Source: Octopus bimaculoides | Taxonomy: Eukaryota | Assembly (NCBI RefSeq): GCF_001194135.2 | Contig: NC_068992.1 | Coordinates: forward strand, 28,745,221-28,809,220 | Reading direction: 5' to 3' | DNA: 64,000 nucleotides | Part shown: one piece after another, positions 1-64,000 of the stretch | Layout of the letters: each line of letters starts with the position of its first letter | Numbering within the stretch: position 1 is the first letter of the stretch | Position numbers and translations under genes: made by a program | Notes under the pieces: generated by a model | Databases searched by the model: none | The model's input: the letters and a program-made list of their open reading frames with translations, nothing else | What the model was told of the DNA's origin: nothing

Positions 1-50
1 TACCAGCATGGAAAACGGACATTAAATGATGATGATGATGATGATGATGA
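1..50 (+). mobile_element. 3' end of RTE-type LINE/non-autonomous tail with (GAT)n
   Basis: CCAGCATGGAAAACGGACATTAAATGATGATG matches the tails at 7100-7150, 29675-29722 and 46220-46258. Confidence 0.65.
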
Positions 51-489
51 TTACATTCATACCAGAATTAGCTCAACCTTTTTTACCTTGTGCGGTCAAT
101 AGAAATAACAGCAGTAATGTACTGAAGCTAGGTCAATATACTACCACCACCACCACCACCACCACCACACCTATTGATTTATAATTTTGCCCCAGTCTGA
201 GGATTTACTGTATGACGATAACACAGATTGAAAAGATGGCAAAGAAGGAGACATGTTGGTAGGCTTGATGTTATACAATAATTAGTTCCAAGTCTCAATG
301 CTGTAAGTTCACAATCTGCTTAATACTTTACAACTGGTATATAACATGTTTATCATGGATAACTGCAATGTTAGCATGCTCCACTGGATGTGAAATGCCA
401 GTGTGCATGAATGATGGAGCACACGTGAGCTGAAAGGAAGAAAAAATGGCTATCAGAGTAATTAGTATTAGTAGTAGTAGTAGTATGTA

Positions 490-775
490 GAGAGAAGATT
501 GTGTTGGTATTACAGACATGTGTTGGAGATGAAAGATAACAGTGAGATAGAAGTGTTAAGTGATCCAAATGGAAGGATCCTGCGCAGAAGAAGAAGGTTG
601 GTGAAAACATGAGAAGATGTAATGAAGATTGATAGGGAGATGAACCTCAAAAAGGAAATAACAAATGACTGTGACAATTGGTTTGACACCAAGCTGGAGA
701 AGACTTGTCCAATCCACTTGAACATGGAGAAAAAAGAAAAAAACAAAAGGATATAAAATGACATTCATAGAGTGC
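490..775 (+). pseudogene. Degraded RTE LINE ORF C-terminus
   Basis: Reads RLCWYYRHV...GRILRRRRRLVKT*EDVMKID, resembling the RL.W.GHV...G.R.RGRP.KTW.D motif of the copy at 29129-29722. Confidence 0.5.
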
Positions 776-1488
776 AAAAATATCCAGATAATTATATAAC
801 ATGTTTATAGATGATGATGATGAAACTGTCAGTTAAGCTAGCTGTTCAAGACATGATTTTAACTTTTAGTGCTGAGATTAAATCAAAGCACACAGACTCT
901 AAGTAAGCTAGATAGGAGATTTATCCCTTAAATTGATCAGCAGAATACTAGATCAAATGTTTTAAGTAAGACAATACAACACTATACTTAACTGAAAACC
1001 TCACTGAACTAAAAACCAGCATAAAAAAAAAAATTAAGAGTTAAAATATAGTGGCAATAACGATGATTATTATGATGGTGATGATATATTTCATCACAAT
1101 CTAATGCATTAAGAAAAAATTATCATTATTATTATTATTGGAGTAGTGGGGAGAGGGGATTGAAGTTTGAGTTAATCAGCAAAAACAGCAAAATAGCCGA
1201 CTTAAAAACCCCACCAGAAACAAAAGAGTAGCTTGGGTAAATTCTTTTGATTGGGAAGGTGGAGGAGAGAATGTAATTTAATAAAAAATTAGATAAATAA
1301 ATAAAATAAAATTAAAAAAAGTAAAGAAAATATTTCAAAATAACTGGAATTAGAAATTGGTTGAATAAATTCAGAACATATTCCTTAGAGCTCTATATGA
1401 AAATAAGTGTATTTGTGAAGAGTTAGTGATTAATTTTAATCAAATGAAAGAATGTAATATATGTATGTATGTATATCTACAAGAATTA

Positions 1489-1535
<47 letters not shown>

Positions 1536-2191
1536 NNNNNNNNNNNNNNNNNNNNNNNNNNNNNNNNNNNNNNNNNNNNNNNNNNNNNNNNNNNNNNNNN
1601 NNNNNNNNNNNNNNNNNNNNNNNNNNNNNNNNNNNNNNNNNNNNNNNNNNNNNNNNNNNNNNNNNNNNNNNNNNNNNNNNNNNNNNNNNNNNNNNNNNNN
1701 NNNNNNNNNNNNNNNNNNNNNNNNNNNNNNNNNNNNNNNNNNNNNNNNNNNNNNNNNNNNNNNNNNNNNNNNNNNNNNNNNNNNNNNNNNNNNNNNNNNN
1801 NNNNNNNNNNNNNNNNNNNNNNNNNNNNNNNNNNNNNNNNNNNNNNNNNNNNNNNNNNNNNNNNNNNNNNNNNNNNNNNNNNNNNNNNNNNNNNNNNNNN
1901 NNNNNNNNNNNNNNNNNNNNNNNNNNNNNNNNNNNNNNNNNNNNNNNNNNNNNNNNNNNNNNNNNNNNNNNNNNNNNNNNNNNNNNNNNNNNNNNNNNNN
2001 NNNNNNNNNNNNNNNNNNNNNNNNNNNNNNNNNNNNNNNNNNNNNNNNNNNNNNNNNNNNNNNNNNNNNNNNNNNNNNNNNNNNNNNNNNNNNNNNNNNN
2101 NNNNNNNNNNNNNNNNNNNNNNNNNNNNNNNNNNNNNNNNNNNNNNNNNNNNNNNNNNNNNNNNNNNNNNNNNNNNNNNNNNNNNNNNNNN

Positions 2192-2246
<55 letters not shown>

Positions 2247-2862
2247 TGTGTATATAAAGTATCCTTGGAATGAATCTAAAATCTGAACAAGATTATGAGA
2301 ATACATAGGCATACATACAATGCATACTCACACACACAGTATTTCAGAATTGCAAAAGTAAAATGGCTGAAATGTGTTTATGTGAGAGTGGGTGCAGGCA
2401 GATAGGCAGGCACACATACATAATAGTGATATTGTAAAAGATTAAATTCTTATAACAAATCTTTCTTCTCCACACATCTAGCACCACCAATTCTGCAAAA
2501 CTGAACACATTTCATCATAAAACTCATTTACTTTCATAAAATTGAGAGAAAAAAAAAAAACGAAAAGAAAAAGAAGGGGAAAGAAAAGCATTAAAAGTTA
2601 ATCACACAGTGAGAGGTGTTTTTAGGAGAACTTTAATAGATTGCTGTAGGTTTTGAGAATAGATATATGAATGTATGTAATAGTGTGTATTTGTATGCAC
2701 GTTTATGCACAGACACACACACACACACACACAAACCATATTTCTATACTGTGATCTCAAATATAATGTGACCCTATTTTTTTTCTTTTTCTATTCTCTA
2801 GTATAATGCTATCCTCCTAATTTTGGTCCTGATGATGTTTCATATTAAATTTCTCCTATTTT

Positions 2863-2921
<59 letters not shown>

Positions 2922-3319
2922 CATATATATATATATACACGCACACACACACATTAATATACAAACACACACATTCATATATCTAATATGTGCAGTACAT
3001 CTACATGTATAAGTGTACACATACATGTGCATAAGTGTCTGTGAGCGTGTATACCTGCAATGCATATATCCATACACAAAGGAGTATATGTGCAAGTGTG
3101 TGCATTTGGCAAGATCACAAAGAATTACGTAGATAATGAATGTAAAAGAAAAAGAATGTAAAATATTTAAAATTCCAGCCTAAATCAATCATTTGCAGAG
3201 TTAAAGTATTTGAGGAAGGGATGCATTATAGGAAAAGGATGTTGGATAATAAAGGAATAGTGTAAGGACACAGTGTAGGGTGGTTGGGATGTGTAAAGAA
3301 CGAATGGTAGGGTACAGAG

Positions 3320-3577
3320 CAGTGGTTCTTAAATGAGATCCACACAGCTCTTGGGGGTTCATATAAGATTTTGTTGTTAAAATTTGTGCAAGAAACTGGT
3401 TATACATCTACAATTCTCAAGGTATTTTAACAATATATTCTTTATAATTAAATATTATTAGGAATTGTATAAAAAAAAGAAATTAAGATTTTTTAAACAT
3501 TGAATGGCTAGGAAGGTCCAGAAGAGTGAGAAAAGAATCAAGGAGTTCACAGGTAAAAAAATGGTTGAGAAACACAA
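3320..3577. mobile_element. hAT-like MITE
   Basis: Ends CAGTGGTTCTTAA / GGTTGAGAAACAC; 8-bp TSD GTACAGAG/GAACAGAG (7/8). Confidence 0.75.
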
Positions 3578-3647
3578 GAACAGAGCGTAGAAGGGCGATA
3601 ATGAGCAATATTGCTTCTAACTTTTAGTAGTCGGTCGATAAGCACAT

Positions 3648-3825
3648 GTACAGCTGTGTGGTAAGAGATTTGCTTCTGAACCTCATGGTTTTTGGGGTTC
3701 AGTCCCACTGTATGGTACCTTTAGCAAATGTCTTCTAATGTAGCTCTAGGCTGACCAAAGTCTTGTGAGTGGATTTCATGAATGGAAACTGAAAGAAGCC
3801 TATAATATATATATATATATTCTGG
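3648..3825 (+). mobile_element. SINE family A, tRNA-like head only
   Basis: GCTGTGTGGTAAG...GGTTCAGTCCCACTG...GGAAACTGAAAGAAGCC as in 4922-5363. Confidence 0.7.
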
Positions 3826-4269
3826 TTCTCTCAGTCAAAGGACTACAGTTGTAGGTACAAATAGCAAGGGTTGTTACCTGCTACCTTGGCAGTCTATTGT
3901 TACTTGAGATTCTTAGCTGCCTCTGGTCATTCAAGATTTCACTCCACCACCATGTAGTGGTCCAACTGGCTTGCAGGATACTGAGGCCTGTTTCCTTGCA
4001 CTGTTTTAGCTTTTAAGATGAAGCCACCCTGCTGGCTAGGTGAGCAGGCCATTTATTACCCCTTCAGTTTAACTAGCTTCCAACCACTAGTGAATGGACT
4101 CTGTGCTTGCTTTCATGAGGTAGTCCTTTCATAAGGTCAGAAGTCTAGTACCTTTATAACTTGGTTGAACCTGCCTGACATACCCCTGGGGGTTTGCTGG
4201 GCATATCCCCAGACAATCATTACCACTGTTGAGGTATGGAAGGAGGATTTTGCAACAGGGAGAATCAGA

Positions 4270-4645
4270 ATGACCCAGCTAATGCATGAGGAAAAGAAAA
4301 ATCGCATGTGGTATACTAGGGCTCTGTGAAACACATTGAACAAAACAAATCTGAAATGGAGAGATGGAAATGTTTTGAGACTCAGAAAAAGTAGAAAGTG
4401 CAAGAACAACAGGTGGAACAGGGTACGTCATAAGCAAAGAACAAGCTTTGAAAACTGCTTCATGCAAATTGTCTTTGTCACACATTGGAGTACTAAACAT
4501 TCATCTCTCAAGAAATGCCACCCTGAAGATCATCCAGACCTATGCTCCTACAAATATGAGTGAAGATGATGAAGTGGAAGAATTCTACCAAGAGCTACAA
4601 AAAAACATTAGCAAACAAATCCACTTTCACCATAGTGATGGTCAT
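4270..4645 (+). pseudogene. RTE LINE AP-endonuclease fragment
   Basis: LKIIQTYAPTNMSEDDEVEEFYQELQK then (frameshift) KSTFTIVM: the RTE APE motif Q.YAPT...E.EEFY; stops just before GDFN. Confidence 0.8.
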
Positions 4646-4921
4646 GGAAAATCGGCATCAACATATTCTGTCTGACCCATGTGAGCATGGAAATGTGGAT
4701 AAAATGATGATGATGGTGATGATGAATGTGTGCAAAAATCTTGAGATAATACATGATTTATTCAAAACAATATGAAAAATAAGCTTTAAATATGGTAAAG
4801 TAATTTCAATGCTAAAAGTTAATGGCTAAAGGTTCAAAAGGGTCTGTCCAGGTGACAGAGATCTGTCTTCTAACAAAGTGCCAAAACTGCCAAAGAAAAT
4901 GTTACAAAAAGTTCAAGTCAT

Positions 4922-5090
4922 AGGCGCAGGAGTGGCTGTGTGGTAAGTAGCTTGCTTACCAACCACATGGTTCCGGGTTCAGTCCCACTGCATGGCACCT
5001 TGGGTGAGTGTCTTCTATAGCCTCGGGCCGACCAAAGCCTTGCAAGTGGATTTGGTAGACGGAAACTGAAAGAAGCCCGTCGTATGTATG

Positions 5091-5155
<65 letters not shown>

Positions 5156-5363
5156 TTGTGTGTCTGTGTTTGTCCACCCCAACATCGCTTGACAACCAAT
5201 GCTGGTGTGTTTATGTCCCCGTAACTTAGCGGTTTGGCAAAAAAGATCGATAGAATAAGTACTAGGCTTACAAAGAATAAGTTCTGGGGTTGATTTGCTC
5301 AACTAAAGGTGGTGTTCCAGCATGGCCACAGTCAAATGACTGAAACAAGTAAAAGAGTAAAGA
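4922..5363 (+). mobile_element. SINE family A, full-length, young
   Basis: A-box-like TGGCTGTGTGG, B-box-like GGTTCAGTCCC, central (TA)/(TG)n, 3' part ending GACTGAAACAAGTAAAAGAG; many copies in the window. Confidence 0.9.
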
Positions 5364-5986
5364 GAGTTATCTCTAGACTAGTCCTGACAGCTTGTTATTG
5401 TTTAGCACTAAGTCAATCCTGATTGAGTAGATCTATGATCCAAACATTCCAGCCATGACCATCCATCTTTTTGTATAGAGACTACAGTTCATTGTGCAAG
5501 GCATCCTTTCCATTTAAGCTGCTCAGGTGTAATTTATAGTTTTGGCTGCTATTTCTAGCAGCTTCAACAGCCACCTAGAAGCTCCCTTGTTGGGTCATTT
5601 TGACAGCTAGTTGGAGAGAGAAGTGACATGTAGAATTAAAGTAAAGAGTACTACCTGTTCATGGATTTGAACTGAAACCCTATGGACTGGTTGTATAATC
5701 TTATATCTATAGGTCAAGTTCATTTTTAGCACAGAGTAGTCTGGTATAAATAATGAATATATACGTCTTATATTGGCACTAAATTCTTAAGAGTGAAAAC
5801 TACCCGATAGACAATCAATTCATTCTGTGGTTTTGCTATTCTATTGCCAAGTTACATACCACCACCACCACCACCGCCCTCCCAACTAATTCCTCACCTA
5901 AAAAAAGAAAAGAGAAAAAAAACCCTTAAATCATTAAAATATTACCATCAACCAGATTTTTTTTAAAAATTGCAATGAAAGTGAGA

Positions 5987-6021
<35 letters not shown>

Positions 6022-6694
6022 CGACGACGATGATGAATTTAAAAAGAAAAAAAGACAAAAACCCTCTAATAGTAATTGAGAAGTGAAGTAGCCATCTCCT
6101 AATACAAAGGCTTTCCTGTATCAGAATACCACCACATTAACATCTCTGCATCAATACACAGACAGAACACTCTATAGCTGTATATAGACACCTAAATAGA
6201 ATAATTGAGTGTGATTGGATTAAAAACACTCAGAATGTTGTACTGAGGAGGTGTTAAGAGCTTTCCCACCAATAAAGGTGTTTTATTACACAAAGGGTTT
6301 TACTAGGGTGATTGGTTCAATTGATTCTGCTATTTTATTTGCTGTTGATATCATATCTATCATATGATCTTTTTCTCCCTGTCTCTCTCTCACCCCACAC
6401 ATATTTGCACATAAATCTACACATGCACATATTTGTAAACCCCCGCCCCCCCACGCATGTATACACACACACACACACACACGTATATGCCTGTATAGGC
6501 ACAAGCATGGATGCGTGGTTAAGAATTTTGCTTTCCAACTATGTGGTTTTGAGTTCAGTCCCACAGCATGGCACCTTGGACAAGCAGCTTCTACTATACT
6601 CTCAGGCTGACCAAAGCCTTCTGAGTGGTCTGTAGTGGATGGAAACTGAAAGAAGACCGTCATACATACATACACACATATATATATGTAGACA

Positions 6695-7145
6695 CAGGCA
6701 TGGCTGTGTGGTAAGAAACTTGCTTCCCAACCACATGATTCCAAGTTCAGTCCCATTGTGTGACACCTTGGGCAAGTGTCTTCTACTAAAGCCTTGGGGC
6801 TGACCAAGGCTTTGTGGGTGGATTTAGTAGATGCCCATTATACATACATTCGAGCGAGATCGTTGCCAGTGCCCCTGGACAGGCCCTGTGCAGGTGGCAC
6901 GTAAAATACACCATTTCGAGCGTGGCCGTTGCCAGCACCCGCCTGACTGGCTCTCGTGCCAGTGGCACGTAAAAACATCCACTACACTTCTGTAGTGGTT
7001 GGCGTTAGGAAGGGCATCCAGCTGTAGAAACTCTGCCAAATCAGACTGGAGCCTGGTGTCGCCTCCTGGTCCACCAGTCCTCAGTCAAATCGTCCAACCC
7101 ATGCTAGCATGGAAAGCGGACGTTAAACGACGATGATGATAATGA

Positions 7146-7210
<65 letters not shown>

Positions 7211-7425
7211 CGTGTGTCTTTGTGTCTGCATTTGTCCCTCCACCCCAACACTTAACAATAACAGTTGCTGTTGGTGTGTTTACATCCCTGTAACTTAGCG
7301 ATTCAGTAAAAGAGAATGAGTACTAAGCTTAAAAAAATAAGTCCTGGGGTTGATTTATTCAACTAAAATTCTTCAAGATAGTGCCCCAGCACGGCTGCAG
7401 TTAAATGACTGAAACAAGTAAAAGA
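6695..7425 (+). mobile_element. SINE family A interrupted in its microsatellite linker by an RTE-type tail element
   Basis: Head 6695-6835, insert 6849-7150, 3' half 7210-7425; another head lies at 6503-6665. Confidence 0.75.
6849..7150 (+). mobile_element. RTE-tail non-autonomous element with internal tandem repeat
   Basis: TTCGAGCGAGATCGTTG start, GGAAGGGCATCCAGCTGTAGAAA core, (GAT)n end; near-identical to 45959-46258. Confidence 0.8.
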
Positions 7426-7559
7426 TCTTGACAATGCAACATAGTTGTAAACGAATGTCACAGTCATACAAGTGGTGTCATTTGTTTCTAACTTTCCATA
7501 AAAATATGACCTTGCTTGGAAATGAGTAGTTTCACGGAAAAGTAAATGCTAAAACAATG

Positions 7560-7800
7560 CTGATGGTATGGACTGCATGACAGGAACTAGAAAAGCCAGG
7601 GGTCACATTAGGTTCCACAGTTTGCTTGGCTTGGTTTCTATGGCTGGATGCCCTTTCTAATGCCAATTACTCCACAGAGTGTACTGGGTGCTTTCTAAAT
7701 GGCACCATCACTCACACCAGTGCTTTTTACATGACACCAGCACCTACACAAATGCTTTTTAAGTGGCACCTTGGTTTTAAGATCTCAATTCTATTGTGAT
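7560..7800 (-). mobile_element. RTE-type 3' tail fragment
   Basis: Reverse complement of the TTAGGAAGGGCATCCAGC..TAGAAACC core. Confidence 0.65.
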
Positions 7801-8267
7801 GTGTGGGTCTTCTTGAGTATAGCACTGCACCACATATCTTGGTCCTTTACCCAAGGTACTACACAAAAGGACTGAGCCCAGAACCATGTGGTTATGAAAT
7901 GAACTTCTTCACCACACAGCTCTGTTTGTCCTATCAATAACAGAAATTACTATTAAAAAATAGGACATATTTAAAATGAGAATCAAAAACTAAGGCCTAT
8001 GGGTTTGCACTACTTTAATATCAATCCTATCCTGGAGTCAATAAAATGGTTTACCGTTAATGTAAAAGGATTGATTCAATTAACTATAGCCTGGCTCCAA
8101 GAAATCCTGGTTTTGTACCTATGTAATAAAATCAATATTATAGGGCATGCGAGGGAAGAAAGCAGAGCTGAATGTATTTTAGTTATTTCTGTTTTGTACA
8201 CACGCATTCTTGGTTGAGATGATTCACACCTTTCACTGGTAATATCATTTTAATATTTTCCTTAAAA

Positions 8268-8490
8268 TAAGGCAGCAAGCTGGCAGAATTATTAGCATGC
8301 TGGGCACAATGCTTAGCAGCATTTCGGTTATCTTCATGTTCTGAGTTCTAATTCCAGCAAGGTCGACTTTGCCTTTCATCCTTTTGGGGTTGACAAAATA
8401 AGTTCCAGTTGAGTACTGGGGTAGATGTAATCAACTTATCCCCTACCTGAACTTGCAAGCCTTATGCCAAAATTAAAACCAATATTTTCC
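8268..8490 (+). mobile_element. SINE family B (tRNA-like head)
   Basis: GCTGGCAGAAT..TTAGCA...GAGTTCTAATTCC...CGACTTTGCCTTTCATCC...AAGT.CCAGTTGAG.ACTGGGG. Confidence 0.8.
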
Positions 8491-10149
8491 TTTAAAAATA
8501 TAATAATAAAAAAAAAAATTGATGCTGATAAGCTGCTTTTATGTGAAAACTCACATTGTCTGGCAAGAACTTGAGACCTAGTCTTTAGCAATGAAAATGT
8601 GCTAAAATTAAAAATGCAGATTTCTTACACAGAGACTGGGTCTTAATTTTGTAGAAGTATATAACTGTCACAATTCTATTAACAATAACACCAGCACATC
8701 ACAACATACACAGCAATACTTGATTGAGTTGCATGGTTAGTTAACAAGTTTGTTCCTGCAACTATTTGGGCTCTGGCTTAACCCCACTGTGTGTTGCATT
8801 AGACAAGTATCTTCTACCACAGCCTTAGGTCAATTTTTGTGAGTGAAATTTGGTAGACTGAGACTGAAGAAGTCCATCAAAAGGGCAATAAATTAAATCT
8901 GTTGCTTCATGTAATAGCACTACCTGGCCTGTTGAGAGCACTTGACAGAGTAGAATTTGCTACAAATATTTTGGCCAGGTCTGTAGGTTATGGATAAGTT
9001 CCTCACTAAATCTTGCTAGTCCTGGAGACCCTGAGGAAAGTCATGGATTCTACAATTTCTTCTTTAACTAAATCCATTTTATTGACTGTGAACAGATAAA
9101 AAGTGAATTGATACTTAGTGGAATTTGAACTCAGAATATAAAGGAATGGAACTAAATATAGGGTTTTTAAGTAACACAACCCCATCTCTGTTAATTCATC
9201 ATCCTTACACAAGGATTTCTAATATAAACACAAAAGATCTCAATTTTGTGTGTGTGGGGAGGGGGACTGAAGGAGAGGGAGCTAACAGTTAGTATAATGT
9301 ATTTGACTGCATAAAAGTTGCAAGGGTATGAGATATACCCAATTTCAGCATCACATAATCAGGGAAAAAGACTTTTGTAGCGTATGTAATATAGACTCAA
9401 GTTTGCATATAAGACTTAGGGTGACTTTCGAGACACTTATAAGTGCCTCTTATATGTTGTCAAATATGTTAATTAACTCCAGTGCTTAACTGGTAGTTTT
9501 CCCTTGCCCCACTTGTTAATTGTAATCAGTACACGCACACACATGCTGGAGTAGACACAGGCGTAGAATTATGGAGTTCACTTTGCAACCACATGGTTCA
9601 GGTTTGATCCCCCACTGCATGGCACCTTGAGCAAGTGTCTTCTCCAATAGGCACTTAGTTTGACCAACACAGAGTGAGTGGAATTTGTGAAGTGGAAATT
9701 GTTTGGAAGCTTATCATGTATATCTTTCACCAATGAATATCAGCAAAAAATGTTAATAATGATAAAAAAAAAAGTGTTCAAATATGAAATACATTTTATT
9801 TCTTAATTCTACTGAATTAATCCTTTGTTACTCTCCCTATTGTAAAATCAGTGGTCCAGTGGTGACAGGTCTGTTACATAGCTGCAATTAATAATGCTAT
9901 TACAATATAAAATACACAGGTGGGTTCAGCCCCACTGCACAACACACTGGGAAAATGTCTTCGACTCTAGCTCCAGGCTGACCAAAGGTATGGGAGTGGA
10001 TTTGGTAATATATACATATACAGCAAATCATCACGTCTCCTGGTCCCTAGCCATTTCACTGACGAAATGACAATGGACTGGGAGTGGCGATTTGCTGTAC
10101 TTGATAAGATGCATCAAGCTAAGTAAAATCACCGTTTCCCACACATACA

Positions 10150-10645
10150 GGTTTGTCCTTCAGGTGCTGGTGCCACTTAAAAAGTACCTGTGCTGGTGCT
10201 GCATTAACGCACCTGTGCTGATGGCATGTAAAAAGCTCTCAGCACACTATGGAAAGTGGTTGGCATTAGGAAGGGCAACCAGCCACAGAAAATATGCCAC
10301 AACGGACAGTTGGAGTCAGGACAACTCCCTGCTAGCCAGCTCCGTTTCAAACCATCCAACCCATGCCAGCATGGAAAGAGGACGCAAGACAATGATGATG
10401 ATGATGTGCGTGTTTGTACCCTTGCTTAGACACTATGGAGTATCATTGTCATAGAAGCAAGGTTGTTCATTCCTAGTCTTTCATGAAAAACATGTCCAGC
10501 AACAGAAATATATTACTTGGCTTGGAAGAAGGTAAGAGTTGGCAATAAGAAGAGCATCCAACCATAGGAAATCAACCTCAAAAACTTCCATCTGACCCAT
10601 GCAAGCATGTAAAAGTGAATATCAAATGATAATAATGATGATGAC
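10150..10645 (+). mobile_element. Two adjacent RTE-type 3' tails (10150-10405, 10440-10645)
   Basis: Both carry the AAG.GCA.CCA core and CCCATGC.AGCATG followed by (GAT)n. Confidence 0.7.
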
Positions 10646-11022
10646 TGGAATGTGTGACTTGAGGGCGATCTGGCTACTAGTTCTAGTAGGTTGAATGGCT
10701 CCACAGAATGTTCTTGTTTCAAATTAGGTGTAAGGGTCTCTTATCTTTTGATCTTCACAACATGCCACTCATTTCACAGACGTTTGTCTGCTAATGTTTA
10801 ATATAGCAACATATCACATCTTGATTCGATGTTTTCAATGAGAATTAACCCACAAGGATATGAATAAATTATTAGTTAACAACTAAAAATAGTTAAGAAG
10901 AGTTAAAATATTATTATTACATGTAAAGCTGTTTTTAGAGACTAAAAAGAATGCAACAAATTAGATTGCACTGGTTGAGAGTGTGTGTGTAAATGCAAAA
11001 GAAAAATAAGGGAGAGAGAGAG

Positions 11023-11057
<35 letters not shown>

Positions 11058-11823
11058 AAGAAAGATAGCAATACAGTGAGGAAAAAGATGAATGAATGGA
11101 TGAGAGAGAGAGAGAGAGAGAAATTGTGGAGAATAGAAAAAGAGGAAGATCGAAAGCAAAAGATACAGATAGATAGAAATAAATAGACAATAAATGAAGA
11201 GATGCTTGAACTGTTGGCTGTGCAAGTTGTATTGCAACTATTGTTGAATAATGTTAAGTGGGAGCAGGTGTACAAACACGCAGGATGCACTGGGCTGGTG
11301 TAAAGGTGTGGCGGCAGTCATTCAGGAGAGAGAAAGGCTGGGAGATGGAGATATAGATGAAGCAATGGCAGAGAGAAAGAGGTTAGGCAGAGAAAGAACT
11401 GTATTTGAAACATCAGCCAGTAATCTATAACTACAGATGACACATCCAAAACAATATCCAAAACTACACAAAGAGAATTCAAAGAGCTCAGAGAGATTCT
11501 ATGTCAGCTAAAGTCAGTTGAGTAAGAAAAGAAAGAAAAAGTCTCTGAAATGCTATTAAATATTTCCATCTCAACATATCGCAAACAGACCTAGCATCTA
11601 GGGAGGAGGATGAGAGGAAGGTATAATTTTTATTGTTGTTGTTATTAAATTCTAACTTTATTATGAGAAATTCCTCCAGAATATCCCAGACAAACCACTG
11701 GTATTTTGGGACAATAATGCCACTACAAGCTATTCCCTAACTGCTCTCCATTTTTCTACATATACACTACACTGGAGTCTTGATGCAGTCAGTTGACTTG
11801 CTCTAAGTAGCAACTAAATTCTC

Positions 11824-12243
11824 TTAACACTTTATGGCATTTAACCCTTTCGTTACTGGATTTATTTTGAGATGCTCTGTTTCTTTCAATTATTTTAAAT
11901 ATAACAAAGAATTTAGTAAAATAACTTAGTTATCATTCAGCTAGTGTTATGAACATAAATTGTGACTAAGGTTTGATGGAAGATTTTCATTGAAAACTTA
12001 TGAAAACAAGATATTTGTACTCATAGCAAGAGCCAGTTTCAACCGGGTTAGTATCAAAAGGGTTAAGCTGGCCATATCCAGCCCAAATATTCTACTTGTT
12101 TTATGTTCAGGCAGGAACATAAATCGAGCCTCTCACACTTACCCTACAATGCCATTCTTAAAATAAACAATCACATCATTGAAAATAAATTCAAAACCCT
12201 GTGAATTACTGAGCATTTGACAGAATAATCTGAATGGGTTCAA
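11824..12243. mobile_element. piggyBac-like MITE family 2 (host of a nested MITE)
   Basis: TTAACACTTTATGGCATTTAA [insert] GCTGGCCATATCCAGCCC... is colinear with 33460-33680. Confidence 0.65.
11845..12062. mobile_element. piggyBac-like MITE family 1
   Basis: TTAA|CCCTTTCGTTAC ... GTATCAAAAGGG|TTAA; second copy at 36731-36950. Confidence 0.85.
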
Positions 12244-12694
12244 TCCCAACCAATCTTACAAAGAAAAAGGAAAAAAAAAAAAAGACATATTGGCATATGT
12301 ATTCCTAGATATACAAAAGCAGGTTGGTGATGACTGAAATGTCTTTGATGACAGGTCTGTTTAACCGAGGCCAAAACAACTACAGTAACAGCTCACTGAA
12401 AGATAAGCCGTTTCCCCATTTTTCTCTATTACTTCTACTGCTATTACAATAGCCTCTGCTCTCTGGCTGATTGGCAAAAAGATTTTTTCAATAAATTACA
12501 AAATCTTATTCACAGTCATGATTCCTCTCTGACATTTTTTTTATCACTACTACAATACCCTCTGCCCCAAAAAGCTAACCATCTTCACTCTCATTCTAAG
12601 CCCACTCATGCACCCATCTGTGTACATTTCTCTCTCTCTCTCTCTCACATATACACAGTATCACTCATCTTCTCTCTCTCACACAGTCTCTCCT

Positions 12695-12727
<33 letters not shown>

Positions 12728-13703
12728 TAGTCTCTTCCTCTCTCTCTCTCTCTCTCTCTCTCCCCCATTATTTTTTTTCCTTTGTTTCATACACAGATCC
12801 AGCACTAAATACATTGCCGAGTGCATGTGTGCAGAAGAAGGAGTGTGGAATAGAGACAGACAAACAATGTAAGAAAGAAAGAAATGTCTAGACTCAACAA
12901 AGTGCTATCCAGTCAAGAACTGGAGATCTATCAAATTCCCTACTCCTATACCCTACACCAATTTATAGCCTTTCCACTTCAGTTAAAAATCATTATTTGG
13001 TGAAAAGTGATGAACTGGCAGAATGATTAGAGCCCTGCAGTATTTGTTCTGGTTCTCTCCCTTCTGAGTTCAAATCCGGCAAAGTACTGGGGTCAAAGAA
13101 AACAATTATTCACTTACTCCAAATTTTTGACTGCTGGCTTTGTATGAAATAAGTTTTCACAGATATGGCTGTGTGGTGAAAAAGCTGCCATTGAACAACA
13201 TGTTGGGCAAGAGTCTTGTACGATAACATTGGGGCAACAAGTGTCCTGTGAGTGCATTTGGTAGACAGAAATTGTGTGGAAGTCTCTCAGATATATAATT
13301 GTTAAACAGGACAGTAAACATTAAGGCATTGGGTGAGATGCTGTACAAACAGTTGTAGTACATCATTTCGTGCAGGTGTGCCTCGTCAGGTGACTTGTCA
13401 AAAGGTACCTCATTCTTTAATCTCTGTTTCATTTATTTCAATTTGCTTGTAGCTACTTGCTTACAAGAGAAAACATTCTAGCTCATGTTTTCTCCTGTAT
13501 GTAAGTAGCTACATTGCGTAACTGAACTGAAAACTTTGTGCTTGGGAAACACTCATCAGAGCAGACTCCTTACAGCACACCCCAATCTAATGTAAATTCA
13601 AATATAAAAGACAATAAATCACTGCAGTTCTATATTTAAGAGATGAGGAATTATGTATATTATTTACATTTGATAGATATTTGTCCTCATCTTGTTTGTT
13701 GTT

Positions 13704-13749
13704 AACACAATGTTTCGGCTGATATACCCTCCAGTCTTCATCAGGTGCC
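13704..13749 (-). ncRNA. Minimal type I hammerhead ribozyme, partly decayed
   Basis: GGCAC-CTGATGA-A-GACTG..CAGCC-GAAA-CAT-T-GTGTT; one stem II mismatch; helix III ACGT mutated to ACAT. Confidence 0.7.
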
Positions 13750-13821
13750 TTGGGGAAATTTCGAACCTGGGTTCTCATTCCTAAGGTATTTTTCGATGTT
13801 GTCATTATTATTGTTATTATT

Positions 13822-13865
<44 letters not shown>

Positions 13866-13914
13866 CATCAAAAATTATCTTAGGAATGAGAACCCAGGTT
13901 CGAAATTTCCCCAA

Positions 13915-13960
13915 GACACTTCATGAAGGCTGGAGGGTATATCAGCTGAAATGTTGTGTT
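13915..13960 (+). ncRNA. Minimal hammerhead ribozyme, core mutated (likely inactive)
   Basis: GACAC-TTCATGA-A-GGCTG..CAGCT-GAAATGTT-GTGTT; CTGATGA changed to TTCATGA, plus CpG decay. Confidence 0.6.
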
Positions 13961-14045
13961 AACAACAAAGAAGATGAGGACAACTATCTATCAAATGTAA
14001 ATAATGAAAATAGTATAATAAATCACTGGACCATTTTTATGTTCT

Positions 14046-14398
14046 TTGCTGTGTGGTAAGAAGCTTGCTTCTCAACCTCAGAGCTCCAGGTTCAGTCCCA
14101 CAGCATGGCACCTTGAGCAAGTGTCTTCTACTATAGCCTCAGGCTGACCAAAGCCTTGTGAGTGGATTTGGTAGTTGGATACTGAAAGAAGACTGTAATA
14201 CGTGTGTGTGTGTGTGTGTATTTATCTCCCTGCCATTACTTGACAACAGATGGTGGTGTATTTATATCCCCATAACTTAGTGGTTTGGCAAAAGTGACTG
14301 AGAATAAGTCCTGGGGTTGATTTCTTCAACTAAAACCCTTAAAGGCAGTGCCCCAGCATGGCTACAGTCAAATGACTGAAACAGATAAAAGAATAAAA
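14046..14398 (+). mobile_element. SINE family A, near full-length
   Basis: Head, (TG)n and 3' part colinear with 4922-5363. Confidence 0.85.
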
Positions 14399-16119
14399 TT
14401 TCTTGAACTTTGATGCAGTATAATCCTACTTTTCTCAACTCATTTTAAGGACATCAACCATTGTGTTACAACAAGGCTGTATTGTAAGTATCAGCTGCCG
14501 TTCTTTAGCTCCAAGTAAAACTGAGATCCAGCAGATCAATTATGAAAGATGTGATAGCTGTAATCAACCTGTTTTTTAATTTTTTTTTTATTTTGGAATA
14601 CAATGTTCAATATGTCCTAGTAGTGAGTAATTTGAGAGAATTTGATTGCTAGCATGAGTAGGTTGACTGGCCCATGTATAAATTCTCGTTTGCAACCAGT
14701 GTTTTAATTATTGAAATAGCTTAAACATTAAAATCTGGTTTTGCTGAAAATTCTCCGCTGGGAGAGGGTACGCTGTCAGTTATGTCACAGCTGTAAATAA
14801 TAAATTACTCTGCTCAAACAGGTCAAAGGTATTCTCTATGAAGCATAACAAAAAGTGGCAAATGCTGGTAGTGGTGGTAGTGCAGGTGGTATGAAGCTAG
14901 CTGTTACAAACCGAACCACCACTGGTTCTAACTCTGCTTGAGATCATCAACAGAGGATGTGTGTGTGTATGTGTAAGTGGGAAGGTGAGAGAAAGAGAGA
15001 GAGAGTGCAAAGAGAAGGAAGAATGGAGTGTAATTGTGTGTGCATGTACATAGGCTTGCATATAGAAAGCAATAGAAGATTTGAGAAAAAGCTAACAATA
15101 GAAAAAGAGAAGGAAAGCATTATACATAGAGATTATGTGAGAACAGAAAGAGAGTGAAGATAGAGCGGGGAGGAAAGAGAGTGTGCTAGTGATAAAATGA
15201 AGGTAGAGTCATAAGTATAGAGAGTAAGTTTGTCATATGAGAGAATGCAAGAGAGAGGGGCATACAAGTAGACAAGGTGAACACTGTACCTCCACATAGT
15301 ACCTAATAAATGACAGGATCCAACCTAAGGCAGCATCAGTAAGGAGAAAATGTGACTGATTCAATTGGCATTATAGGGAGACCAGTAAACACAAGAGTTT
15401 CTTGGACAATGATGATAGATTGACAAACAGAATATTTAGCGCAAACAAACAGGCGCCAGGGAAAACATGGAACAGAATGCAGTTTATTATTTTCATAAAC
15501 TACTTCTCCCGAAAGACAATAGAAATAACGAGAAAAAAAAAGAAGATTACAATTATGGTGATGGCAGTGGTGGTGATGTCATTTATTTATTTAAGTAATA
15601 AATAATGGAAATATAAAATATTAATACGAGTATCTCACATGAAAATGTCTAGATTTGATTCTGCAGAACAACGGGTTGGAAATATGAATCCCCATCTGCA
15701 TTTAGAACCATACACATGCATCACATTCAGACACAGCAGAATACACAGCACATGCATAATACATATTTGTTGACAAACACAATGCATCTGACACATGCAC
15801 ACATGCACACAGAGCGAAATCTGTTGATAAGTTGGTGATAGCAGAGAGGTATGTTGGAAAAAAAGAGGAAAAACCTATGCATTGATACAGGAAGATATGC
15901 ATAAGCAAATTTGCACATGCGTGCACAGATGCATATGCACATACTGAAACACCTATGTAGTTTACTAACTGAATTAAAAATATGAGAGAAAGATGCACAT
16001 TTATAAATGCACATATTCAAGTGAATTTTTTTCGATATGTATCCACCTGTGCATATGCATATCTATATGTGAATATGTTCACATATACAACTGTATATCC
16101 ATGCACACATGCATTATAT

Positions 16120-16187
<68 letters not shown>

Positions 16188-17049
16188 ATATGTACATACT
16201 TATCTGTGTGTGTGTATGCATGCACACACACAAATCAATGCAAATTGATTATTATCATCATTATTGATTTGTCTCTTGTTGTTTCAGCTGTTGTTGTCGG
16301 TGGTGCTGTTGTTGTTGTTGTTTCTGTTGTTGCAGCTATCAATAATTAGATTTTCATTACGTAAAGTTACAAGCAGATAACATTACAAGTATATTATTGT
16401 GTGAAGTTTGAATCAGACAATGTATATAGATTGGATCTGTTCAAATTCTCCTCTTATAACCTTCAAGTTACCATCCACGCCTCAGCCATCCACATTGTCG
16501 TTATTATTAATACCACAGGTTCCATTGTCATATCTATTGTTAACATGGAATCAGCTGAGATTGGAGAAAAAAAAAAAAAAATTGAAGTATGTATAGTTTG
16601 CATTGGGGGAGGGGATGAGGAGAAGGGGGAACGGGAATTTATAAATTTATAGCAGAACATTTCTTGAAAACTTCTAGAAATCCACTGACGTCCTCTAACC
16701 TTACCAACAAGAGCTGTTCTCCCCTCCACTGCCACACATACACATTACACTGAGAGATCGAACTACTTCAATAGCATAAGAGACTATGGTTGATCAAAAT
16801 GCCAGTAAGAGCTTTGTTTCACGTCTCATATGAAGTGTATATGCATCTGCAAAAAATAGTTATATATATATATATATCATCATTCATGTCTACTTTTCCA
16901 TGTTTGTATGGGATGGATATAATATACATACATACATATAAATGTGTATGTGTGTGTGTGTCTGTACATATATGTATACGTATGTGCATAATATATATTT
17001 ATATGTATGTATTTATGCATGTATGTATGTCTATATATATTTTTCTTTT

Positions 17050-17227
17050 ATTCTTTTTCATTTACTTGTTTCAGTCATTTGACTGTGGCCATGCTGGAGC
17101 ACCACCTTGAAGGGTTGATCCCAGGACTTATTTTTTTAAAGCCTAATACTTATTTTATCAGTCTCTTTTGCTGGACTGCTTGGTTACAGTGACATAAATA
17201 CACCAATTGTCAAGTGGTGATGAGGAA

Positions 17228-17272
<45 letters not shown>

Positions 17273-17283
17273 NNNNNNNNNNA

Positions 17284-17332
<49 letters not shown>

Positions 17333-17370
17333 ACTTCTTTCAGTTTCTGTCAGCCAAATCCACTTACAAA
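17050..17370 (-). mobile_element. SINE family A, 3' two-thirds
   Basis: TTTACTTGTTTCAGTCATTTGACTG... reverse complement of the family A 3' end, with (CA)n linker and a small gap. Confidence 0.8.
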
Positions 17371-17869
17371 GATACATATATCATCATCATTGTTTTAATG
17401 TCCACATTTCCATGCTTGCATGGGTTAGATGGAATTTGTTGAGGCAGATTTTCTATCATCAGGTGCACTTCCTGTTGCCAACCCACACTTGTATCCAAGT
17501 AAGGTTAATATTTCCCCATGATTAGACATGTTTTCAAAAATCAAGGACACTGCTTGTATGACTGTGACACTTGATTACAACCATCAAATGATGACATCAC
17601 ACACAGACAGTAACACGCATATGCACGTGAGCACATATATATATACACAACAGGCTTCTTTCAATTTCCATTTAATGAATTTATTCAAAAAGCTCTGGTC
17701 AGCCTGGGGCTATAGTAGAAGACACTTGCCCACAGTGCCATGAAGAAGGATTGAATCTGGAACCATGTTTTTAGGGAAGCAAACTTCTTACCACATGCAC
17801 ACATACCCATGTATATATATTTGAGCTATGGTCTTCCCAGATCTATACTGGGCATATTTCACATCTCAC

Positions 17870-18115
17870 AAATTCTTTCAAATGCTTGGAAGGCTTCCTA
17901 GAAGTATTTGGTAGTAAGAATGAGGTGGAAAATGTTCAGGGAGCTATTACTTCTGCTGGTATCAGAGCATTTCTCTCTCTCAGAGTGGAGAGCAGATTGT
18001 ATGATGCTTGCATATACAAAGTGCAAATCAGCATGGTTGAGAGATATGGGCCTTCAAGGTGAATGATTAGTGAAAGCTTAAAAGAAATGAAGTGAGCATG
18101 CTCTCCTGGATGTGT
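17870..18115 (+). pseudogene. RTE LINE post-RT fragment
   Basis: WKMFRELLLLL...LRVESRLYDACI...EIW...RNEVSMLSWMC; same family as 56420-56950. Confidence 0.65.
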
Positions 18116-18145
18116 ATCAGCTATAAATGGGAACCAAGTCATGGA

Positions 18146-18714
18146 CTCATCATCTAGCCATCCATCTTTTATGCTCACTATTTCTGGGAGATCCGTGGAG
18201 TGAAGAGTCCACAGGCACCTTCTCCATTGTCCTATCAGAAGCAACTGTCATTACACTTTCCATCTGGATTCCCATACACAACCAACTGAGAGATATTCAA
18301 CTAACTTGTTCTTGGTCTAACCCAAGGTCTCCTGCCAGTTGGGTTGGCTTGAAGAATCCATCTGGTGATTCTCTCCTGCGACCTTCTCATCACATGTCCA
18401 TAGTAGCAGAACTGTGACTTCTCAATGTGGTGAAGTAGTAGCTTGACCTGGAGAGACTCCTTAATCTCTGAGTTACACATCTTGTTGAATAACATAACTC
18501 CAGAGATCCTTTGGCAGAATCCATTTTGGCTACTTGTATTCATAATTGTATACTTTCAGTCATTATCCAATATAGGTGAGGGTAACCATGAAAACTGAAT
18601 TGAAGATATAAAGTTTGGCTTTACAACTGGCCTCTCCTCTTCTGAGGATCAAATGCTGGAGCTGGTGCATTACTGTGCCAGTACCTGCAATTCTAGCATC
18701 CAATTAAGCCTCCT
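18146..18714 (-). pseudogene. RTE (Expander/Rex3-like) 3' part
   Basis: LDARIAG..VMHQL..KAKLYIFNSVF..LTY..WIMTE..IQVAKM..QRISGV..YYGHVMRR..PTGRRPWVRPRTS, then a GATGGATGG tail. Confidence 0.8.
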
Positions 18715-18715
18715 A

Positions 18716-19320
18716 AGGCTTCTATCCTGGATGTAGTGCAACTGACCAGATATTCACTTTATGGCAGATCTTTGAGAAATCATGGGAATATTACCAAAAA
18801 GTCTGTTTGCTTTGTAGACCTTAAAAAGGGGTATGACTACGTGTTGCAGAACATGCTGTGGAGGGCTTTTGCAGGAATTTTGAATTAATGGGCAACTTCT
18901 GGTTGCTGTGAAGTCTCTATTCATACGCTCTGAAGTTTGTATTCAAGTAAATGGTGCAAGTCAAAAGCCTTTCTATGTGGGTGTTGTACTTCAAAAAGGG
19001 TGAGTGTTGTCACCTATCCTTTTCATAATTTTTATAAACTAAATTGACATGTGCAACCATTGTAGGAATGATTGGTGGGTATGAGATTGGTCAGAAGATG
19101 TTTGCAGATGAACTGGGGCTTCTTGGTTCATGAGAAAGGGATCTCCAGCATGTATTGAATGGGTTTGTTACTGAGTGCTGCAAGGCAGGGATGAGAATTA
19201 CTAAGACAGTGACACGAGTTCTCTCAAGAAGTTTTTCCCAGTGCCCTCTGTATGCTAGTGGAACATTATTGAGGCAGGCAGAGCAGTTTAAGTATCTCAG
19301 GGCCATATTCATGACTGAGA
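18716..19320 (+). pseudogene. RTE (Expander/Rex3-like) RT core, inverted relative to the 3' part
   Basis: GFYPGCSATDQIFTL..CFVDLKKGYD..LQKG*VLSPILF..MFADEL..FKYLRAIFMTE. Confidence 0.8.
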
Positions 19321-19399
19321 CACACTTTATAATTAGAATCATATTAAATTCATTCTAGAAGTAGGAAGAGAAATTCTATTCCTTCTCATGGTTTCAGTC

Positions 19400-19627
19400 A
19401 TTGCTGGAAGATCTTCCTAGGGACACAGTGAGGAATGCATGTGTCAAGTTCCAGAGCCATCTTGAGGCTGTGACAGAAGCTGAGGGTGGTTACTTTGAGT
19501 AAATTGTTATCTCCCTACCACAATCTAGTTGATATATTTTGGCTTAAAAAAAAATACTGATTTTTGAATGGGATATCGTGTCTTGCCTTTATGCAAAAAC
19601 TGTCAAATTTAGCCCAAAAGACCTTAC
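19400..19627 (+). mobile_element. Tc1/mariner 3' remnant (transposase C-terminus plus putative TIR)
   Basis: EDLPRDTVRNACVKFQSHLEAVTEAEGGYFE* fits the mariner/Tc1 C-terminal AC.SF..RL.AV..A.GG.FE pattern. Confidence 0.6.
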
Positions 19628-19659
19628 AGAATTCTAAACTATGTGGTTATGAAGTGAAC

Positions 19660-19985
19660 CATACATACATTGTCTTTGGACTATTGCCATGCTGGAGCAC
19701 TGCCTTGAAGCGTTTAGCTAAGCAAATCAACCCCAGTACTCATTTTAAAACCTGATACTTTAATGGTCTCTTTTGTTGAACCACTAAGTTACGGGGACAT
19801 AAACAAACCAACATTGATCATCAAGCAGTGGTGAGGGATAAACACAAACATACACGATATACTTCTTGCAGTTTCAGCCTACCAAATCTATACACAAGGA
19901 TTTGGACAGTCTAAGGCTGCAATAGAAGGCATCTTGCCAAGTTGTTGCACAATGAAGCTGAACCTAAGATCACAAGGTTGAAGAA
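19660..19985 (-). mobile_element. SINE family A, diverged
   Basis: Reverse-complement similarity to 4922-5363. Confidence 0.7.
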
Positions 19986-20765
19986 AAATAACATCTTAGA
20001 ACAAGGCTCTGTGTGATAGTTGTTCTGCACTGAATTACACTAAATCACTCTTGTTATCAAAAGTGCAGTGAACCAGTGATTAATCCATTAGAAACCTGGA
20101 ATCAATAATGTTAGTCTTCACTAATCACACTGTAACATAAAAAAAAAAGCAAAAAAAAGGTTCCAAATTTTAAACAAGCAACTCAGTGACTACTTTTGGA
20201 TGATAGGTTGTTTAGCTCTGAGTAAGCCCAGATAGCTATCATCAAATGTGGATACACTATGATCAACCTGCCTCCTTTTCAACTAGACATACTGGATCTC
20301 TGATTATATTATCCAATGTATGGTTATTTTTTAAGAGGTTACCCATTGATTTGAAAAGAAAAAAATTTGGTTACTATTTCTAGCAAACCAAGTGGCCATA
20401 TGGAGGCTCCTGTGCTGGCTTGTTTTAACAATTGAACGGTGAAAGAGCTATTTATTAACTACAAAAGGAGCAAACATCATAATCGCAACTTGCTAATATA
20501 AAGAAATCAATCTTCAAAGTCAACAAGGAAGCTGTTTATGTATTCACTCAGCCTGTTAAAAATCAGAAAATACCACCAAGTCTCTCTCATATCATACATA
20601 ACCTGTCATCATAAGAAAGAACAATTTGGACAATCTAGTCCTTTGGTATATCTGGCCTTGAGCTTAGCAGCAACAACAATCAAATCCCTCATAAACCACA
20701 CCCCAACTGTCTTAGAAATCGGATGATTCCTTGGAAAATAATAATATCATCTTAGATATATTTTG

Positions 20766-20981
20766 TTTAAACCTTTTAGAATTTAAACTGGCTATATCAA
20801 GCCAAAAATACTCTACCTATTATATGTTCAAACTGGCTAAACCCAGGCTATCTCACCTTCCCTATTGTAAAAATAAATAATCACATCATTGAAGCTACAA
20901 GATAATGCATCATTAATTTAAAAACAATGTGAATAAATAGGCCTTACGTTTGACAGAGTAATCTGAATGCTAAAGAGTTAA
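20766..20981. mobile_element. piggyBac-like MITE family 2, diverged
   Basis: Colinear with 33460-33680; ends GAATGCTAAAGAGTTAA. Confidence 0.7.
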
Positions 20982-21706
20982 CAGATAATATGGGATGGCC
21001 ATTGCTGAAAACACCTCTGATCACAAATGTGATTTGTAAGAGATTTGGTTGCTATTTTTAGCAGGTTGAGCAGTAAATGAAATGGGGTTGATCTCTACAC
21101 CAAGAATTTGTCATGATGCTGAAGGAAGAAATCAATAGCAATGTTCCAAAAGATAACGATTGATAAAAAAAAAAAGAGATAGAAGTGGGAAAGGGTGGAA
21201 AACAGGAATTTTCACAAGAGACATACAACAGATACAAAAATTTTTGAGAGGGTTGAGTGGAAAATGGATAAAAATAGAACCAGAGATAGATAGGAAAATA
21301 AAAACACAATACTGGGTTAACACAATATTTCTAAGTGTTCAATGCAATCAAGAAAAAAGGTAACATTTCCCAGGTAGTTTTTAATGTGATTTGATGAAAC
21401 TAAGGAACAGCTGTCGTAACTAGACTGTTATATTGCAACACCACTCTTACTGATAGCTAGGTGTACCTATGCACTTATCTGTTTCTCAATCTATCTGTCT
21501 ACCTACCTTCTTACATACATATTCATTCCTAGAACTAACTACATAAATGCATGCATACATAGCTCTAGATTATGAATATCAATCTATAATATACACACGT
21601 TTATATATACATCTCTATCTTATCTACCTACCTTATCTACCTACCTACTTATCCATTTATTGATATATCCCTTTATCTATCACACACACACACGTATGTG
21701 TATGTA

Positions 21707-21743
<37 letters not shown>

Positions 21744-21761
21744 CTTTATCTATATATATCT

Positions 21762-22065
21762 TCTTTTACTTGTTTGAGTTGTTAGACTGTCGTCGTGCTG
21801 GGGCACTGCTTTGAAGAATTTTTAGTCGAATGAATCAACCCTAGTACTTATTTTTTGTTAAACATGGTATTTATTATTGGTCTCTTTTGCCAAACTGCTA
21901 CGTTACAGAGATGTAAGCTCACCAACACTGGTTATCAAGCGATAGTGGGGGATAAACACACCCAGCCACACACAACAGACTTCTTTCAGTTTCCATCTAT
22001 CAAATCCACCCACAAGGTTTTTGATTGGCCTGAGGCTATAGTACAAGACTACAAGACACTTGCCT
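21762..22065 (-). mobile_element. SINE family A
   Basis: Reverse-complement similarity to 4922-5363. Confidence 0.75.
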
Positions 22066-22483
22066 AATATTAACATCATTTAATGTCTGCCTTCCATGCT
22101 GGCATGGGTTAGATGATTTGACTGAAACTGATAAGTTNNNNNNNNNNTATATATATACATATATATACATATATATATATATATATAAAATTCAAGAATC
22201 TAGAACTTTGTGTCAAAAACACAGAGGCACTTGTCAAAGTCAGGCAAGTACTTTGCTATGAAATTTAAGGGTCTACCCTTAAGACACTATTGTAACTTCA
22301 CAGCTAACACATGCACACACAACTATCTATGTCGCATAACACATATGTCCAGTTCTCCACCATTCCCACACAAATAAAGTATGTATATTCAAAGATATAT
22401 TTATGTATCTATGTATACAATTAATTACATGTATTTGTGTAGCAACACAAAAACTATATTTTACTAAACTTAAACCAATATAT

Positions 22484-22804
22484 TTCGTTTTTGGATTTGG
22501 TTTGCAAGATTCTTTATGTGAGTTCATGTGTTGAAGCATATTCTGTTGTGGCTGGGGAGAGTCATTCTCTTTTAGTGCCTTATAATTTAACACACTCACT
22601 GGTAAAATTTCCACTCATTTACTTATTTATTTTTCTAAAATTTTTGTTGCATCTTGCAAGCTTTTCAATAGTTGTTGACTCTGTCCATTATTGAAGCTGC
22701 GTTCTTCTAGTTTGTTTGTGCACATGTGTGTGGGTCAGTGTGTGCGTGTTTGTGATATGTATGTATGTGTACGTTTGTATGTATGTATTCTGTCTGCATA
22801 TTCA

Positions 22805-22839
<35 letters not shown>

Positions 22840-22890
22840 ACTTCTGTCTCCCCGTGTGAGCATGTCTGAGTGTGCTTGTGTGTGTGTGCA
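22484..22890 (-). repeat. Inverted PLE terminal arm (pLTR-like), about 57 nt longer than the right arm
   Basis: 22541-22890 is the reverse complement of about 24800-25199; 22484-22540 has no partner on the right. Confidence 0.85.
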
Positions 22891-22894
22891 TAGT

Positions 22895-24552
22895 ATAGTA
22901 TGGGTAGTGGATAGTATGGATGTGATTTCACTCTACCTATCTATAGACATAGATTTTACTGTGGAGAAATGCATTGAGTTAATCTGTGAGAGTGAAGTAG
23001 AGTTCCGTGAGGTCAACATGAGGGAACTGTGCCTCCTCGTTAGATTACGCTATGACAGTGACTATTTAGACAACCATGACCTCAGTAGATTCTGCCCCAC
23101 CAGGTCACAGTGGGAAAGACCACCCATCATCACCTCAACAATGAAGAAAAGCACTGCAGAATGCTAGTGTGGCTGGACCGTACCCACCCAAGACCCTGAG
23201 AAAAACAATCAGGTGAAAGAAATGATTACACATGCAGTAGGGGCCAGTGTAAGAACCACCTTGAAGAACTACATATTAAAATTTAACAAGCAATTATACA
23301 TGCAAGTTCAAGGTGCAGCCATTGGTGTTGGTGTAGCTGGAGATATGGCCAGCCACTTCATGACCTGATGGGACAGAAAACTTAAGCAATCCTTAGCAGA
23401 ACAGTCCACAACTCTTCTACTCTACAGTAGGTATGTAGATGACATTAATATCATAGTTAAGACCAACTATAATAACAGTAATGTAGAAACTGAGAAGAAC
23501 GTAATGGAGAGCGTCCAGATTGATGCTCTCCATTAGCAAGTAGCTAACTCCATCCACCAAAGTATCGAGGTAACTATAGATTACCCCTCTAGGCTCCCCA
23601 ATAATAGACTCCCCGTCCTTGATACTGAACTTTGGTTAGAGACTGTGAACAACAGAGTGCAGCTCCTCCACTGCTATTACATGAAACCCATAGCTCTGAA
23701 ATATGTTGTTCACAAGAACTCAGCTTTGTCACAAAACATGAAAATTAACACACTGATAGCAGACTCAGTTAGGATAATGAACAATGTGTCCCCATTATGC
23801 AAACCCTATGAAACGAAGAAACATGTACAGAACTTCATGCACCGCATGCAGTTCTCTGGATATAATCAGAAAGATAGGGTTCAAGTATACAGGGGTGCTA
23901 GAAAGAAGTTAGATAACATTATATATAATGATACCAGTGGTACCTGCCGTAGATATAGAAGTAAAGACTGGAATAGGATACAAAGAACTTGTGACAAAGC
24001 AAACAGGGTGAACACGTGGTATAAAACCAACTAATATCAAGGAGTGATGTTTGTAGAGGCCACAGCCCATGGAGAACCAGCCTGTAGATTTAGGAAAGCT
24101 CTGAAGAAGACCAAACTCAACATTAAGATTGTTGAAAAGCCAGGGAACTCTGTCAGATCACAACTATGTAGGACGTACCCCTTTGAGAATACCTTGTGCA
24201 CCAACGATAACTGCATGGTATGAAGGATTAGCCCTGGCATTAGTTGTAGAACTAGAAATGTAGTTTACAACATAAGATACATAGAAGGTGCTTGTAAAGA
24301 CATGAACATGACATACATAGGGGAGACATCTAGGAGTATTGTGGAATGACTAAATGAACATTTGAGACAATATGACGACAAAAAACAGTCCTCCATACTC
24401 TACCAACATGCCAAGGACCAATATAGAGGCAACCTAGGTCAACTTGACATCTGCATTTTATCTAAGCACCCAAAAGACCCAACACTTAGACAAATACAGG
24501 AGTACGTACTCATAAATGAAACTTCCCCAGTACTAAATAGTAAATATATGTA
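22895..24552 (+). pseudogene. PLE reverse transcriptase + C-terminal GIY-YIG endonuclease (disrupted)
   Basis: SMDVISLYLSID; FNKQLYMQVQGAAIG; YSRYVDDI (23432-23443); LPVLDTELW; Cys-rich linker; SCRTRNVVYNI..TYIGETSRS..EH..SSILYQH..E.VLINETSPVLN; several in-frame stops. Confidence 0.92.
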
Positions 24553-24799
24553 GTAGTTATCATATGTAGTAGATATCATACCCCCATACTACAGGTAGAG
24601 TAGAATAGTGGGCTGTTATGTAGATAGATGTATGTGAATGTGGGTGTGTGTATGTGTGTATATGTATATGCACATGTATGTAGGCATATGGATATGAATG
24701 GAAACAGATAGACGTACAGACAGATAGATACATAGGTTATATGACCAGACAAGCACACATACACAAATGAAGACTGAAACACATGACCATATATACACA

Positions 24800-25199
24800 C
24801 ACACTGCACTTCACACAAGGACACATATGGAGACACATGTCCACACATATGGAGATACACATCCATACATACAGACACAGTTGCAAAAAACCCATACACA
24901 CACACCCACAAACACATGAATATGCAGGCTGAATACATACAAACATACACACATACATTTACACATACACACGCACATACATGCATATGCAATGCATACA
25001 TACATACATGTGTATGCACACACATGCGCACAATCAAACTAAAAGAATGCAGCTTCAATAATGAACAGAGTCAACAACTATTGAAAAGGTTGTGAGACGC
25101 AACATAAATTTTAGAAAAATAAATAAGTAAATGAGTGGAAATTTTACCGGTGAGTTTGTTAAATTATAAAAAGAATGACTCTCCCCAGACACGACAGAA
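24800..25199 (+). repeat. Right PLE terminal arm (pLTR-like), with CA-rich low-complexity part
   Basis: Inverted copy of 22541-22890; left boundary approximate because of low complexity. Confidence 0.8.
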
Positions 25200-25700
25200 T
25201 AAACCAATATATCTATCTATAAATTATATTCAAGTGACCAAATAGTGGAAGATACACAGTTATAGAGATTATTTACAAACAACAGTTATTTACTCCATTG
25301 TGTACAGAAGGAAGGCAGATGGTCCAGACAATGGTTAACATTCTACAATAGAGCAGATTTTGTACAAGTTAGAGATCTTGCTAAAAACTGGCTGCACTGA
25401 TACAAACACACCAATTCCTCCCAGCTCTCAGAAGTTCTAGCATTTATATCTAAAAATATCTATCACTATGTACAGCCAGTGCAATGTGTGTGCATGCATG
25501 TGTGTGCATGCATGTGTGTTGTTGCTAATATATTCAATAGTCATAACATCAAAAATGTCTCTTGAGAAAAACACTTTTTGAAATTTGGTGTGAGTACCTT
25601 TACTTTTCTGACATACAAAACAGTATTGTTAACCAGAGGTCTATCATATAATTTTAATGATTTAAAAATGAAGAATATTAATATTAGAGTACATTTGTGG

Positions 25701-26281
25701 TGGTTGGTGGAATTCTGGGTCTAAGCATCCCATATAACCAATCCCTCAAAATTATATTACTTAGAATTTTCAGAAAATTTTCTGAATCCGTGTTTTACAT
25801 ACAGGAATTCATGTGAAATAATTTTAAAAAAAGGACAAACTTTTTGTGCGTGATCTAAGGGTGATTTAACTGTTGTTTTTAATACATCCCAAGACTACCT
25901 GATACTTTCTTTGTCACTCTAACATGTATTGATGTTTTACAATATTTTTCTTCCCATAAATGCATTTTATGGAATGATGATACACCCAAGGGTAGTCCAT
26001 TGCTAGAATTTAAGCCAAAAATCTGGACTGTCTGTATTTTAAACTCTGATTTAAAAAGTAAATTTGAAAAAGAGTGGAGCTTTTAGGACNNNNNNNNNNN
26101 NNNNNNNNNNNNNNNNNNNNGGGGGGGGGGGGGGTGTAAAAATAAAAAATAATTAATTTTCATGTTTGTAAGAATTCCTGTGTGTAGAACATAAATTTGC
26201 AAAAATTTTCTGAAAATTCAAACAAATACAAAGATTATGAAGAGTTATATGGGGTGTTTAAACCAGAGTTCTGCCAGCCGG
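25701..26281. repeat. Diverged fold-back element with long inverted arms
   Basis: 25701-25830 matches the reverse complement of 26140-26281 (GAATTCTGG..TAA.CA.CCCATATAAC..GAATTTTCAGAAAATTTT..ACAGGAATTC); gap inside. Confidence 0.55.
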
Positions 26282-26529
26282 TTTAATTAGACAAGGTGTT
26301 GACATTCATACAACTATTTCAATATATATATATATATAAATAAAGATATGTAGTTATATGACTTTTAGCTTTAATTAGATCAAGTATGTACTGAAAACAA
26401 TTCCACTATGTAAAAAAAAAAATGTTAATTTATACATGCAGTTCATAGTTTCTATAGCTGGCAATCTACCCTGAGCAATTTTGTAGAAACTATGGTGTTT
26501 CTGAATTGCAATCTTTTGGCACATCTTTT

Positions 26530-26935
26530 ATCTTTTACTGGTTTCAGTCATTGGACTGTGACCATGCTGGGGCATCACCTTAAAGTGTTTAGTCAGACAA
26601 ATTGACTCCAGCACTCATTTTTTTAAAAGCCAGGTACTTATTCTATTGGTCTCTTTTGGCCAAGCCATTAAATTACAGGGACATAAACAAACCAACACCA
26701 GTTGTAAAACAAGGGCAGGGGACAAACACAAGGACACATTATATACACACACACACACACATACATACATGCATACATACAGCAGGCTTTTTCCAGTTTC
26801 CATCTACAAAATCCACTCAAAAGGCTTTGGTCAGCCTGAGACCATAGTAGAAGACATGCCCAAAGTACTATGCAGTGGGACTGAACCCAGAACTATGTGG
26901 CTTGGGAACTAACTTGTTAACACAGCTACACCTGC
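26530..26935 (-). mobile_element. SINE family A, full-length
   Basis: Reverse-complement similarity to 4922-5363. Confidence 0.85.
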
Positions 26936-27374
26936 AAAAAGTTGGCTTACAAGATCTGTTTCTTTCACTTTACTATACTGATATGATTATGGTACAGTTG
27001 CTCTAAAAGTTATTTCTTCATCATCTTCTTGACTGACTTTTTTCTCTTGTAGACTGTTGTTTGCCAGGTACTTGTCCAATGGCCAAGTGATTTTTAAAAA
27101 CAATTTTTAATGGCTTAGTCAGTGGAGGAAGTTATCCAAGGATTGAAGACCTAGCCAGAAAGGTTCCAATAGAGGGAACTGAAAATGTAAATATTTCCAA
27201 ATCTCTGAGATGTTACAATGGACAGGTGCTTTGATATAATACCTTGAGAATAGTAAAATGATAAATAACTCTTTCACTAGATAAGATACCAGCCTACCGC
27301 AGATTTTTAATATTTATAGATGATCCAATATCTATTGCTATACACTTGAATGTATCTCTATATATTGGCAGAGG

Positions 27375-27755
27375 TGACTGCTGCAGAAATCAAGAAATCA
27401 TAGTCGTGGCTGATGCCAATGCCATGCCAGTGGTACATAAAAAGCACCGTTCAAGTATTGGGCCTCATGAAGGCAGTGACAAGTGACTGAGACCTTTGGT
27501 GATAAACCGTGCTTCAGAAGATATGTCAAGCCAAGTGAGATTGTAGTTGTGGCCAATGCTGGTATCATGTCAAAAGGCACCTGTGCCAGTGGCATGTAAA
27601 AAATACCCACTACACTCTTGGAAGGGCATCCAGCCATAGAGACCATGCCAAATTAGACTGGAACTTAGTGCAGCTCCCCGGCGTACCAGTTTTCAGTGAA
27701 ACTGTCCAACCCATGCCAGCATGGAAAGTGGACATTAAATGATGATGATGATGAT
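27375..27755 (+). mobile_element. RTE-type 3' region with (GAT)n tail
   Basis: Shares GCAATGAC.AGTGACTGAGACCTTTGG and the tail with 29129-29722. Confidence 0.7.
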
Positions 27756-27849
27756 ATAACAGTCTAAACTTGAGTGCATCATCATATCGGAGTGCATCAA
27801 TCAAATTTGATTGTATTATTGCATGTTGATAGATGTGACTGCCCATATG

Positions 27850-28055
27850 AAAATGCATTATCACATAGTAGTAACTGACAACAACCAGCACTGAAGTGCA
27901 TTATCAAATACTGACAAATAACAACAGCCAACAGAGAGGTGCATTATAACATTCATAAATGACAACAGCCTACACTGAAGAGCATTATCACATAAGTGAC
28001 AACAGTCTACACAGAAGTGCTTTATCGAATATTAACAACAGCTGACAATACAAAC
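27850..28055. repeat. Diverged ~37-bp minisatellite, about 5 units
   Basis: Recurring TGACAACAGCCTACACTGAAG(T/A)GCATTATCA. Confidence 0.7.
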
Positions 28056-28129
28056 AAGCAAAAGGAAGAAAATAAAAAGTGAGAGGGGACTCAAACCTCT
28101 TCTTTGTATGTTGGTTTCATCTTAACACC

Positions 28130-28350
28130 ACTGTTGATACCATGTAAAAAGCACTTGTGCCAGTGCCATGTAGTAGTGCTTGTGCCGGTGCCACATAAAA
28201 GCATCTTGGCACATTTCGTAAAGTGGTTGGCATTAAGAAAGGCATCCAACTGTAGAAACCATGCCAAATCTGTCTGGACTCCGGTGCAACTCTCCAGCTT
28301 GCCAGCCCAAGCCAACCTGTACAACCCATGCCAGTTTGGAAAACGGACGT

Positions 28351-28395
<45 letters not shown>
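28130..28395 (+). mobile_element. RTE-type 3' tail with expanded (GAT)n
   Basis: GGCATTAAGAAAGGCATCCAACTGTAGAAACC core; (GAT)n at about 28351-28393. Confidence 0.75.
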
Positions 28396-28923
28396 ATCTT
28401 AATAGGTACACTGGTCTGTGTTGTTGTTTAACCTCCAAGTCAACCCTGATGGAGTATACTAATGGTCAAAGTCATTCCAGCCATGACTGTCCAGCATTTG
28501 CAATTACACTGTACCTTAGAAACACTATCAATGTATCCCAAATTAAAGCTGTAATTTGAGGGGGGTTTGGCTGGTGTTTTGAACAGGTTGATCAACCACC
28601 TAGAAGATTCCATGTTGAGAAAAAAAGATAGAGGGAGGAGTAAGAGGAGAAAAATAGAATCATTATTTTGTGGTGTGTGTACATGTGCGTCATTGTTGAA
28701 GACTGTGTTGGAGTGATGGTGGCGAGAGTGTCAGAAAAATCAATACAGTGAGTAAAAAGTTAGTCACCAAACAGCTGCTGCCACCTGGAGACAAATGTTA
28801 AAAACAAAAATCCGCCCCCACCCCAAAAAAACAGATCAACAAACACACACAATCCACCAAGTAAGCAGCAGAACTAGATCTCTTCGAATCCTGTCTCTGT
28901 TATGAGTACCTCTGGTAATATGC

Positions 28924-29017
<94 letters not shown>

Positions 29018-29128
29018 TATAATATACATACATACATAACATACTTAGATACACATACATATAATATACATGCATACATATATTATATATACATACATAT
29101 ATATAATATACAAACATATGAGCAACAG

Positions 29129-29722
29129 ATGTAGTGTGCAAGAGAGATGACTGCACTGGTATGGTCATGTGTTGTGTATGGATGGGGACAGCTGTGTGAA
29201 GAAGTGACACACACTAACAGTGGAGGGAACCTGTGGAAGAAGTAGACCCAGGAAGATATGGGATGATGTGGTGAAGCATGACCTTCGAACATTGGGCCTC
29301 ACAGAGGCAATGACTAGTGACTGAGACCTTTGGAGATATGCTGTGCTTGAGAAGACCCGGCAAGCCAAGAGAGATCATAGCTGTGGCTGATGCCAGTGTC
29401 GCATAACTGGCCCATTTAAGAGTACACTTGATGCGTTGGGCGATATGCTGTGCTTGAGATGACCTGTTAGGTCAAGTGAAATCATTGTCATGGTTGATGC
29501 CAGTGCTGCCTGACTGGCCCCCATGCTGGTGGCATGTAAAATGCACCCGATACACTCTCAGAGTGGTTGGCATTAGTAAGAACACTCAGCTGTAGAAACC
29601 TTGCCAGAACAGATTGGAGCTTGGTGTAACCTCCAAGCTTGCCAGTCCTCAGTCAAACCATCCAACCCATGCCAGCATGGAAAGTGGATGTTAAACGATG
29701 ATGATGATGATGATGATGATGT
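29129..29722 (+). mobile_element. 5'-truncated RTE LINE (ORF C-terminus, 3'UTR, (GAT)n)
   Basis: SVQER*LHWYGHVLCMD..VEGTCGRSRPRKIWDDVVKHDLRTLGLTEAMTSD*DLWRYAVLEKTRQ, followed by the abundant tail. Confidence 0.85.
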
Positions 29723-30377
29723 ATCATCATCATCCCTCTCTTAGCCGAGAGATCCTAGTCTTGCAGGCTTGTAGGGCTGGTGCCACTTAAAAGTACCCAG
29801 CACACACTGTAAAGTGGTTGGTGTTAGGAAGGACTTCTAATGCTAGAAACCATGCCAAAACAGGCAAATGGAACCCAGCAGCTCTCCAGCTGGCCAACTC
29901 CTTCAAACCATTCAACCCATGCCAGCATGGAGAACGGACATTAAATGGTGATGACGATGATATATGTCATCATCATCATCATCATCATCTATATTTATGC
30001 CTGTTTTTGTAAACTGCTATGGATTGGATAAAATTTATTGATGCAGATTTTCTACAGAAGGATGTTTTATGCCTGTTGCCAAATACCACTCGTCTTTCAA
30101 ATGCAGGTATTTTTCATTCCATTGGTCTTTACATGTCTGCTGACCTACAAAGCATTTGTTTTATAGGAAAATGCAAACAATGTCACCATTTTTTTTTTAA
30201 CTTAGCTCAAATAGCGTTTATGATGATACTGAATCAATACACACACACAAAGTGTATGTGAGCACATTTGAATGTGTGCTGAAAAGAAATATTAATCAGA
30301 TCAATCCCCTTAGCTTCAGAGGGACCTACAAAAACCCTTCCCTTTTGACCAAATCCATAAAAAATTACATGTTTATG

Positions 30378-30413
<36 letters not shown>

Positions 30414-31184
30414 AATGTATAACCTATGCAGGCATGGTAAAGCAGGCATAAAGAAATGATGAAATGTTGACAAATATAGTTGAAGCTGACTGATCTTCCA
30501 TCACTTCAAGTTTCATGCTGGAGTGAACAGTTATCTTCAGATGATATATCAACAATCAATCGATCAATCAATATATATACATATCCGAGAGAGAAAAAGA
30601 AAACAACTATATTGATGGAGAGAAAAAGAGAGAGGAAGAAAAGAATTCTACTTGTGGCTTCTACACCTGATATTATTCGATGGAAAATAAAATGCCAAGT
30701 TACTTACTGCTGCTACCCCAACTACCTGTGGAGAGGATAAGAACCACAACAGCTCAATTTGCTATCCTTTGCCACATCAATTAAGTTTATTTTTGAAATG
30801 AAAGCAGATTTTACTGGTTACTCAGAACTCTGCTCCCATTTTTATAAAACAAGAGAATACAATCTGTCAAGTAGATTTCAATGTAAAACCAGTATTTATT
30901 TTATGATATGGCTTTTTACCCTTGCAGAAACCAGAGGGACAAAATGAAACAATTCATCAATATTCTATTGATTTTATCCCAACTACTCTATTATTATAAA
31001 TAACATTTAAAATAACAGGTACAAGGCCACAAATTTGCAGGAAGAAGTTATTTGGTTAAATCAGTTCCACTGTTTAACTTGTACTTGTTGACCTTAGGAG
31101 GACTAGAACAAATGCTATAAGGTTTTGTCCAACATTCTAACTCTGCCAACCCATTGCCCTTATAATAATGATGATGATTTCAAA

Positions 31185-31385
31185 TTTTGGCACAAGGCCA
31201 TCAATTTCTGGGGAGGGGTTAAGGCAATTACACCAACCCCAGTACTCAATCAGTACTTGTGTTATTGAACCCAAAAGGATGAAAGGCAAAGTCAACCTCA
31301 GTGGAATTTGAACTCAGAACATAAAGACAGATGAAAGCCCACCAAGCATTTTGCTCAGCATGCTAATGACTCCGCTAGCTTGCTG

Positions 31386-31390
<5 letters not shown>
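31185..31390 (-). mobile_element. SINE family B
   Basis: Reverse complement of the 8268-8490 consensus. Confidence 0.8.
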
Positions 31391-31429
<39 letters not shown>

Positions 31430-31431
31430 TT

Positions 31432-31980
31432 AACACCTTTATCTGACATGCTAAATAGAACTAGATGCACATACAAATGTTACGGCAAAACAATCATCCA
31501 CCTCTTATATATGGATGACCTAAAACGATATGCTACAAATGATAAACAGCTGGAAACACTACTACAGACAGTACATGGATTTAACAAAGAAATAAATGTG
31601 AAATTTGGCTTAGAAAAATGTGCCAAAGTAACCTTGAAAAGAGGAAAATTAGTTAAGAGTAGCAACATCACACTAGATAGAGCCAATGAAATAAGAGAAT
31701 TAGACTAAAGCCAGACATACAAATATTTAGGAATCAATGAACTAGATATGATACAACACACACAAATGAAAGAGAAAATAAAGAAAGAATACTATAGAAG
31801 AGTTAGATCAATACTGAAAACAGAGTTCAATGCTAAAAACAAGATAATAGGTATGAACACTTTAGCCATCCCAGTTATAAGTTACAGCTACAATATCCTT
31901 AACAGGACACTAAATGAACTAACTAAAATACACAGAAAACCAAGAAAAATAATGACAGGATCTAAGATGCACCACTTTTT
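31432..31980 (+). pseudogene. R4/Dong-like non-LTR RT fragment
   Basis: IHLLYMDDLKRYA..FGLEKCAK..YKYLGI..EYYRRVRSILKTEFNAKNKI..NTLAIPVISYS. Confidence 0.85.
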
Positions 31981-33459
31981 CGGAGGATGGGATAAACTGG
32001 TTACATTGACCCATGTTCAACTGCTACTTATTTTATTGACCTCAAAAGGATGAAAGCATTTTGTCTGGTATGTTAATGATTCTGCCAGCTTGACACCTTA
32101 ATAAAAATAATAATAATATTAATAATAATAAGTCATTTTTGATTTCTAGAGATGGCTACAATTTTTAGAGCTTAGGATAGAATACCTTATGGTATTCATT
32201 CTAACTGTTTAGTGAGTTCAAATCCTGCTATGGTCAATTTTGCTTTTCACTCTCCCAGAGTTGATAAATAAAACAACAGCCCAGTACAGGGATCAATTCT
32301 ACCCTCTCTCTCTGAATTGTACCCCTTACTGAAAGCTCCAAGCTTGTCACATTCTGTCATGCTGATTTGGCCCCAGAACTGCATAAAGGAACTCATGTTA
32401 GAGATATACTAAGCTGCTTGTCCATTAATTTCATGAATAGGAATGAAGTTGATTGAAACAACTGAATGCTCATCATTGAGACTGACGGAGAATCAATTCA
32501 CAAAAGCACTAAGATAAACATATAATAAGAAGTGAGAGAAAGATGAAGCAAAAATGTTGGGTGGAGAATAAGAGAGAGAGAGAGAGAGAGAGAAAGGGAA
32601 AAGTGAGGAAGAATGAGAAAGGGAAAACAGAGGGAGAGAGAGGTGTTGTACATACAAATTTTATAGTTTTAAACATAAATATTTGAAAATAAAATTTACA
32701 AAAGCAATACACTACATCCTGCTGTCATTTCTGTCAGTCTTATACACAAACACACACACACACACAGACAACAATAGTAAAAATATTAAAAACAAAACAA
32801 AAACTGAAGTAAAAATATGAGGGATAACTAGCTACTTAGAAGGGATCAAGGTTACCTCTTTCTAACAGAGAGAAATGCAGACACAAAAACATCCCAAGAG
32901 ATACATAACACACACACACACACACACACACAGATGTAGAATACTGTGAGTGATTTAAGCATCAGATCCAAAGATGTCAAGGCGCAGCATGTACTATGAC
33001 TATAACACACAACTCCTTAACAGCATGTTGAACAGATAGAAAGTGTTTAAATGCTCACAATAACAAAACAGATATAAATGAGAAAAGAAAATACAAGACA
33101 GTAATGATGTCACAAAACTCAATAATGATTAAGTTCTTATAAAAAGCAGAAGCTGTTTAGTGAAAGAAACTAAGAACAGAAGAGATCAAACATGATTTTG
33201 TGGCTACAAAAGAAGTTGTATGAAAATGATATTGTGACACATGTAAGCATACATGTTTTATATAGGACCCACATCACAGGTATATCCACATTCATAGAGA
33301 CGCATGTACACCCACATATACACAGAAATATATTTATAACATAGACCGTTTGCATAAAGATATTTATCATACAGAACTCACAAAGGAACCAATCAAGCTA
33401 CATTATCTATTTCTCTCATATATATGTATTACTGTTGTTGTTATCATCATTATTATTAA

Positions 33460-33680
33460 CCCTTTAGCATTTAAACCGGCCATATCCGGCCCAAAGTATT
33501 CTGCCTGCTTTATGTTCAAACTGGCCAGATCTGGTCTCTCACACTAACCCTACAATATTGTTTTAAAAATTAACAGCTACCTCATCAAAATCTCATAGCT
33601 ACAAGATAATGTGTGATTAGTTCAAAACAATGTAGATGAAAAAGCATTAATTTTGGCAGAATAATGTGAACACTAAAGGG
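33460..33680. mobile_element. piggyBac-like MITE family 2
   Basis: TTAA|CCCTTTAGCATT ... AACACTAAAGGG|TTAA. Confidence 0.85.
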
Positions 33681-33684
33681 TTAA

Positions 33685-34300
33685 GGCAGTGAGCTGGCAG
33701 AATCCTTAGTGTGCCAGGCAAAATGCTTAGCGATATTTCATCCGCCTTTATGTTCTAAGTTCAAATTCCATTGAGGTTGACTTTGCCCTTCATCCTTTTG
33801 AGGGTCGATAAAATAAGTACCAGTTGAGCACTGGGGTCAATGTAATTGATGTACCCCCACCAAACTGCTGGTTTTGTGCCAAAATTTAAAACTATTAAGG
33901 CACTCAAGCAAAATGCTTAGCAGCATTTCATCTGTCTTTATGTTCAAATTCTGCTGAGGTCGGCTTTGTTCTTCATCCATTCAGGGTCAATAAAGTAAGT
34001 ACCAGTTTAGAACTGGGATCAATGTAATTGATTTAAACCCTCCCCCAAAATTACTGGTCTAGTGCTAAACTTTGAAACTACTATTATTAAGGCGATGACC
34101 CGCCAGAACTATTACTGCACTGAACAAAATGCTTAGCAACATTTCTTCTTGCTTTATATTCTGAGTTCAAATACTGCTGAGGTTGACTTTGCATTTCATC
34201 CTTTTGGGGCTGATGAAATAAGTCCCAGTAGAGCATTGGGGCTGATGCAACCAACTACCTCTTCCCACCAAATTTCAGGCCTTGTGCCTATAGTAGAAAG
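33685..34300 (+). mobile_element. Three head-to-tail SINE family B copies
   Basis: Units start near 33685, 33900 and 34090, each with a GTTCAAAT B-box-like motif and GACTTTG..TTTCATCC. Confidence 0.75.
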
Positions 34301-34326
34301 GATTATTATTATTATTGTTATTATTA

Positions 34327-34674
34327 CACACAACAGATTAAACTGTTGGAAAATAGAAGTTCCTAACATCAGGCTACAACAAGTAACTTTAGATGCCAAG
34401 AACTCTCGTAAGTATTCAAGCTGTCCCTAATAACACTTTTTTTTTCTGGAGCTGTACTAAACTAGGTTTTATGATGATTTCCTCTATCCATCTTTAGGAA
34501 TAGTTCCTACTGCACCTATAACAACAGGGATACATTTTACCTGCACTATCCATAGCTTCTGTACCACAATGGCAAAGTCCTGCAATTTTACTACTTTCTC
34601 TATACCCCTCAAATCGACTTTCTCATCATTTGGGACAATAAAGTCAATTATATGGCACCTTCTATTCTCTTTAT

Positions 34675-34728
<54 letters not shown>

Positions 34729-34965
34729 AATCAGGCCTTCTAGCTTCTATTACTCTGTCCATCTGAATGCTGAAGTCCCACATCTTATATTTCTTACTTT
34801 CTAGTACTTTACTAGGTTCATGTTCATACCATTTATCAGTATGGTCAAATCCTAGCTTTCTACATCACTCCCAATGGATTACTCTCCCTAGGTTATCATG
34901 TCTTTTCTTGCATTCTTTCTGTACCAGTGTACTACATTCACGAGTAACACTTTCTTCTTTTGATT
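34327..34965 (-). mobile_element. 5'-truncated R4/Dong-like LINE (REL endonuclease + 3'UTR)
   Basis: RHDNLGRVIHWE..KWYEHEP..WDFSIQMDRVIEARRPDL(V)nDK..CHIIDF..EK..KLQD..LW..PVVIGAVG; (TAA)n-like tracts at both ends. Confidence 0.85.
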
Positions 34966-35384
34966 TACATTATTATCATCATCATTATTATTTGGTAACA
35001 GTTTTCACTCAGCTCAATGCATCTTAAAGTTTCATAGGCTCCAGGTATCTGGAGATCAAATAACGAGATGAGAGAACTACCTACCAACATCCTGTCCCAC
35101 CATATGGACCTAAGAACCAAGAACTTATGTTGCTTCCATACCAATAACACCATGTAACCAGAGTGACCAATAGAGGCCTAAAATCTAGAAGCCATCTTGA
35201 ATTTGTATGATCAATGTTACTTGATCTTCAGATGTCTTGTGAGTTAAGTTTGTTCTAAACTTTAAGTTGCATAGGGCTGAGTCAAACTGTTATTAAATAT
35301 TACATGTAACTATCAAATGTGTTGAGTATCACTTTCTTTTGCTTATCCATCTTACTCTCATATGTCTGTCTGTGTGGATATAGG

Positions 35385-35760
35385 TGCAGGCATGGCTGTA
35401 TGGCAAGAAGTTTCTTTCTCAACCATATAGCTTTTGGGGTCAGTTCCCACAACACAGCACCTAATGTGTCTTCTACTATAGCCTTGAGCTGACCAAAACC
35501 TTCCAAGTAGATTTGGTAGATCAAATACACACACACACACATATTTATGTGTGTGTGTGTATTTGCATTTATTCTGCACAACAGCTTGGCAACTGGTGTT
35601 TATTTGTATACATCTCTGTAAGTTAGTGGTTTGGCGAAAAAAACAATCTGCATAAGTACCAAACTTCAACAAAAAAAAAAGTGCTGGGGTCAATTTGTTC
35701 AATTAAACCCTTCAAGATGGTGCCTCAGCATGGCCACAGTCCAACAAATGAAACAGAATA
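35385..35760 (+). mobile_element. SINE family A
   Basis: Head, linker and 3' part colinear with 4922-5363. Confidence 0.8.
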
Positions 35761-36730
35761 CAAACATACACTCACATGCACATACACACACAATTTTGGA
35801 GGTGTATTTGCCAGGTAAATGATTTGATATTTGATCTGAGATTGTCTGCTGAAAGTAAAACAATTACAGCATAGAAGATATATATTAACCATTTCAAAAC
35901 ACACAAAGACTGTCAACTTTACTTAAGCTTTTGACAGTTTCAATAAAGTTGATAGTCTCTGCATGTTTTTTAATGGCTAATATAAGTTTTCCACGTAATT
36001 ATAAATAATGTATTTTAAGCTGAAATTTCATAGATCATGGCAGAGTTTCACATTTTATTGATCCTACAGCAATTGAAAATAAAAAAAAAAAGATCAAAAT
36101 ATCGTATATATGAAATAAGAACCCTATAGTTAAGTTCCAGAAAAGATCTTATTGAATTATTCAAAGGCTAACACCTAAAGATTACAGCTGATAGAAATTC
36201 AAATGAAGTTCATTTTAATTTTAGACATTATTTGAGATTTAGAAACAGATAAACACTCTCTTTTTAGGAAGCCAAATAAGAATTAATTACGGTACATAGA
36301 TATGGTTTCAAATCATCCACACGCTATTATTAATAATTTAGTGAAAATGTATACAGTTATCCAGTATTTTATCAATCAACCTTCAAGAAAGCGCCCTTTT
36401 ATTATAATGAAGGGGTGAGATGCAATGGTTTTAAGAATACAATTAAATCATAAATAACAACATTAATTGTCAGAAATGGAATAAAAGAAAACATAAAACT
36501 CTTTGATTTAATGCTCTATTCAGTCTCAATGAATACCAATCTGGTTAAACATTTCTTATTAGATAAGTATTTTCTGAAAAATTATGAATACCATAAGATT
36601 TTTAAAATAAGAATTAAGTTATAGTTGAGGACATAATTCTGCTACAGAAAAAAGCAAACATTAGTAAAAACCTCAAATAGTTATCTATACAGTAATTAAC
36701 AGCCAATTCTTGTTTGCGTAATTGTTTTAA

Positions 36731-36950
36731 CCCTTTAGTTACTGTATTTATTTTGCGATGCTCTGTGTTTCTTTCAATTACTTTAAGCATAACAAAGTGT
36801 TTAGTGAAATAACTTAGTTATCATTCAGCTAGTGTTAGGAACATAAATTGTGACTAAGATTTGGTGGAAGATTTTAATTCAAAACTTATGAAAACAAGAC
36901 GTTTGTACTCAGAGCCAGAGCTGGATTTAGCTGGGCTGGTAACGAAAGGG
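36731..36950. mobile_element. piggyBac-like MITE family 1
   Basis: TTAA|CCCTTTAGTTAC ... GTAACGAAAGGG|TTAA. Confidence 0.85.
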
Positions 36951-37344
36951 TTAAACTAATTAAAACTTGTAAGTTCCCCGTTAAATAATTTGTCTTTCAA
37001 ACTGATAGTTTACTTGTTAACATCAGGATATGGTAGATGGCGCTCTTGTCAAATGATGATACAGTGTCATTCTCTACTGATATTGGCTGCTAAATTTCAG
37101 TAGAGAATTTAGCAGCCCTTCCATCTAGCTCCTACAGTTTCAGAGGGGGGAAAAAGCATCTCGAATGTTTATTTCCCCTGAGAAGGTATTATACAATTAA
37201 TAATTCAGTTTCTAAGGATTATCTTGGATTGACTAAAAAAATCCTTTTTGAGTTAAGAATCCGTCAGCATGATACTTTCAAAAATCCTGAAACATCTTTG
37301 GACCAAAGTTTACCCAAATGCAACTGGTCTTTAAGAAATAATCC

Positions 37345-37555
37345 TTTCTATTACAGGCACAAGGCCTGGAATTTGGGGGAGGGGAATAGTCAATTACATC
37401 AACCCCAGTACTCAACTGGTACTTATTTTATTGACCCTGAAAGGATGAAAGGCAAAGTCGACCTCAGCAGAATTTGAACTCAGAACGTAAGGATGGACAA
37501 AATGCTGCTATGCGTTTTGTCTGGTGTGCTAATGATTCAGCCAGTTCACTACCTT
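37345..37555 (-). mobile_element. SINE family B
   Basis: Reverse complement of family B. Confidence 0.8.
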
Positions 37556-38308
37556 AGTCTTTAAGAAATAATGAAACCAGAAACTAAAAATGTACTCTTA
37601 TGACTATCAGCCCTTCCTGATTATTCACTTCCACACTCTTCTATTCACCTTCTGAAACATGTTAACCTGAGGGCACATTCTGGAACCTCTCCAACTCCGT
37701 ATTTACCTATCTTTCTGGTATCACTCTGGTCCCTCCACATATGTAAAATGAAAGGTAGTCATGAATCTACTCCACAACAATAAACCTGTCCTTGCTATTC
37801 TCATCATACTTTAATCTTTCAACACCTTACATAAAGTGACCACCCTATTTCTATTGTTTCTCTAAGTTGAGGGGTGGGGTGTGCTTTCTGGTCCTGTGAG
37901 TTACAAGGTCACTTCACTAGTGTGTGGGTAACATGCAAAAAAAAAATGTACCCAATACATACTGTGAACTCGTTGACATTAGAAAGGTATCCTGTCATAG
38001 AAACCTTGCCAAAACAAGAGCAAAACGTGATCCTCCAATTCAGTGGATCCCATCAAAGTGACTAACATGACAGCATAGAAAGTGAAGGTAAGGTGATGGT
38101 GATGATGATAATATGATGATGATGATGATGATGTGTGTGTGAGTGTGTGTGCGTGTGTGTGTCAACAGGTGAGGGCTGGGAACAAGAAAGTGACAATCCA
38201 ACCATAAAAAATGTCCCAACAAATTTCGTCAGACCCATGCCAGCTTGAAAAGTAGCCATTAAATGATTATAATGGTTATGATATACACACACATTCATAT
38301 ATATGAGC

Positions 38309-38350
<42 letters not shown>

Positions 38351-38719
38351 ACACACAGACATACACGCACAAATTTCTAAACCAGTTTACTCTCCATATA
38401 CGNNNNNNNNNNNNNNNNNNNNNNNNNNNNNNNNNNNNNNNNNNNNNNNNNNNNNNNNNNNNNNNNNNNNNNNNNNNNNNNNNNNNNNNNNNNNNNNNNN
38501 NNNNNNNNNNNNNNNNNNNNNNNNNNNNNNNNNNNNNNNNNNNNNNNNNNNNNNNNNNNNNNNNNNNNNNNNNNNNNNNNNNNNNNNNNNNNNNNNNNNN
38601 NNNNNNNNNNNNNNNNNNNNNNNNNNNNNNNNNNNNNNNNNNNNNNNNNNNNNNNNNNNNNNNNNNNNNNNNNNNNNNNNNNNNNNNNNNNNNNNNNNNN
38701 NNNNNNNNNNNNNNNNNNN

Positions 38720-38761
<42 letters not shown>

Positions 38762-39049
38762 TTACAGTCGTGTGTGTATATGTCTGTGTATGTGCTTATG
38801 CCTCTCCAAAAGAGAGAGAGAGGGGATATGTTGATGTCTAAGAATATACATACACAGACAAAACACACAAACTCAGAGTCCCATCACCACCAGCCACCTT
38901 CTCACCTTTCTCTCACACACACATATGTATCCACATTCTTTACTATGATTATATTTATCCTTAAATTCAAACAAACAAAATGTATATACTGCACTGGATC
39001 AATATTTCTCTATAGTTTAGAATTATGGACTTTGAAGACAACAACAGCA

Positions 39050-39088
<39 letters not shown>

Positions 39089-39733
39089 GAGACAATAACA
39101 ACAATCCTTGTTGCTTCAGCCAGTTAAAAGATGCTCTGAAGACAGTCCCCACCATACACACATACATGCACACACACACACACACACTCTAGCCAAATCT
39201 GAGTTAAAAGCAATTGAGATAATGTTGAAAGCTTGAAGCAACTCCCACCACATTCACCCCGACTCCCCCACACACACTTCTAACAAGTAGTGACAATGCA
39301 GAATGCAGAAACAGACAGACCCACGCACAGATGCAGAGGTGATTGATGGATGGAAATGGATGGAGGAGATACATGTGAGTGGTTGCCGGACAGCTAACTA
39401 CATTCTTTCATCTCCATCATAAGTCAATAAGTAAGCTTCTACATGGTGTCCAACCAGCTAGAAATAGCAGCCAAATTTCAATCGATTCATACTTTACTGC
39501 CCTGAAGAAAAAGGACATTTTGGATAATATAGACCAGCAAGCAACATTCTAGAAGAATAACAGATGGGATGAACACAGTTGGAAATCATCCTTGATACTC
39601 TGGACCCATCTGTTGATGAGAAATTGCCCCGATATACCACGATGTCCGAAGCCTTTCAACTTTTTGAGCTTTATGTAAAACTTCTGTTTGTTTTCTACAC
39701 CACCTGTCTTCGTCTGTTATTTTTGTGAATTCT

Positions 39734-39771
<38 letters not shown>

Positions 39772-39879
39772 GTATATATATATAAATGTATATATATATA
39801 AATGTATATATATATAAATATATATAGATAGATAGATATAGAGATATATATATGTATATATATGTGTATATGTGCGTGT

Positions 39880-40076
39880 GTGTGTGTGTGTTTGTATGTC
39901 TAAGTTTGTCCCCCCAACATTGCTTGATAACTGATGCTGGTGTGTTTACGTCCCCATAACTTAGCGGTTCGGCAAAAGAGACCGATAGAATAAGTACTAG
40001 GCTTACAAAGAATAAGTCCTGGGGTCGATTTGCTCGACTAAAAAGCAGTGCTCCAGCATAGCCACAGTCAAAATGA
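39880..40076 (+). mobile_element. SINE family A 3' half (runs into a gap)
   Basis: Near-identical to 5160-5340. Confidence 0.8.
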
Positions 40077-41173
40077 NNNNNNNNNNNNNNNNNNNNNNNN
40101 NNNNNNNNNNNNNNNNNNNNNNNNNNNNNNNNNNNNNNNNNNNNNNNNNNNNNNNNNNNNNNNNNNNNNNNNNNNNNNNNNNNNNNNNNNNNNNNNNNNN
40201 NNNNNNNNNNNNNNNNNNNNNNNNNNNNNNNNNNNNNNNNNNNNNNNNNNNNNNNNNNNNNNNNNNNNNNNNNNNNNNNNNNNNNNNNNNNNNNNNNNNN
40301 NNNNNNNNNNNNNNNNNNNNNNNNNNNNNNNNNNNNNNNNNNNNNNNNNNNNNNNNNNNNNNNNNNNNNNNNNNNNNNNNNNNNNNNNNNNNNNNNNNNN
40401 NNNNNNNNNNNNNNNNNNNNNNNNNNNNNNNNNNNNNNNNNNNNNNNNNNNNNNNNNNNNNNNNNNNNNNNNNNNNNNNNNNNNNNNNNNNNNNNNNNNN
40501 NNNNNNNNNNNNNNNNNNNNNNNNNNNNNNNNNNNNNNNNNNNNNNNNNNNNNNNNNNNNNNNNNNNNNNNNNNNNNNNNNNNNNNNNNNNNNNNNNNNN
40601 NNNNNNNNNNNNNNNNNNNNNNNNNNNNNNNNNNNNNNNNNNNNNNNNNNNNNNNNNNNNNNNNNNNNNNNNNNNNNNNNNNNNNNNNNNNNNNNNNNNN
40701 NNNNNNNNNNNNNNNNNNNNNNNNNNNNNNNNNNNNNNNNNNNNNNNNNNNNNNNNNNNNNNNNNNNNNNNNNNNNNNNNNNNNNNNNNNNNNNNNNNNN
40801 NNNNNNNNNNNNNNNNNNNNNNNNNNNNNNNNNNNNNNNNNNNNNNNNNNNNNNNNNNNNNNNNNNNNNNNNNNNNNNNNNNNNNNNNNNNNNNNNNNNN
40901 NNNNNNNNNNNNNNNNNNNNNNNNNNNNNNNNNNNNNNNNNNNNNNATAAATAGATAGATAGATAGATATAATCAAACTGAAGTTTTAGCCACTGTGTGC
41001 GCATGTGTATGCGTGTGTGGGTGGGTATGCATGCATATGTATTTTGTGTTTCATAAGATTGCAGAGCATGAAATTTAAGTAGTGGCCAAAAATCAGTTTA
41101 AATAATACATAAATACAACATAGTATTGAGAATTACCTTCTCTTTTAATTTATAAATTGTAATAAATGAATGA

Positions 41174-41223
<50 letters not shown>

Positions 41224-41899
41224 GGAAAGTGTATAAGAAGGATAAAAAAAGACAGAAAAATAGGGAGAGGCAGTATATGTGGGCTATAATCTACAGCATA
41301 TGTCAGAGAGCATTGCAGATGTGTATGCAGAAAACATGGTTACTATCAAGTGACAAGATATTGGTCCTTGACTAAAAAGCACTTGAGGGTTCCTATAAAC
41401 AATAGCTGTTGTTTGCTTTCTAAATCAACCCTGACCCATTCTCAAAGGTACTCCTGCTGTAACCCCCTATAAATTTTCTTTAGGTTATATTTTATCCTAT
41501 ATACAAGATTAAATGTATCTTTTGATTTTAACCATGATAGGTTGTGAATTGAGGTAGAATCGGCTGCTATTCTGAAATAAGTCATTTGAATTTGTATAAG
41601 AAACTTTTGGGTGCCTGTGAACTATTTTGCAAAGAAACAGTGCCTTTAACAATGGTCACAGATCAGTGACCCTGACTTTCCTCATCAGAGGGCTCAATAA
41701 AATAAATATCTGAAAATGGAATGAGATTGATATAATCAACTATGAAGTTTTGGTCCCTGCATGACCACAGTCCAATAATTAAACACTCACTGAACATTGC
41801 CTCATATCTGTTTCACTGCATGAAAAAGTCATAAGAAGGAAACATGGCCACTGTTACCTCTCATATTAGCCAAAATAATAAGGATTTCAAATTATGGTA

Positions 41900-42225
41900 A
41901 AGGCTAACAACTTCAAGGGAAGGTGTAAGCTGATTACATCAACCCAAGTGCTCAACTGGTACTTATTTTATCAACCCCCAAAAGGCAGTCAACCTCAATG
42001 GATTAATAATAATATTGGTTTCAACTTGTGGTACAAGGTCAGCAATTTCAAGGAAGGGAGTAAATCAATTACAACAACCCAGTGCTTTACTGATAGTTAT
42101 TTTATTGACCCCAAAAGGATGAAAGGTAGAGCCAACCTTGACGGAATTTGAACTAAGAATGTAAAGACAGACGAAATGCCACTAAGCATTTTGCCCAGCA
42201 TGCTAACAATTCTGCCAGCTCAATG
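41900..42225 (-). mobile_element. Two SINE family B copies (one partial)
   Basis: Repeated CCCAGTG..CAACTGGTACTTATTTT...CCC.AAAGG. Confidence 0.7.
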
Positions 42226-42982
42226 CAACAACAACAACAATGATAATAATAATAATTCTAGTGAAGTACAAATATTTTATTACTTTTTCCCCCCTCACTA
42301 CATAATTACTTCTGGTTAGCATTCCTTCCATTAACTTAATAATTGCTTATCATTCATATGATATTGTTTATTTACAAAACAAACTTATTTTTTCTTATGT
42401 CAACCAAATGCACAAATTTGTACATTTATTTAGTGATTTTCCTATCACTATTTTGCTAAGTATAGCAAAATGTATTTTTCACTAAAGATGCAGCCTGTGC
42501 TATATGCTCATCAAAATAATTATCATAAAATAATATCAGTCACTAATTGGGTTTTTCCCTTCACTACATAAATTATTTCTCATTAACATTTTTACATGAC
42601 ACTGGTGACCTTGCCAATGTTAGTGCCACGTAAAAAGCATCCAGTACACACTGTTAAGTGGTTGGCATTAGAAAGAGTATCCAGCTGTAGAAACCATGGC
42701 AAAACAGACAGCAGAGTTTAGCGCAGCCTTCTGACTTACTAGTTCTGGTCAAACTGTCCAGCCTATGCCAGCATGGAAAACAGATACTAAATGATGGTGA
42801 TGATTTCTTGGATTGAACATTAACTTCACCATTATTTTTCATTAACACTTTATGCTCCCTGAATAAAATATGTTAACACTAACTTAACTGTTATTTCCAT
42901 TTTTTAATGCTTTTTGTATTGAATATGTTAACACTAAGTTAACTATAACTTATGATTCACTCTTTAATAGTTTTTGCATTAA

Positions 42983-43200
42983 CCCTTTAGCATTTAAATT
43001 GACCATATGCAACCAAAATATTCTACAGGTTTAATGTTCAAACTGGCCAGATCTGACATCTCACACCTATCCTACAATATCATTTTGAACATAAGCAATC
43101 ACATCATTGAAATCTCAAGGTTACAAGATAATGCAGGATAAATTCAAAAAGATTGTGAATAAATACACATTACAGCAGAGTAACATGAACACTTAAAGAG
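42983..43200. mobile_element. piggyBac-like MITE family 2
   Basis: TTAA|CCCTTTAGCATT ... ACTTAAAGAG|TTAA. Confidence 0.8.
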
Positions 43201-43526
43201 TTAAATATATCAACACTTGAAATACAGGGTGACAGTGTTTAGCAGTGATGTGTATAAATACAAGGTTAGTGAGGCATATTCGAACCTATAAGAAAGCCAT
43301 GCACTGTATTTTGTCATGGAAAAATTTTCTTACTTTTGACAAGTATTTATATCTAGTTGTCTCCAACATATTTGAACAGGCAACATACTTGTATTAACAG
43401 GTAACAAGTTTGTATGATCTCAATACAGCCAGGAGGAAGAGGATGAAGTGTGTCCATCACCCTTTTCAAGGCATCCAAAAAGCATGAAGAACCTCAATGA
43501 GGCATGAAGAATATAATGTTTTATTT

Positions 43527-43768
43527 CACTGGTTCTCAACTGGGGTCCACACAAAATTTTGCTGTTAACATTTATGTGCAATAAATTGGTCTTACTTCTA
43601 CAATACACAAAATATTTTAACACTTTTTTTTTTTTTATACAATTTCTAATAATATTCAATTATAAAAATATAATGGGAGTTTTTTAAACATCGAATGTTT
43701 ATTACGACTCGGTAGAGTAAAACAGAAATCAAAGTGGTCCATAGGCAAAATATGGTTGAGAGCCACTG
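43527..43768. mobile_element. hAT-like MITE
   Basis: CACTGGTTCTCAAC ... GGTTGAGAGCCACTG; related to 3320-3577; 3' half duplicated at 44140-44228. Confidence 0.7.
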
Positions 43769-43794
43769 CTATATTCAGAGATACTTTAAAACAT

Positions 43795-44137
43795 ATTCTT
43801 TTACTTGTTTCAGTCATTAGACAGTGGCCATGCTGGGGCACCACCTTGAATTTTTAGTTGAACGAATCAACCCAAGTACTGAATTTTTTTAAAAGCCTGG
43901 TGCTTATTCTATTGAACTCTTTTGCTGAACCACTAAGTTACAGGGGACAAAGACACACATAAATATATACATACACACACTCACACACATATATATATAT
44001 ATGATGGGCTTCTTTCAGTTTCCATCTACCATATCCACTCACAAGGCTTTGGTCAGTCTGAGGCTATAGTAGAAGACACTTGCCCAAGGTGACAATGCAG
44101 TGGGACTGAACCTGGAACCATTTGGTTGGGAAGCAAA
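43795..44137 (-). mobile_element. SINE family A, slightly 5'-truncated
   Basis: Reverse complement of family A ending at GGGAAGCAAAC. Confidence 0.85.
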
Positions 44138-44624
44138 CAATTCCTAATAATATTCAATTATAAAAATACTATGTAGATTAAAATAAAAACCAAATGGGTC
44201 CATAGGCAAAAATGGTTGAGAAGCACTGCTTTATTCAGAGATACCCAAAACATACGCTGATGGAATATGAACTTATGACCCAAGAATAACCAGTAGATCA
44301 GGTCATTTTGTGTGTACACACAGACAGACTCACAGACCTACAGTCAGAAGTAATAAGATTCAAACATGTTTATTGCTGTACCAGAGAGCTTTGTATCTCA
44401 AATCATCCACCCACCAGAATTGTCTGAAGAGGTCAGAAGAGTTGTGATGTGTGCTTGTGTAAATAAGAGATAATTAAAACAATCCCTTTTTCCTCCCACT
44501 TATCACATCACATTTTACACACACAAATATGTGTGTATGTACACATCGATACAATAACAGACACAAAAAGTAAACTCATGCAATAACACACACATATATA
44601 TATATACACACACATATATACACA

Positions 44625-45400
44625 CATGCATACAACCCTATAATCACGCACACACACACAGACATACACACATGCATACAACCATATAATCACGCACACA
44701 CAGACATACACACATACATACATACAACCATATAATCACACACACACAGACATACACACATGCATACAACCATATAATCACACACACACACATGCATACA
44801 ACCATATAATCACACACACACAGACATACACACATGCATACAACCATATAATCACATACACACATACATACAACCATATAATCACACACACACNNNNNNN
44901 NNNNNNNNNNNNNNNNNNNNNNNNNNNNNNNNNNNNNNNNNNNNNNNNNNNNNNNNNNNNNNNNNNNNNNNNNNNNNNNNNNNNNNNNNNNNNNNNNNNN
45001 NNNNNNNNNNNNNNNNNNNNNNNNNNNNNNNNNNNNNNNNNNNNNNNNNNNNNNNNNNNNNNNNNNNNNNNNNNNNNNNNNNNNNNNNNNNNNNNNNNNN
45101 NNNNNNNNNNNNNNNNNNNNNNNNNNNNNNNNNNNNNNNNNNNNNNNNNNNNNNNNNNNNNNNNNNNNNNNNNNNNNNNNNNNNNNNNNNNNNNNNNGCA
45201 TACAACCATATAATCACATACACACATACATACAACCATATAGTCACACACACACAGACATACACACATACATACAACCATATAATCACATACACACATG
45301 CATACAACCATATAATCACACACACACAGACATACACACATACATACAACCATATAATCACACACACACAGACATACAAACAACCATACAATCACATACA
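44625..45400. repeat. ~30-40 bp minisatellite (CA)n-GACATACACACATGCATACAACCATATAAT, with assembly gap
   Basis: ACAACCATATAATCAC recurs about 13 times around the N-run 44894-45197. Confidence 0.9.
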
Positions 45401-45958
45401 CACACAGACATATACAAACAAGAATCATGCACAAGCACAAAGAAGTGCATCAAATACACAGATATAGATACCACACTGACACAGAAAGGCAATAACACAC
45501 ACAAGCACACACACACACAGAAATACACAATAACTCAAATGAAGTTATTTTACACCGAGCTGTTCTACTGAAAGCACACGATAATAAATAAAAAAACTGT
45601 TTTCCAACAGGTAACATATGTTGCAAACATTATAAAGAGAACTGGCCAGGAAGTAAATTTAAACACAATGCAAAACAAATATCAATAGTTGTTGTTCTCA
45701 TAGCACCAGCTTAGTTGGAACACAATCCCCCAGTCCCGTTTACAATCATATATTTGTATCAACATTCAACACTTTTAAAAAACAGAAAAACAAAACGCTT
45801 ACATGTAAATATATGTGTGCATACACATGTAACACATACACGCTTGCATGGCTGTGTAGTAAGAAGCTTGCTTCCCAACCACATTCTGGGTTCAAATCTC
45901 ACTCAAGTCAACTTTGTCTTTAATCTTTCTGGCTCTTGTGTGGGGTTGTTGTAGGATT

Positions 45959-46258
45959 TTCGAGCGAGATCGTTGCTGGTGCCCCTGGACTGGCTCTTGT
46001 GCGAGTGACACATGAGGTTTCTCGAGCGAGATGAGCGTGGCTGTTGCCAGTACCGCCTGACTGGCCTTCATGCGGGTGACACGTAAAAGCACCCACTACA
46101 CTCTCTGAGTGGTTGGCGTTAGGAAGGGCATCCAGCTGTAGAAACACTGCCAAAACAGATTGGAGCCTGGTGTAGCCATCTGGTCTCACCAGTCCTCAGT
46201 CAAATCGTCCAACCCATGCTAGCATGGAAAGCGGACGTTAAACGACGACGACGACGAC
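45959..46258 (+). mobile_element. RTE-tail non-autonomous element, young
   Basis: Same TTCGAGCGAGATCGTTG start as 6849; ends (GAC)n. Confidence 0.8.
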
Positions 46259-46798
46259 TAGTGCTAACACTCCCCTAGTTCTGACATCATGTAATGATTC
46301 TAAACAAGCATCACCGTCATACAAGCAAAGTTGTTTGTTTCCTGTCTACTATGGGAAACATGTCAGGCCATGGGAAATGTTACCTTGCGTGGAAATAGAT
46401 GGGGGTTGGCAACAGAAAGGGCATCTGACAGTAGAATATCTGCTTCAACAAATTCCGTCTGAACCATCCAATTATGGAAAAGTGGAGAGTAAATGATGAC
46501 AATGGTGATGATGAAGTAGAAGAGTTGATGCCATTGGTAAATATCCTTGAAATGGGTACACCAGCATTACCATAGTCCAATGAATGGAACCAGGAAACGA
46601 TTTAAAAATGAATGCCTGTGTGTTGCACGTATGCGCGCACACACTGGCATAGAATCCAGTATTTGTGTGTGGAGTAAATTATAGAAACAATTATGAAAGA
46701 GTAAAATAGAGATAATGACATTGGTGATATAGAGAGAGACACAGATAAAGTCAATCTGATGGTAGAAGTATGAATAATTAGGTTACACAGAGAGAGAC

Positions 46799-46832
<34 letters not shown>

Positions 46833-47239
46833 CACAAGGAGAGAAAGTGAAAAATAGGTAATATAACATAGCGGTCAATTTGTAGGTGTAGGATCAATGA
46901 GACAATAAGATGAACTCTGAAAGTGTAATTAGGTAATCAAGACAGTCACACCATCTGTCTAATCACACTAACTGTTTCTATCAGACGTTTTCACACACAT
47001 TATCTTTCCTGCTATCTATCTTAATACATATTGGAGTGTTTCTTAATGATTATGAAAGTGACAGTGAGTAATTAACAATCTTTCCTTAAGTATACTTTTC
47101 TAAACTATAATACTGGAATGAAGATTGTCAATTTCACTCTCTCACTGGATTTGCTTAGTGCAAGGTCTTGTGTGTATGTAATATGTAAGTATGTATTGAT
47201 TTGTATGCACATAAGTGCATGTGTGAAATTTCTACAATA

Positions 47240-47624
47240 GGTTGTTGGCACTCCGTCGCTTACGACGTCAAGGGTTCCAGTTGAACCGATCAATGGAACA
47301 GCCTGCTCGTGAAATTAACGTGCAAGTGGCTGAGCACTCCACAGACACGTGTACCTTTAACGTAATTCTCGGGGATATTCAGCTTGACACAGTGTGACAA
47401 GGCTGACCCTTTGAATTACAGGCACAACAGAAACAGGAAGTAAGAGTGAGAGAAAGTTGTGGTGAAAGAGTTCAGCAGGGTTCGCCACCATCCCATGCCA
47501 GAGCCTCATGGAGCTTTAGGTGTTTTCACTCAATAAACACTCACAACGCCTGGTCTGGGAATCAAAACCGCGATCTTATGACCACGAGTCCGCTGCCCTA
47601 ACCACTGGGCCATTGCGCCTCCAC
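47240..47624 (-). mobile_element. tRNA-derived SINE, third family, full-length
   Basis: A box TGGCCCAGTGG, B-box-like GGTTTTGATTCCC; 10-bp TSD TTCTACAATA at 47230-47239 and 47625-47634. Confidence 0.85.
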
Positions 47625-47694
47625 TTCTACAATATGAGAGAACCAACAAACAAAAATAATGACTGACACAACCTTTTATATTAAGAGATCTTTT

Positions 47695-48085
47695 GTTTTT
47701 TACTTGTTTCAGTCATTAGAATGCCACCATGCTGGGGCACCACTTTCAAAAATTTTTATGACAATAAATCAACTCCACTATTTCATTTTTTTAAGCCTGG
47801 TACTTATTCTATCAGTCTCTTTTACCAAACTGCTAAGTTACAGGGACATAAACAAATCAACATCAGTTGTCAAGCAGCGGTGGGGGACAAATAGACACAA
47901 AGACACACACACACACACACACACACACAGCAGGCTTCTTTCAGTTTCCGTCTACTGAATCCACTCACAAGGTTTTGGTTTGTCTAAGGCAGTAGGAGAA
48001 AAAACTTGCCCAAGTTGCCATGCAGTGGGACTGAACCTGGAACCATGTGGTTGGGAAGCAAACTTCTTATCACACAGCCACGCCT
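47695..48085 (-). mobile_element. SINE family A, full-length
   Basis: Reverse-complement similarity to 4922-5363. Confidence 0.85.
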
Positions 48086-48275
48086 GTGCCTACGTTTAGA
48101 ATCTTTTGTTATGTTCTTATCATACTTCCCCAACTGCTACAAATGTCTCTATGCAGGTTATCTATGTTCACATTGCCAGATATTAGCCAGAAACCACAGT
48201 ATGAGAGTAATTACAGTCATTAAACAAATTATACCTAACAAGACTCTGCAAGTGTGCATACCAAGTACTTTAGAG

Positions 48276-48534
48276 CAGGGGTTTTCAAACTGTGGTCCGT
48301 GGACCACAGGGGGTCCATGGACAGCAATTTGATTTTATATATGTTTTTTTAATCGAAATCTTTTAATTGACAATAAACCTATTTGTTAAATACGGTTAAA
48401 TAAATAAATGTAAAAATATATGTTATTTTAAGCAAATATTTATGTATAAATTTCATAAGCGTTTATAAGGGGGTCCCTAAGGTAAAGCCTGAAATATAAA
48501 GGGGTCCACAAGTCAAAAAGTTTGAAAACCCCTG
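48276..48534. mobile_element. hAT MITE
   Basis: Perfect TIR CAGGGGTTTTCAAAC/GTTTGAAAACCCCTG; perfect 8-bp TSD CTTTAGAG (48268-48275, 48535-48542). Confidence 0.92.
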
Positions 48535-48788
48535 CTTTAGAGTTAAACACAGAAAAAACATACTTCTACCCAATGTCTTTACACCATATATAAGGTATAA
48601 AAAATAGAGATAGAAATTTGGGATATATAACTTTTTAAATATGTTTTTATGTCACTAGATTACATTAATTACAAATTGTTCTTGTGTTGAGGAATTTTGT
48701 GTAACACAGAAGCATATTCCAAAGTAAATATTTTGTACAATAAAAAATAAAACAAGATTGAAATGGAAACATCTCTTAAGGATATTAA

Positions 48789-49008
48789 TGCTTTAGCATT
48801 CAGATTATTCAATCAAATGTAATGTTTATTTATTCAGACTGTTTTGAATCATCGATGATGTAATTATTTAAATATTAGAATGGTATTGTTAGGGTAGATG
48901 TAGTTATTTTAATATTAGAATGGTATTGTTAGGGTGGATCTGGTCAGTTTGAATATAAAACAGATAAAATATTTGGGCCTACATATGGCTGGTTTGAATG
49001 CTCAAAGG
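48789..49008. mobile_element. piggyBac-like MITE family 2 (reverse orientation) with internal ~40-bp tandem duplication
   Basis: Reverse complement of 33460-33680; AATATTAGAATGGTATTGTTAGGGT occurs twice. Confidence 0.7.
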
Positions 49009-49229
49009 TTAATGTATGTTTCTAACTTATAGGATATAACTACACTTAATCAAAAGCTTAATGGGAAGCAGTATATTCTATTACTGCTAGAAATATGACC
49101 CAACTGAGATTAAGTACTTGGTAATAATACAGCAGTACTAATACACTAATAATACATTCTCTACATTAACACTGGGTCAAGGCTGAGAATTGTATGAAAG
49201 ATGTTGAATAGCTTCTTGAATGATTGATA

Positions 49230-50165
49230 CTCATTTCATTGATCCCAGATTAATGAGATGCCAAACTGAACCCCCTGGTAGGATTTGAACTTCATTCTTT
49301 TAGTGCGTGAAATAAAAGAATGCCTAATTTACGATTATTTTGTAATGTTGTCAGCTATTGGAAATAATAGTATTAAATGATTTCAATAGAGTGCAATCAA
49401 TTAAGACCACTTCAATATTTGGCTGTGGAACTGCAGAAAGATAAAAAACAAAAGTTAACTCTGGCATGAATTGATCTCAGCACCTAAAGGGATGTAACTA
49501 CCAATCCATTGCCTTTTGTTTGAGTCAATTACATCGACCCCAGTGTTCAACTGGTACTTATTTTTATTGACTCCAAAAGGATGAAAGGTAAATTCGATCT
49601 CGGCAGAAATTGAACTCAGAACGGAGAGAAGGGCAAAATGCCACTAAGCATTTTGTCCAGCATGCTAACAATTCTGCCAGCTCACCACCTTAATAATAAT
49701 TTCAAAATCTGACACAAGGCCAGCAATTTTGGGGAAGCAGTCAAGTTGATTACATTGACCCCAATGCTCAACGGGCATTTATTTCGTCGACTCCGAAAGG
49801 AAGAAAGGCCTTTCTCAGCAGAACTTGAACTCAGAACAAAAAGATGGACCAAATGCTGCTAAGCATTTTACTCAGAGTGCTCATGTTTCTTATTTCTTTA
49901 CTGCCCACAAGGGGCTACACACAGAGGAGACAAACAAGGACAGACAAACGGATTAAGTTGATTATATCGACTCCAGTGCGTAACTGGTACTTATTTAATC
50001 GACCCCGAAAGGATGAAAGGCAAAGTTGACCTCGGTGGAATTTGAACTCAGAAAGTAGAGGCAGACGAAATACTGCTAAGCATTTCGCCCGACGTGCTAA
50101 CGTTTCTGCCAGCTCACCCCTTCTGCCAGAGTGTTAATGATTCTGTCAGACTGCCACCTTATGCC
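49230..50165 (-). mobile_element. Cluster of nested SINE family B copies
   Basis: At least four overlapping units; a young copy (~49884-50120) sits inside an older one with TSD-like CAGAGTGCTCATG/CAGAGTGTTAATG. Confidence 0.75.
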
Positions 50166-50273
50166 AGTTCACTGCCTTAAACATAACAATAAACTAGCAA
50201 CAGAGCTGCACAACAGACTCAAAAGCAGGTAGTCAAATACCTTATTCCCAGAAGCATATTCCTCTTTCTAATG

Positions 50274-50642
50274 CAGTGGTTCTCAATCATTTTTTATCTA
50301 TGCATCCCTTTCATTACTATTCTATTCTGGTGGACCCCCATAGCAATTCCATGTTTAAAAACCAGTTTTATAGATTTTTCTTTCACAGTTTTGTATTTTG
50401 TTTATCACACATTCACTTGTGTAAACTTGCAATTACATTCATGGAAAGAACATTTCAGAGACTTGAAACAAGTTGAACTGTGTAAAACGTTAGAGAAAGA
50501 AACCATGCCGTTTCTTGCAATAAATACATCTCAAGCAAAATTTATTCAGGGACCCTCAGAATACTACTGTGGATCCCCAGTTTACCATTTTATTTGCATG
50601 GACCCCAAAAATCTAATATAGACTCCCAATTGAGAATCATTG
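50274..50642. mobile_element. hAT MITE
   Basis: CAGTGGTTCTCAA ... TTGAGAATCATTG; TSD TTCTAATG/TTCTAATA. Confidence 0.85.
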
Positions 50643-51599
50643 TTCTAATATATCAAATGTGAAAATAGCATATTTATCATCATCATCATCATTTGGTGTC
50701 CATTTTTCCATGATTGTATAGGTCAGACCAAATTTGCTGAGGCAGATTTTCTAGAGCTAGATACCCTTCCTGTCACCAACCCTCACTAGATTTCAAGCAA
50801 GACAATATTTTTCTCTAAACGAATGGAAACAAACAACCTTGCTTGATTGACACTGATGCTCATTTACAGACATCACGTGATGTCTAAGCAAGGGTGTACA
50901 CACAGAAACAGGCTTCTTTCAGTTTCTGCCAAGCAAATCCACTCACAAGACTTTGGTTGGCTCAAGGTTGTAGTAAAATACACTTACCCTAGTTGCAGTG
51001 TAATGGGACTGAACTCAAAACCAAATGTGTGGAAAGCAAGCTTCTTAACCACACAGCCACACCTATGCCTATTATTAAGAACAATTGTTTTGCAGCACTG
51101 AATATTCTATAATTGTCTTATACTGTTGTCATAATTACAAACAGTCGAATTATGACAAGAGTACAAGAGTCCCATTGCTCATGTGTTCTGGCAAGTAATA
51201 GAACAGCGTGCCATTTATTATAGAAGGTTGGAGGTGAAATAATTTTGTCAGTTGACAATTTCTCAAGTGAGAAATACATCTGTGGTTGGATATTGGTTCC
51301 TTAGAATTACAGATTATGTTTCAATGTTTTTTTGTTTTCTTTTTGTTCTAGTTACATGCCATCTGTTACCACTAATGAACAGAGAAAAGTCAACTAGTAA
51401 GGACATGGAGAGTAAAGTACTTTAGACAGAATCATGAGAACAGCAATTCTACCAAAAACAGCAAAACTCTTACATGCTTAACTTCACCAACACTGACTCT
51501 TGTAATAACAATGATGGGAAATAAATTCACTTATTTTTTTCATTGGTTTTAGACAATGAAACATGAGCATGCTAAAGCAAAATACAAATGTGCCAAGAG

Positions 51600-51835
51600 A
51601 AAAACTGGGCATAAGACACATCAAATGTTGTGTGCAGGAGAGAAGACTGTGTTGGTTGCAAATGAGTGAGTACAGCTGTATAAAGAAGTGTCAATCACTA
51701 TACGTAGAAGGAACCTGTGGAAGAGGAAAACCTAGGAAGACATTGGACAAAGTGGTGAAGACTGTCTTCAAGATGTTGACGGGGAACCAAGGTGAATGGC
51801 AATATGCTGTGCTTGAGAAGAGCCATCCATTTCAG
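51600..51835 (+). pseudogene. RTE LINE ORF C-terminus
   Basis: LGIRHIKCCVQERRLCW..VEGTCGRGKPRKTLDKVVK..WQYAVLEK. Confidence 0.8.
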
Positions 51836-54371
51836 TAGAATTGAAGTTCTGTTAAGCCATCCCTCACAACTCTTCTAACACCTACTCTTCCATCAATCTT
51901 CTATGTTACCCTATTTTTTTTTCACTTCTTCTCTGCATCAAACTCATTTCCTATCCCTAATCATCTGTCACACTATTTTCTGTTCTTCTATCCAATTGTC
52001 TCATATTCACCTTGGACCACATTTCTCTCTCTCTCTTTCTTTAGATGGGCAAGACATGTATTCACCTCTTAAACCTTTAGTGTTCTGGTTAATCTGTCAA
52101 ATGTATCAAATATAATACTCATTTGTTCACGTTATTTTGAATTATTCAGATTCAAGAAGAGTGTCCACAATATTTGCTTGCAACTTTGTTCGTTTTTTAC
52201 ATACAGATTTGAAACTTTATCCATGGGTGTTTATATACCAGTGGATTATTGCTATGTAACTTTAGCTGATCTTGCTGATTAAATTTGACTTTTATGGGCA
52301 GGTAAATTTAATTAACAGCTGTAAAAGCAAAATCATTGTGGACAAACACTAAAATTGAAATTCTTAATGCATTTTACCTATTTGATTTGTTACTAAAATT
52401 ATCTCAGATGTCAACCGCCAACAATTTTGAATCTTTTCAAGATGGGGTACATCAATTTGAATTAATTAAAATACAGGTATAATCAGTACAAAACTCTTTT
52501 ATTAGTCAATATACCATTGGCTATGTACTCTTATACAATTTAATGAATACATCTACATAACAATGCATCTAATAAAAATGCTCATTAACAGGAAAGGCAA
52601 AGGTGAATACAGGAGTATAACATACTGAAAATGAATATGTATTTCTCACTTTAACATAATATTTGTAATAAAATGAAAGTAATATATAATAGTTTTACTA
52701 TCAAACAACAAAATATAGTTATGCCATATTACTATCGTGAAACTGTCCAAACTACCTAAATGTCAATATGATTCAACCAAAGACAAATCAGTTGTTTTCA
52801 TTTATATTTTGTGAATCAAAATGAGTAAAACCTTTGAAGTCGGAACCACTACTTGCTGATACCATATCGTTAAAAACTAAGGTAAACACTTCTCTTCAAA
52901 TGTTGAAAAAAACTAAGAAGTCTCAAAAATTTCACCGTATTTTTACTTGAATAAAGGCAGGAAAGGCATTATCTCAAAGCTACGAGAATTCAATAATGTG
53001 ATTTGTTTACTTTTTTAGTGATTTCATAGAGAAATCATATACGGTCAGATTTGGCTGGTTCAAACAAATGAAGGGGATTATTTTTCAGCCAGTTATGGTC
53101 GGTTTAAACACTAAAAGGTTAAGCGAGATATTTTCTCCTCTATCATAGTTTCTTATCTTTCTATTCTATACTTCACTCAATTGAGGGATCTTATCTTGTA
53201 GATACATGGCAACCTCACTGGTGCTGGTGCCACATAAAAAGGACCTGGTACATTCTGTTAAGTTGTTGGCATTAGGAAGGGCATCCAGCTATAGAAACCA
53301 TGCCAAATCAGACATAGAATTTGGCACAGCTTTTGGCTTGTCTGCTCTTCTTGAACAGCCCAACCCATGCCAGCATGGAAAAGGGGATGTTAAATGATGA
53401 CGATGATGATGATTGAAGAGAGAATTTCTTTCAGTATGGTAGTTATTCTATCAGTCTCATACTTTGGATCATTAAGCTGTGGGACACATAGAGACACACT
53501 AAAATATCAGCTCTTTTGTTTCTTTTTTTCTGTACACATAAACACACACACATTTACACAACAAATTTATTTCAGTTTCCATCTACCAAATCCACTCATA
53601 AGGCTTTGGTTGGGTCAGGGCCATAGTAAAAGACACTTATCTAAGGTGCCATATAGTGGGACTGAACCTGAAACGATGTGGTTGAGAAGCGAACTTCTTA
53701 CCACACAACTATGTCTGCACCTTTATATATATGTATATAATATATAATGAATACATTAAAAGAGAGGCTTGTGTCATGTGACTGCTGTTCTGAACAGAAT
53801 TTCACCATTGTTGAAAATCTCTTCTATTCACACAGCAGAGATAAAATCTTATTGTTACATTACTTGTCTGCATTGATATTTAAGTTGCTAATTCCAGTTA
53901 CTTCATTTCCTCTCTTTGCTGATATCACTAGATTTCTATTGTTACGTATAATGTCATCCTCTCAGTATTTGGGATCCTGTTGCTGCAAGCTGTGACATTC
54001 CATAAGGCCAAGAAATGCTATCTTTTACAACACTGCAACCATGAACTGATAATCCTGCTATATGAGTTCATCTCGGTCAAGAAACATTTTTCAGCAAATA
54101 AAATTTCATCTGGGTCATTGCAGCTTATTAACTTTTTTGATACCAACTCGCCTAAGACTGCCCCAGGTTCTATAACATAGACATACTTGGAGAGTGACTG
54201 CTACTATTGCTAACATAACGCTGTCACATCATCCAACAGATGGTGAGTTGCCTACAACAGTTGGATATTTGTTTACACCAACATTTGGAGAGTGACTGAT
54301 ATTAACATAATGCTGACGAATTTGGATAGATAAACAGAACCTGTATAACTAGACATTTCCCAGACTATTCT

Positions 54372-54409
54372 TCTTCTGAGGATGGGCCTTTGCACCTGAA
54401 ACATAAAGG
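54372..54409 (+). ncRNA. Degenerate minimal hammerhead of a second family
   Basis: TCTT-CTGAGGA-T-GGGC-CTTT-GCACCT-GAAA-CAT-A-AAGG: stem I TCTT/AAGG, core intact, helix III ACGT decayed to ACAT, stem II imperfect. Confidence 0.45.
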
Positions 54410-54779
54410 TTTTGTGAAACTTACCACATTGTCAGAATCTTTCCTATTTTTTTCTTTTCTTTCCCTTCTTCTATAAACTTATTGTTTTTAAATGGTCTAA
54501 ATTATAATCTTTCATCAAAATTTTATGCTAATTTGTTCCAACCCCAGCTTAATAATGATAAGGTTGTTTTGCTAAATTCTTCATTGTTTAACAGATTAAT
54601 TGAAACAAACGCAGTATATGTTGACAGAAACATGGTAACAAAAAGGTTAATAATAAGCAGTGCAACTTATTAGTAAGACACTTTCCATCAACATTCATTA
54701 AAGATTAAATCACAGCTTCTGTCATTAGTTTCCTACTCAGAAATAAAGGTTGAGATTTGGTTCGCTTTCCACGAATCAC

Positions 54780-56260
54780 TTTTTCAGTTGGTTCCTGTGT
54801 CTTTTTTGTATGCCTTTTCTACTTTTTACCCAATACCTCATTTTACCTATGCATTTGGTAATAACGTGATCTTCCCAACTCTGCTTTCCATTCTTGTATG
54901 CCCTCATATACACCTTTTTACCAATCTTGCTATGTTTTTCCAAGCACTTTTTCTTTTCTTGCCAGGTAGCAATTTATTGCAGACTGATTTTACTTGCCTC
55001 ACAAACATCAACTCAGCAAGTGAGCTACCTGCTGGTGTATTCAGATTTGGTGTCACAAGGTACACTTTTAAAAATTGTTGTAGAGATACCACCTCATCTG
55101 TGACTATCTTATTTGATTTTCTAAGAGCTCTTTTGAAGGTATCAACAAAGCATTTTTCCTGTCCATTAGATCTAGGATGGTATGGTGCCATAGTTATATG
55201 TCCCACAGCAAATGTTTCACAAAATTTTTTTAATTTGCTAGACACAAATTGCGTTCCATTGTCAGACACTATTTTGTCTGGGATGTCAAATCTTGCAAAC
55301 AATTTGTGTATAAAATTTATCACTGTTGAGGAAGTTGATTTTTTATACTTACAAATTTCAGGCCATTTTGAGAAACTATCATCTACCACTAAGTAGTGAG
55401 CACCATTTAAAAGACCAACGAAATCTATGTGCAGTCTCGAACACAGAACATCTACTTTTGGACAATGTTTACTTTTTATCGTGGGCAAATCTTTAGTTCG
55501 TTTTGGTTTACATCCAGGTGTTCCACTCTGTTTCATTGCAATTTTTTGTTTCAGTCCCTCAGCTACATTCGAAACTTCAAATAGACCAACTATATTTCCA
55601 CACAAAACACTTATGGGCATATTCCATACTTTAAATAGTTCCATCCACTCTGTGCTGAATAAACGAAGTGAACTTTTTAACACATATATCTTTGACTTCT
55701 TTGTTTGACCTCGAAATGGTACATTACATATGAATTCATAGAAAAAATATAATCTATTACCTGTAACACCATGTGCTACCTTTTTAGATTTAATTAATTT
55801 TGGCTTACTGACATATTTCCGTGATTTTTTGTTTATAATGGTAATATCACTACCAGTGTCCAATTGCATTTTAACACTTGTATTTCTAATTTTCACCTTC
55901 ACAAATTTTCTCATCATTATACTACTAATTTCTTCCGATAACATACTATTTATTGGTTTTCCTTTGTTCTGCCGTTTTGTCATCTTTGCTCTACAGTGTG
56001 TCTTTATGTGTCCGATATTACCACAACAAAAGCACTTTGCTTTTTTAAATGGACAATTATAACTTAGGTGTATATCTCCACGTGCAAAATAGATTTATTT
56101 CCTGATTTTTGTTGTGTTTCTTAAAAAACACTTTATTCTGACTATTTCACACTTGCTTTACTTGAAAACAATCTTAAAGTTCAATTTCCTCTGTGTCATG
56201 TCTTAATTTGACTATCCTTCTGACACTTGCTGTAAGGTTATATCTGTTTGTGAAATAGAA
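54780..56260 (-). mobile_element. Ty3/Gypsy remnant: gag tail and CCHC knuckles, aspartic protease, integrase; RT/RNase H absent
   Basis: TLQQVSE..VKLRHDTEEIE; CPFKKAKCFCCGNIGHIKTHC; LDTGSDITII; HIDF..VSDNGTQF..PYHPRSNGQ; frameshifted W..H..KRHRNQL tail; no LTR found. Confidence 0.9.
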
Positions 56261-56419
56261 GATACTTAGAGGAGTGAGATATAAGTCATGTCTTATAAAA
56301 TGGTATGGCCTTCAGCTGCAACTAAGAAAATCTTTAACAGCAGCTGAAATTATGGTCTTTATAAGCCTTATAAATTAAAAGTTTCTTGCCAGTAGGTGTG
56401 TTGGCTAACTTCATGGGTG

Positions 56420-56950
56420 TATTACATATGCATAGTCCCCTACATTTAAAGCACATTCAGCACCAACATTAAACAATCTGCCCTTCACTCTGAGGAAAAA
56501 AACCTTTGTTACCGCAGCTGTAGTAGCTCCCTGAATTTCCTCCAGCCTGTTCTCATCCTGGTTACTATACTTTTAGAGGAACCTTCAAGCTCCATCCTCA
56601 CCCCAGCTAACAAAAGCTATCAATTACTTTTAGTGGACCATCTGGGCATCTAAGAAAATCTATTTCCAGTGCTCATAGTAGGTACTGCTCAAGTGTCTCT
56701 ATCACATATGAAGCTTACCTTCTCTGTTACTCTGATTGTGATCTCACTAAATCTCTCATGAATCCATAGTTTACAATGGGTACATCACATAAAGTCTTTA
56801 CTTACTCCTTCGCTGCACACTAAGTTAGACTTTTTCCCACAAAATACCAATGTCTTGTCTAAATTTGCTGTAAGACCTCTTGATTCCAGGTGCTTCTATG
56901 CCTGGAATTTGCTCTCAATCTCCTGTATAGATCCAACAATTTGCTGCAAT
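56420..56950 (-). pseudogene. Degraded RTE LINE RT/post-RT fragment
   Basis: LESRGLTANLDKT..; CPDGPLKVIDSFC*LG; TRMRTGWRKFRELL; LRVKGRLF (with frameshifts). Confidence 0.65.
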
Positions 56951-57044
56951 ACTATTATGATAATACAGTTCTATATTTAAGAGATAAGGTATTATGTACA
57001 TTATTTACATTTGATGGATATTTGTCCTCATCTTGTTTGTTGTT

Positions 57045-57090
57045 AACATAACGTTTCGGCTGATATACCCTCCAGCCTTCATCAGGTGTC
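57045..57090 (-). ncRNA. Minimal type I hammerhead ribozyme (core intact, one stem I mismatch)
   Basis: GACAC-CTGATGA-A-GGCTG..CAGCC-GAAA-CGT-T-ATGTT. Confidence 0.8.
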
Positions 57091-57162
57091 TTGGGGAAAT
57101 TATGAACCTGGGTTCTCATTCCTAAGGTATTTTTTGATGTTATTATTATTATTATTATTATA

Positions 57163-57236
57163 CAGGTCACTGCCTGGAATTGAACTCGGAATCTTGGGGT
57201 TAGTAGTCCGCGCTCTTAACCACTACCCTATATGCC
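57163..57236 (-). promoter_or_regulatory. tRNA-like Pol III internal promoter (left arm)
   Basis: Reverse complement: TAGGGTAGTGG A-box variant, GAGTTCAATTCC B box, GGACTACTAACCCC anticodon-like arm. Confidence 0.75.
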
Positions 57237-57298
57237 AGTGGGCAATTATGGAGTGAATTTTAGGGCTTAGAAATCTAATTCACTCCATAATTGCCTAC

Positions 57299-57369
57299 GG
57301 GCATATGGCGTAGTGGTTAAGAGCATGGGCTACTAACCCCAAAATTCTGAGTTTGATTCCAGGCAGTGA

Positions 57370-57373
<4 letters not shown>
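57299..57373 (+). promoter_or_regulatory. tRNA-like Pol III internal promoter (right arm)
   Basis: A box TGGCGTAGTGG (57306-57316); B-box-like GAGTTTGATTCC (57349-57360). Confidence 0.8.
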
Positions 57374-57429
<56 letters not shown>

Positions 57430-57481
57430 CAACATCGAAAAATACCTTAGAAATGAGAACCCAGGTTCGAAATTTCCCCTA

Positions 57482-57527
57482 GACACCTGATGAAGGCTGA
57501 CGGGTGTATCAGCCGAAACGTTGTGTT
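57482..57527 (+). ncRNA. Intact minimal type I hammerhead ribozyme
   Basis: Stem I GACAC/GTGTT; CTGATGA; extra A; stem II GGCTGA/TCAGCC; GAAA; loop-less palindromic helix III ACGT; predicted GUU cleavage after 57522. Confidence 0.88.
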
Positions 57528-58384
57528 AACAACAAACAAGATGAGGACAAATATCTGTCAAATGTAAATAACGTAAATAATATGATAATGTATAGGTAGG
57601 AAACTGCTTGATGATATATAGAAAGAGACTAAGCAACTAGAAGTAAAATAAAAGTGAGTGAAGGAATGAGATGAGATGTTTATCAAATTGCCCAAAGTGG
57701 CAAACAAGAGTAAGAGTGAGTGAGAGAGAGAGAGAGAGAATGAAAATTAGTGGGTTGGAGAAAGTGATACATTACACCAGACATTACACCAGACCAAGTG
57801 GTTGCTATCGTTTGACCAAATGGAATGAACAATCACCATAACTCTGAGAGAGTGAAAAGATATAAATCTTCCAGTTGTGATGAATAATGGACGATTTCCC
57901 ATGATACCTGAATTTTGCCATTACCAAGACACAAAACAGTCATTTAATCATTTAATCAAATTGACAATTATTTTTACTAGTGTTAAGTCAAGGAATTTTA
58001 TGCCGCTTTAACTAAGATGAGAAATGGGAACAATCTTGAAGTACATTTAAATAGCAGTAGAAAACAAAATAAATCCTTGTGGAATTCCTGTTTTACCATG
58101 AATATTCTAATGAATAAACTTCTTGACTGTTGAAAATGACAAATCTTTCAGTGGTCTGTAAATTATATGGTAATAATTTTGCAAGTATAAGCTGGCAAGC
58201 TGATGGAATTCTTAACACTCCAGGCAAAATGCTTAGCAGCATTTCGCCAGTCTTTAAGTTCTGAGTTCAAATTTGCCTTTCATCTTTTCAGGGTCAATAC
58301 AATAAGTACCAGTTATTGACTTACTCCAAAATTGCTGGTATTGTGCCAAAATTTGAAACCAATATTTTTTAAATATAGTATTAT

Positions 58385-58720
58385 TTCATTTTCGTATTTG
58401 ACTTGTAAGATTCTTGATGTAAACTCATGTGTTGAAACAAATTTTGTTGTATCTTGGAAGGGTCATTACACCAGTAATAAACACAAGCGCTGGTTTAATT
58501 TCACTTCATTATTAATCAGTTGGTTAGTTACTCAACCAACTAACTAATCAATTGCTTGCAACTTTGACAAAAATCTGATTGATTGATTAACAGAGTGATT
58601 AAGCAAGCAGTTAGTTAGTTAGTAGGTTAAATAACTAACCAATTCACTAATAATAAAGAAGTAAAACTGAACCAGTGCATGTATTTGTTGTTGGTGTCAT
58701 GTCCTCTGAAAATGCAACAG
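58385..58720. mobile_element. Mini fold-back derived from PLE terminal arms
   Basis: First 83 nt are 65/83 identical (ungapped, hand count) to 22484-22566; arms 58442-58559 and 58603-58720 are inverted; TSD AATATAGTATTAT/AATATAGTATCAT. Confidence 0.85.
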
Positions 58721-59684
58721 AATATAGTATCATAGTTTTTAATTCAAATTTTTATATCATTAAACTACTCAGTGGACCAGTAAAAAAATGTTTTAAGCAA
58801 AAAACAAAAGCAGTCATTTTAAAATATAAGTAGCTTTATACATGTATATTGTTGTGACTCAGAGTGGCATGTAGTAATTATGTAATTATTGTAATAATTA
58901 TTGATTTCAAATTTTAGCAAAAAACCAGAAATTTTGGGGAAAAGAGTAAGACTATTACATCGATCACAGTGGTACTTATTTTATCAACCCTGCAAGGATG
59001 AAAGGTAAAGTTGATTTTGGTGGAATTTGAACACAGAACATAAAGATGGACAAAATGCTCTTAAGCATTTTGCCATGTCTGCTAACGATTCTATCAGCTC
59101 ACCACCTTGAAGGTAAACTTGACCTCAGCAGAATTTGAATTCAGAGTGTAAAGGCTGAGGTAATGTTGCTAAATATTTTGCCTGATGTTCTAATGATTCT
59201 GCCAGCTCACTGCAAATGTAGTAATCCTTGGTAGCATTTTATAATTCAATCAAAGTGTAATGCCTTCACCTAAGAAATATTTCAATAATCTAGTAATTAT
59301 TATCATCATCATCATTTTAACAACCACTTCTCCACGCTTGCATAGGTTGAATGGAATTTGCTGAGACAGATGTCTGCAGCTGGATGCCTTTCCTGTCATC
59401 AACCTTCACCTATTTCCAAGTCCAGTAATATTCTGTCAGAACAGACATGTTTTCATGGAAGCCTGGAAATAAAGGACACTGCTTGCATGACTGACACTTG
59501 CTTACCACTATCACATGATCAAGGAGGCAGTAATACACACACACAATGGCCTTCTTTCTGTTTCAGTCTATCAAATCCTCTCACAAGGCTTTGGTTGGCC
59601 TAGGTCTATAGGGGAAGATACTTGCCCAAGAAACCATGAGGTTAGGAAACAAGCTTCTTACCACATTGTCACTTTGCTGGTTAA

Positions 59685-59905
59685 CCCTTTACCATTTAAA
59701 CTGGCCATATCCAGCCAAAATATTCTACCTGTTTTATGCCCATACTTGCCAGATCTGACTTCTCACACCAGCCCTACAATATCATTCTAATAAATTAACA
59801 GTTACATCATCAAAATCTCATACTAACAAGATAATGCATGATTAATTCAAAACAATGTGAATAAATAAGCATTGCTTTTGACAGAACAATGTGAATGCTA
59901 AAGAG
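59685..59905. mobile_element. piggyBac-like MITE family 2
   Basis: TTAA|CCCTTTACCATT ... GCTAAAGAG|TTAA. Confidence 0.8.
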
Positions 59906-60572
59906 TTAATGTCCATTTTGCCCAACTAGAAAAGGCTAATTTTTATGATCAGATGCTTTTCTTGTTGCCAAACCTTGCAGGTAAAGGTTGGTGACTGGAA
60001 TGTAAAGGAATTTTTATTTTAATTCAGTTATTTAAAGAGGAAAGGACAGAACCCATTACCAATTTCGTTTTTTTTTTTTTTTCAGAGCTTAAAAACTAGA
60101 AAGAAGGGAGGAAAATTTTTTCTTAAACCAGTGACTTGGCCCAAATGTACATAACAGACTGAATCCCACTAAAGGCACTCAAAGACTGGGGTTGGGGCAG
60201 GGTCAGCAGACATTAAATTGGGCAGCCAGATTAAGCCTACCATACAGAAATGATGAGAATTAAATTTTCACACTTTGGCAATTAAAGTAGATTACGTCTT
60301 TCTTTTCATTTATTTTATAACATTTAATTACAGGATATCTATGTTTGTACAATTAGTGAGTTATAGAAACATAAATTGGCTGATAGCAAAAGATAGGTAG
60401 AAAGCACAGTACATAGATAACTATATATATAGACACTCACAAACATATATAAGCAAACAACTAGTTTCACATAGATGTATATATACATGTATGTGTGTAA
60501 ACATAAACACACACAAATACACAAGTATGTGTTGGTGCATTTATTTACATCTGCATTTACTTATACATATCC

Positions 60573-60621
<49 letters not shown>

Positions 60622-60981
60622 CGTGTGTGTATCATTTAACATCCACTTTCTATGTTGGCATGGGTTAGATAGTTTGACTGAACTGGTATGCAAGAGAGCT
60701 GTACCAGGTTCCAGTCTGATTTGGCATGGTTTCTCTGGCTGCACGCCCTTCCTAACGCCAACCACTCCAAAAGTGTAATGGGTGTTTTTCACAAGCCACT
60801 GGCCACGACTATGATTTCAAGCACAGCAAATTGNNNNNNNNNNNNNNNNNNNNNNNNNNNNNNNNNNNNNNNNNNNNNNNNNNNNNNNNNNNNNNNNNNN
60901 NNNNNNNNNNNNNNNNNNNNNNNNNNNNNNNNNNNNNNNNNNNNNNNNNNNATTTTAGTTAAAACCCACTAAAACCTTGTG

Positions 60982-61020
<39 letters not shown>

Positions 61021-61029
61021 TATATAATC

Positions 61030-61405
61030 TCTTTTTCTTTTGCTTGTTTGAGCCATTAGACTGTGGCCATACTGGGGCACAGCCTTAAAAAATCTTAGTC
61101 AAATGAATCAACCTCAGTATCTATGTTTTTTTAAAGCCTTTCAGTTTCTCTTGTTGAACTGTTAAGTTACAGCAATGTAAACACACCAACACCGGTTGTC
61201 AAGCTTGGGTGCATACAAACACACCCACAAAGATACGCACACATGCCCACACACATATATAATAGGCTTCTTTAAGTTTCTATCTACTAAATCCACTCAC
61301 AAGGTCTTGGTTGGCCTGAGGCTATAGTAGAAGATACTTGCTCAAGGTAAACGTGAAACTATGTGGTTGAGAAGCAAACTTGTTACCCCACAGACACGAT
61401 GCACC
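61030..61405 (-). mobile_element. SINE family A
   Basis: Reverse-complement similarity to 4922-5363. Confidence 0.8.
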
Positions 61406-61413
61406 CTTTGCTA

Positions 61414-61449
<36 letters not shown>

Positions 61450-62439
61450 TGTCTGTGTTTTTTTCCCCAAAACTGCATGACAAATGGTTTGATTAATTTA
61501 CATTCCTGTGGAGAGAACAATATAAATAGATGCACATACACACTGTTCTTTTGTCTTGACATCATGTGATTGTTGTAAACAAGTGTTTACAGGTAGTGTT
61601 CTTTGTTTCCAATTTTCCATGAAAACCTATCTGGTCATGGGGAAATTATTACCTTGGCTGCAAACAGATAAGGTTTGGCAACAGGAAAAGCATCCAGTCA
61701 TAGAAAATCCACCTTAACAAAGCTGGGACCAACCCACTTGAGCATGAAAAAGTGCATGTTAAGCTGATAAGGAACACATACACACGAAACTACATACGCA
61801 TATCCATTTAGAAATGTGTTAGAAAGCTATGAAAGCATGAAGACAAAATTACAGAGAAAAAAAATTATGGTAAAACCAAAAAGAAGGCAAAAAAGAAATT
61901 AGATCTATTAATGGTAAATTGTTGGTAAATGGAGAAGGGACACACACACACACACACATGGCTTTCAAATGGCACCCCTGCCCCCACTCCCAGTTCATCC
62001 TAATATCCAGTGTAATTATTTCCAATTTTACTAATGATCTACTCTTTACTTAAAACACATACATTACTGACACAGGCTATTAAGGATAATAACAGCAAAA
62101 ACAACAACTATGATTGAACCTTGAACAGGTCTCTCAATTGTTCATTGTTGCTAGCCAACTGACATTGTTAAAACCCACACACAGTTACCATATTTGTAGA
62201 CATTACTAATATCAATTGCCAGCTCAATCCACCTCCTCCTCCTCCACAATGATGAAGTCATGACCCGCTTTCAATACTCAAAAACAGTTGTGCTGTCTGT
62301 TGTTCCCTCCTTAAAATAAGTAGACTAACACGGTTATACATTATTTTCATAAATGACATAATCTAACCTCCATTCTGACTCTTTCTCAAGTGTCACAGGT
62401 GTCAGTGAACGAACACATACATACATGTGTACATACATG

Positions 62440-62650
62440 TGGCTTAGTGGTTAGAGTGTTGGACTCACGACTGTAAGACTGTGGTTTCAATTCCTGGATC
62501 TGGCGACATGTTGTGGTCTCGAGCAAAACACTTCATTTCACCTTGCTTCAGTCTACTCAGTAGGTAAAAACGAGTAATCCTGTGACAGGCCAGCATCTCA
62601 TCCAGGTGGGGAATTTATATTCCATGAAAACTGGGAAACCAGCCTTATCA
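62440..62650 (+). mobile_element. tRNA-derived SINE (fourth family)
   Basis: TGGCTTAGTGG A box, GGTTTCAATTCC B box, then GAGCAAAACACTTCATTTCACCTTGC body; 3' end uncertain. Confidence 0.65.
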
Positions 62651-63136
62651 GTTGGCATGATTCAAGAAGGTAACTTTTTCTAGTACCTCACATGCATGTA
62701 CATGTGTATTATCATTGAGTGATGTTGGGGTACAAATATACAAAGCCCAATATACCCATCATGACTGCCCATCTGATAAAAGCATACTAAGCACATGCAT
62801 CACAACTATATAGGCTGTTTAAAGATGATGACTAAAGCACCCATGTTTCCAGGAATTAATTATTCAAACTCCAAAGAACCCCTCTCAACACATGGCTATG
62901 ATGCTCCCCACCACTCATGCTTGTGATCAGAGATGCACATATTGTCAGCCACTAAGGGGCATGTTCGTTGGTTACAATCAAGCAAGTGACAAGCAAATCC
63001 GTGTATTAAGTAGAATATTTGGTGTAGCCCATCTTTTACACCAAGACAAATCATGTACATGATAACAATTCTAATTAGTTAAGATCAAAAGCCATGAGAT
63101 CCACTGCCTAGTACATGACAAGCTTCTTTCAGTTTC

Positions 63137-63366
63137 CTATTTCTTTATTGCCCACAAGGGGCTAAACATAGAGGGGACAAACAAGGACAGACAAGGGGAT
63201 TAAGTCGATTATATCAACTCCAGTGCGTAACTGGTACTTATTTAATCGCCCCCGAAAGGATGAAAGGCAAAGTCGACCTCGGCGAAATTTGAACTCAGAA
63301 CATAATGGCAGACGAAGTACCACTAAGCATTTCGCCTGGCGTACTAACGTTTCTGCCAACTCGCCG
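63137..63366 (-). mobile_element. Young SINE family B inserted into a family A head
   Basis: 14-bp TSD CTTCTTTCAGTTTC at 63123-63136 and 63367-63380. Confidence 0.9.
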
Positions 63367-64000
63367 CTTCTTTCAGTTTCTGCTGATCAAATCCCTTCAT
63401 AAGGCTGCATCTGAAGCCACACAGTTGGGAAATGAACTTCTTAACCACTAGGTCATGCCTGCGCCAACCAAAATGCAAAACAATACTTCACACAAGCACA
63501 ACATAAAAGACTAATCTTAATATCAACACAAAACTGAAAAAACATTACTTAACACTTTCTTTTCAAAGTGTGTGTGTACGTGTGCATGTGTGTATGTGTG
63601 TCTATGTGTGTGCACAGCCAAAGTGACTTCTGTACTTAAAACTAAATATTCAATTTTAACAATGGAAATCATACAATTGAATTAAGACATACTTTGCATG
63701 TACATAGCCTCTTTTAAAATCATCTTTCATAAAAATAAAATGAAAGATTTTTTTTTTTTCTACATTAGATTTATTTGCATATCTTTTGCATGCATTCACG
63801 TCATGCATTAATGCAGAAAACACTGCAGTCAAATTGTATTTTCCTACCAGTCACTCCTCTTAACAGGTTTCCATATCAGCTATTATTTTGTTTCTTCTCA
63901 CACTGACTGACCAAAAGAAACCCTCAGTGCCTCCCATGCCGCTTTCAAATGCTACTTCTCTCCCGCCTCCTCTTTTATCTTTTCTTTTAGTTGTTTCAAT

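What the first reader, a model, noticed from the sequence alone, without database searches (positions are those of the whole stretch)
13613..58733. A Penelope-driven fold-back system: one coding element and three non-coding palindromes share one insertion geometry
Seen: four insertions (13625-14016, 22484-25199, 56966-57580, 58385-58720) each have a 10-13 bp AT-rich TSD and an inverted left arm that overhangs the right arm by a family-specific length: 25 nt in both hammerhead copies, about 55-57 nt in both PLE-end copies. Termini are fixed within each family, and the right terminus overlaps the TSD by a few matching nt. Established: PLEs (RT + GIY-YIG) have direct or inverted pseudo-LTRs and carry minimal hammerheads. 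Inference: priming at a fixed internal RNA site aided by target microhomology, followed by a fold-back/template switch, makes MITE-looking palindromes that are class I products. One such family has acquired a tRNA head. All four have the long arm on the left (small sample).
Basis: partly seen in the sequence, partly recalled or inferred. Interest (0 to 1): 0.9.

Follow-up and report, generated by a model that had tools for sequence, protein, structure and literature searches.

The report
Penelope-like retrotransposon insertions in an octopus
The four insertions are real products of Penelope-like retrotransposons in an octopus genome, and their lopsided inverted-repeat shape is the already published signature of that element class; the only partly new item is a short non-coding hammerhead-carrying family with a tRNA-like front end.

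Summary
Each has a 9-13 bp AT-rich target-site duplication (TSD) and an inverted left arm. That arm carries an extra family-specific terminal stretch: 24-25 nt in the hammerhead (HH) family and 55-60 nt in the other family (here the PLE-end family). No assembly gap lies inside any of them.

The element at 22484-25199 is a decayed, 5'-truncated Penelope-like element (PLE) with reverse transcriptase followed by a GIY-YIG endonuclease. In its family the extra stretch is nt 28-82 of the PLE reading frame.

Related copies in Octopus sinensis and O. vulgaris have the same fixed ends.

The geometry is the published PLE signature: an inverted truncated upstream copy plus a "tail" at one end only. In 2024 the tail was explained by reverse transcription starting at two internal RNA sites on both cut DNA strands.

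Microhomology is not established. Unequal arms argue against a simple fold-back.

The HH family carries a minimal PLE-type hammerhead. A second, independent copy confirms the tRNA-like head as part of the unit, although tRNA detectors reject it.

Verdict: new members of a known kind; modest interest.

The parts
13613..13624 (.). HH1 left TSD AATAAATCACTG (right copy at 14017-14028)
   Evidence: 12/12 identical direct repeat at both junctions.
13625..13649 (-). HH1 tail: 25 nt found only on the left (inverted) arm. It is the distal 3' end of the unit.
   Evidence: Four-arm alignment. Same sequence and same terminus as HH2.
13650..13832 (-). HH1 left arm (inverted copy). Its hammerhead (about 13700-13749) keeps the CUGAUGA core (at 13731) but has mutations in helix II and helix III. 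The inner end lies in (ATT)n.
   Evidence: blastn self-comparison, 90% identity. Core CTGATGA is kept, but helix II and the ACGU palindrome are mutated.
13833..14016 (+). HH1 right arm ending at the short 3' terminus. The hammerhead core is mutated (CTTCATGA, GAAAT; 13919).
22471..22483 (.). PLE left TSD TAAACCAATATAT (right copy at 25200-25212)
   Evidence: 13/13 identical.
22484..22538 (-). PLE tail: 55 nt only on the inverted arm. It equals nt 28-82 of the PLE ORF (codons 10-27, ...CFNT*THIKNLANQIQKR).
   Evidence: Alignment of short and long ends. Translation is homologous to the N-terminus of the O. vulgaris 1231-aa ORF.
22539..22837 (-). Inverted, 5'-truncated copy of the 3' region (pseudo-LTR). 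The inner limit is uncertain because of GT-rich low complexity.
   Evidence: blastn 22539-22782 against 25201-24963 at 84%, and 22780-22831 against 24941-24890 at 90%.
22916..24553 (+). Decayed PLE ORF starting at RT motif A (SMDVISLYLSID). It has YVDD at 23432, a CxxC linker, GIY (VVYNI, 24260) and YIG (IGETS, 24317). One frame, 6 in-frame stops.
   Evidence: Translation. 56% identity to an O. vulgaris protein, E 2.6e-174. Alignment A1. Weak Pfam RVT_1, and GIY-YIG in homologue P0011.
24554..25199 (+). 3' region (pseudo-LTR) ending at the short terminus. The ATG of the next ORF unit is at 25175 and the copy ends 27 nt into it.
56956..56965 (.). HH2 left TSD TATGATAATA (right copy at 57581-57590, TATGATAATG)
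   Evidence: 9/10 match.
56966..56989 (-). HH2 tail, 24 nt
56990..57264 (-). HH2 left arm: minimal hammerhead at 57045-57090, (ATT)n, and the tRNA-like module at 57164-57259.
   Evidence: Relaxed hammerhead descriptor hit. nhmmer for the tRNA-like module.
57277..57372 (+). tRNA-like head of the right arm (A-box-like TGGCGTAGTGG, B-box-like GAGTTTGATTCC). It sits 5' of (AAT)n at 57373-57435.
   Evidence: Rejected by ARAGORN at default settings and by the Rfam tRNA model. Weak nhmmer similarity to other SINE heads, E 0.008-0.03. Recurs in L006 at 19148-19267, E 2e-17.
57481..57528 (+). Intact minimal type-I hammerhead: GACAC / CUGAUGA / unpaired A / GGCUGA-loop8-UCAGCC / GAA-ACGU-U / GUGUU. Predicted cut after 57522.
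   Evidence: Only strict-descriptor hit in the window; 0 hits in 200 random windows. Helix II is 95% paired with 2 compensatory pairs across 7 arms. No Rfam hammerhead model matches it.
57529..57580 (+). HH2 right-arm 3' module ending at the short terminus, 58 nt past the hammerhead cut site.
58372..58384 (.). PE2 left TSD AATATAGTATTAT (right copy at 58721-58733, AATATAGTATCAT)
   Evidence: 12/13 match.
58385..58440 (-). PE2 tail (55-60 nt). It is homologous to the PLE tail at 78% and codes ...CFNT*VYIKNLTSQIRK.
58441..58720 (.). PE2 non-coding arms (58461-58704, 73% identical) around a 43-nt non-palindromic centre. The right end is the short terminus ...GCAACAGAAT(AT).

Best explanation
The four features are old insertions made by the RT/GIY-YIG machinery of Penelope-like elements (PLEs) in an octopod genome.

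One is a 5'-truncated autonomous element. Three are short non-coding relatives: PE2 keeps only the 3' module of the same PLE lineage, and HH1 and HH2 belong to a separate SINE-like family. That family consists of a tRNA-like head, (AAT)n, a body, a minimal hammerhead and a 3' module.

Proposed sequence of events:
1. The endonuclease makes staggered cuts in AT-rich DNA, which produces the 9-13 bp TSD.
2. Each of the two exposed 3' ends primes reverse transcription at one of two fixed internal sites of the element RNA.
3. The two cDNAs run towards each other and are joined, giving a head-to-head pair.
4. One outer end therefore stops at the proximal site (short) and the other at the distal site (short plus tail).

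For a short RNA both cDNAs reach or nearly reach the 5' end, so the product looks like a palindromic MITE.

Shown here: the TSDs, fixed termini, one-sided tail, RT + GIY-YIG ORF, hammerhead motif, and recurrence in two other Octopus species. Inferred from published work on PAc: initiation at two internal sites and extension of both strands. Not shown: how the two cDNAs are joined, and which PLE mobilises the HH family.
For: - TSDs and termini.
- Arms and tails.
- ORF: a single frame with RT motifs, CxxC linker and GIY-YIG. Best relatives are PLE-type proteins with DKG, RT and GIY-YIG motifs.
- A third PLE-end copy in O. sinensis (L004 13921-14618) has the same long terminus ...AAAACGAA and a short end at ACAACAG.
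- A young (99.8%) head-to-head PLE pair in O. vulgaris (L001) has a short left outer end, while its right outer end reaches about 36 nt into the tail.
- All six insertions scored have one short and one longer end. If each end chose independently, the probability would be at most 0.5^6 = 0.016.
- The tail of the PLE-end family is ORF nt 28-82. This parallels PAc, where RT starts 111-118 nt into the ORF (PMC11167929).
- The HH short and long ends lie 58 and about 82 nt past the hammerhead cut site. In PAc the distance is about 85-92 nt.
- Hammerhead. It fits the published min-HHR description: long helix II, helix I of 4-5 bp, an unpaired nucleotide 5' of stem II, and no helix III (PMC4209133).
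- Literature for the geometry: PMC8557442.
- Unequal arms in the PLE copy, in L006 and at the PE2 centre favour two separate cDNAs.
Against: - No autonomous partner sharing the HH 3' module was found in about 240 kb of octopus DNA examined.
- No hammerhead was found in the PLE-end family or in the young O. vulgaris PLE with my descriptors. Canonical EN+ PLEs are said always to carry one.
- Tail lengths (24-25 and 55-60 nt) fall outside the published 30-40 bp.
- HH1 is a loop-free palindrome whose two arms end at the same place in a microsatellite. Two independent cDNAs do not obviously produce that.
- PAc showed no difference in start-site use between the two strands, which does not by itself explain why each insertion has exactly one tail.
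- Samples are small: 2 complete HH copies and 3-4 PLE-end copies.
- No empty orthologous site was examined.
Confidence: 0.8

Rival explanations
1. A single target-primed cDNA starts at one fixed site, and its 3' end snaps back or template-switches onto itself. The return strand is then joined to the other target end by microhomology, producing the palindrome and its asymmetry.
For: - HH1 is a loop-free palindrome centred in (ATT)n(AAT)n.
- HH2 has only an 11-17 nt spacer.
- There are 2-5 nt overlaps between the short end and the TSD in three of five junctions.
Against: - A snap-back copy should run to the very start of the first cDNA and into flanking DNA. That would give equal ends, not a shorter fixed end.
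- Short ends are fixed to within 1-4 nt in independent copies and across species, which is not expected for microhomology capture.
- Arms are grossly unequal in the PLE copy (about 0.35 against 2.3 kb) and unequal in L006.
- PE2 has a 43-nt non-palindromic centre.
- PAc initiates without homology to the target.
Confidence: 0.15
2. The palindromes are copied as whole units. A master copy that is already an inverted dimer is transcribed through, and the hairpin-shaped RNA is reverse transcribed from the short site to its 5' end. The tail then marks the 5' end of the RNA rather than a second priming site.
For: - The left terminus is exact in both HH copies and in three PLE-end copies.
- One site near the terminus separates all long arms (C) from all short arms (A).
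Against: - Apart from that one site, the four HH arms form a star: 0 sites group left against right in the body and 31 are singletons.
- The inner junctions differ in every copy. They lie in the microsatellite in HH1, upstream of the tRNA-like module in HH2, and inside it in L006. A unit copied whole would keep one junction.
- The PLE copy joins an inverted pseudo-LTR to a truncated RT, which is not a unit that recurs.
Confidence: 0.07
3. The non-coding palindromes are DNA-transposon MITEs or foldback elements that only resemble PLE ends.
For: They have long inverted arms, small size and AT-rich targets.
Against: - TSD length varies from 9 to 13 bp.
- The true termini (for example CAGTTCTATA... 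and ...AAATAATA) are not inverted repeats of each other.
- PE2 and L004 share their ends with an RT + GIY-YIG element, and the tail is PLE coding sequence.
- The HH arms carry a PLE-type hammerhead.
- A solo 5'-truncated HH fragment with the short 3' end exists.
Confidence: 0.02

Closest known systems
Canonical EN+ Penelope-like elements (Penelope/Poseidon type), including PAc from Anolis carolinensis
   Same: - RT followed by a C-terminal GIY-YIG endonuclease.
- Pseudo-LTR, heavy 5' truncation, and an inverted truncated copy upstream.
- A tail at one end only.
- AT-rich targets with variable TSDs.
- Unit ends that lie inside the 5' part of the ORF.
   Different: - Tails are 24-25 and 55-60 nt instead of 30-40 bp.
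- No hammerhead was detected in the coding family with my descriptors.
- The window copy is dead (6 stops, truncated at RT motif A).
Minimal PLE hammerheads (min-HHR; Cervera and de la Pena 2014; Lunse et al. 2017)
   Same: - CUGAUGA core and an unpaired nucleotide 5' of a 6-bp helix II.
- A 5-bp helix I.
- GAAACGU with the palindromic ACGU in place of helix III, which is the dimer type.
- Pairs of motifs 100-700 bp apart on opposite strands were already reported.
   Different: Here the opposite-strand pairs are resolved as complete insertions with TSDs and a one-sided tail. Cleavage activity was not tested.
Sm-alpha / Sj-alpha SINE-like elements of schistosomes
   Same: A tRNA-derived, Pol III-type head combined with a hammerhead in a short, high-copy, non-coding retroposon.
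   Different: - The schistosome elements carry a canonical type-I hammerhead that Rfam recognises, and they occur largely in tandem.
- The octopus family has a minimal hammerhead, a PLE-type 3' end with a tail, and head-to-head insertion.
Animal non-LTR retrozymes and short non-autonomous Penelope elements (Heliconius; vertebrates, bioRxiv 2026)
   Same: Non-coding, hammerhead-bearing or pseudo-LTR-derived elements proposed to depend on PLE enzymes.
   Different: - Retrozymes are tandem arrays that give circular RNAs through canonical hammerheads.
- The copies here are dispersed single insertions as inverted dimers, with a tRNA-like head.
L1 twin priming (inversion with 5' truncation)
   Same: The second cut strand also primes on the element RNA, giving an inverted segment joined to a direct one within one TSD.
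   Different: - In L1 the second primer anneals anywhere inside the RNA by microhomology, so the inverted part lacks the 3' end.
- Here both primers start at fixed sites near the 3' end, so both outer ends are 3' ends.

Membership tests
Penelope-like element (EN+, C-terminal GIY-YIG) | PLE-type reverse transcriptase (motifs SMDVxxLYPSID, GGAIG, YVDD; N-terminal DKG motif) | tested here: met
   The window ORF has SMDVISLYLSID, GAAIG and YVDD. The DKG region is missing through 5' truncation but is present in all full-length relatives in alignment A1. Pfam RVT_1 is only weak, E 0.03.
Penelope-like element (EN+, C-terminal GIY-YIG) | GIY-YIG endonuclease downstream of RT, after a Cys-rich linker | tested here: met
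   VVYNI...YIGETSRS...E...H...N aligned with the relatives, and a C..C..C..C linker. Pfam GIY-YIG in homologue P0011 has E 5.7e-4 and 20.6 bits against a cut-off of 22.6, so it is below Pfam's threshold. The window copy itself gives no Pfam GIY-YIG hit.
Penelope-like element (EN+, C-terminal GIY-YIG) | Pseudo-LTR and/or an inverted 5'-truncated copy next to the unit | tested here: met
   22539-22837 is the inverted copy of 25201-24890. L001 shows pseudo-LTRs and a head-to-head pair.
Penelope-like element (EN+, C-terminal GIY-YIG) | Short tail extension present at only one end | tested here: met
   Seen in 6 of 6 insertions scored (HH1, HH2, PLE, PE2, L004, L001). Lengths are 24-25 and 55-60 nt, and about 36 nt in L001, against the published 30-40 bp.
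Penelope-like element (EN+, C-terminal GIY-YIG) | Variable-length TSD at AT-rich targets | tested here: met
   TSDs of 12, 13, 9-10 and 13 bp, 85% A+T.
Penelope-like element (EN+, C-terminal GIY-YIG) | Hammerhead motif in the pseudo-LTR | tested here: not met
   For the coding family there is no hit with the strict or relaxed descriptor in 22484-25199, PE2, L004 or L001 4000-15200. Atypical variants, as in D. virilis, would escape my descriptor. The feature is met for the HH family.
Minimal (PLE-type) type-I hammerhead ribozyme | Conserved core CUGANGA...GAAA...UH with helices I and II, and a palindromic stub in place of helix III | tested here: met
   57481-57528 (+) and 57045-57090 (-). There were 0 strict hits in 200 random windows and 0.06 relaxed hits per random window. 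Helix II is 95% paired with 2 compensatory pairs. The HH1 cores are mutated.
Minimal (PLE-type) type-I hammerhead ribozyme | Match to a curated hammerhead model | tested here: not met
   No Rfam hammerhead family matches at E up to 10. This is expected, because the Rfam models require helix III.
Minimal (PLE-type) type-I hammerhead ribozyme | Self-cleavage, as a dimer | not testable with these tools
   Needs in vitro transcription of dimeric constructs.
tRNA-derived SINE | 5' head derived from a tRNA with internal A and B boxes | tested here: inconclusive
   - There are A-box-like TGGCGTAGTGG and B-box-like GAGTT(C/T)(A/G)ATTCC motifs at tRNA spacing.
- ARAGORN finds nothing at default settings and only a tRNA-Pro call at a 70% threshold. 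The Rfam tRNA model gives no hit.
- There is weak similarity to other SINE heads.
tRNA-derived SINE | Head, body and 3' module recur together as one unit in independent copies | tested here: met
   HH2 has it in both arms. L006 19079-19895 in O. sinensis has the same head + (AAT)n + body + hammerhead + short end. HH1 and the L004 fragment are 5'-truncated.
tRNA-derived SINE | 3' end shared with an autonomous partner | tested here: inconclusive
   No partner was found in the window or in 7 loci (about 176 kb). The inference rests only on the hammerhead type and the insertion geometry.
MITE / foldback DNA transposon | Terminal inverted repeats at the very ends and a TSD of fixed length | tested here: not met
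   The ends are not complementary to each other because of the tail. TSDs are 9-13 bp.

The most novel reading that the evidence does not exclude
The HH family may be a true SINE of Penelope-like elements. In this reading a Pol III-type tRNA-like head is fused through (AAT)n to the hammerhead-plus-initiation module of a PLE. It is mobilised in trans and inserted as head-to-head dimers.

Its copies would also expose two rules of PLE integration that are not yet described:
- Exactly one proximal and one distal initiation per insertion (6 of 6 here).
- A C-to-A signature in the last 9 nt of every short end (4 of 4 short ends against 0 of 2 long ends). This looks like realignment of the nascent cDNA on an adjacent 9-nt repeat, reminiscent of the telomerase relatives of PLE RT.
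Probability: 0.35. Interest if true: 0.55.

Novelty: new member of a known kind. Interest (0 to 1): 0.32.

Why it matters
The finding shows that raw sequence alone can recover the PLE insertion signature. It also shows that MITE-looking palindromes in cephalopod genomes can be retroelement products, which matters for repeat annotation: MITE finders and SINE finders will misfile them.

The dispersed minimal hammerheads counted by the thousand in animal genomes were ascribed loosely to "truncated PLEs". Here some are resolved as complete insertions of a SINE-like family with defined ends.

If the one-tail-per-insertion rule and the short-end signature hold genome-wide, they constrain the still unresolved second half of the PLE integration reaction. 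None of this changes the known picture of what PLEs are.

Tried and rejected
**RNA and tRNA detectors**
- Rfam at gathering threshold on the whole window gave nothing.
- Rfam at E up to 10 on the HH2 region, the tRNA-like part, the hammerhead and L007 gave only chance hits: mir-885, snoRNAs and a CRISPR repeat.
- ARAGORN found no tRNA in the window or in three of the fetched loci (L004, L006, L007).

**Tests that did not discriminate**
- The four-arm informative-site test was meant to separate arms made at insertion from whole-palindrome copying. The arms form a star and the test does not discriminate.
- The consensus RNA fold of the PLE-end 3' module shows no significant structure (z +0.3 to +0.8).
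- The HH stem around the short site is significant in one copy only.

**Searches for more copies or for the species**
- Exact look-up of the window's 359-aa integrase, to fetch more DNA of the same species, was not on record.
- A scan of metagenome contigs for a 28-nt HH word gave 0 hits.
- The species of the window was not identified. Its repeats are 75-92% identical to O. vulgaris and O. sinensis, and none of the HH or PLE-end families occurs in 62 kb of O. bimaculoides.

**Other**
- The PDB sequence search with the O. vulgaris PLE protein gave no hit.
- L007 (unknown ENA assembly) has an HH-like palindrome, but I could define neither a TSD nor a tail there.
- In L001 the outer ends sit in (TA)n and include an older, rearranged segment, so its tail length (about 36 nt) is uncertain.
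- I considered whether the tRNA-like palindrome in HH2 is a later nested insertion. It has no TSD, its ends are symmetric, its arm divergence (about 10%) equals that of the HH arms, and the same head-body linkage recurs in L006. I therefore rejected that idea.

Full report
**1. The observation**

The window is 36% G+C, full of microsatellites and SINE-like repeats, and has eight runs of N. None of the runs lies inside any of the four insertions. The closest (22138-22147) is 324 bp left of the left target-site duplication (TSD) of the coding element. The warning about gaps therefore does not affect the structures themselves.

| Copy | Coordinates | TSD | Match |
|---|---|---|---|
| HH1 | 13625-14016 | AATAAATCACTG | 12/12 |
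| PLE | 22484-25199 | TAAACCAATATAT | 13/13 |
| HH2 | 56966-57580 | TATGATAAT[A/G] | 9/10 |
| PE2 | 58385-58720 | AATATAGTAT[T/C]AT | 12/13 |

The TSDs are 85% A+T against 64% for the window.

Self-comparison shows the inverted arms. Alignment of the arms in a common orientation shows the one-sided extension: 24-25 nt in both HH copies, and 55-60 nt in PLE and PE2. A search of the whole window with each arm finds no further copies. Other inverted pairs in the window are ordinary SINE copies kilobases apart.

**2. What the coding element is**

From about 22916 to 24553 a single frame with six stops and no frameshift reads as follows:
- RT motif A (SMDVISLYLSID), GAAIG and YVDD
- a Cys-rich linker
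- a GIY-YIG endonuclease (VVYNI ... YIGETSRS)

The best relative is a hypothetical protein of Octopus vulgaris (56% identity, E 2.6e-174). Aligned full-length relatives show the DKG motif, the RT core, the linker and GIY-YIG in that order. Pfam sees RVT_1 and GIY-YIG only weakly.

The element is therefore a dead, 5'-truncated, canonical EN+ Penelope-like element (PLE) on the + strand. Its right end is a 3' end. Its left arm is an inverted copy of the 3' region plus 55 extra nucleotides.

**3. Related copies elsewhere**

By looking up octopus proteins I fetched seven loci, about 176 kb in all, from O. vulgaris, O. bimaculoides, O. sinensis and an unnamed ENA assembly. I searched them with profiles of the arms.

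- *O. sinensis L004, 13921-14618.* This is a third non-coding copy of the PLE-end family. Its long terminus is the same (...CCAAATCCCAAAACGAA), its tail is 59 nt, and its short end lies at ...ACAACAG. Here the tail is on the right in the locus orientation.
- *O. vulgaris L001.* This locus holds a 99.8% identical head-to-head pair of a related PLE with pseudo-LTRs, inserted in (TA)n. Its left outer end stops at the homologous short site. Its right outer end runs about 36 nt into the tail, after a small rearrangement.
- *L004, 17426-17498.* A solo, 5'-truncated HH fragment with the short 3' end.
- *O. sinensis L006, 19079-19895.* An HH copy with the tRNA-like module, (AAT)n, body, hammerhead and short 3' end. 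Its turning point lies inside the tRNA-like module, its arms are unequal, and its left outer end is lost.
- *L007.* A more distant HH-like palindrome.

**4. The tail is coding sequence**

In the PLE-end family the last 27 nt of the short form and the 55 nt of the tail together read MTLP(R/S)(H/Y)N(R/K)ICFNT(R)THIKNLANQI(P/Q)KR.
- The frame is open in L004.
- It is homologous to the first 27 codons of the 1231-aa ORF of the O. vulgaris element, which starts at L001 10588.

The unit therefore ends inside the start of the next ORF, 27 nt (short) or 82 nt (long) into it. This explains why the tail is far better conserved between PLE, PE2 and L001 than the rest of the arm. Both O. vulgaris ORFs stop inside the GIY-YIG domain, so I did not find a fully intact copy.

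**5. The hammerhead**

No Rfam model matches, even at E up to 10. I wrote a descriptor after the published minimal hammerhead: helix I, CUGANGA, an optional unpaired base, helix II of at least 5 bp, GAAA, a palindromic stub, UH, and helix I.
- The strict form hits once in the window, at 57482-57527 on the + strand, and never in 200 random windows.
- A relaxed form also hits the other arm of HH2 at 57045-57090 on the - strand, with 0.06 hits expected per random window.

The motif reads GACAC / CUGAUGA / A / GGCUGA-8-UCAGCC / GAA-ACGU-U / GUGUU.

Both HH1 copies have mutated cores. Across seven arms, including the distant L007 pair, helix II is paired in 95% of cells and two pairs change on both sides. 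Slid controls give 18-51%.

The architecture agrees with the published description of PLE minimal hammerheads. That paper also noted pairs of motifs 100-700 bp apart on opposite strands (PMC4209133). I found no hammerhead in the PLE-end family or in the young O. vulgaris element.

**6. The tRNA-like head**

- ARAGORN at default settings and the Rfam tRNA model reject it. ARAGORN calls a tRNA-Pro only at a 70% threshold.
- It has A-box-like and B-box-like motifs at tRNA spacing.
- It has weak profile similarity to the heads of other SINEs in the window and in O. sinensis (E 0.008-0.03).

That it belongs to the HH unit is better supported. It is in both arms of HH2 with the same divergence as the rest of the arms. 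It has no TSD of its own. The same linkage recurs in L006 (E 2e-17).

**7. Comparison with what is known**

Craig et al. 2021 describe PLE insertions as follows (PMC8557442):
- They are heavily 5'-truncated.
- They often have a partial tandem copy (pseudo-LTR).
- They often have an inverted 5'-truncated copy at the 5' end.
- They have a 30-40 bp tail that is often present at only one end.

Frangieh et al. 2024 showed the following for the Anolis element PAc (PMC11167929):
- The protein cuts and extends both DNA strands at AT-rich sites.
- Reverse transcription starts at two adjacent sites inside the RNA, 111-118 nt into the ORF.
- Initiation occurs without homology to the cut DNA.
- The genomic tail is the sequence between the two start sites.

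Short non-autonomous Penelope elements are reported in butterflies. Animal retrozymes have been proposed to be non-autonomous PLE derivatives. PLEs are known to be recently active in O. vulgaris.

**8. Mechanism and rivals**

I favour priming on both cut strands at the two internal sites, with the two cDNAs joined in the middle. The reasons are:
- Both outer ends are 3' ends at fixed positions.
- The arms are unequal in the PLE copy (about 0.35 against 2.3 kb), in L006 and at the centre of PE2.
- The inner junction differs in each of the three HH copies.

A snap-back of a single cDNA would give equal arms and equal ends. It remains possible for the loop-free HH1.

Copying of a whole palindromic master is unlikely. 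The inner junctions differ, and the four HH arms form a star with 31 singleton differences and no left-against-right sites in the body.

A DNA-transposon origin is excluded by the variable TSDs, the non-complementary ends and the coding tail.

Microhomology at the short end (0, 2, 2, up to 5 and 0 nt) is not distinguishable from chance at AT-rich junctions.

"Long arm on the left" has no meaning for a palindrome beyond strand convention.

**9. Two points known accounts do not cover**

- All six insertions scored have one short and one longer end. If the two ends chose sites independently, this would happen with probability at most 0.016, so the two initiations seem coupled.
- In the HH family all four short ends read G(T/A)AAATA(A/G)T, where both long arms read (G/A)TACATAAT. 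The 9-mer GTAAATAAT lies immediately upstream. The short ends thus look like a second copy of the upstream 9-mer, as if the nascent cDNA had realigned.

Both rest on very small numbers.

**10. Verdict**

Its microhomology and fold-back parts are not supported. The families themselves are new members of a known kind, and the HH family is a plausible SINE of PLEs.

Noticed in passing
window 14005-14016 and 57570-57580; L006 about 19885-19895; L004 about 17488-17498; compared with window 13650-13660 and 56990-57000: Every short 3' end of the HH family has A where both long arms have C, 7 nt from the end (4 of 4 against 0 of 2). The short ends read like a repeat of the adjacent 9-mer GTAAATAAT. 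This may reflect slippage or realignment at the start of reverse transcription.
   Followed up: partly
window 56966-57047 and 13625-13706 (- strand RNA): An 8-9 bp stem AGAUGAGG(A)/(U)CCUCAUCU joins the first bases of the tail to a site 40 nt upstream and brackets the short start site. The z-score is -3.0 in HH1 and only -0.6 in HH2.
   Followed up: partly
L001 4131-15103 (O. vulgaris OX597831.1): A 99.8% identical head-to-head pair of PLE copies with pseudo-LTRs, inserted in a (TA)n microsatellite. The ORFs are 1262 and 1231 aa, and both stop inside the GIY-YIG domain.
   Followed up: partly
L001 1329-1402: A type-I hammerhead-like motif with a palindromic CCUAGG helix III and a 33-nt loop II, unrelated to the HH family. 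A 72% inverted partner of the surrounding repeat lies at 18769-19065.
   Followed up: no
L006 19345-19690: A nested insertion ending in poly(A) sits inside the (AAT)n of the O. sinensis HH copy. The left arm of that copy is fused to a common octopus SINE at a TTCT(C) microhomology.
   Followed up: no
L007 15975-16390 (ENA ERZ21867824, species unknown): A diverged HH-like palindrome with a 100-nt asymmetric centre. One arm has helix II GGCCAA/TTGGCT, giving two compensatory pairs. I could define no clear TSD or tail.
   Followed up: partly
window 54904-55983 (- strand): An open 359-aa ORF encodes an LTR-retrotransposon integrase (rve). The closest named relatives are K02A2.6-like proteins of O. 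bimaculoides at 57-64% identity.
   Followed up: partly
window 57208-57330: The Rfam mir-885 match (26.7 bits, gathering score 66) is simply the hairpin formed by the two tRNA-like modules. It is not evidence of a microRNA.
   Followed up: yes
window 6673-6766, 14040-14400, 62413-62506 and many others: Several families of tRNA-derived SINEs are dense in the window. They are 75-87% identical to copies in O. vulgaris, which places the window in an octopod, but the species was not identified.
   Followed up: partly

Follow-up and report, generated by a model that had tools for sequence, protein, structure and literature searches.

Within the window, i.e., the whole 64-kb stretch of Octopus bimaculoides DNA that we analyzed, positions 56965-57577 are occupied by two inverted arms that are 88-91% alike and bracketed by a 12-bp target-site duplication (TSD; hereafter copy 1). 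Each arm reads in the order leader, tRNA-like head, (AAT)n, minimal hammerhead and 3' end (Table 1). The inverted arms align in an outer pair (56990-57161/57411-57582; 172 nt, 91% identity) and an inner pair (57131-57259/57277-57405; 129 nt, 88% identity). Divergence between them amounts to K2P 0.10-0.13 and their (AAT)n tracts are of unequal length, so the fold-back was not made during assembly. A first-pass annotation, prepared from the sequence alone, had proposed a tRNA-headed hammerhead fold-back at this place, and the structure is real, with every listed part found where it had been located. Its flanking TSD also exists, although not as a clean 10-mer, since the repeat (direct repeat D5) is 12 bp long and matches at 11/12 positions. 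We consider that the locus is likely to be one old insertion of a ~300-nt non-coding octopod retroposon (SINE).

Table 1 Features of the two palindromic copies (positions in the window; strand of the sense unit)
Feature	Position	Strand	Evidence or remark
Copy 1, left TSD TATTATGATAAT	56953-56964	.	D5, 11/12 vs 57578-57589; adjoins outer end of left arm
Copy 1, tail of left (inverted) arm only, 30-nt 3' extension, sense TAATACCTTATCTCTTAAATATAGAACTGT	56965-56994	-	no counterpart on right arm
Copy 1, left-arm 3' region past cleavage site, AC-rich block AACAACAAACAAGATGAGGACAAATAT	56995-57044	-	arm alignment
Copy 1, left-arm minimal hammerhead, one C-A mismatch atop helix I	57045-57090	-	relaxed descriptor match 57085(-); alignment
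Copy 1, left-arm body 5' of hammerhead, with B-box-like CCAGGTTCATAAT	57091-57138	-	arm alignment
Copy 1, left-arm internal microsatellite, (AAT)n in sense, ~7 units	57139-57162	-	
Copy 1, left-arm tRNA-derived part	57163-57237	-	A box 57220-57230, B box 57176-57186, 44 nt apart
Copy 1, left-arm leader, 22 nt	57238-57259	-	
Copy 1, palindrome center TTAGGGCTTAGAAATCT, 17 nt, unique filler	57260-57276	.	matches neither tail nor body
Copy 1, right-arm 5' leader AATTCACTCCATAATTGCCTAC	57277-57298	+	both arms begin here; putative RNA 5' end
Copy 1, right-arm tRNA-derived head	57299-57373	+	A box 57306-57316, B box 57350-57360
Copy 1, right-arm internal (AAT)n/(AAC)n microsatellite, ~19 units	57374-57431	+	
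Copy 1, right-arm body, with B-box-like CCAGGTTCGAAAT at 57461-57473	57432-57481	+	
Copy 1, right-arm PLE-type minimal hammerhead, intact	57482-57527	+	strict descriptor
Copy 1, right-arm 3' region, ends at proximal (tail-less) terminus	57528-57577	+	arm alignment
Copy 1, right TSD TAATATGATAAT	57578-57589	.	direct repeat D5
Copy 2, left TSD AATAAATCACTG	13613-13624	.	12/12 vs 14017-14028
Copy 2, inverted arm: tail ~13625-13650, decayed hammerhead 13704-13749, (AAT)n, headless	13625-13831	-	self-BLAST; alignment
Copy 2, sense arm without full tail; hammerhead 13915-13960, core mutated (TTCATGA, GAAAT)	13833-14016	+	
Copy 2, right TSD AATAAATCACTG	14017-14028	.	

Modules of the unit

The unit is composed of three modules, i.e., a 22-nt leader (which precedes the tRNA-like part in each copy-1 arm) with a ~75-nt tRNA-derived head carrying RNA polymerase III A/B boxes, an internal (AAT)n, and a 3' module of ~150 nt that comprises the minimal hammerhead and an AC-rich block and that can end at either of two 3' termini ~23-30 nt apart. 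By its sequence, this last module appears to be of the kind known from the pseudo-LTR of Penelope-like elements (PLEs). In the right arm, the A box TGGCGTAGTGG fits TRGCNNAGTGG at 11/11 positions and the B box AGTTTGATTCC matches at 9/11, with 44 nt from start to start; a mirror pair is situated on the minus strand at 57230. Judged by box match and tRNA-like spacing, both arms contain an internal Pol III promoter. Four A/B box pairs occur in the 64 kb, all of them with a spacing of exactly 44 nt, when 0.03 would be expected (100 shuffles). The heads of the two arms are 87% identical (K2P 0.126), and neither sense unit of copy 1 includes a TTTT run. The A/B boxes, the absence of TTTT, the second B-box-like CCAGGTTCGAAAT and the PLE-style minimal hammerhead, all previously pointed out, were confirmed.

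The head is a tRNA-derived SINE head and not a tRNA or a functional tRNA gene. ARAGORN predicted no tRNA in the window or in four further loci, the Rfam tRNA model failed to match a 226-nt slice even at E<=10, and no tRNA or hammerhead model of Rfam matched either the whole window at the gathering threshold or three slices at E<=10. The microRNA "hits" returned by Rfam merely reflect the long hairpin. Cloverleaf stability is likewise absent from the head segment (fold z-scores +0.76 and +0.10); hence, what had been termed a tRNA stands as a SINE head with A/B boxes but not as a foldable tRNA (ARAGORN, Rfam, fold z-scores around 0). The right-arm head is weakly homologous to the heads of ordinary octopus SINEs, one in the window (62420-62497) and one in locus L003 (9326-9398). 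These ordinary tRNA-derived SINEs (window 62420-62660; L003 9320-9620) have a distantly homologous head, the same A/B spacing and, like copy 1, CCAGGCAGTG after the T-arm, but they run on into a conserved core domain (CTTGAGCAAAACACTTCA), whereas the copy-1 family switches to (AAT)n and the PLE module.

The predicted right-arm hammerhead can be written as GACAC CUGAUGA A GGCUGA-CGGGUGUA-UCAGCC GAA ACGU U^GUGUU, with cleavage predicted 3' of 57522. A strict descriptor of the minimal hammerhead (min-HHR) gave a single match in the window versus none in 200 randomized windows. The catalytic boxes are in type I order (CTGATGA 57487-57493, GAAA 57515-57518), also in the left arm, the helix III loop is absent and a palindromic ACGU (within AACGTT) joins the core directly to the cleavage site, an extra unpaired A is located between A9 and G10.1 alongside a G10.1-C11.1 pair (the descriptor required a bulge of 1), and helices II and I have 6 and 5 bp, respectively. 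Across 8 instances 87.5% of the helix cells are paired (helix II 91.7%, helix I 82.5%), compared to 23-48% when the helices are slid, and two compensatory pairs occur in the hammerhead helices of the related L004 family. The published hallmarks of min-HHRs are CUGANGA and GAAA boxes, no helix III loop, palindromic positions 15.2-16.2, a nucleotide between A9 and G10.1, a G10.1-C11.1 pair, a helix II of 6-8 bp and a helix I of 4-5 bp (PMC4209133); at the sequence level, the copy-1 hammerhead displays every one of them. Rfam hammerhead models did not match the copy-1 motif, as expected for a motif without helix III. A GTTGT-GTTA-ACAAC hairpin was considered as a real helix III and discarded, as it would unpair A15.1 and abolish helix I. 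Without a helix III loop, the motif could cut solely as an RNA dimer, via the ACGU palindrome; a generic cofold of two hammerhead RNAs yielded no useful dimer model.

Further copies and the search for a partner

The arms of copy 2 form inverted repeat I1 (180 nt, 89%) and are joined inside the microsatellite. An independent palindromic copy of the same architecture, with its own TSD, was recovered from a read-archive contig (L005). Its sense unit, which adjoins a differently truncated inverted arm, begins within 2-4 nt of the copy-1 leader start (26/32 identical) and does not include most of the tRNA-like part, such that a complete head is seen at the DNA level in copy 1 only. The 5' ends of three arms (both of copy 1 and the L005 sense arm) fall within 2-4 nt, and the leader recurs at the start of L005 and in P0124, an O. 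bimaculoides copy captured as an ORF. The internal (AAT)n is also found in copy 2, L005 (degenerate) and L007, and in P0144 and P0157 it shows as poly-N or I/L tracts. L003, L005 and L007 have a conserved AC-rich block, and the related L004 family a loosely conserved one. The three insertions resolved at the DNA level (copy 1, copy 2 and L005) each have a tail of ~23-30 nt on one arm only, and the tail-less arms of copy 2, L005 and L007 stop within ~10 nt of the copy-1 proximal terminus. Two ORF-captured copies (P0129 and P0173) read through inverted-copy junctions, and the P0129 palindrome seems tailed on both arms, meaning that the one-sided tail rule is not absolute. Altogether, a ~300-nt non-coding unit that is dispersed and multi-copy, with three TSD-flanked insertions and a common 5' end, is what is expected of a SINE.

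Module-derived ORFs make up 65 cluster representatives, related families included. Copies were found in O. bimaculoides (P0121 and P0124) and O. sinensis (in L003), and related families form head-to-tail arrays of ~129-nt units (P0130, P0156, P0128, P0137 and others). In P0144, P0157, P0124 and P0173, head-derived peptides are collinear with the module, by short matches (E 0.001-0.05). Owing to this linkage of head and module in L005 and in four ORF-captured copies, the fusion represents a real family and not a nested insertion. We also examined whether the central tRNA pair might have inserted by itself, as a palindrome, into a copy-2-like element; L005 rejects this, since its single sense unit has the leader/head start contiguous with the body. 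With it goes the separately inserted tRNA part that the first-pass annotation had named beforehand as the case against itself. No copies were seen in four more ENA loci (83 kb), and nothing was returned by exact-pattern scans of viral contigs and JGI metagenomes, by a protein search with antisense ORFs spanning head and body, or by an exact look-up of the neighboring integrase ORF.

Octopus genomes are known to contain recently active Penelope elements and ~900 unclassified SINE families (PMC13282606). An nhmmer search with the 3' module encountered no autonomous PLE sharing it in the 64 kb and a further 193 kb of octopod DNA, and a profile search with the open sense frame of the module against 1.84 billion representatives retrieved short ORFs only and no PLE-sized protein. 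A degenerate PLE RT is present in L001, in a PLE without the module, and no RT/EN coding sequence adjoins any copy. Given that no sequence-matched PLE was found, the partnership rests on architecture and not on shared sequence.

The integration footprint and its competing explanations

PLE insertions typically have an inverted 5'-truncated copy, a one-sided tail of 30-40 bp and a high frequency of 5' truncation (PMC8557442), and pairs of min-HHRs on opposite strands, 100-700 bp apart, were previously reported (PMC4209133). The purified PLE protein cuts the two target strands and extends each of them, its RT starts at two neighboring internal sites, the distance between which sets the tail, and its template is unprocessed RNA in which the hammerhead is upstream of the RT start sites; insertion in vitro is unaffected by hammerhead mutations (PMC11167929). 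An inverted 5'-truncated copy next to a sense copy is present in copy 1, copy 2 and L005, with TSDs of 10-12 bp, head-to-head arms of variable 5' truncation and a tail (23-30 nt) slightly shorter than the quoted 30-40 bp. To judge from these sequence features, the odd shape of copy 1 appears to be the normal footprint of PLE-type integration. Two traits had been singled out as foreign to a SINE, i.e., copied upstream sequence and a retained post-cleavage stretch. Both exist, but neither is an anomaly: the upstream sequence is the element's own 5' end, the leader that recurs in L005 and P0124, and the 55 nt (right arm) or 85 nt (left arm, tail included) kept past the predicted cleavage site are the norm for PLEs, because their RT starts downstream of the hammerhead (PMC11167929). 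The proposal of a non-autonomous tRNA-headed retroposon with a PLE-style min-HHR, integrated as a palindrome by PLE-type machinery, is supported. With regard to the template, RNA uncut at the ribozyme fits; nothing points to the suggested circular or multimeric RNA, as the 5' and 3' ends of the family are defined and neither tandem nor permuted junctions occur in it.

We postulate that the unit would be transcribed from its internal Pol III promoter, with its 5' end at the leader, through a T4-free body, and that a PLE RT/GIY-YIG endonuclease supplied in trans would recognize the 3' module. The endonuclease would cut both target strands with a 10-12-bp stagger, reverse transcription would begin at either of two internal sites 3' of the uncleaved hammerhead, and cDNAs primed from both DNA ends (or the snap-back of one cDNA) would meet at the RNA-5' ends, resulting in a palindrome with the 3' ends outside and the heads at the center. 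The hammerhead itself may simply ride along in a partner-derived recognition module and be dispensable for integration. A simple two-primer model does not predict the shared truncation point of the two arms that is seen in copy 2 and in P0129.

An improbable alternative holds that the copies derive from an autonomous PLE by 5' truncation and that the tRNA-like piece belongs to the 3' region or pseudo-LTR of this PLE instead of being a SINE promoter head. Most dispersed min-HHRs are probably truncated PLEs (PMC4209133), copy 2, L003 and P0129 are truncated at various points, and no partner PLE turned up for comparison. However, the start points of both copy-1 arms and of the L005 sense unit differ by no more than 2-4 nt, indicative of a defined RNA 5' end and not of random truncation. 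From this start it is ~30 nt to a perfect A box, with the B box at 44 nt, no RT/EN lies beside any copy and no long ORF matched the module. It is very unlikely that the family propagates in the manner of retrozymes, copied from self-cleaved, circularized or multimeric RNA. Even though a hammerhead is present, related families do form ~129-nt head-to-tail arrays and circular templates were proposed for PLEs (PMC4209133), the copy-1 family has neither tandem direct copies nor permuted 3'-to-5' junctions, its copies have defined ends, and none of them is interrupted across the cleavage site. Moreover, the two hammerheads of the palindrome are on opposite strands and so cannot dimerize in cis, and hammerhead mutations do not impair PLE insertion in vitro (PMC11167929). 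The label "retrozyme" accordingly fails, as there is neither a tandem array nor a canonical helix III hammerhead.

A LINE-dependent SINE, in which head and (AAT)n were mobilized via the microsatellite tail and the hammerhead module is a nested PLE-fragment passenger, would account for the (AAT)n directly 3' of the head, and the insertion bias of PLEs towards microsatellites (PMC8557442) could explain how the fusion first originated. We nevertheless attach a very low probability to it, for no copy stops at (AAT)n, all of them ending at PLE-type termini, the TSDs enclose the entire composite, the (AAT)n is internal, upstream of the module, in copy 2 and L007, and LINEs do not leave palindromes with a one-sided tail (PMC8557442). 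Hairpin-mediated errors can generate long palindromes and assembly gaps are many (2316 N), yet a local fold-back duplication of a single-arm repeat (by replication or repair error, or by mis-assembly) is hardly credible: the architecture and the tail asymmetry are shared by three unlinked loci that have separate TSDs, and the arms, being ~10% diverged and unequal in repeat number, must be old and not assembler copies. The reading that we favor is, as above, that of a tRNA-headed retroposon integrated by PLE-type machinery.

Relation to known elements and meaning

The octopus family comes closest to the Schistosoma Sm-alpha SINEs and to non-autonomous PLE derivatives. The combination had been thought undescribed and is less unprecedented than that, given that Sm-alpha/Sj-alpha are tRNA-derived SINEs with hammerheads and a tRNA-Gln-like Pol III head (PMC2770079), and that animal hammerhead repeats have already been hypothesized to be non-autonomous PLE derivatives (bioRxiv 10.64898/2026.07.22.740005). 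Sm-alpha/Sj-alpha and the octopus family are both short, non-coding and high-copy, with a head and a hammerhead, a likeness that is architectural only. The host of Sm-alpha belongs to a different phylum and its hammerhead is a canonical type I motif detectable in the Rfam style, whereas that of the octopus family is a loop-less PLE min-HHR that is invisible to Rfam; an internal (AAT)n and a demonstrable palindromic/tail footprint of the PLE type further distinguish the octopus family from Sm-alpha.

With PLEs (Penelope, Poseidon and Neptune; Naiad for architecture only) the octopus family has in common the min-HHR hallmarks, an inverted 5'-truncated partner, a one-sided tail, two 3' termini, retention of post-cleavage sequence and opposite-strand hammerhead pairs 100-700 bp apart. 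In contrast to a PLE, the octopus unit is ~300 nt long, has no RT-EN ORF and begins with a Pol III-type tRNA-derived head; such a head is not described for PLEs in the literature examined. The non-autonomous PLE derivatives, e.g., the short Penelope elements of Heliconius, Chlamys MRC1 and, as proposed, vertebrate non-LTR retrozymes, are like the octopus unit PLE-dependent and short, and share a PLE 3' region or pLTR, but none is described with a tRNA head or an internal Pol III promoter. Animal non-LTR retrozymes (Cervera and de la Pena 2020) are also non-coding hammerhead-bearing repeats; they are tandem with canonical hammerheads, while the octopus family is dispersed and palindromic, without tandem arrangement and without a stable helix III.

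The copy-1 family is thus a modestly new variant, and neither a new kind of mobile element nor a new ribozyme. We tentatively raise the possibility, somewhat doubtful as it stands, that it may be the first recognized Pol III-driven tRNA-headed SINE family with a PLE, and not a LINE, as its retrotransposition partner, and that insertions in which both arms are full-length may record dual-strand-primed or snap-back PLE integration from two RT start sites. PLE transposition is the least understood mechanism of retrotransposition, and the first in vitro PLE system reportedly dates from 2024. A ~300-nt element that keeps the complete footprint, i.e., both cDNA arms, both 3' termini, the junction and the TSD, offers a convenient natural substrate for models of dual-strand priming, snap-back and the role of the tail. 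A PLE-partnered SINE would, if true, extend the SINE concept to the third class of retrotransposons. Our results further suggest that part of the ~900 "unclassified SINE" families of octopus, as well as many "orphan" min-HHRs of invertebrates, may be PLE-dependent SINEs, which makes such elements relevant to repeat annotation.

Structure of the palindromic insertion

The palindrome that the first-pass annotation placed at 56956-57590 is present as copy 1, an insertion in which two inverted arms, each ~300 nt long and 88-91% complementary, enclose 17 nt of central sequence. It is bordered by a target-site duplication (TSD; TATTATGATAAT / TAATATGATAAT) and lies in an AT-rich window (35% GC) with assembly gaps. 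The left arm alone carries a 3' tail of 30 extra nt. Given that the arms diverge by a K2P distance of 0.10-0.13 and their repeat tracts differ by 12 units, the palindrome is old and real, and an assembly artefact is ruled out. A published rate, by which a JC distance of 0.09 equals about 25 My (PMC13282606), suggests an age of ~10-20 My.

Features discussed in the text (window positions unless a contig is named)
Feature	Position	Strand	Description
Copy 1	56965-57577	left arm -, right arm +	palindromic insertion
Copy 1 arm			sense order: 22-nt leader; ~75-nt tRNA-like segment; (AAT)n; ~50-nt body; hammerhead; 50-nt 3' region
Copy 1 TSD	56953-56964		TATTATGATAAT
Conserved block	57455-57479		GAGAACCCAGGTTCGAAATTTCCCC; equivalents in all arms, upstream of hammerhead
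25-codon frame	57490-57567	+	MKADGCISRNVVLTTNKMRTNICQM; ATG within CTGATGA
Second sense frame	frame-A ATG ~57444		MRTQVRNFPKTPDEGWRVYQPK…
Copy 2	13625-14016		two arms, 89% alike; found by self-BLAST
Copy 2 TSD	13613-13624		AATAAATCACTG
L005 TSD	L005 761-770		ATAAATAGTA
O. sinensis copy	L003 17290-17505		hammerhead-truncated
Related hammerhead palindrome	L004 15983-16394		ENA ERZ21867824 ctg116134l
Degenerate Penelope-like element	L001 about 13990-16000	-	O. bimaculoides CM046602.1
Integrase-like ORF	54904-55983	-	359 aa; retroviral-type integrase core (rve)
Ordinary tRNA-derived octopus SINEs (at least two families)	62420-62660; 47557-47612; 14040-14200; 6693-6763; 4939-4987	+; -; +; +; +	

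The proposed tRNA head stood in part. Both arms pair a perfect A box with a B box matching at 9/11 positions, exactly 44 nt apart, and neither sense unit includes TTTT; tRNA identity itself was ruled out, as ARAGORN, folding and the Rfam tRNA model were negative. All four A/B-box pairs in the window have the 44-nt spacing (0.03 expected by chance), and the two outside copy 1 both belong to ordinary SINE heads, to which a head profile shows faint homology, including a common ...CCAGGCAGTG... past the T-arm. In ordinary octopus SINEs, however, the head leads to a core domain, whereas here it leads to (AAT)n and a hammerhead module. Conservation within the body is highest in the block GAGAACCCAGGTTCGAAATTTCCCC, previously read as a second B box. 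As a peptide it aligns with related families (GMRTQ, GIRTG); it may form a structural hairpin (GAACC/GGTTC), act as a promoter element or be left over from a tRNA T-arm.

By direct reading, the copy 1 hammerhead is GACAC-CUGAUGA-A-GGCUGA(CGGGUGUA)UCAGCC-GAA-ACGU-U^GUGUU. As the first-pass annotation held, it is of the minimal type (min-HHR) of Penelope-like elements (PLEs), displaying the complete set of published hallmarks (PMC4209133), and a strict descriptor matched once in the window vs none in 200 randomised windows. Rfam searches returned no match to it, as expected for a motif without a helix III hairpin. Over eight instances (six arms of the copy 1-type family and two of the related L004 family), 87.5% of helix cells are paired vs 23-48% with partners slid, and two compensatory changes distinguish helix II of L004 from that of the window family; a shuffle control on the pairing was non-significant, the sequences being few and related. 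Hammerheads have decayed in most copies, notably by CpG loss within ACGT, and these copies are fossils of an intact master.

A recurrent family

Copy 2 has its own TSD, its arms meet within the microsatellite, the head is absent and a tail is found on a single arm; one ordinary octopus SINE directly adjoins it. Searching with a profile built from the open sense frame of the module recovered ORF-captured copies, whose contigs led to a further locus seen in two samples (L005/L006), where the TSD is ATAAATAGTA and the inverted arm, 76 nt long, bears a tail. Its sense unit lacks most of the tRNA-like part and opens with (TT)CAATCCATAATTACCGAAGGGCATATGGCG, i.e., leader plus first head bases, 26/32 identical to copy 1 and starting within 2-4 nt of the common start of both copy 1 arms. 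Contig L007 holds a sense copy, the contig start falling in (AAT)n, and the O. sinensis copy is truncated within helix II. The latter immediately adjoins another abundant type of octopus SINE, in antisense orientation; template switching or nested insertion could have produced this spacer-free junction. The TSDs of copy 1, copy 2 and L005 are A/T-rich with a common ATAAT/ATAAAT-like core, which may reflect an endonuclease target preference, three sites being a small sample.

An exhaustive HMMER scan with the module frame yielded 65 short ORF representatives. Among these peptides, P0144 and P0157 contain head-derived sequence, then microsatellite, then module, in sense; P0124 (O. bimaculoides) joins the leader/A-box frame to the hammerhead frame; P0173 has an antisense head running into a sense hammerhead with tail; and P0129 crosses a short palindrome. 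The tRNA part might have been a separate insertion, but the recurrent head-module linkage in independent copies excludes nesting: the fusion recurs as a family whose 5' end is defined. P0124, 94 aa long and from a gene spanning about 132 kb, is annotated as 'dystrobrevin beta isoform X1', and its predicted N-terminus MPMGIWHSGEGWRVYQPKCCVNNKQDEDKYPSK is translated SINE; the alternative first exon apparently consists of a SINE copy, either exonised or annotated as such.

Related families show tandem arrays of ~129-nt units, a retrozyme/satellite arrangement. Eleven ORFs from ENA/Logan (P0130, P0156, P0128, P0137, P0142, P0147, P0152, P0154, P0169, P0181, P0185) hold 2-3 head-to-tail repeats of a ~43-aa unit (…TPEEGRRTYRPKRCGNNNKDEDNSPKTLNDKNHQASSQKFRQ…) that, read from the peptides, would correspond to tandem hammerhead units related to the module. 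Many open with MANGIRTGDPRGFNKG, whose predicted back-translation resembles a tRNA 3' half in antisense. The L004 palindrome has 151-nt arms (84%) and a 110-nt unique centre holding GGGATTGAACC, the reverse complement of a B-box-like GGTTCAATCCC. Within the copy 1-type family itself there was no sign of the multimeric or circular RNA template suggested earlier.

Insertion footprint and the proposed PLE partner

PLE insertions show strong 5' truncation, a 30-40-bp tail at one end only and, in many cases, an inverted 5'-truncated partner directly next to the sense copy (PMC8557442); opposite-strand min-HHR pairs lie 100-700 bp apart (PMC4209133). Purified PLE protein from Anolis cuts both strands of the target and extends them, starts reverse transcription (RT) at two adjacent RNA-internal sites (the spacing between them being the tail) and uses unprocessed RNA, insertion being unaffected by hammerhead mutations (PMC11167929). 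Thus, a PLE-made copy must keep sequence 3' of the cleavage site, has two possible termini and can take the form of a head-to-head dimer. The architecture of copy 1 matches this expectation, and its "anomalies", including the retained sequence once considered un-SINE-like, are a PLE footprint.

In Anolis the RT start sites lie ~110 nt into an ORF that starts inside the hammerhead (PMC11167929). The 25-codon frame of the SINE has the same closing codon in all four arms, and the second frame, open across body, hammerhead and tail in 3/4 arms, runs 123 nt from ATG to the tail-less terminus, close to the 111-118 nt from ORF start to RT start sites in Anolis. This second frame may be a vestige of a partner PLE's ORF start; no long proteins matching it were found.

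No autonomous PLE with the SINE's 3' module was found in the octopod DNA searched, the HMMER protein scan or the L001 PLE. The latter has an RT fragment (RVT_1, E 1e-6; RYLDDCF), preceded by the motif ...ADKGSTVVIM..., and its C-terminal piece looks GIY-YIG-like; it has no recognisable hammerhead and no similarity to the module. We infer the partnership from three independent architectural hallmarks and the abundance and recent activity of octopus Penelope elements, not from common sequence. The integrase-like ORF, nearest to 'K02A2.6-like' proteins of O. bimaculoides/O. sinensis (57-65% identity), probably belongs to a Ty3/Gypsy-type LTR retrotransposon that lies about 1 kb upstream of copy 1. 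Such relatives and the ordinary octopus SINEs nearby mark the window as most likely octopod DNA.

Precedents, proposed mobilisation and possible origin

Sm-alpha/Sj-alpha are known tRNA-derived SINEs with hammerheads (PMC2770079), and min-HHRs, palindromes and tails (PMC11167929, PMC8557442, PMC4209133) as well as non-autonomous derivatives (PMC8557442) were already known for PLEs; a preprint from 2026 makes the case that hammerhead repeats of vertebrates are such derivatives (bioRxiv 10.64898/2026.07.22.740005). In the searchable literature (Repbase and Dfam being outside its scope), we found no description of a Pol III/tRNA-headed SINE with a PLE min-HHR module, in cephalopods or elsewhere.

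We propose that Pol III would transcribe the T4-free unit from the head and that a PLE RT-EN acting in trans would recognise the 3' module. A staggered cut would produce the 10-12-bp TSDs observed, RT would begin internally at one of two sites, as the two observed termini suggest, and two cDNAs would be joined, or one snapped back, into the palindrome. Equal-arm palindromes (copy 2, P0129) fit better with snap-back or microhomology joining, while two independent primings better explain the tail asymmetry and the unequal L005 arms. As to origin, we speculate that a PLE fragment inserted into an ordinary SINE, within its (AAT)n tail, which is plausible because PLEs have a microsatellite bias (PMC8557442).
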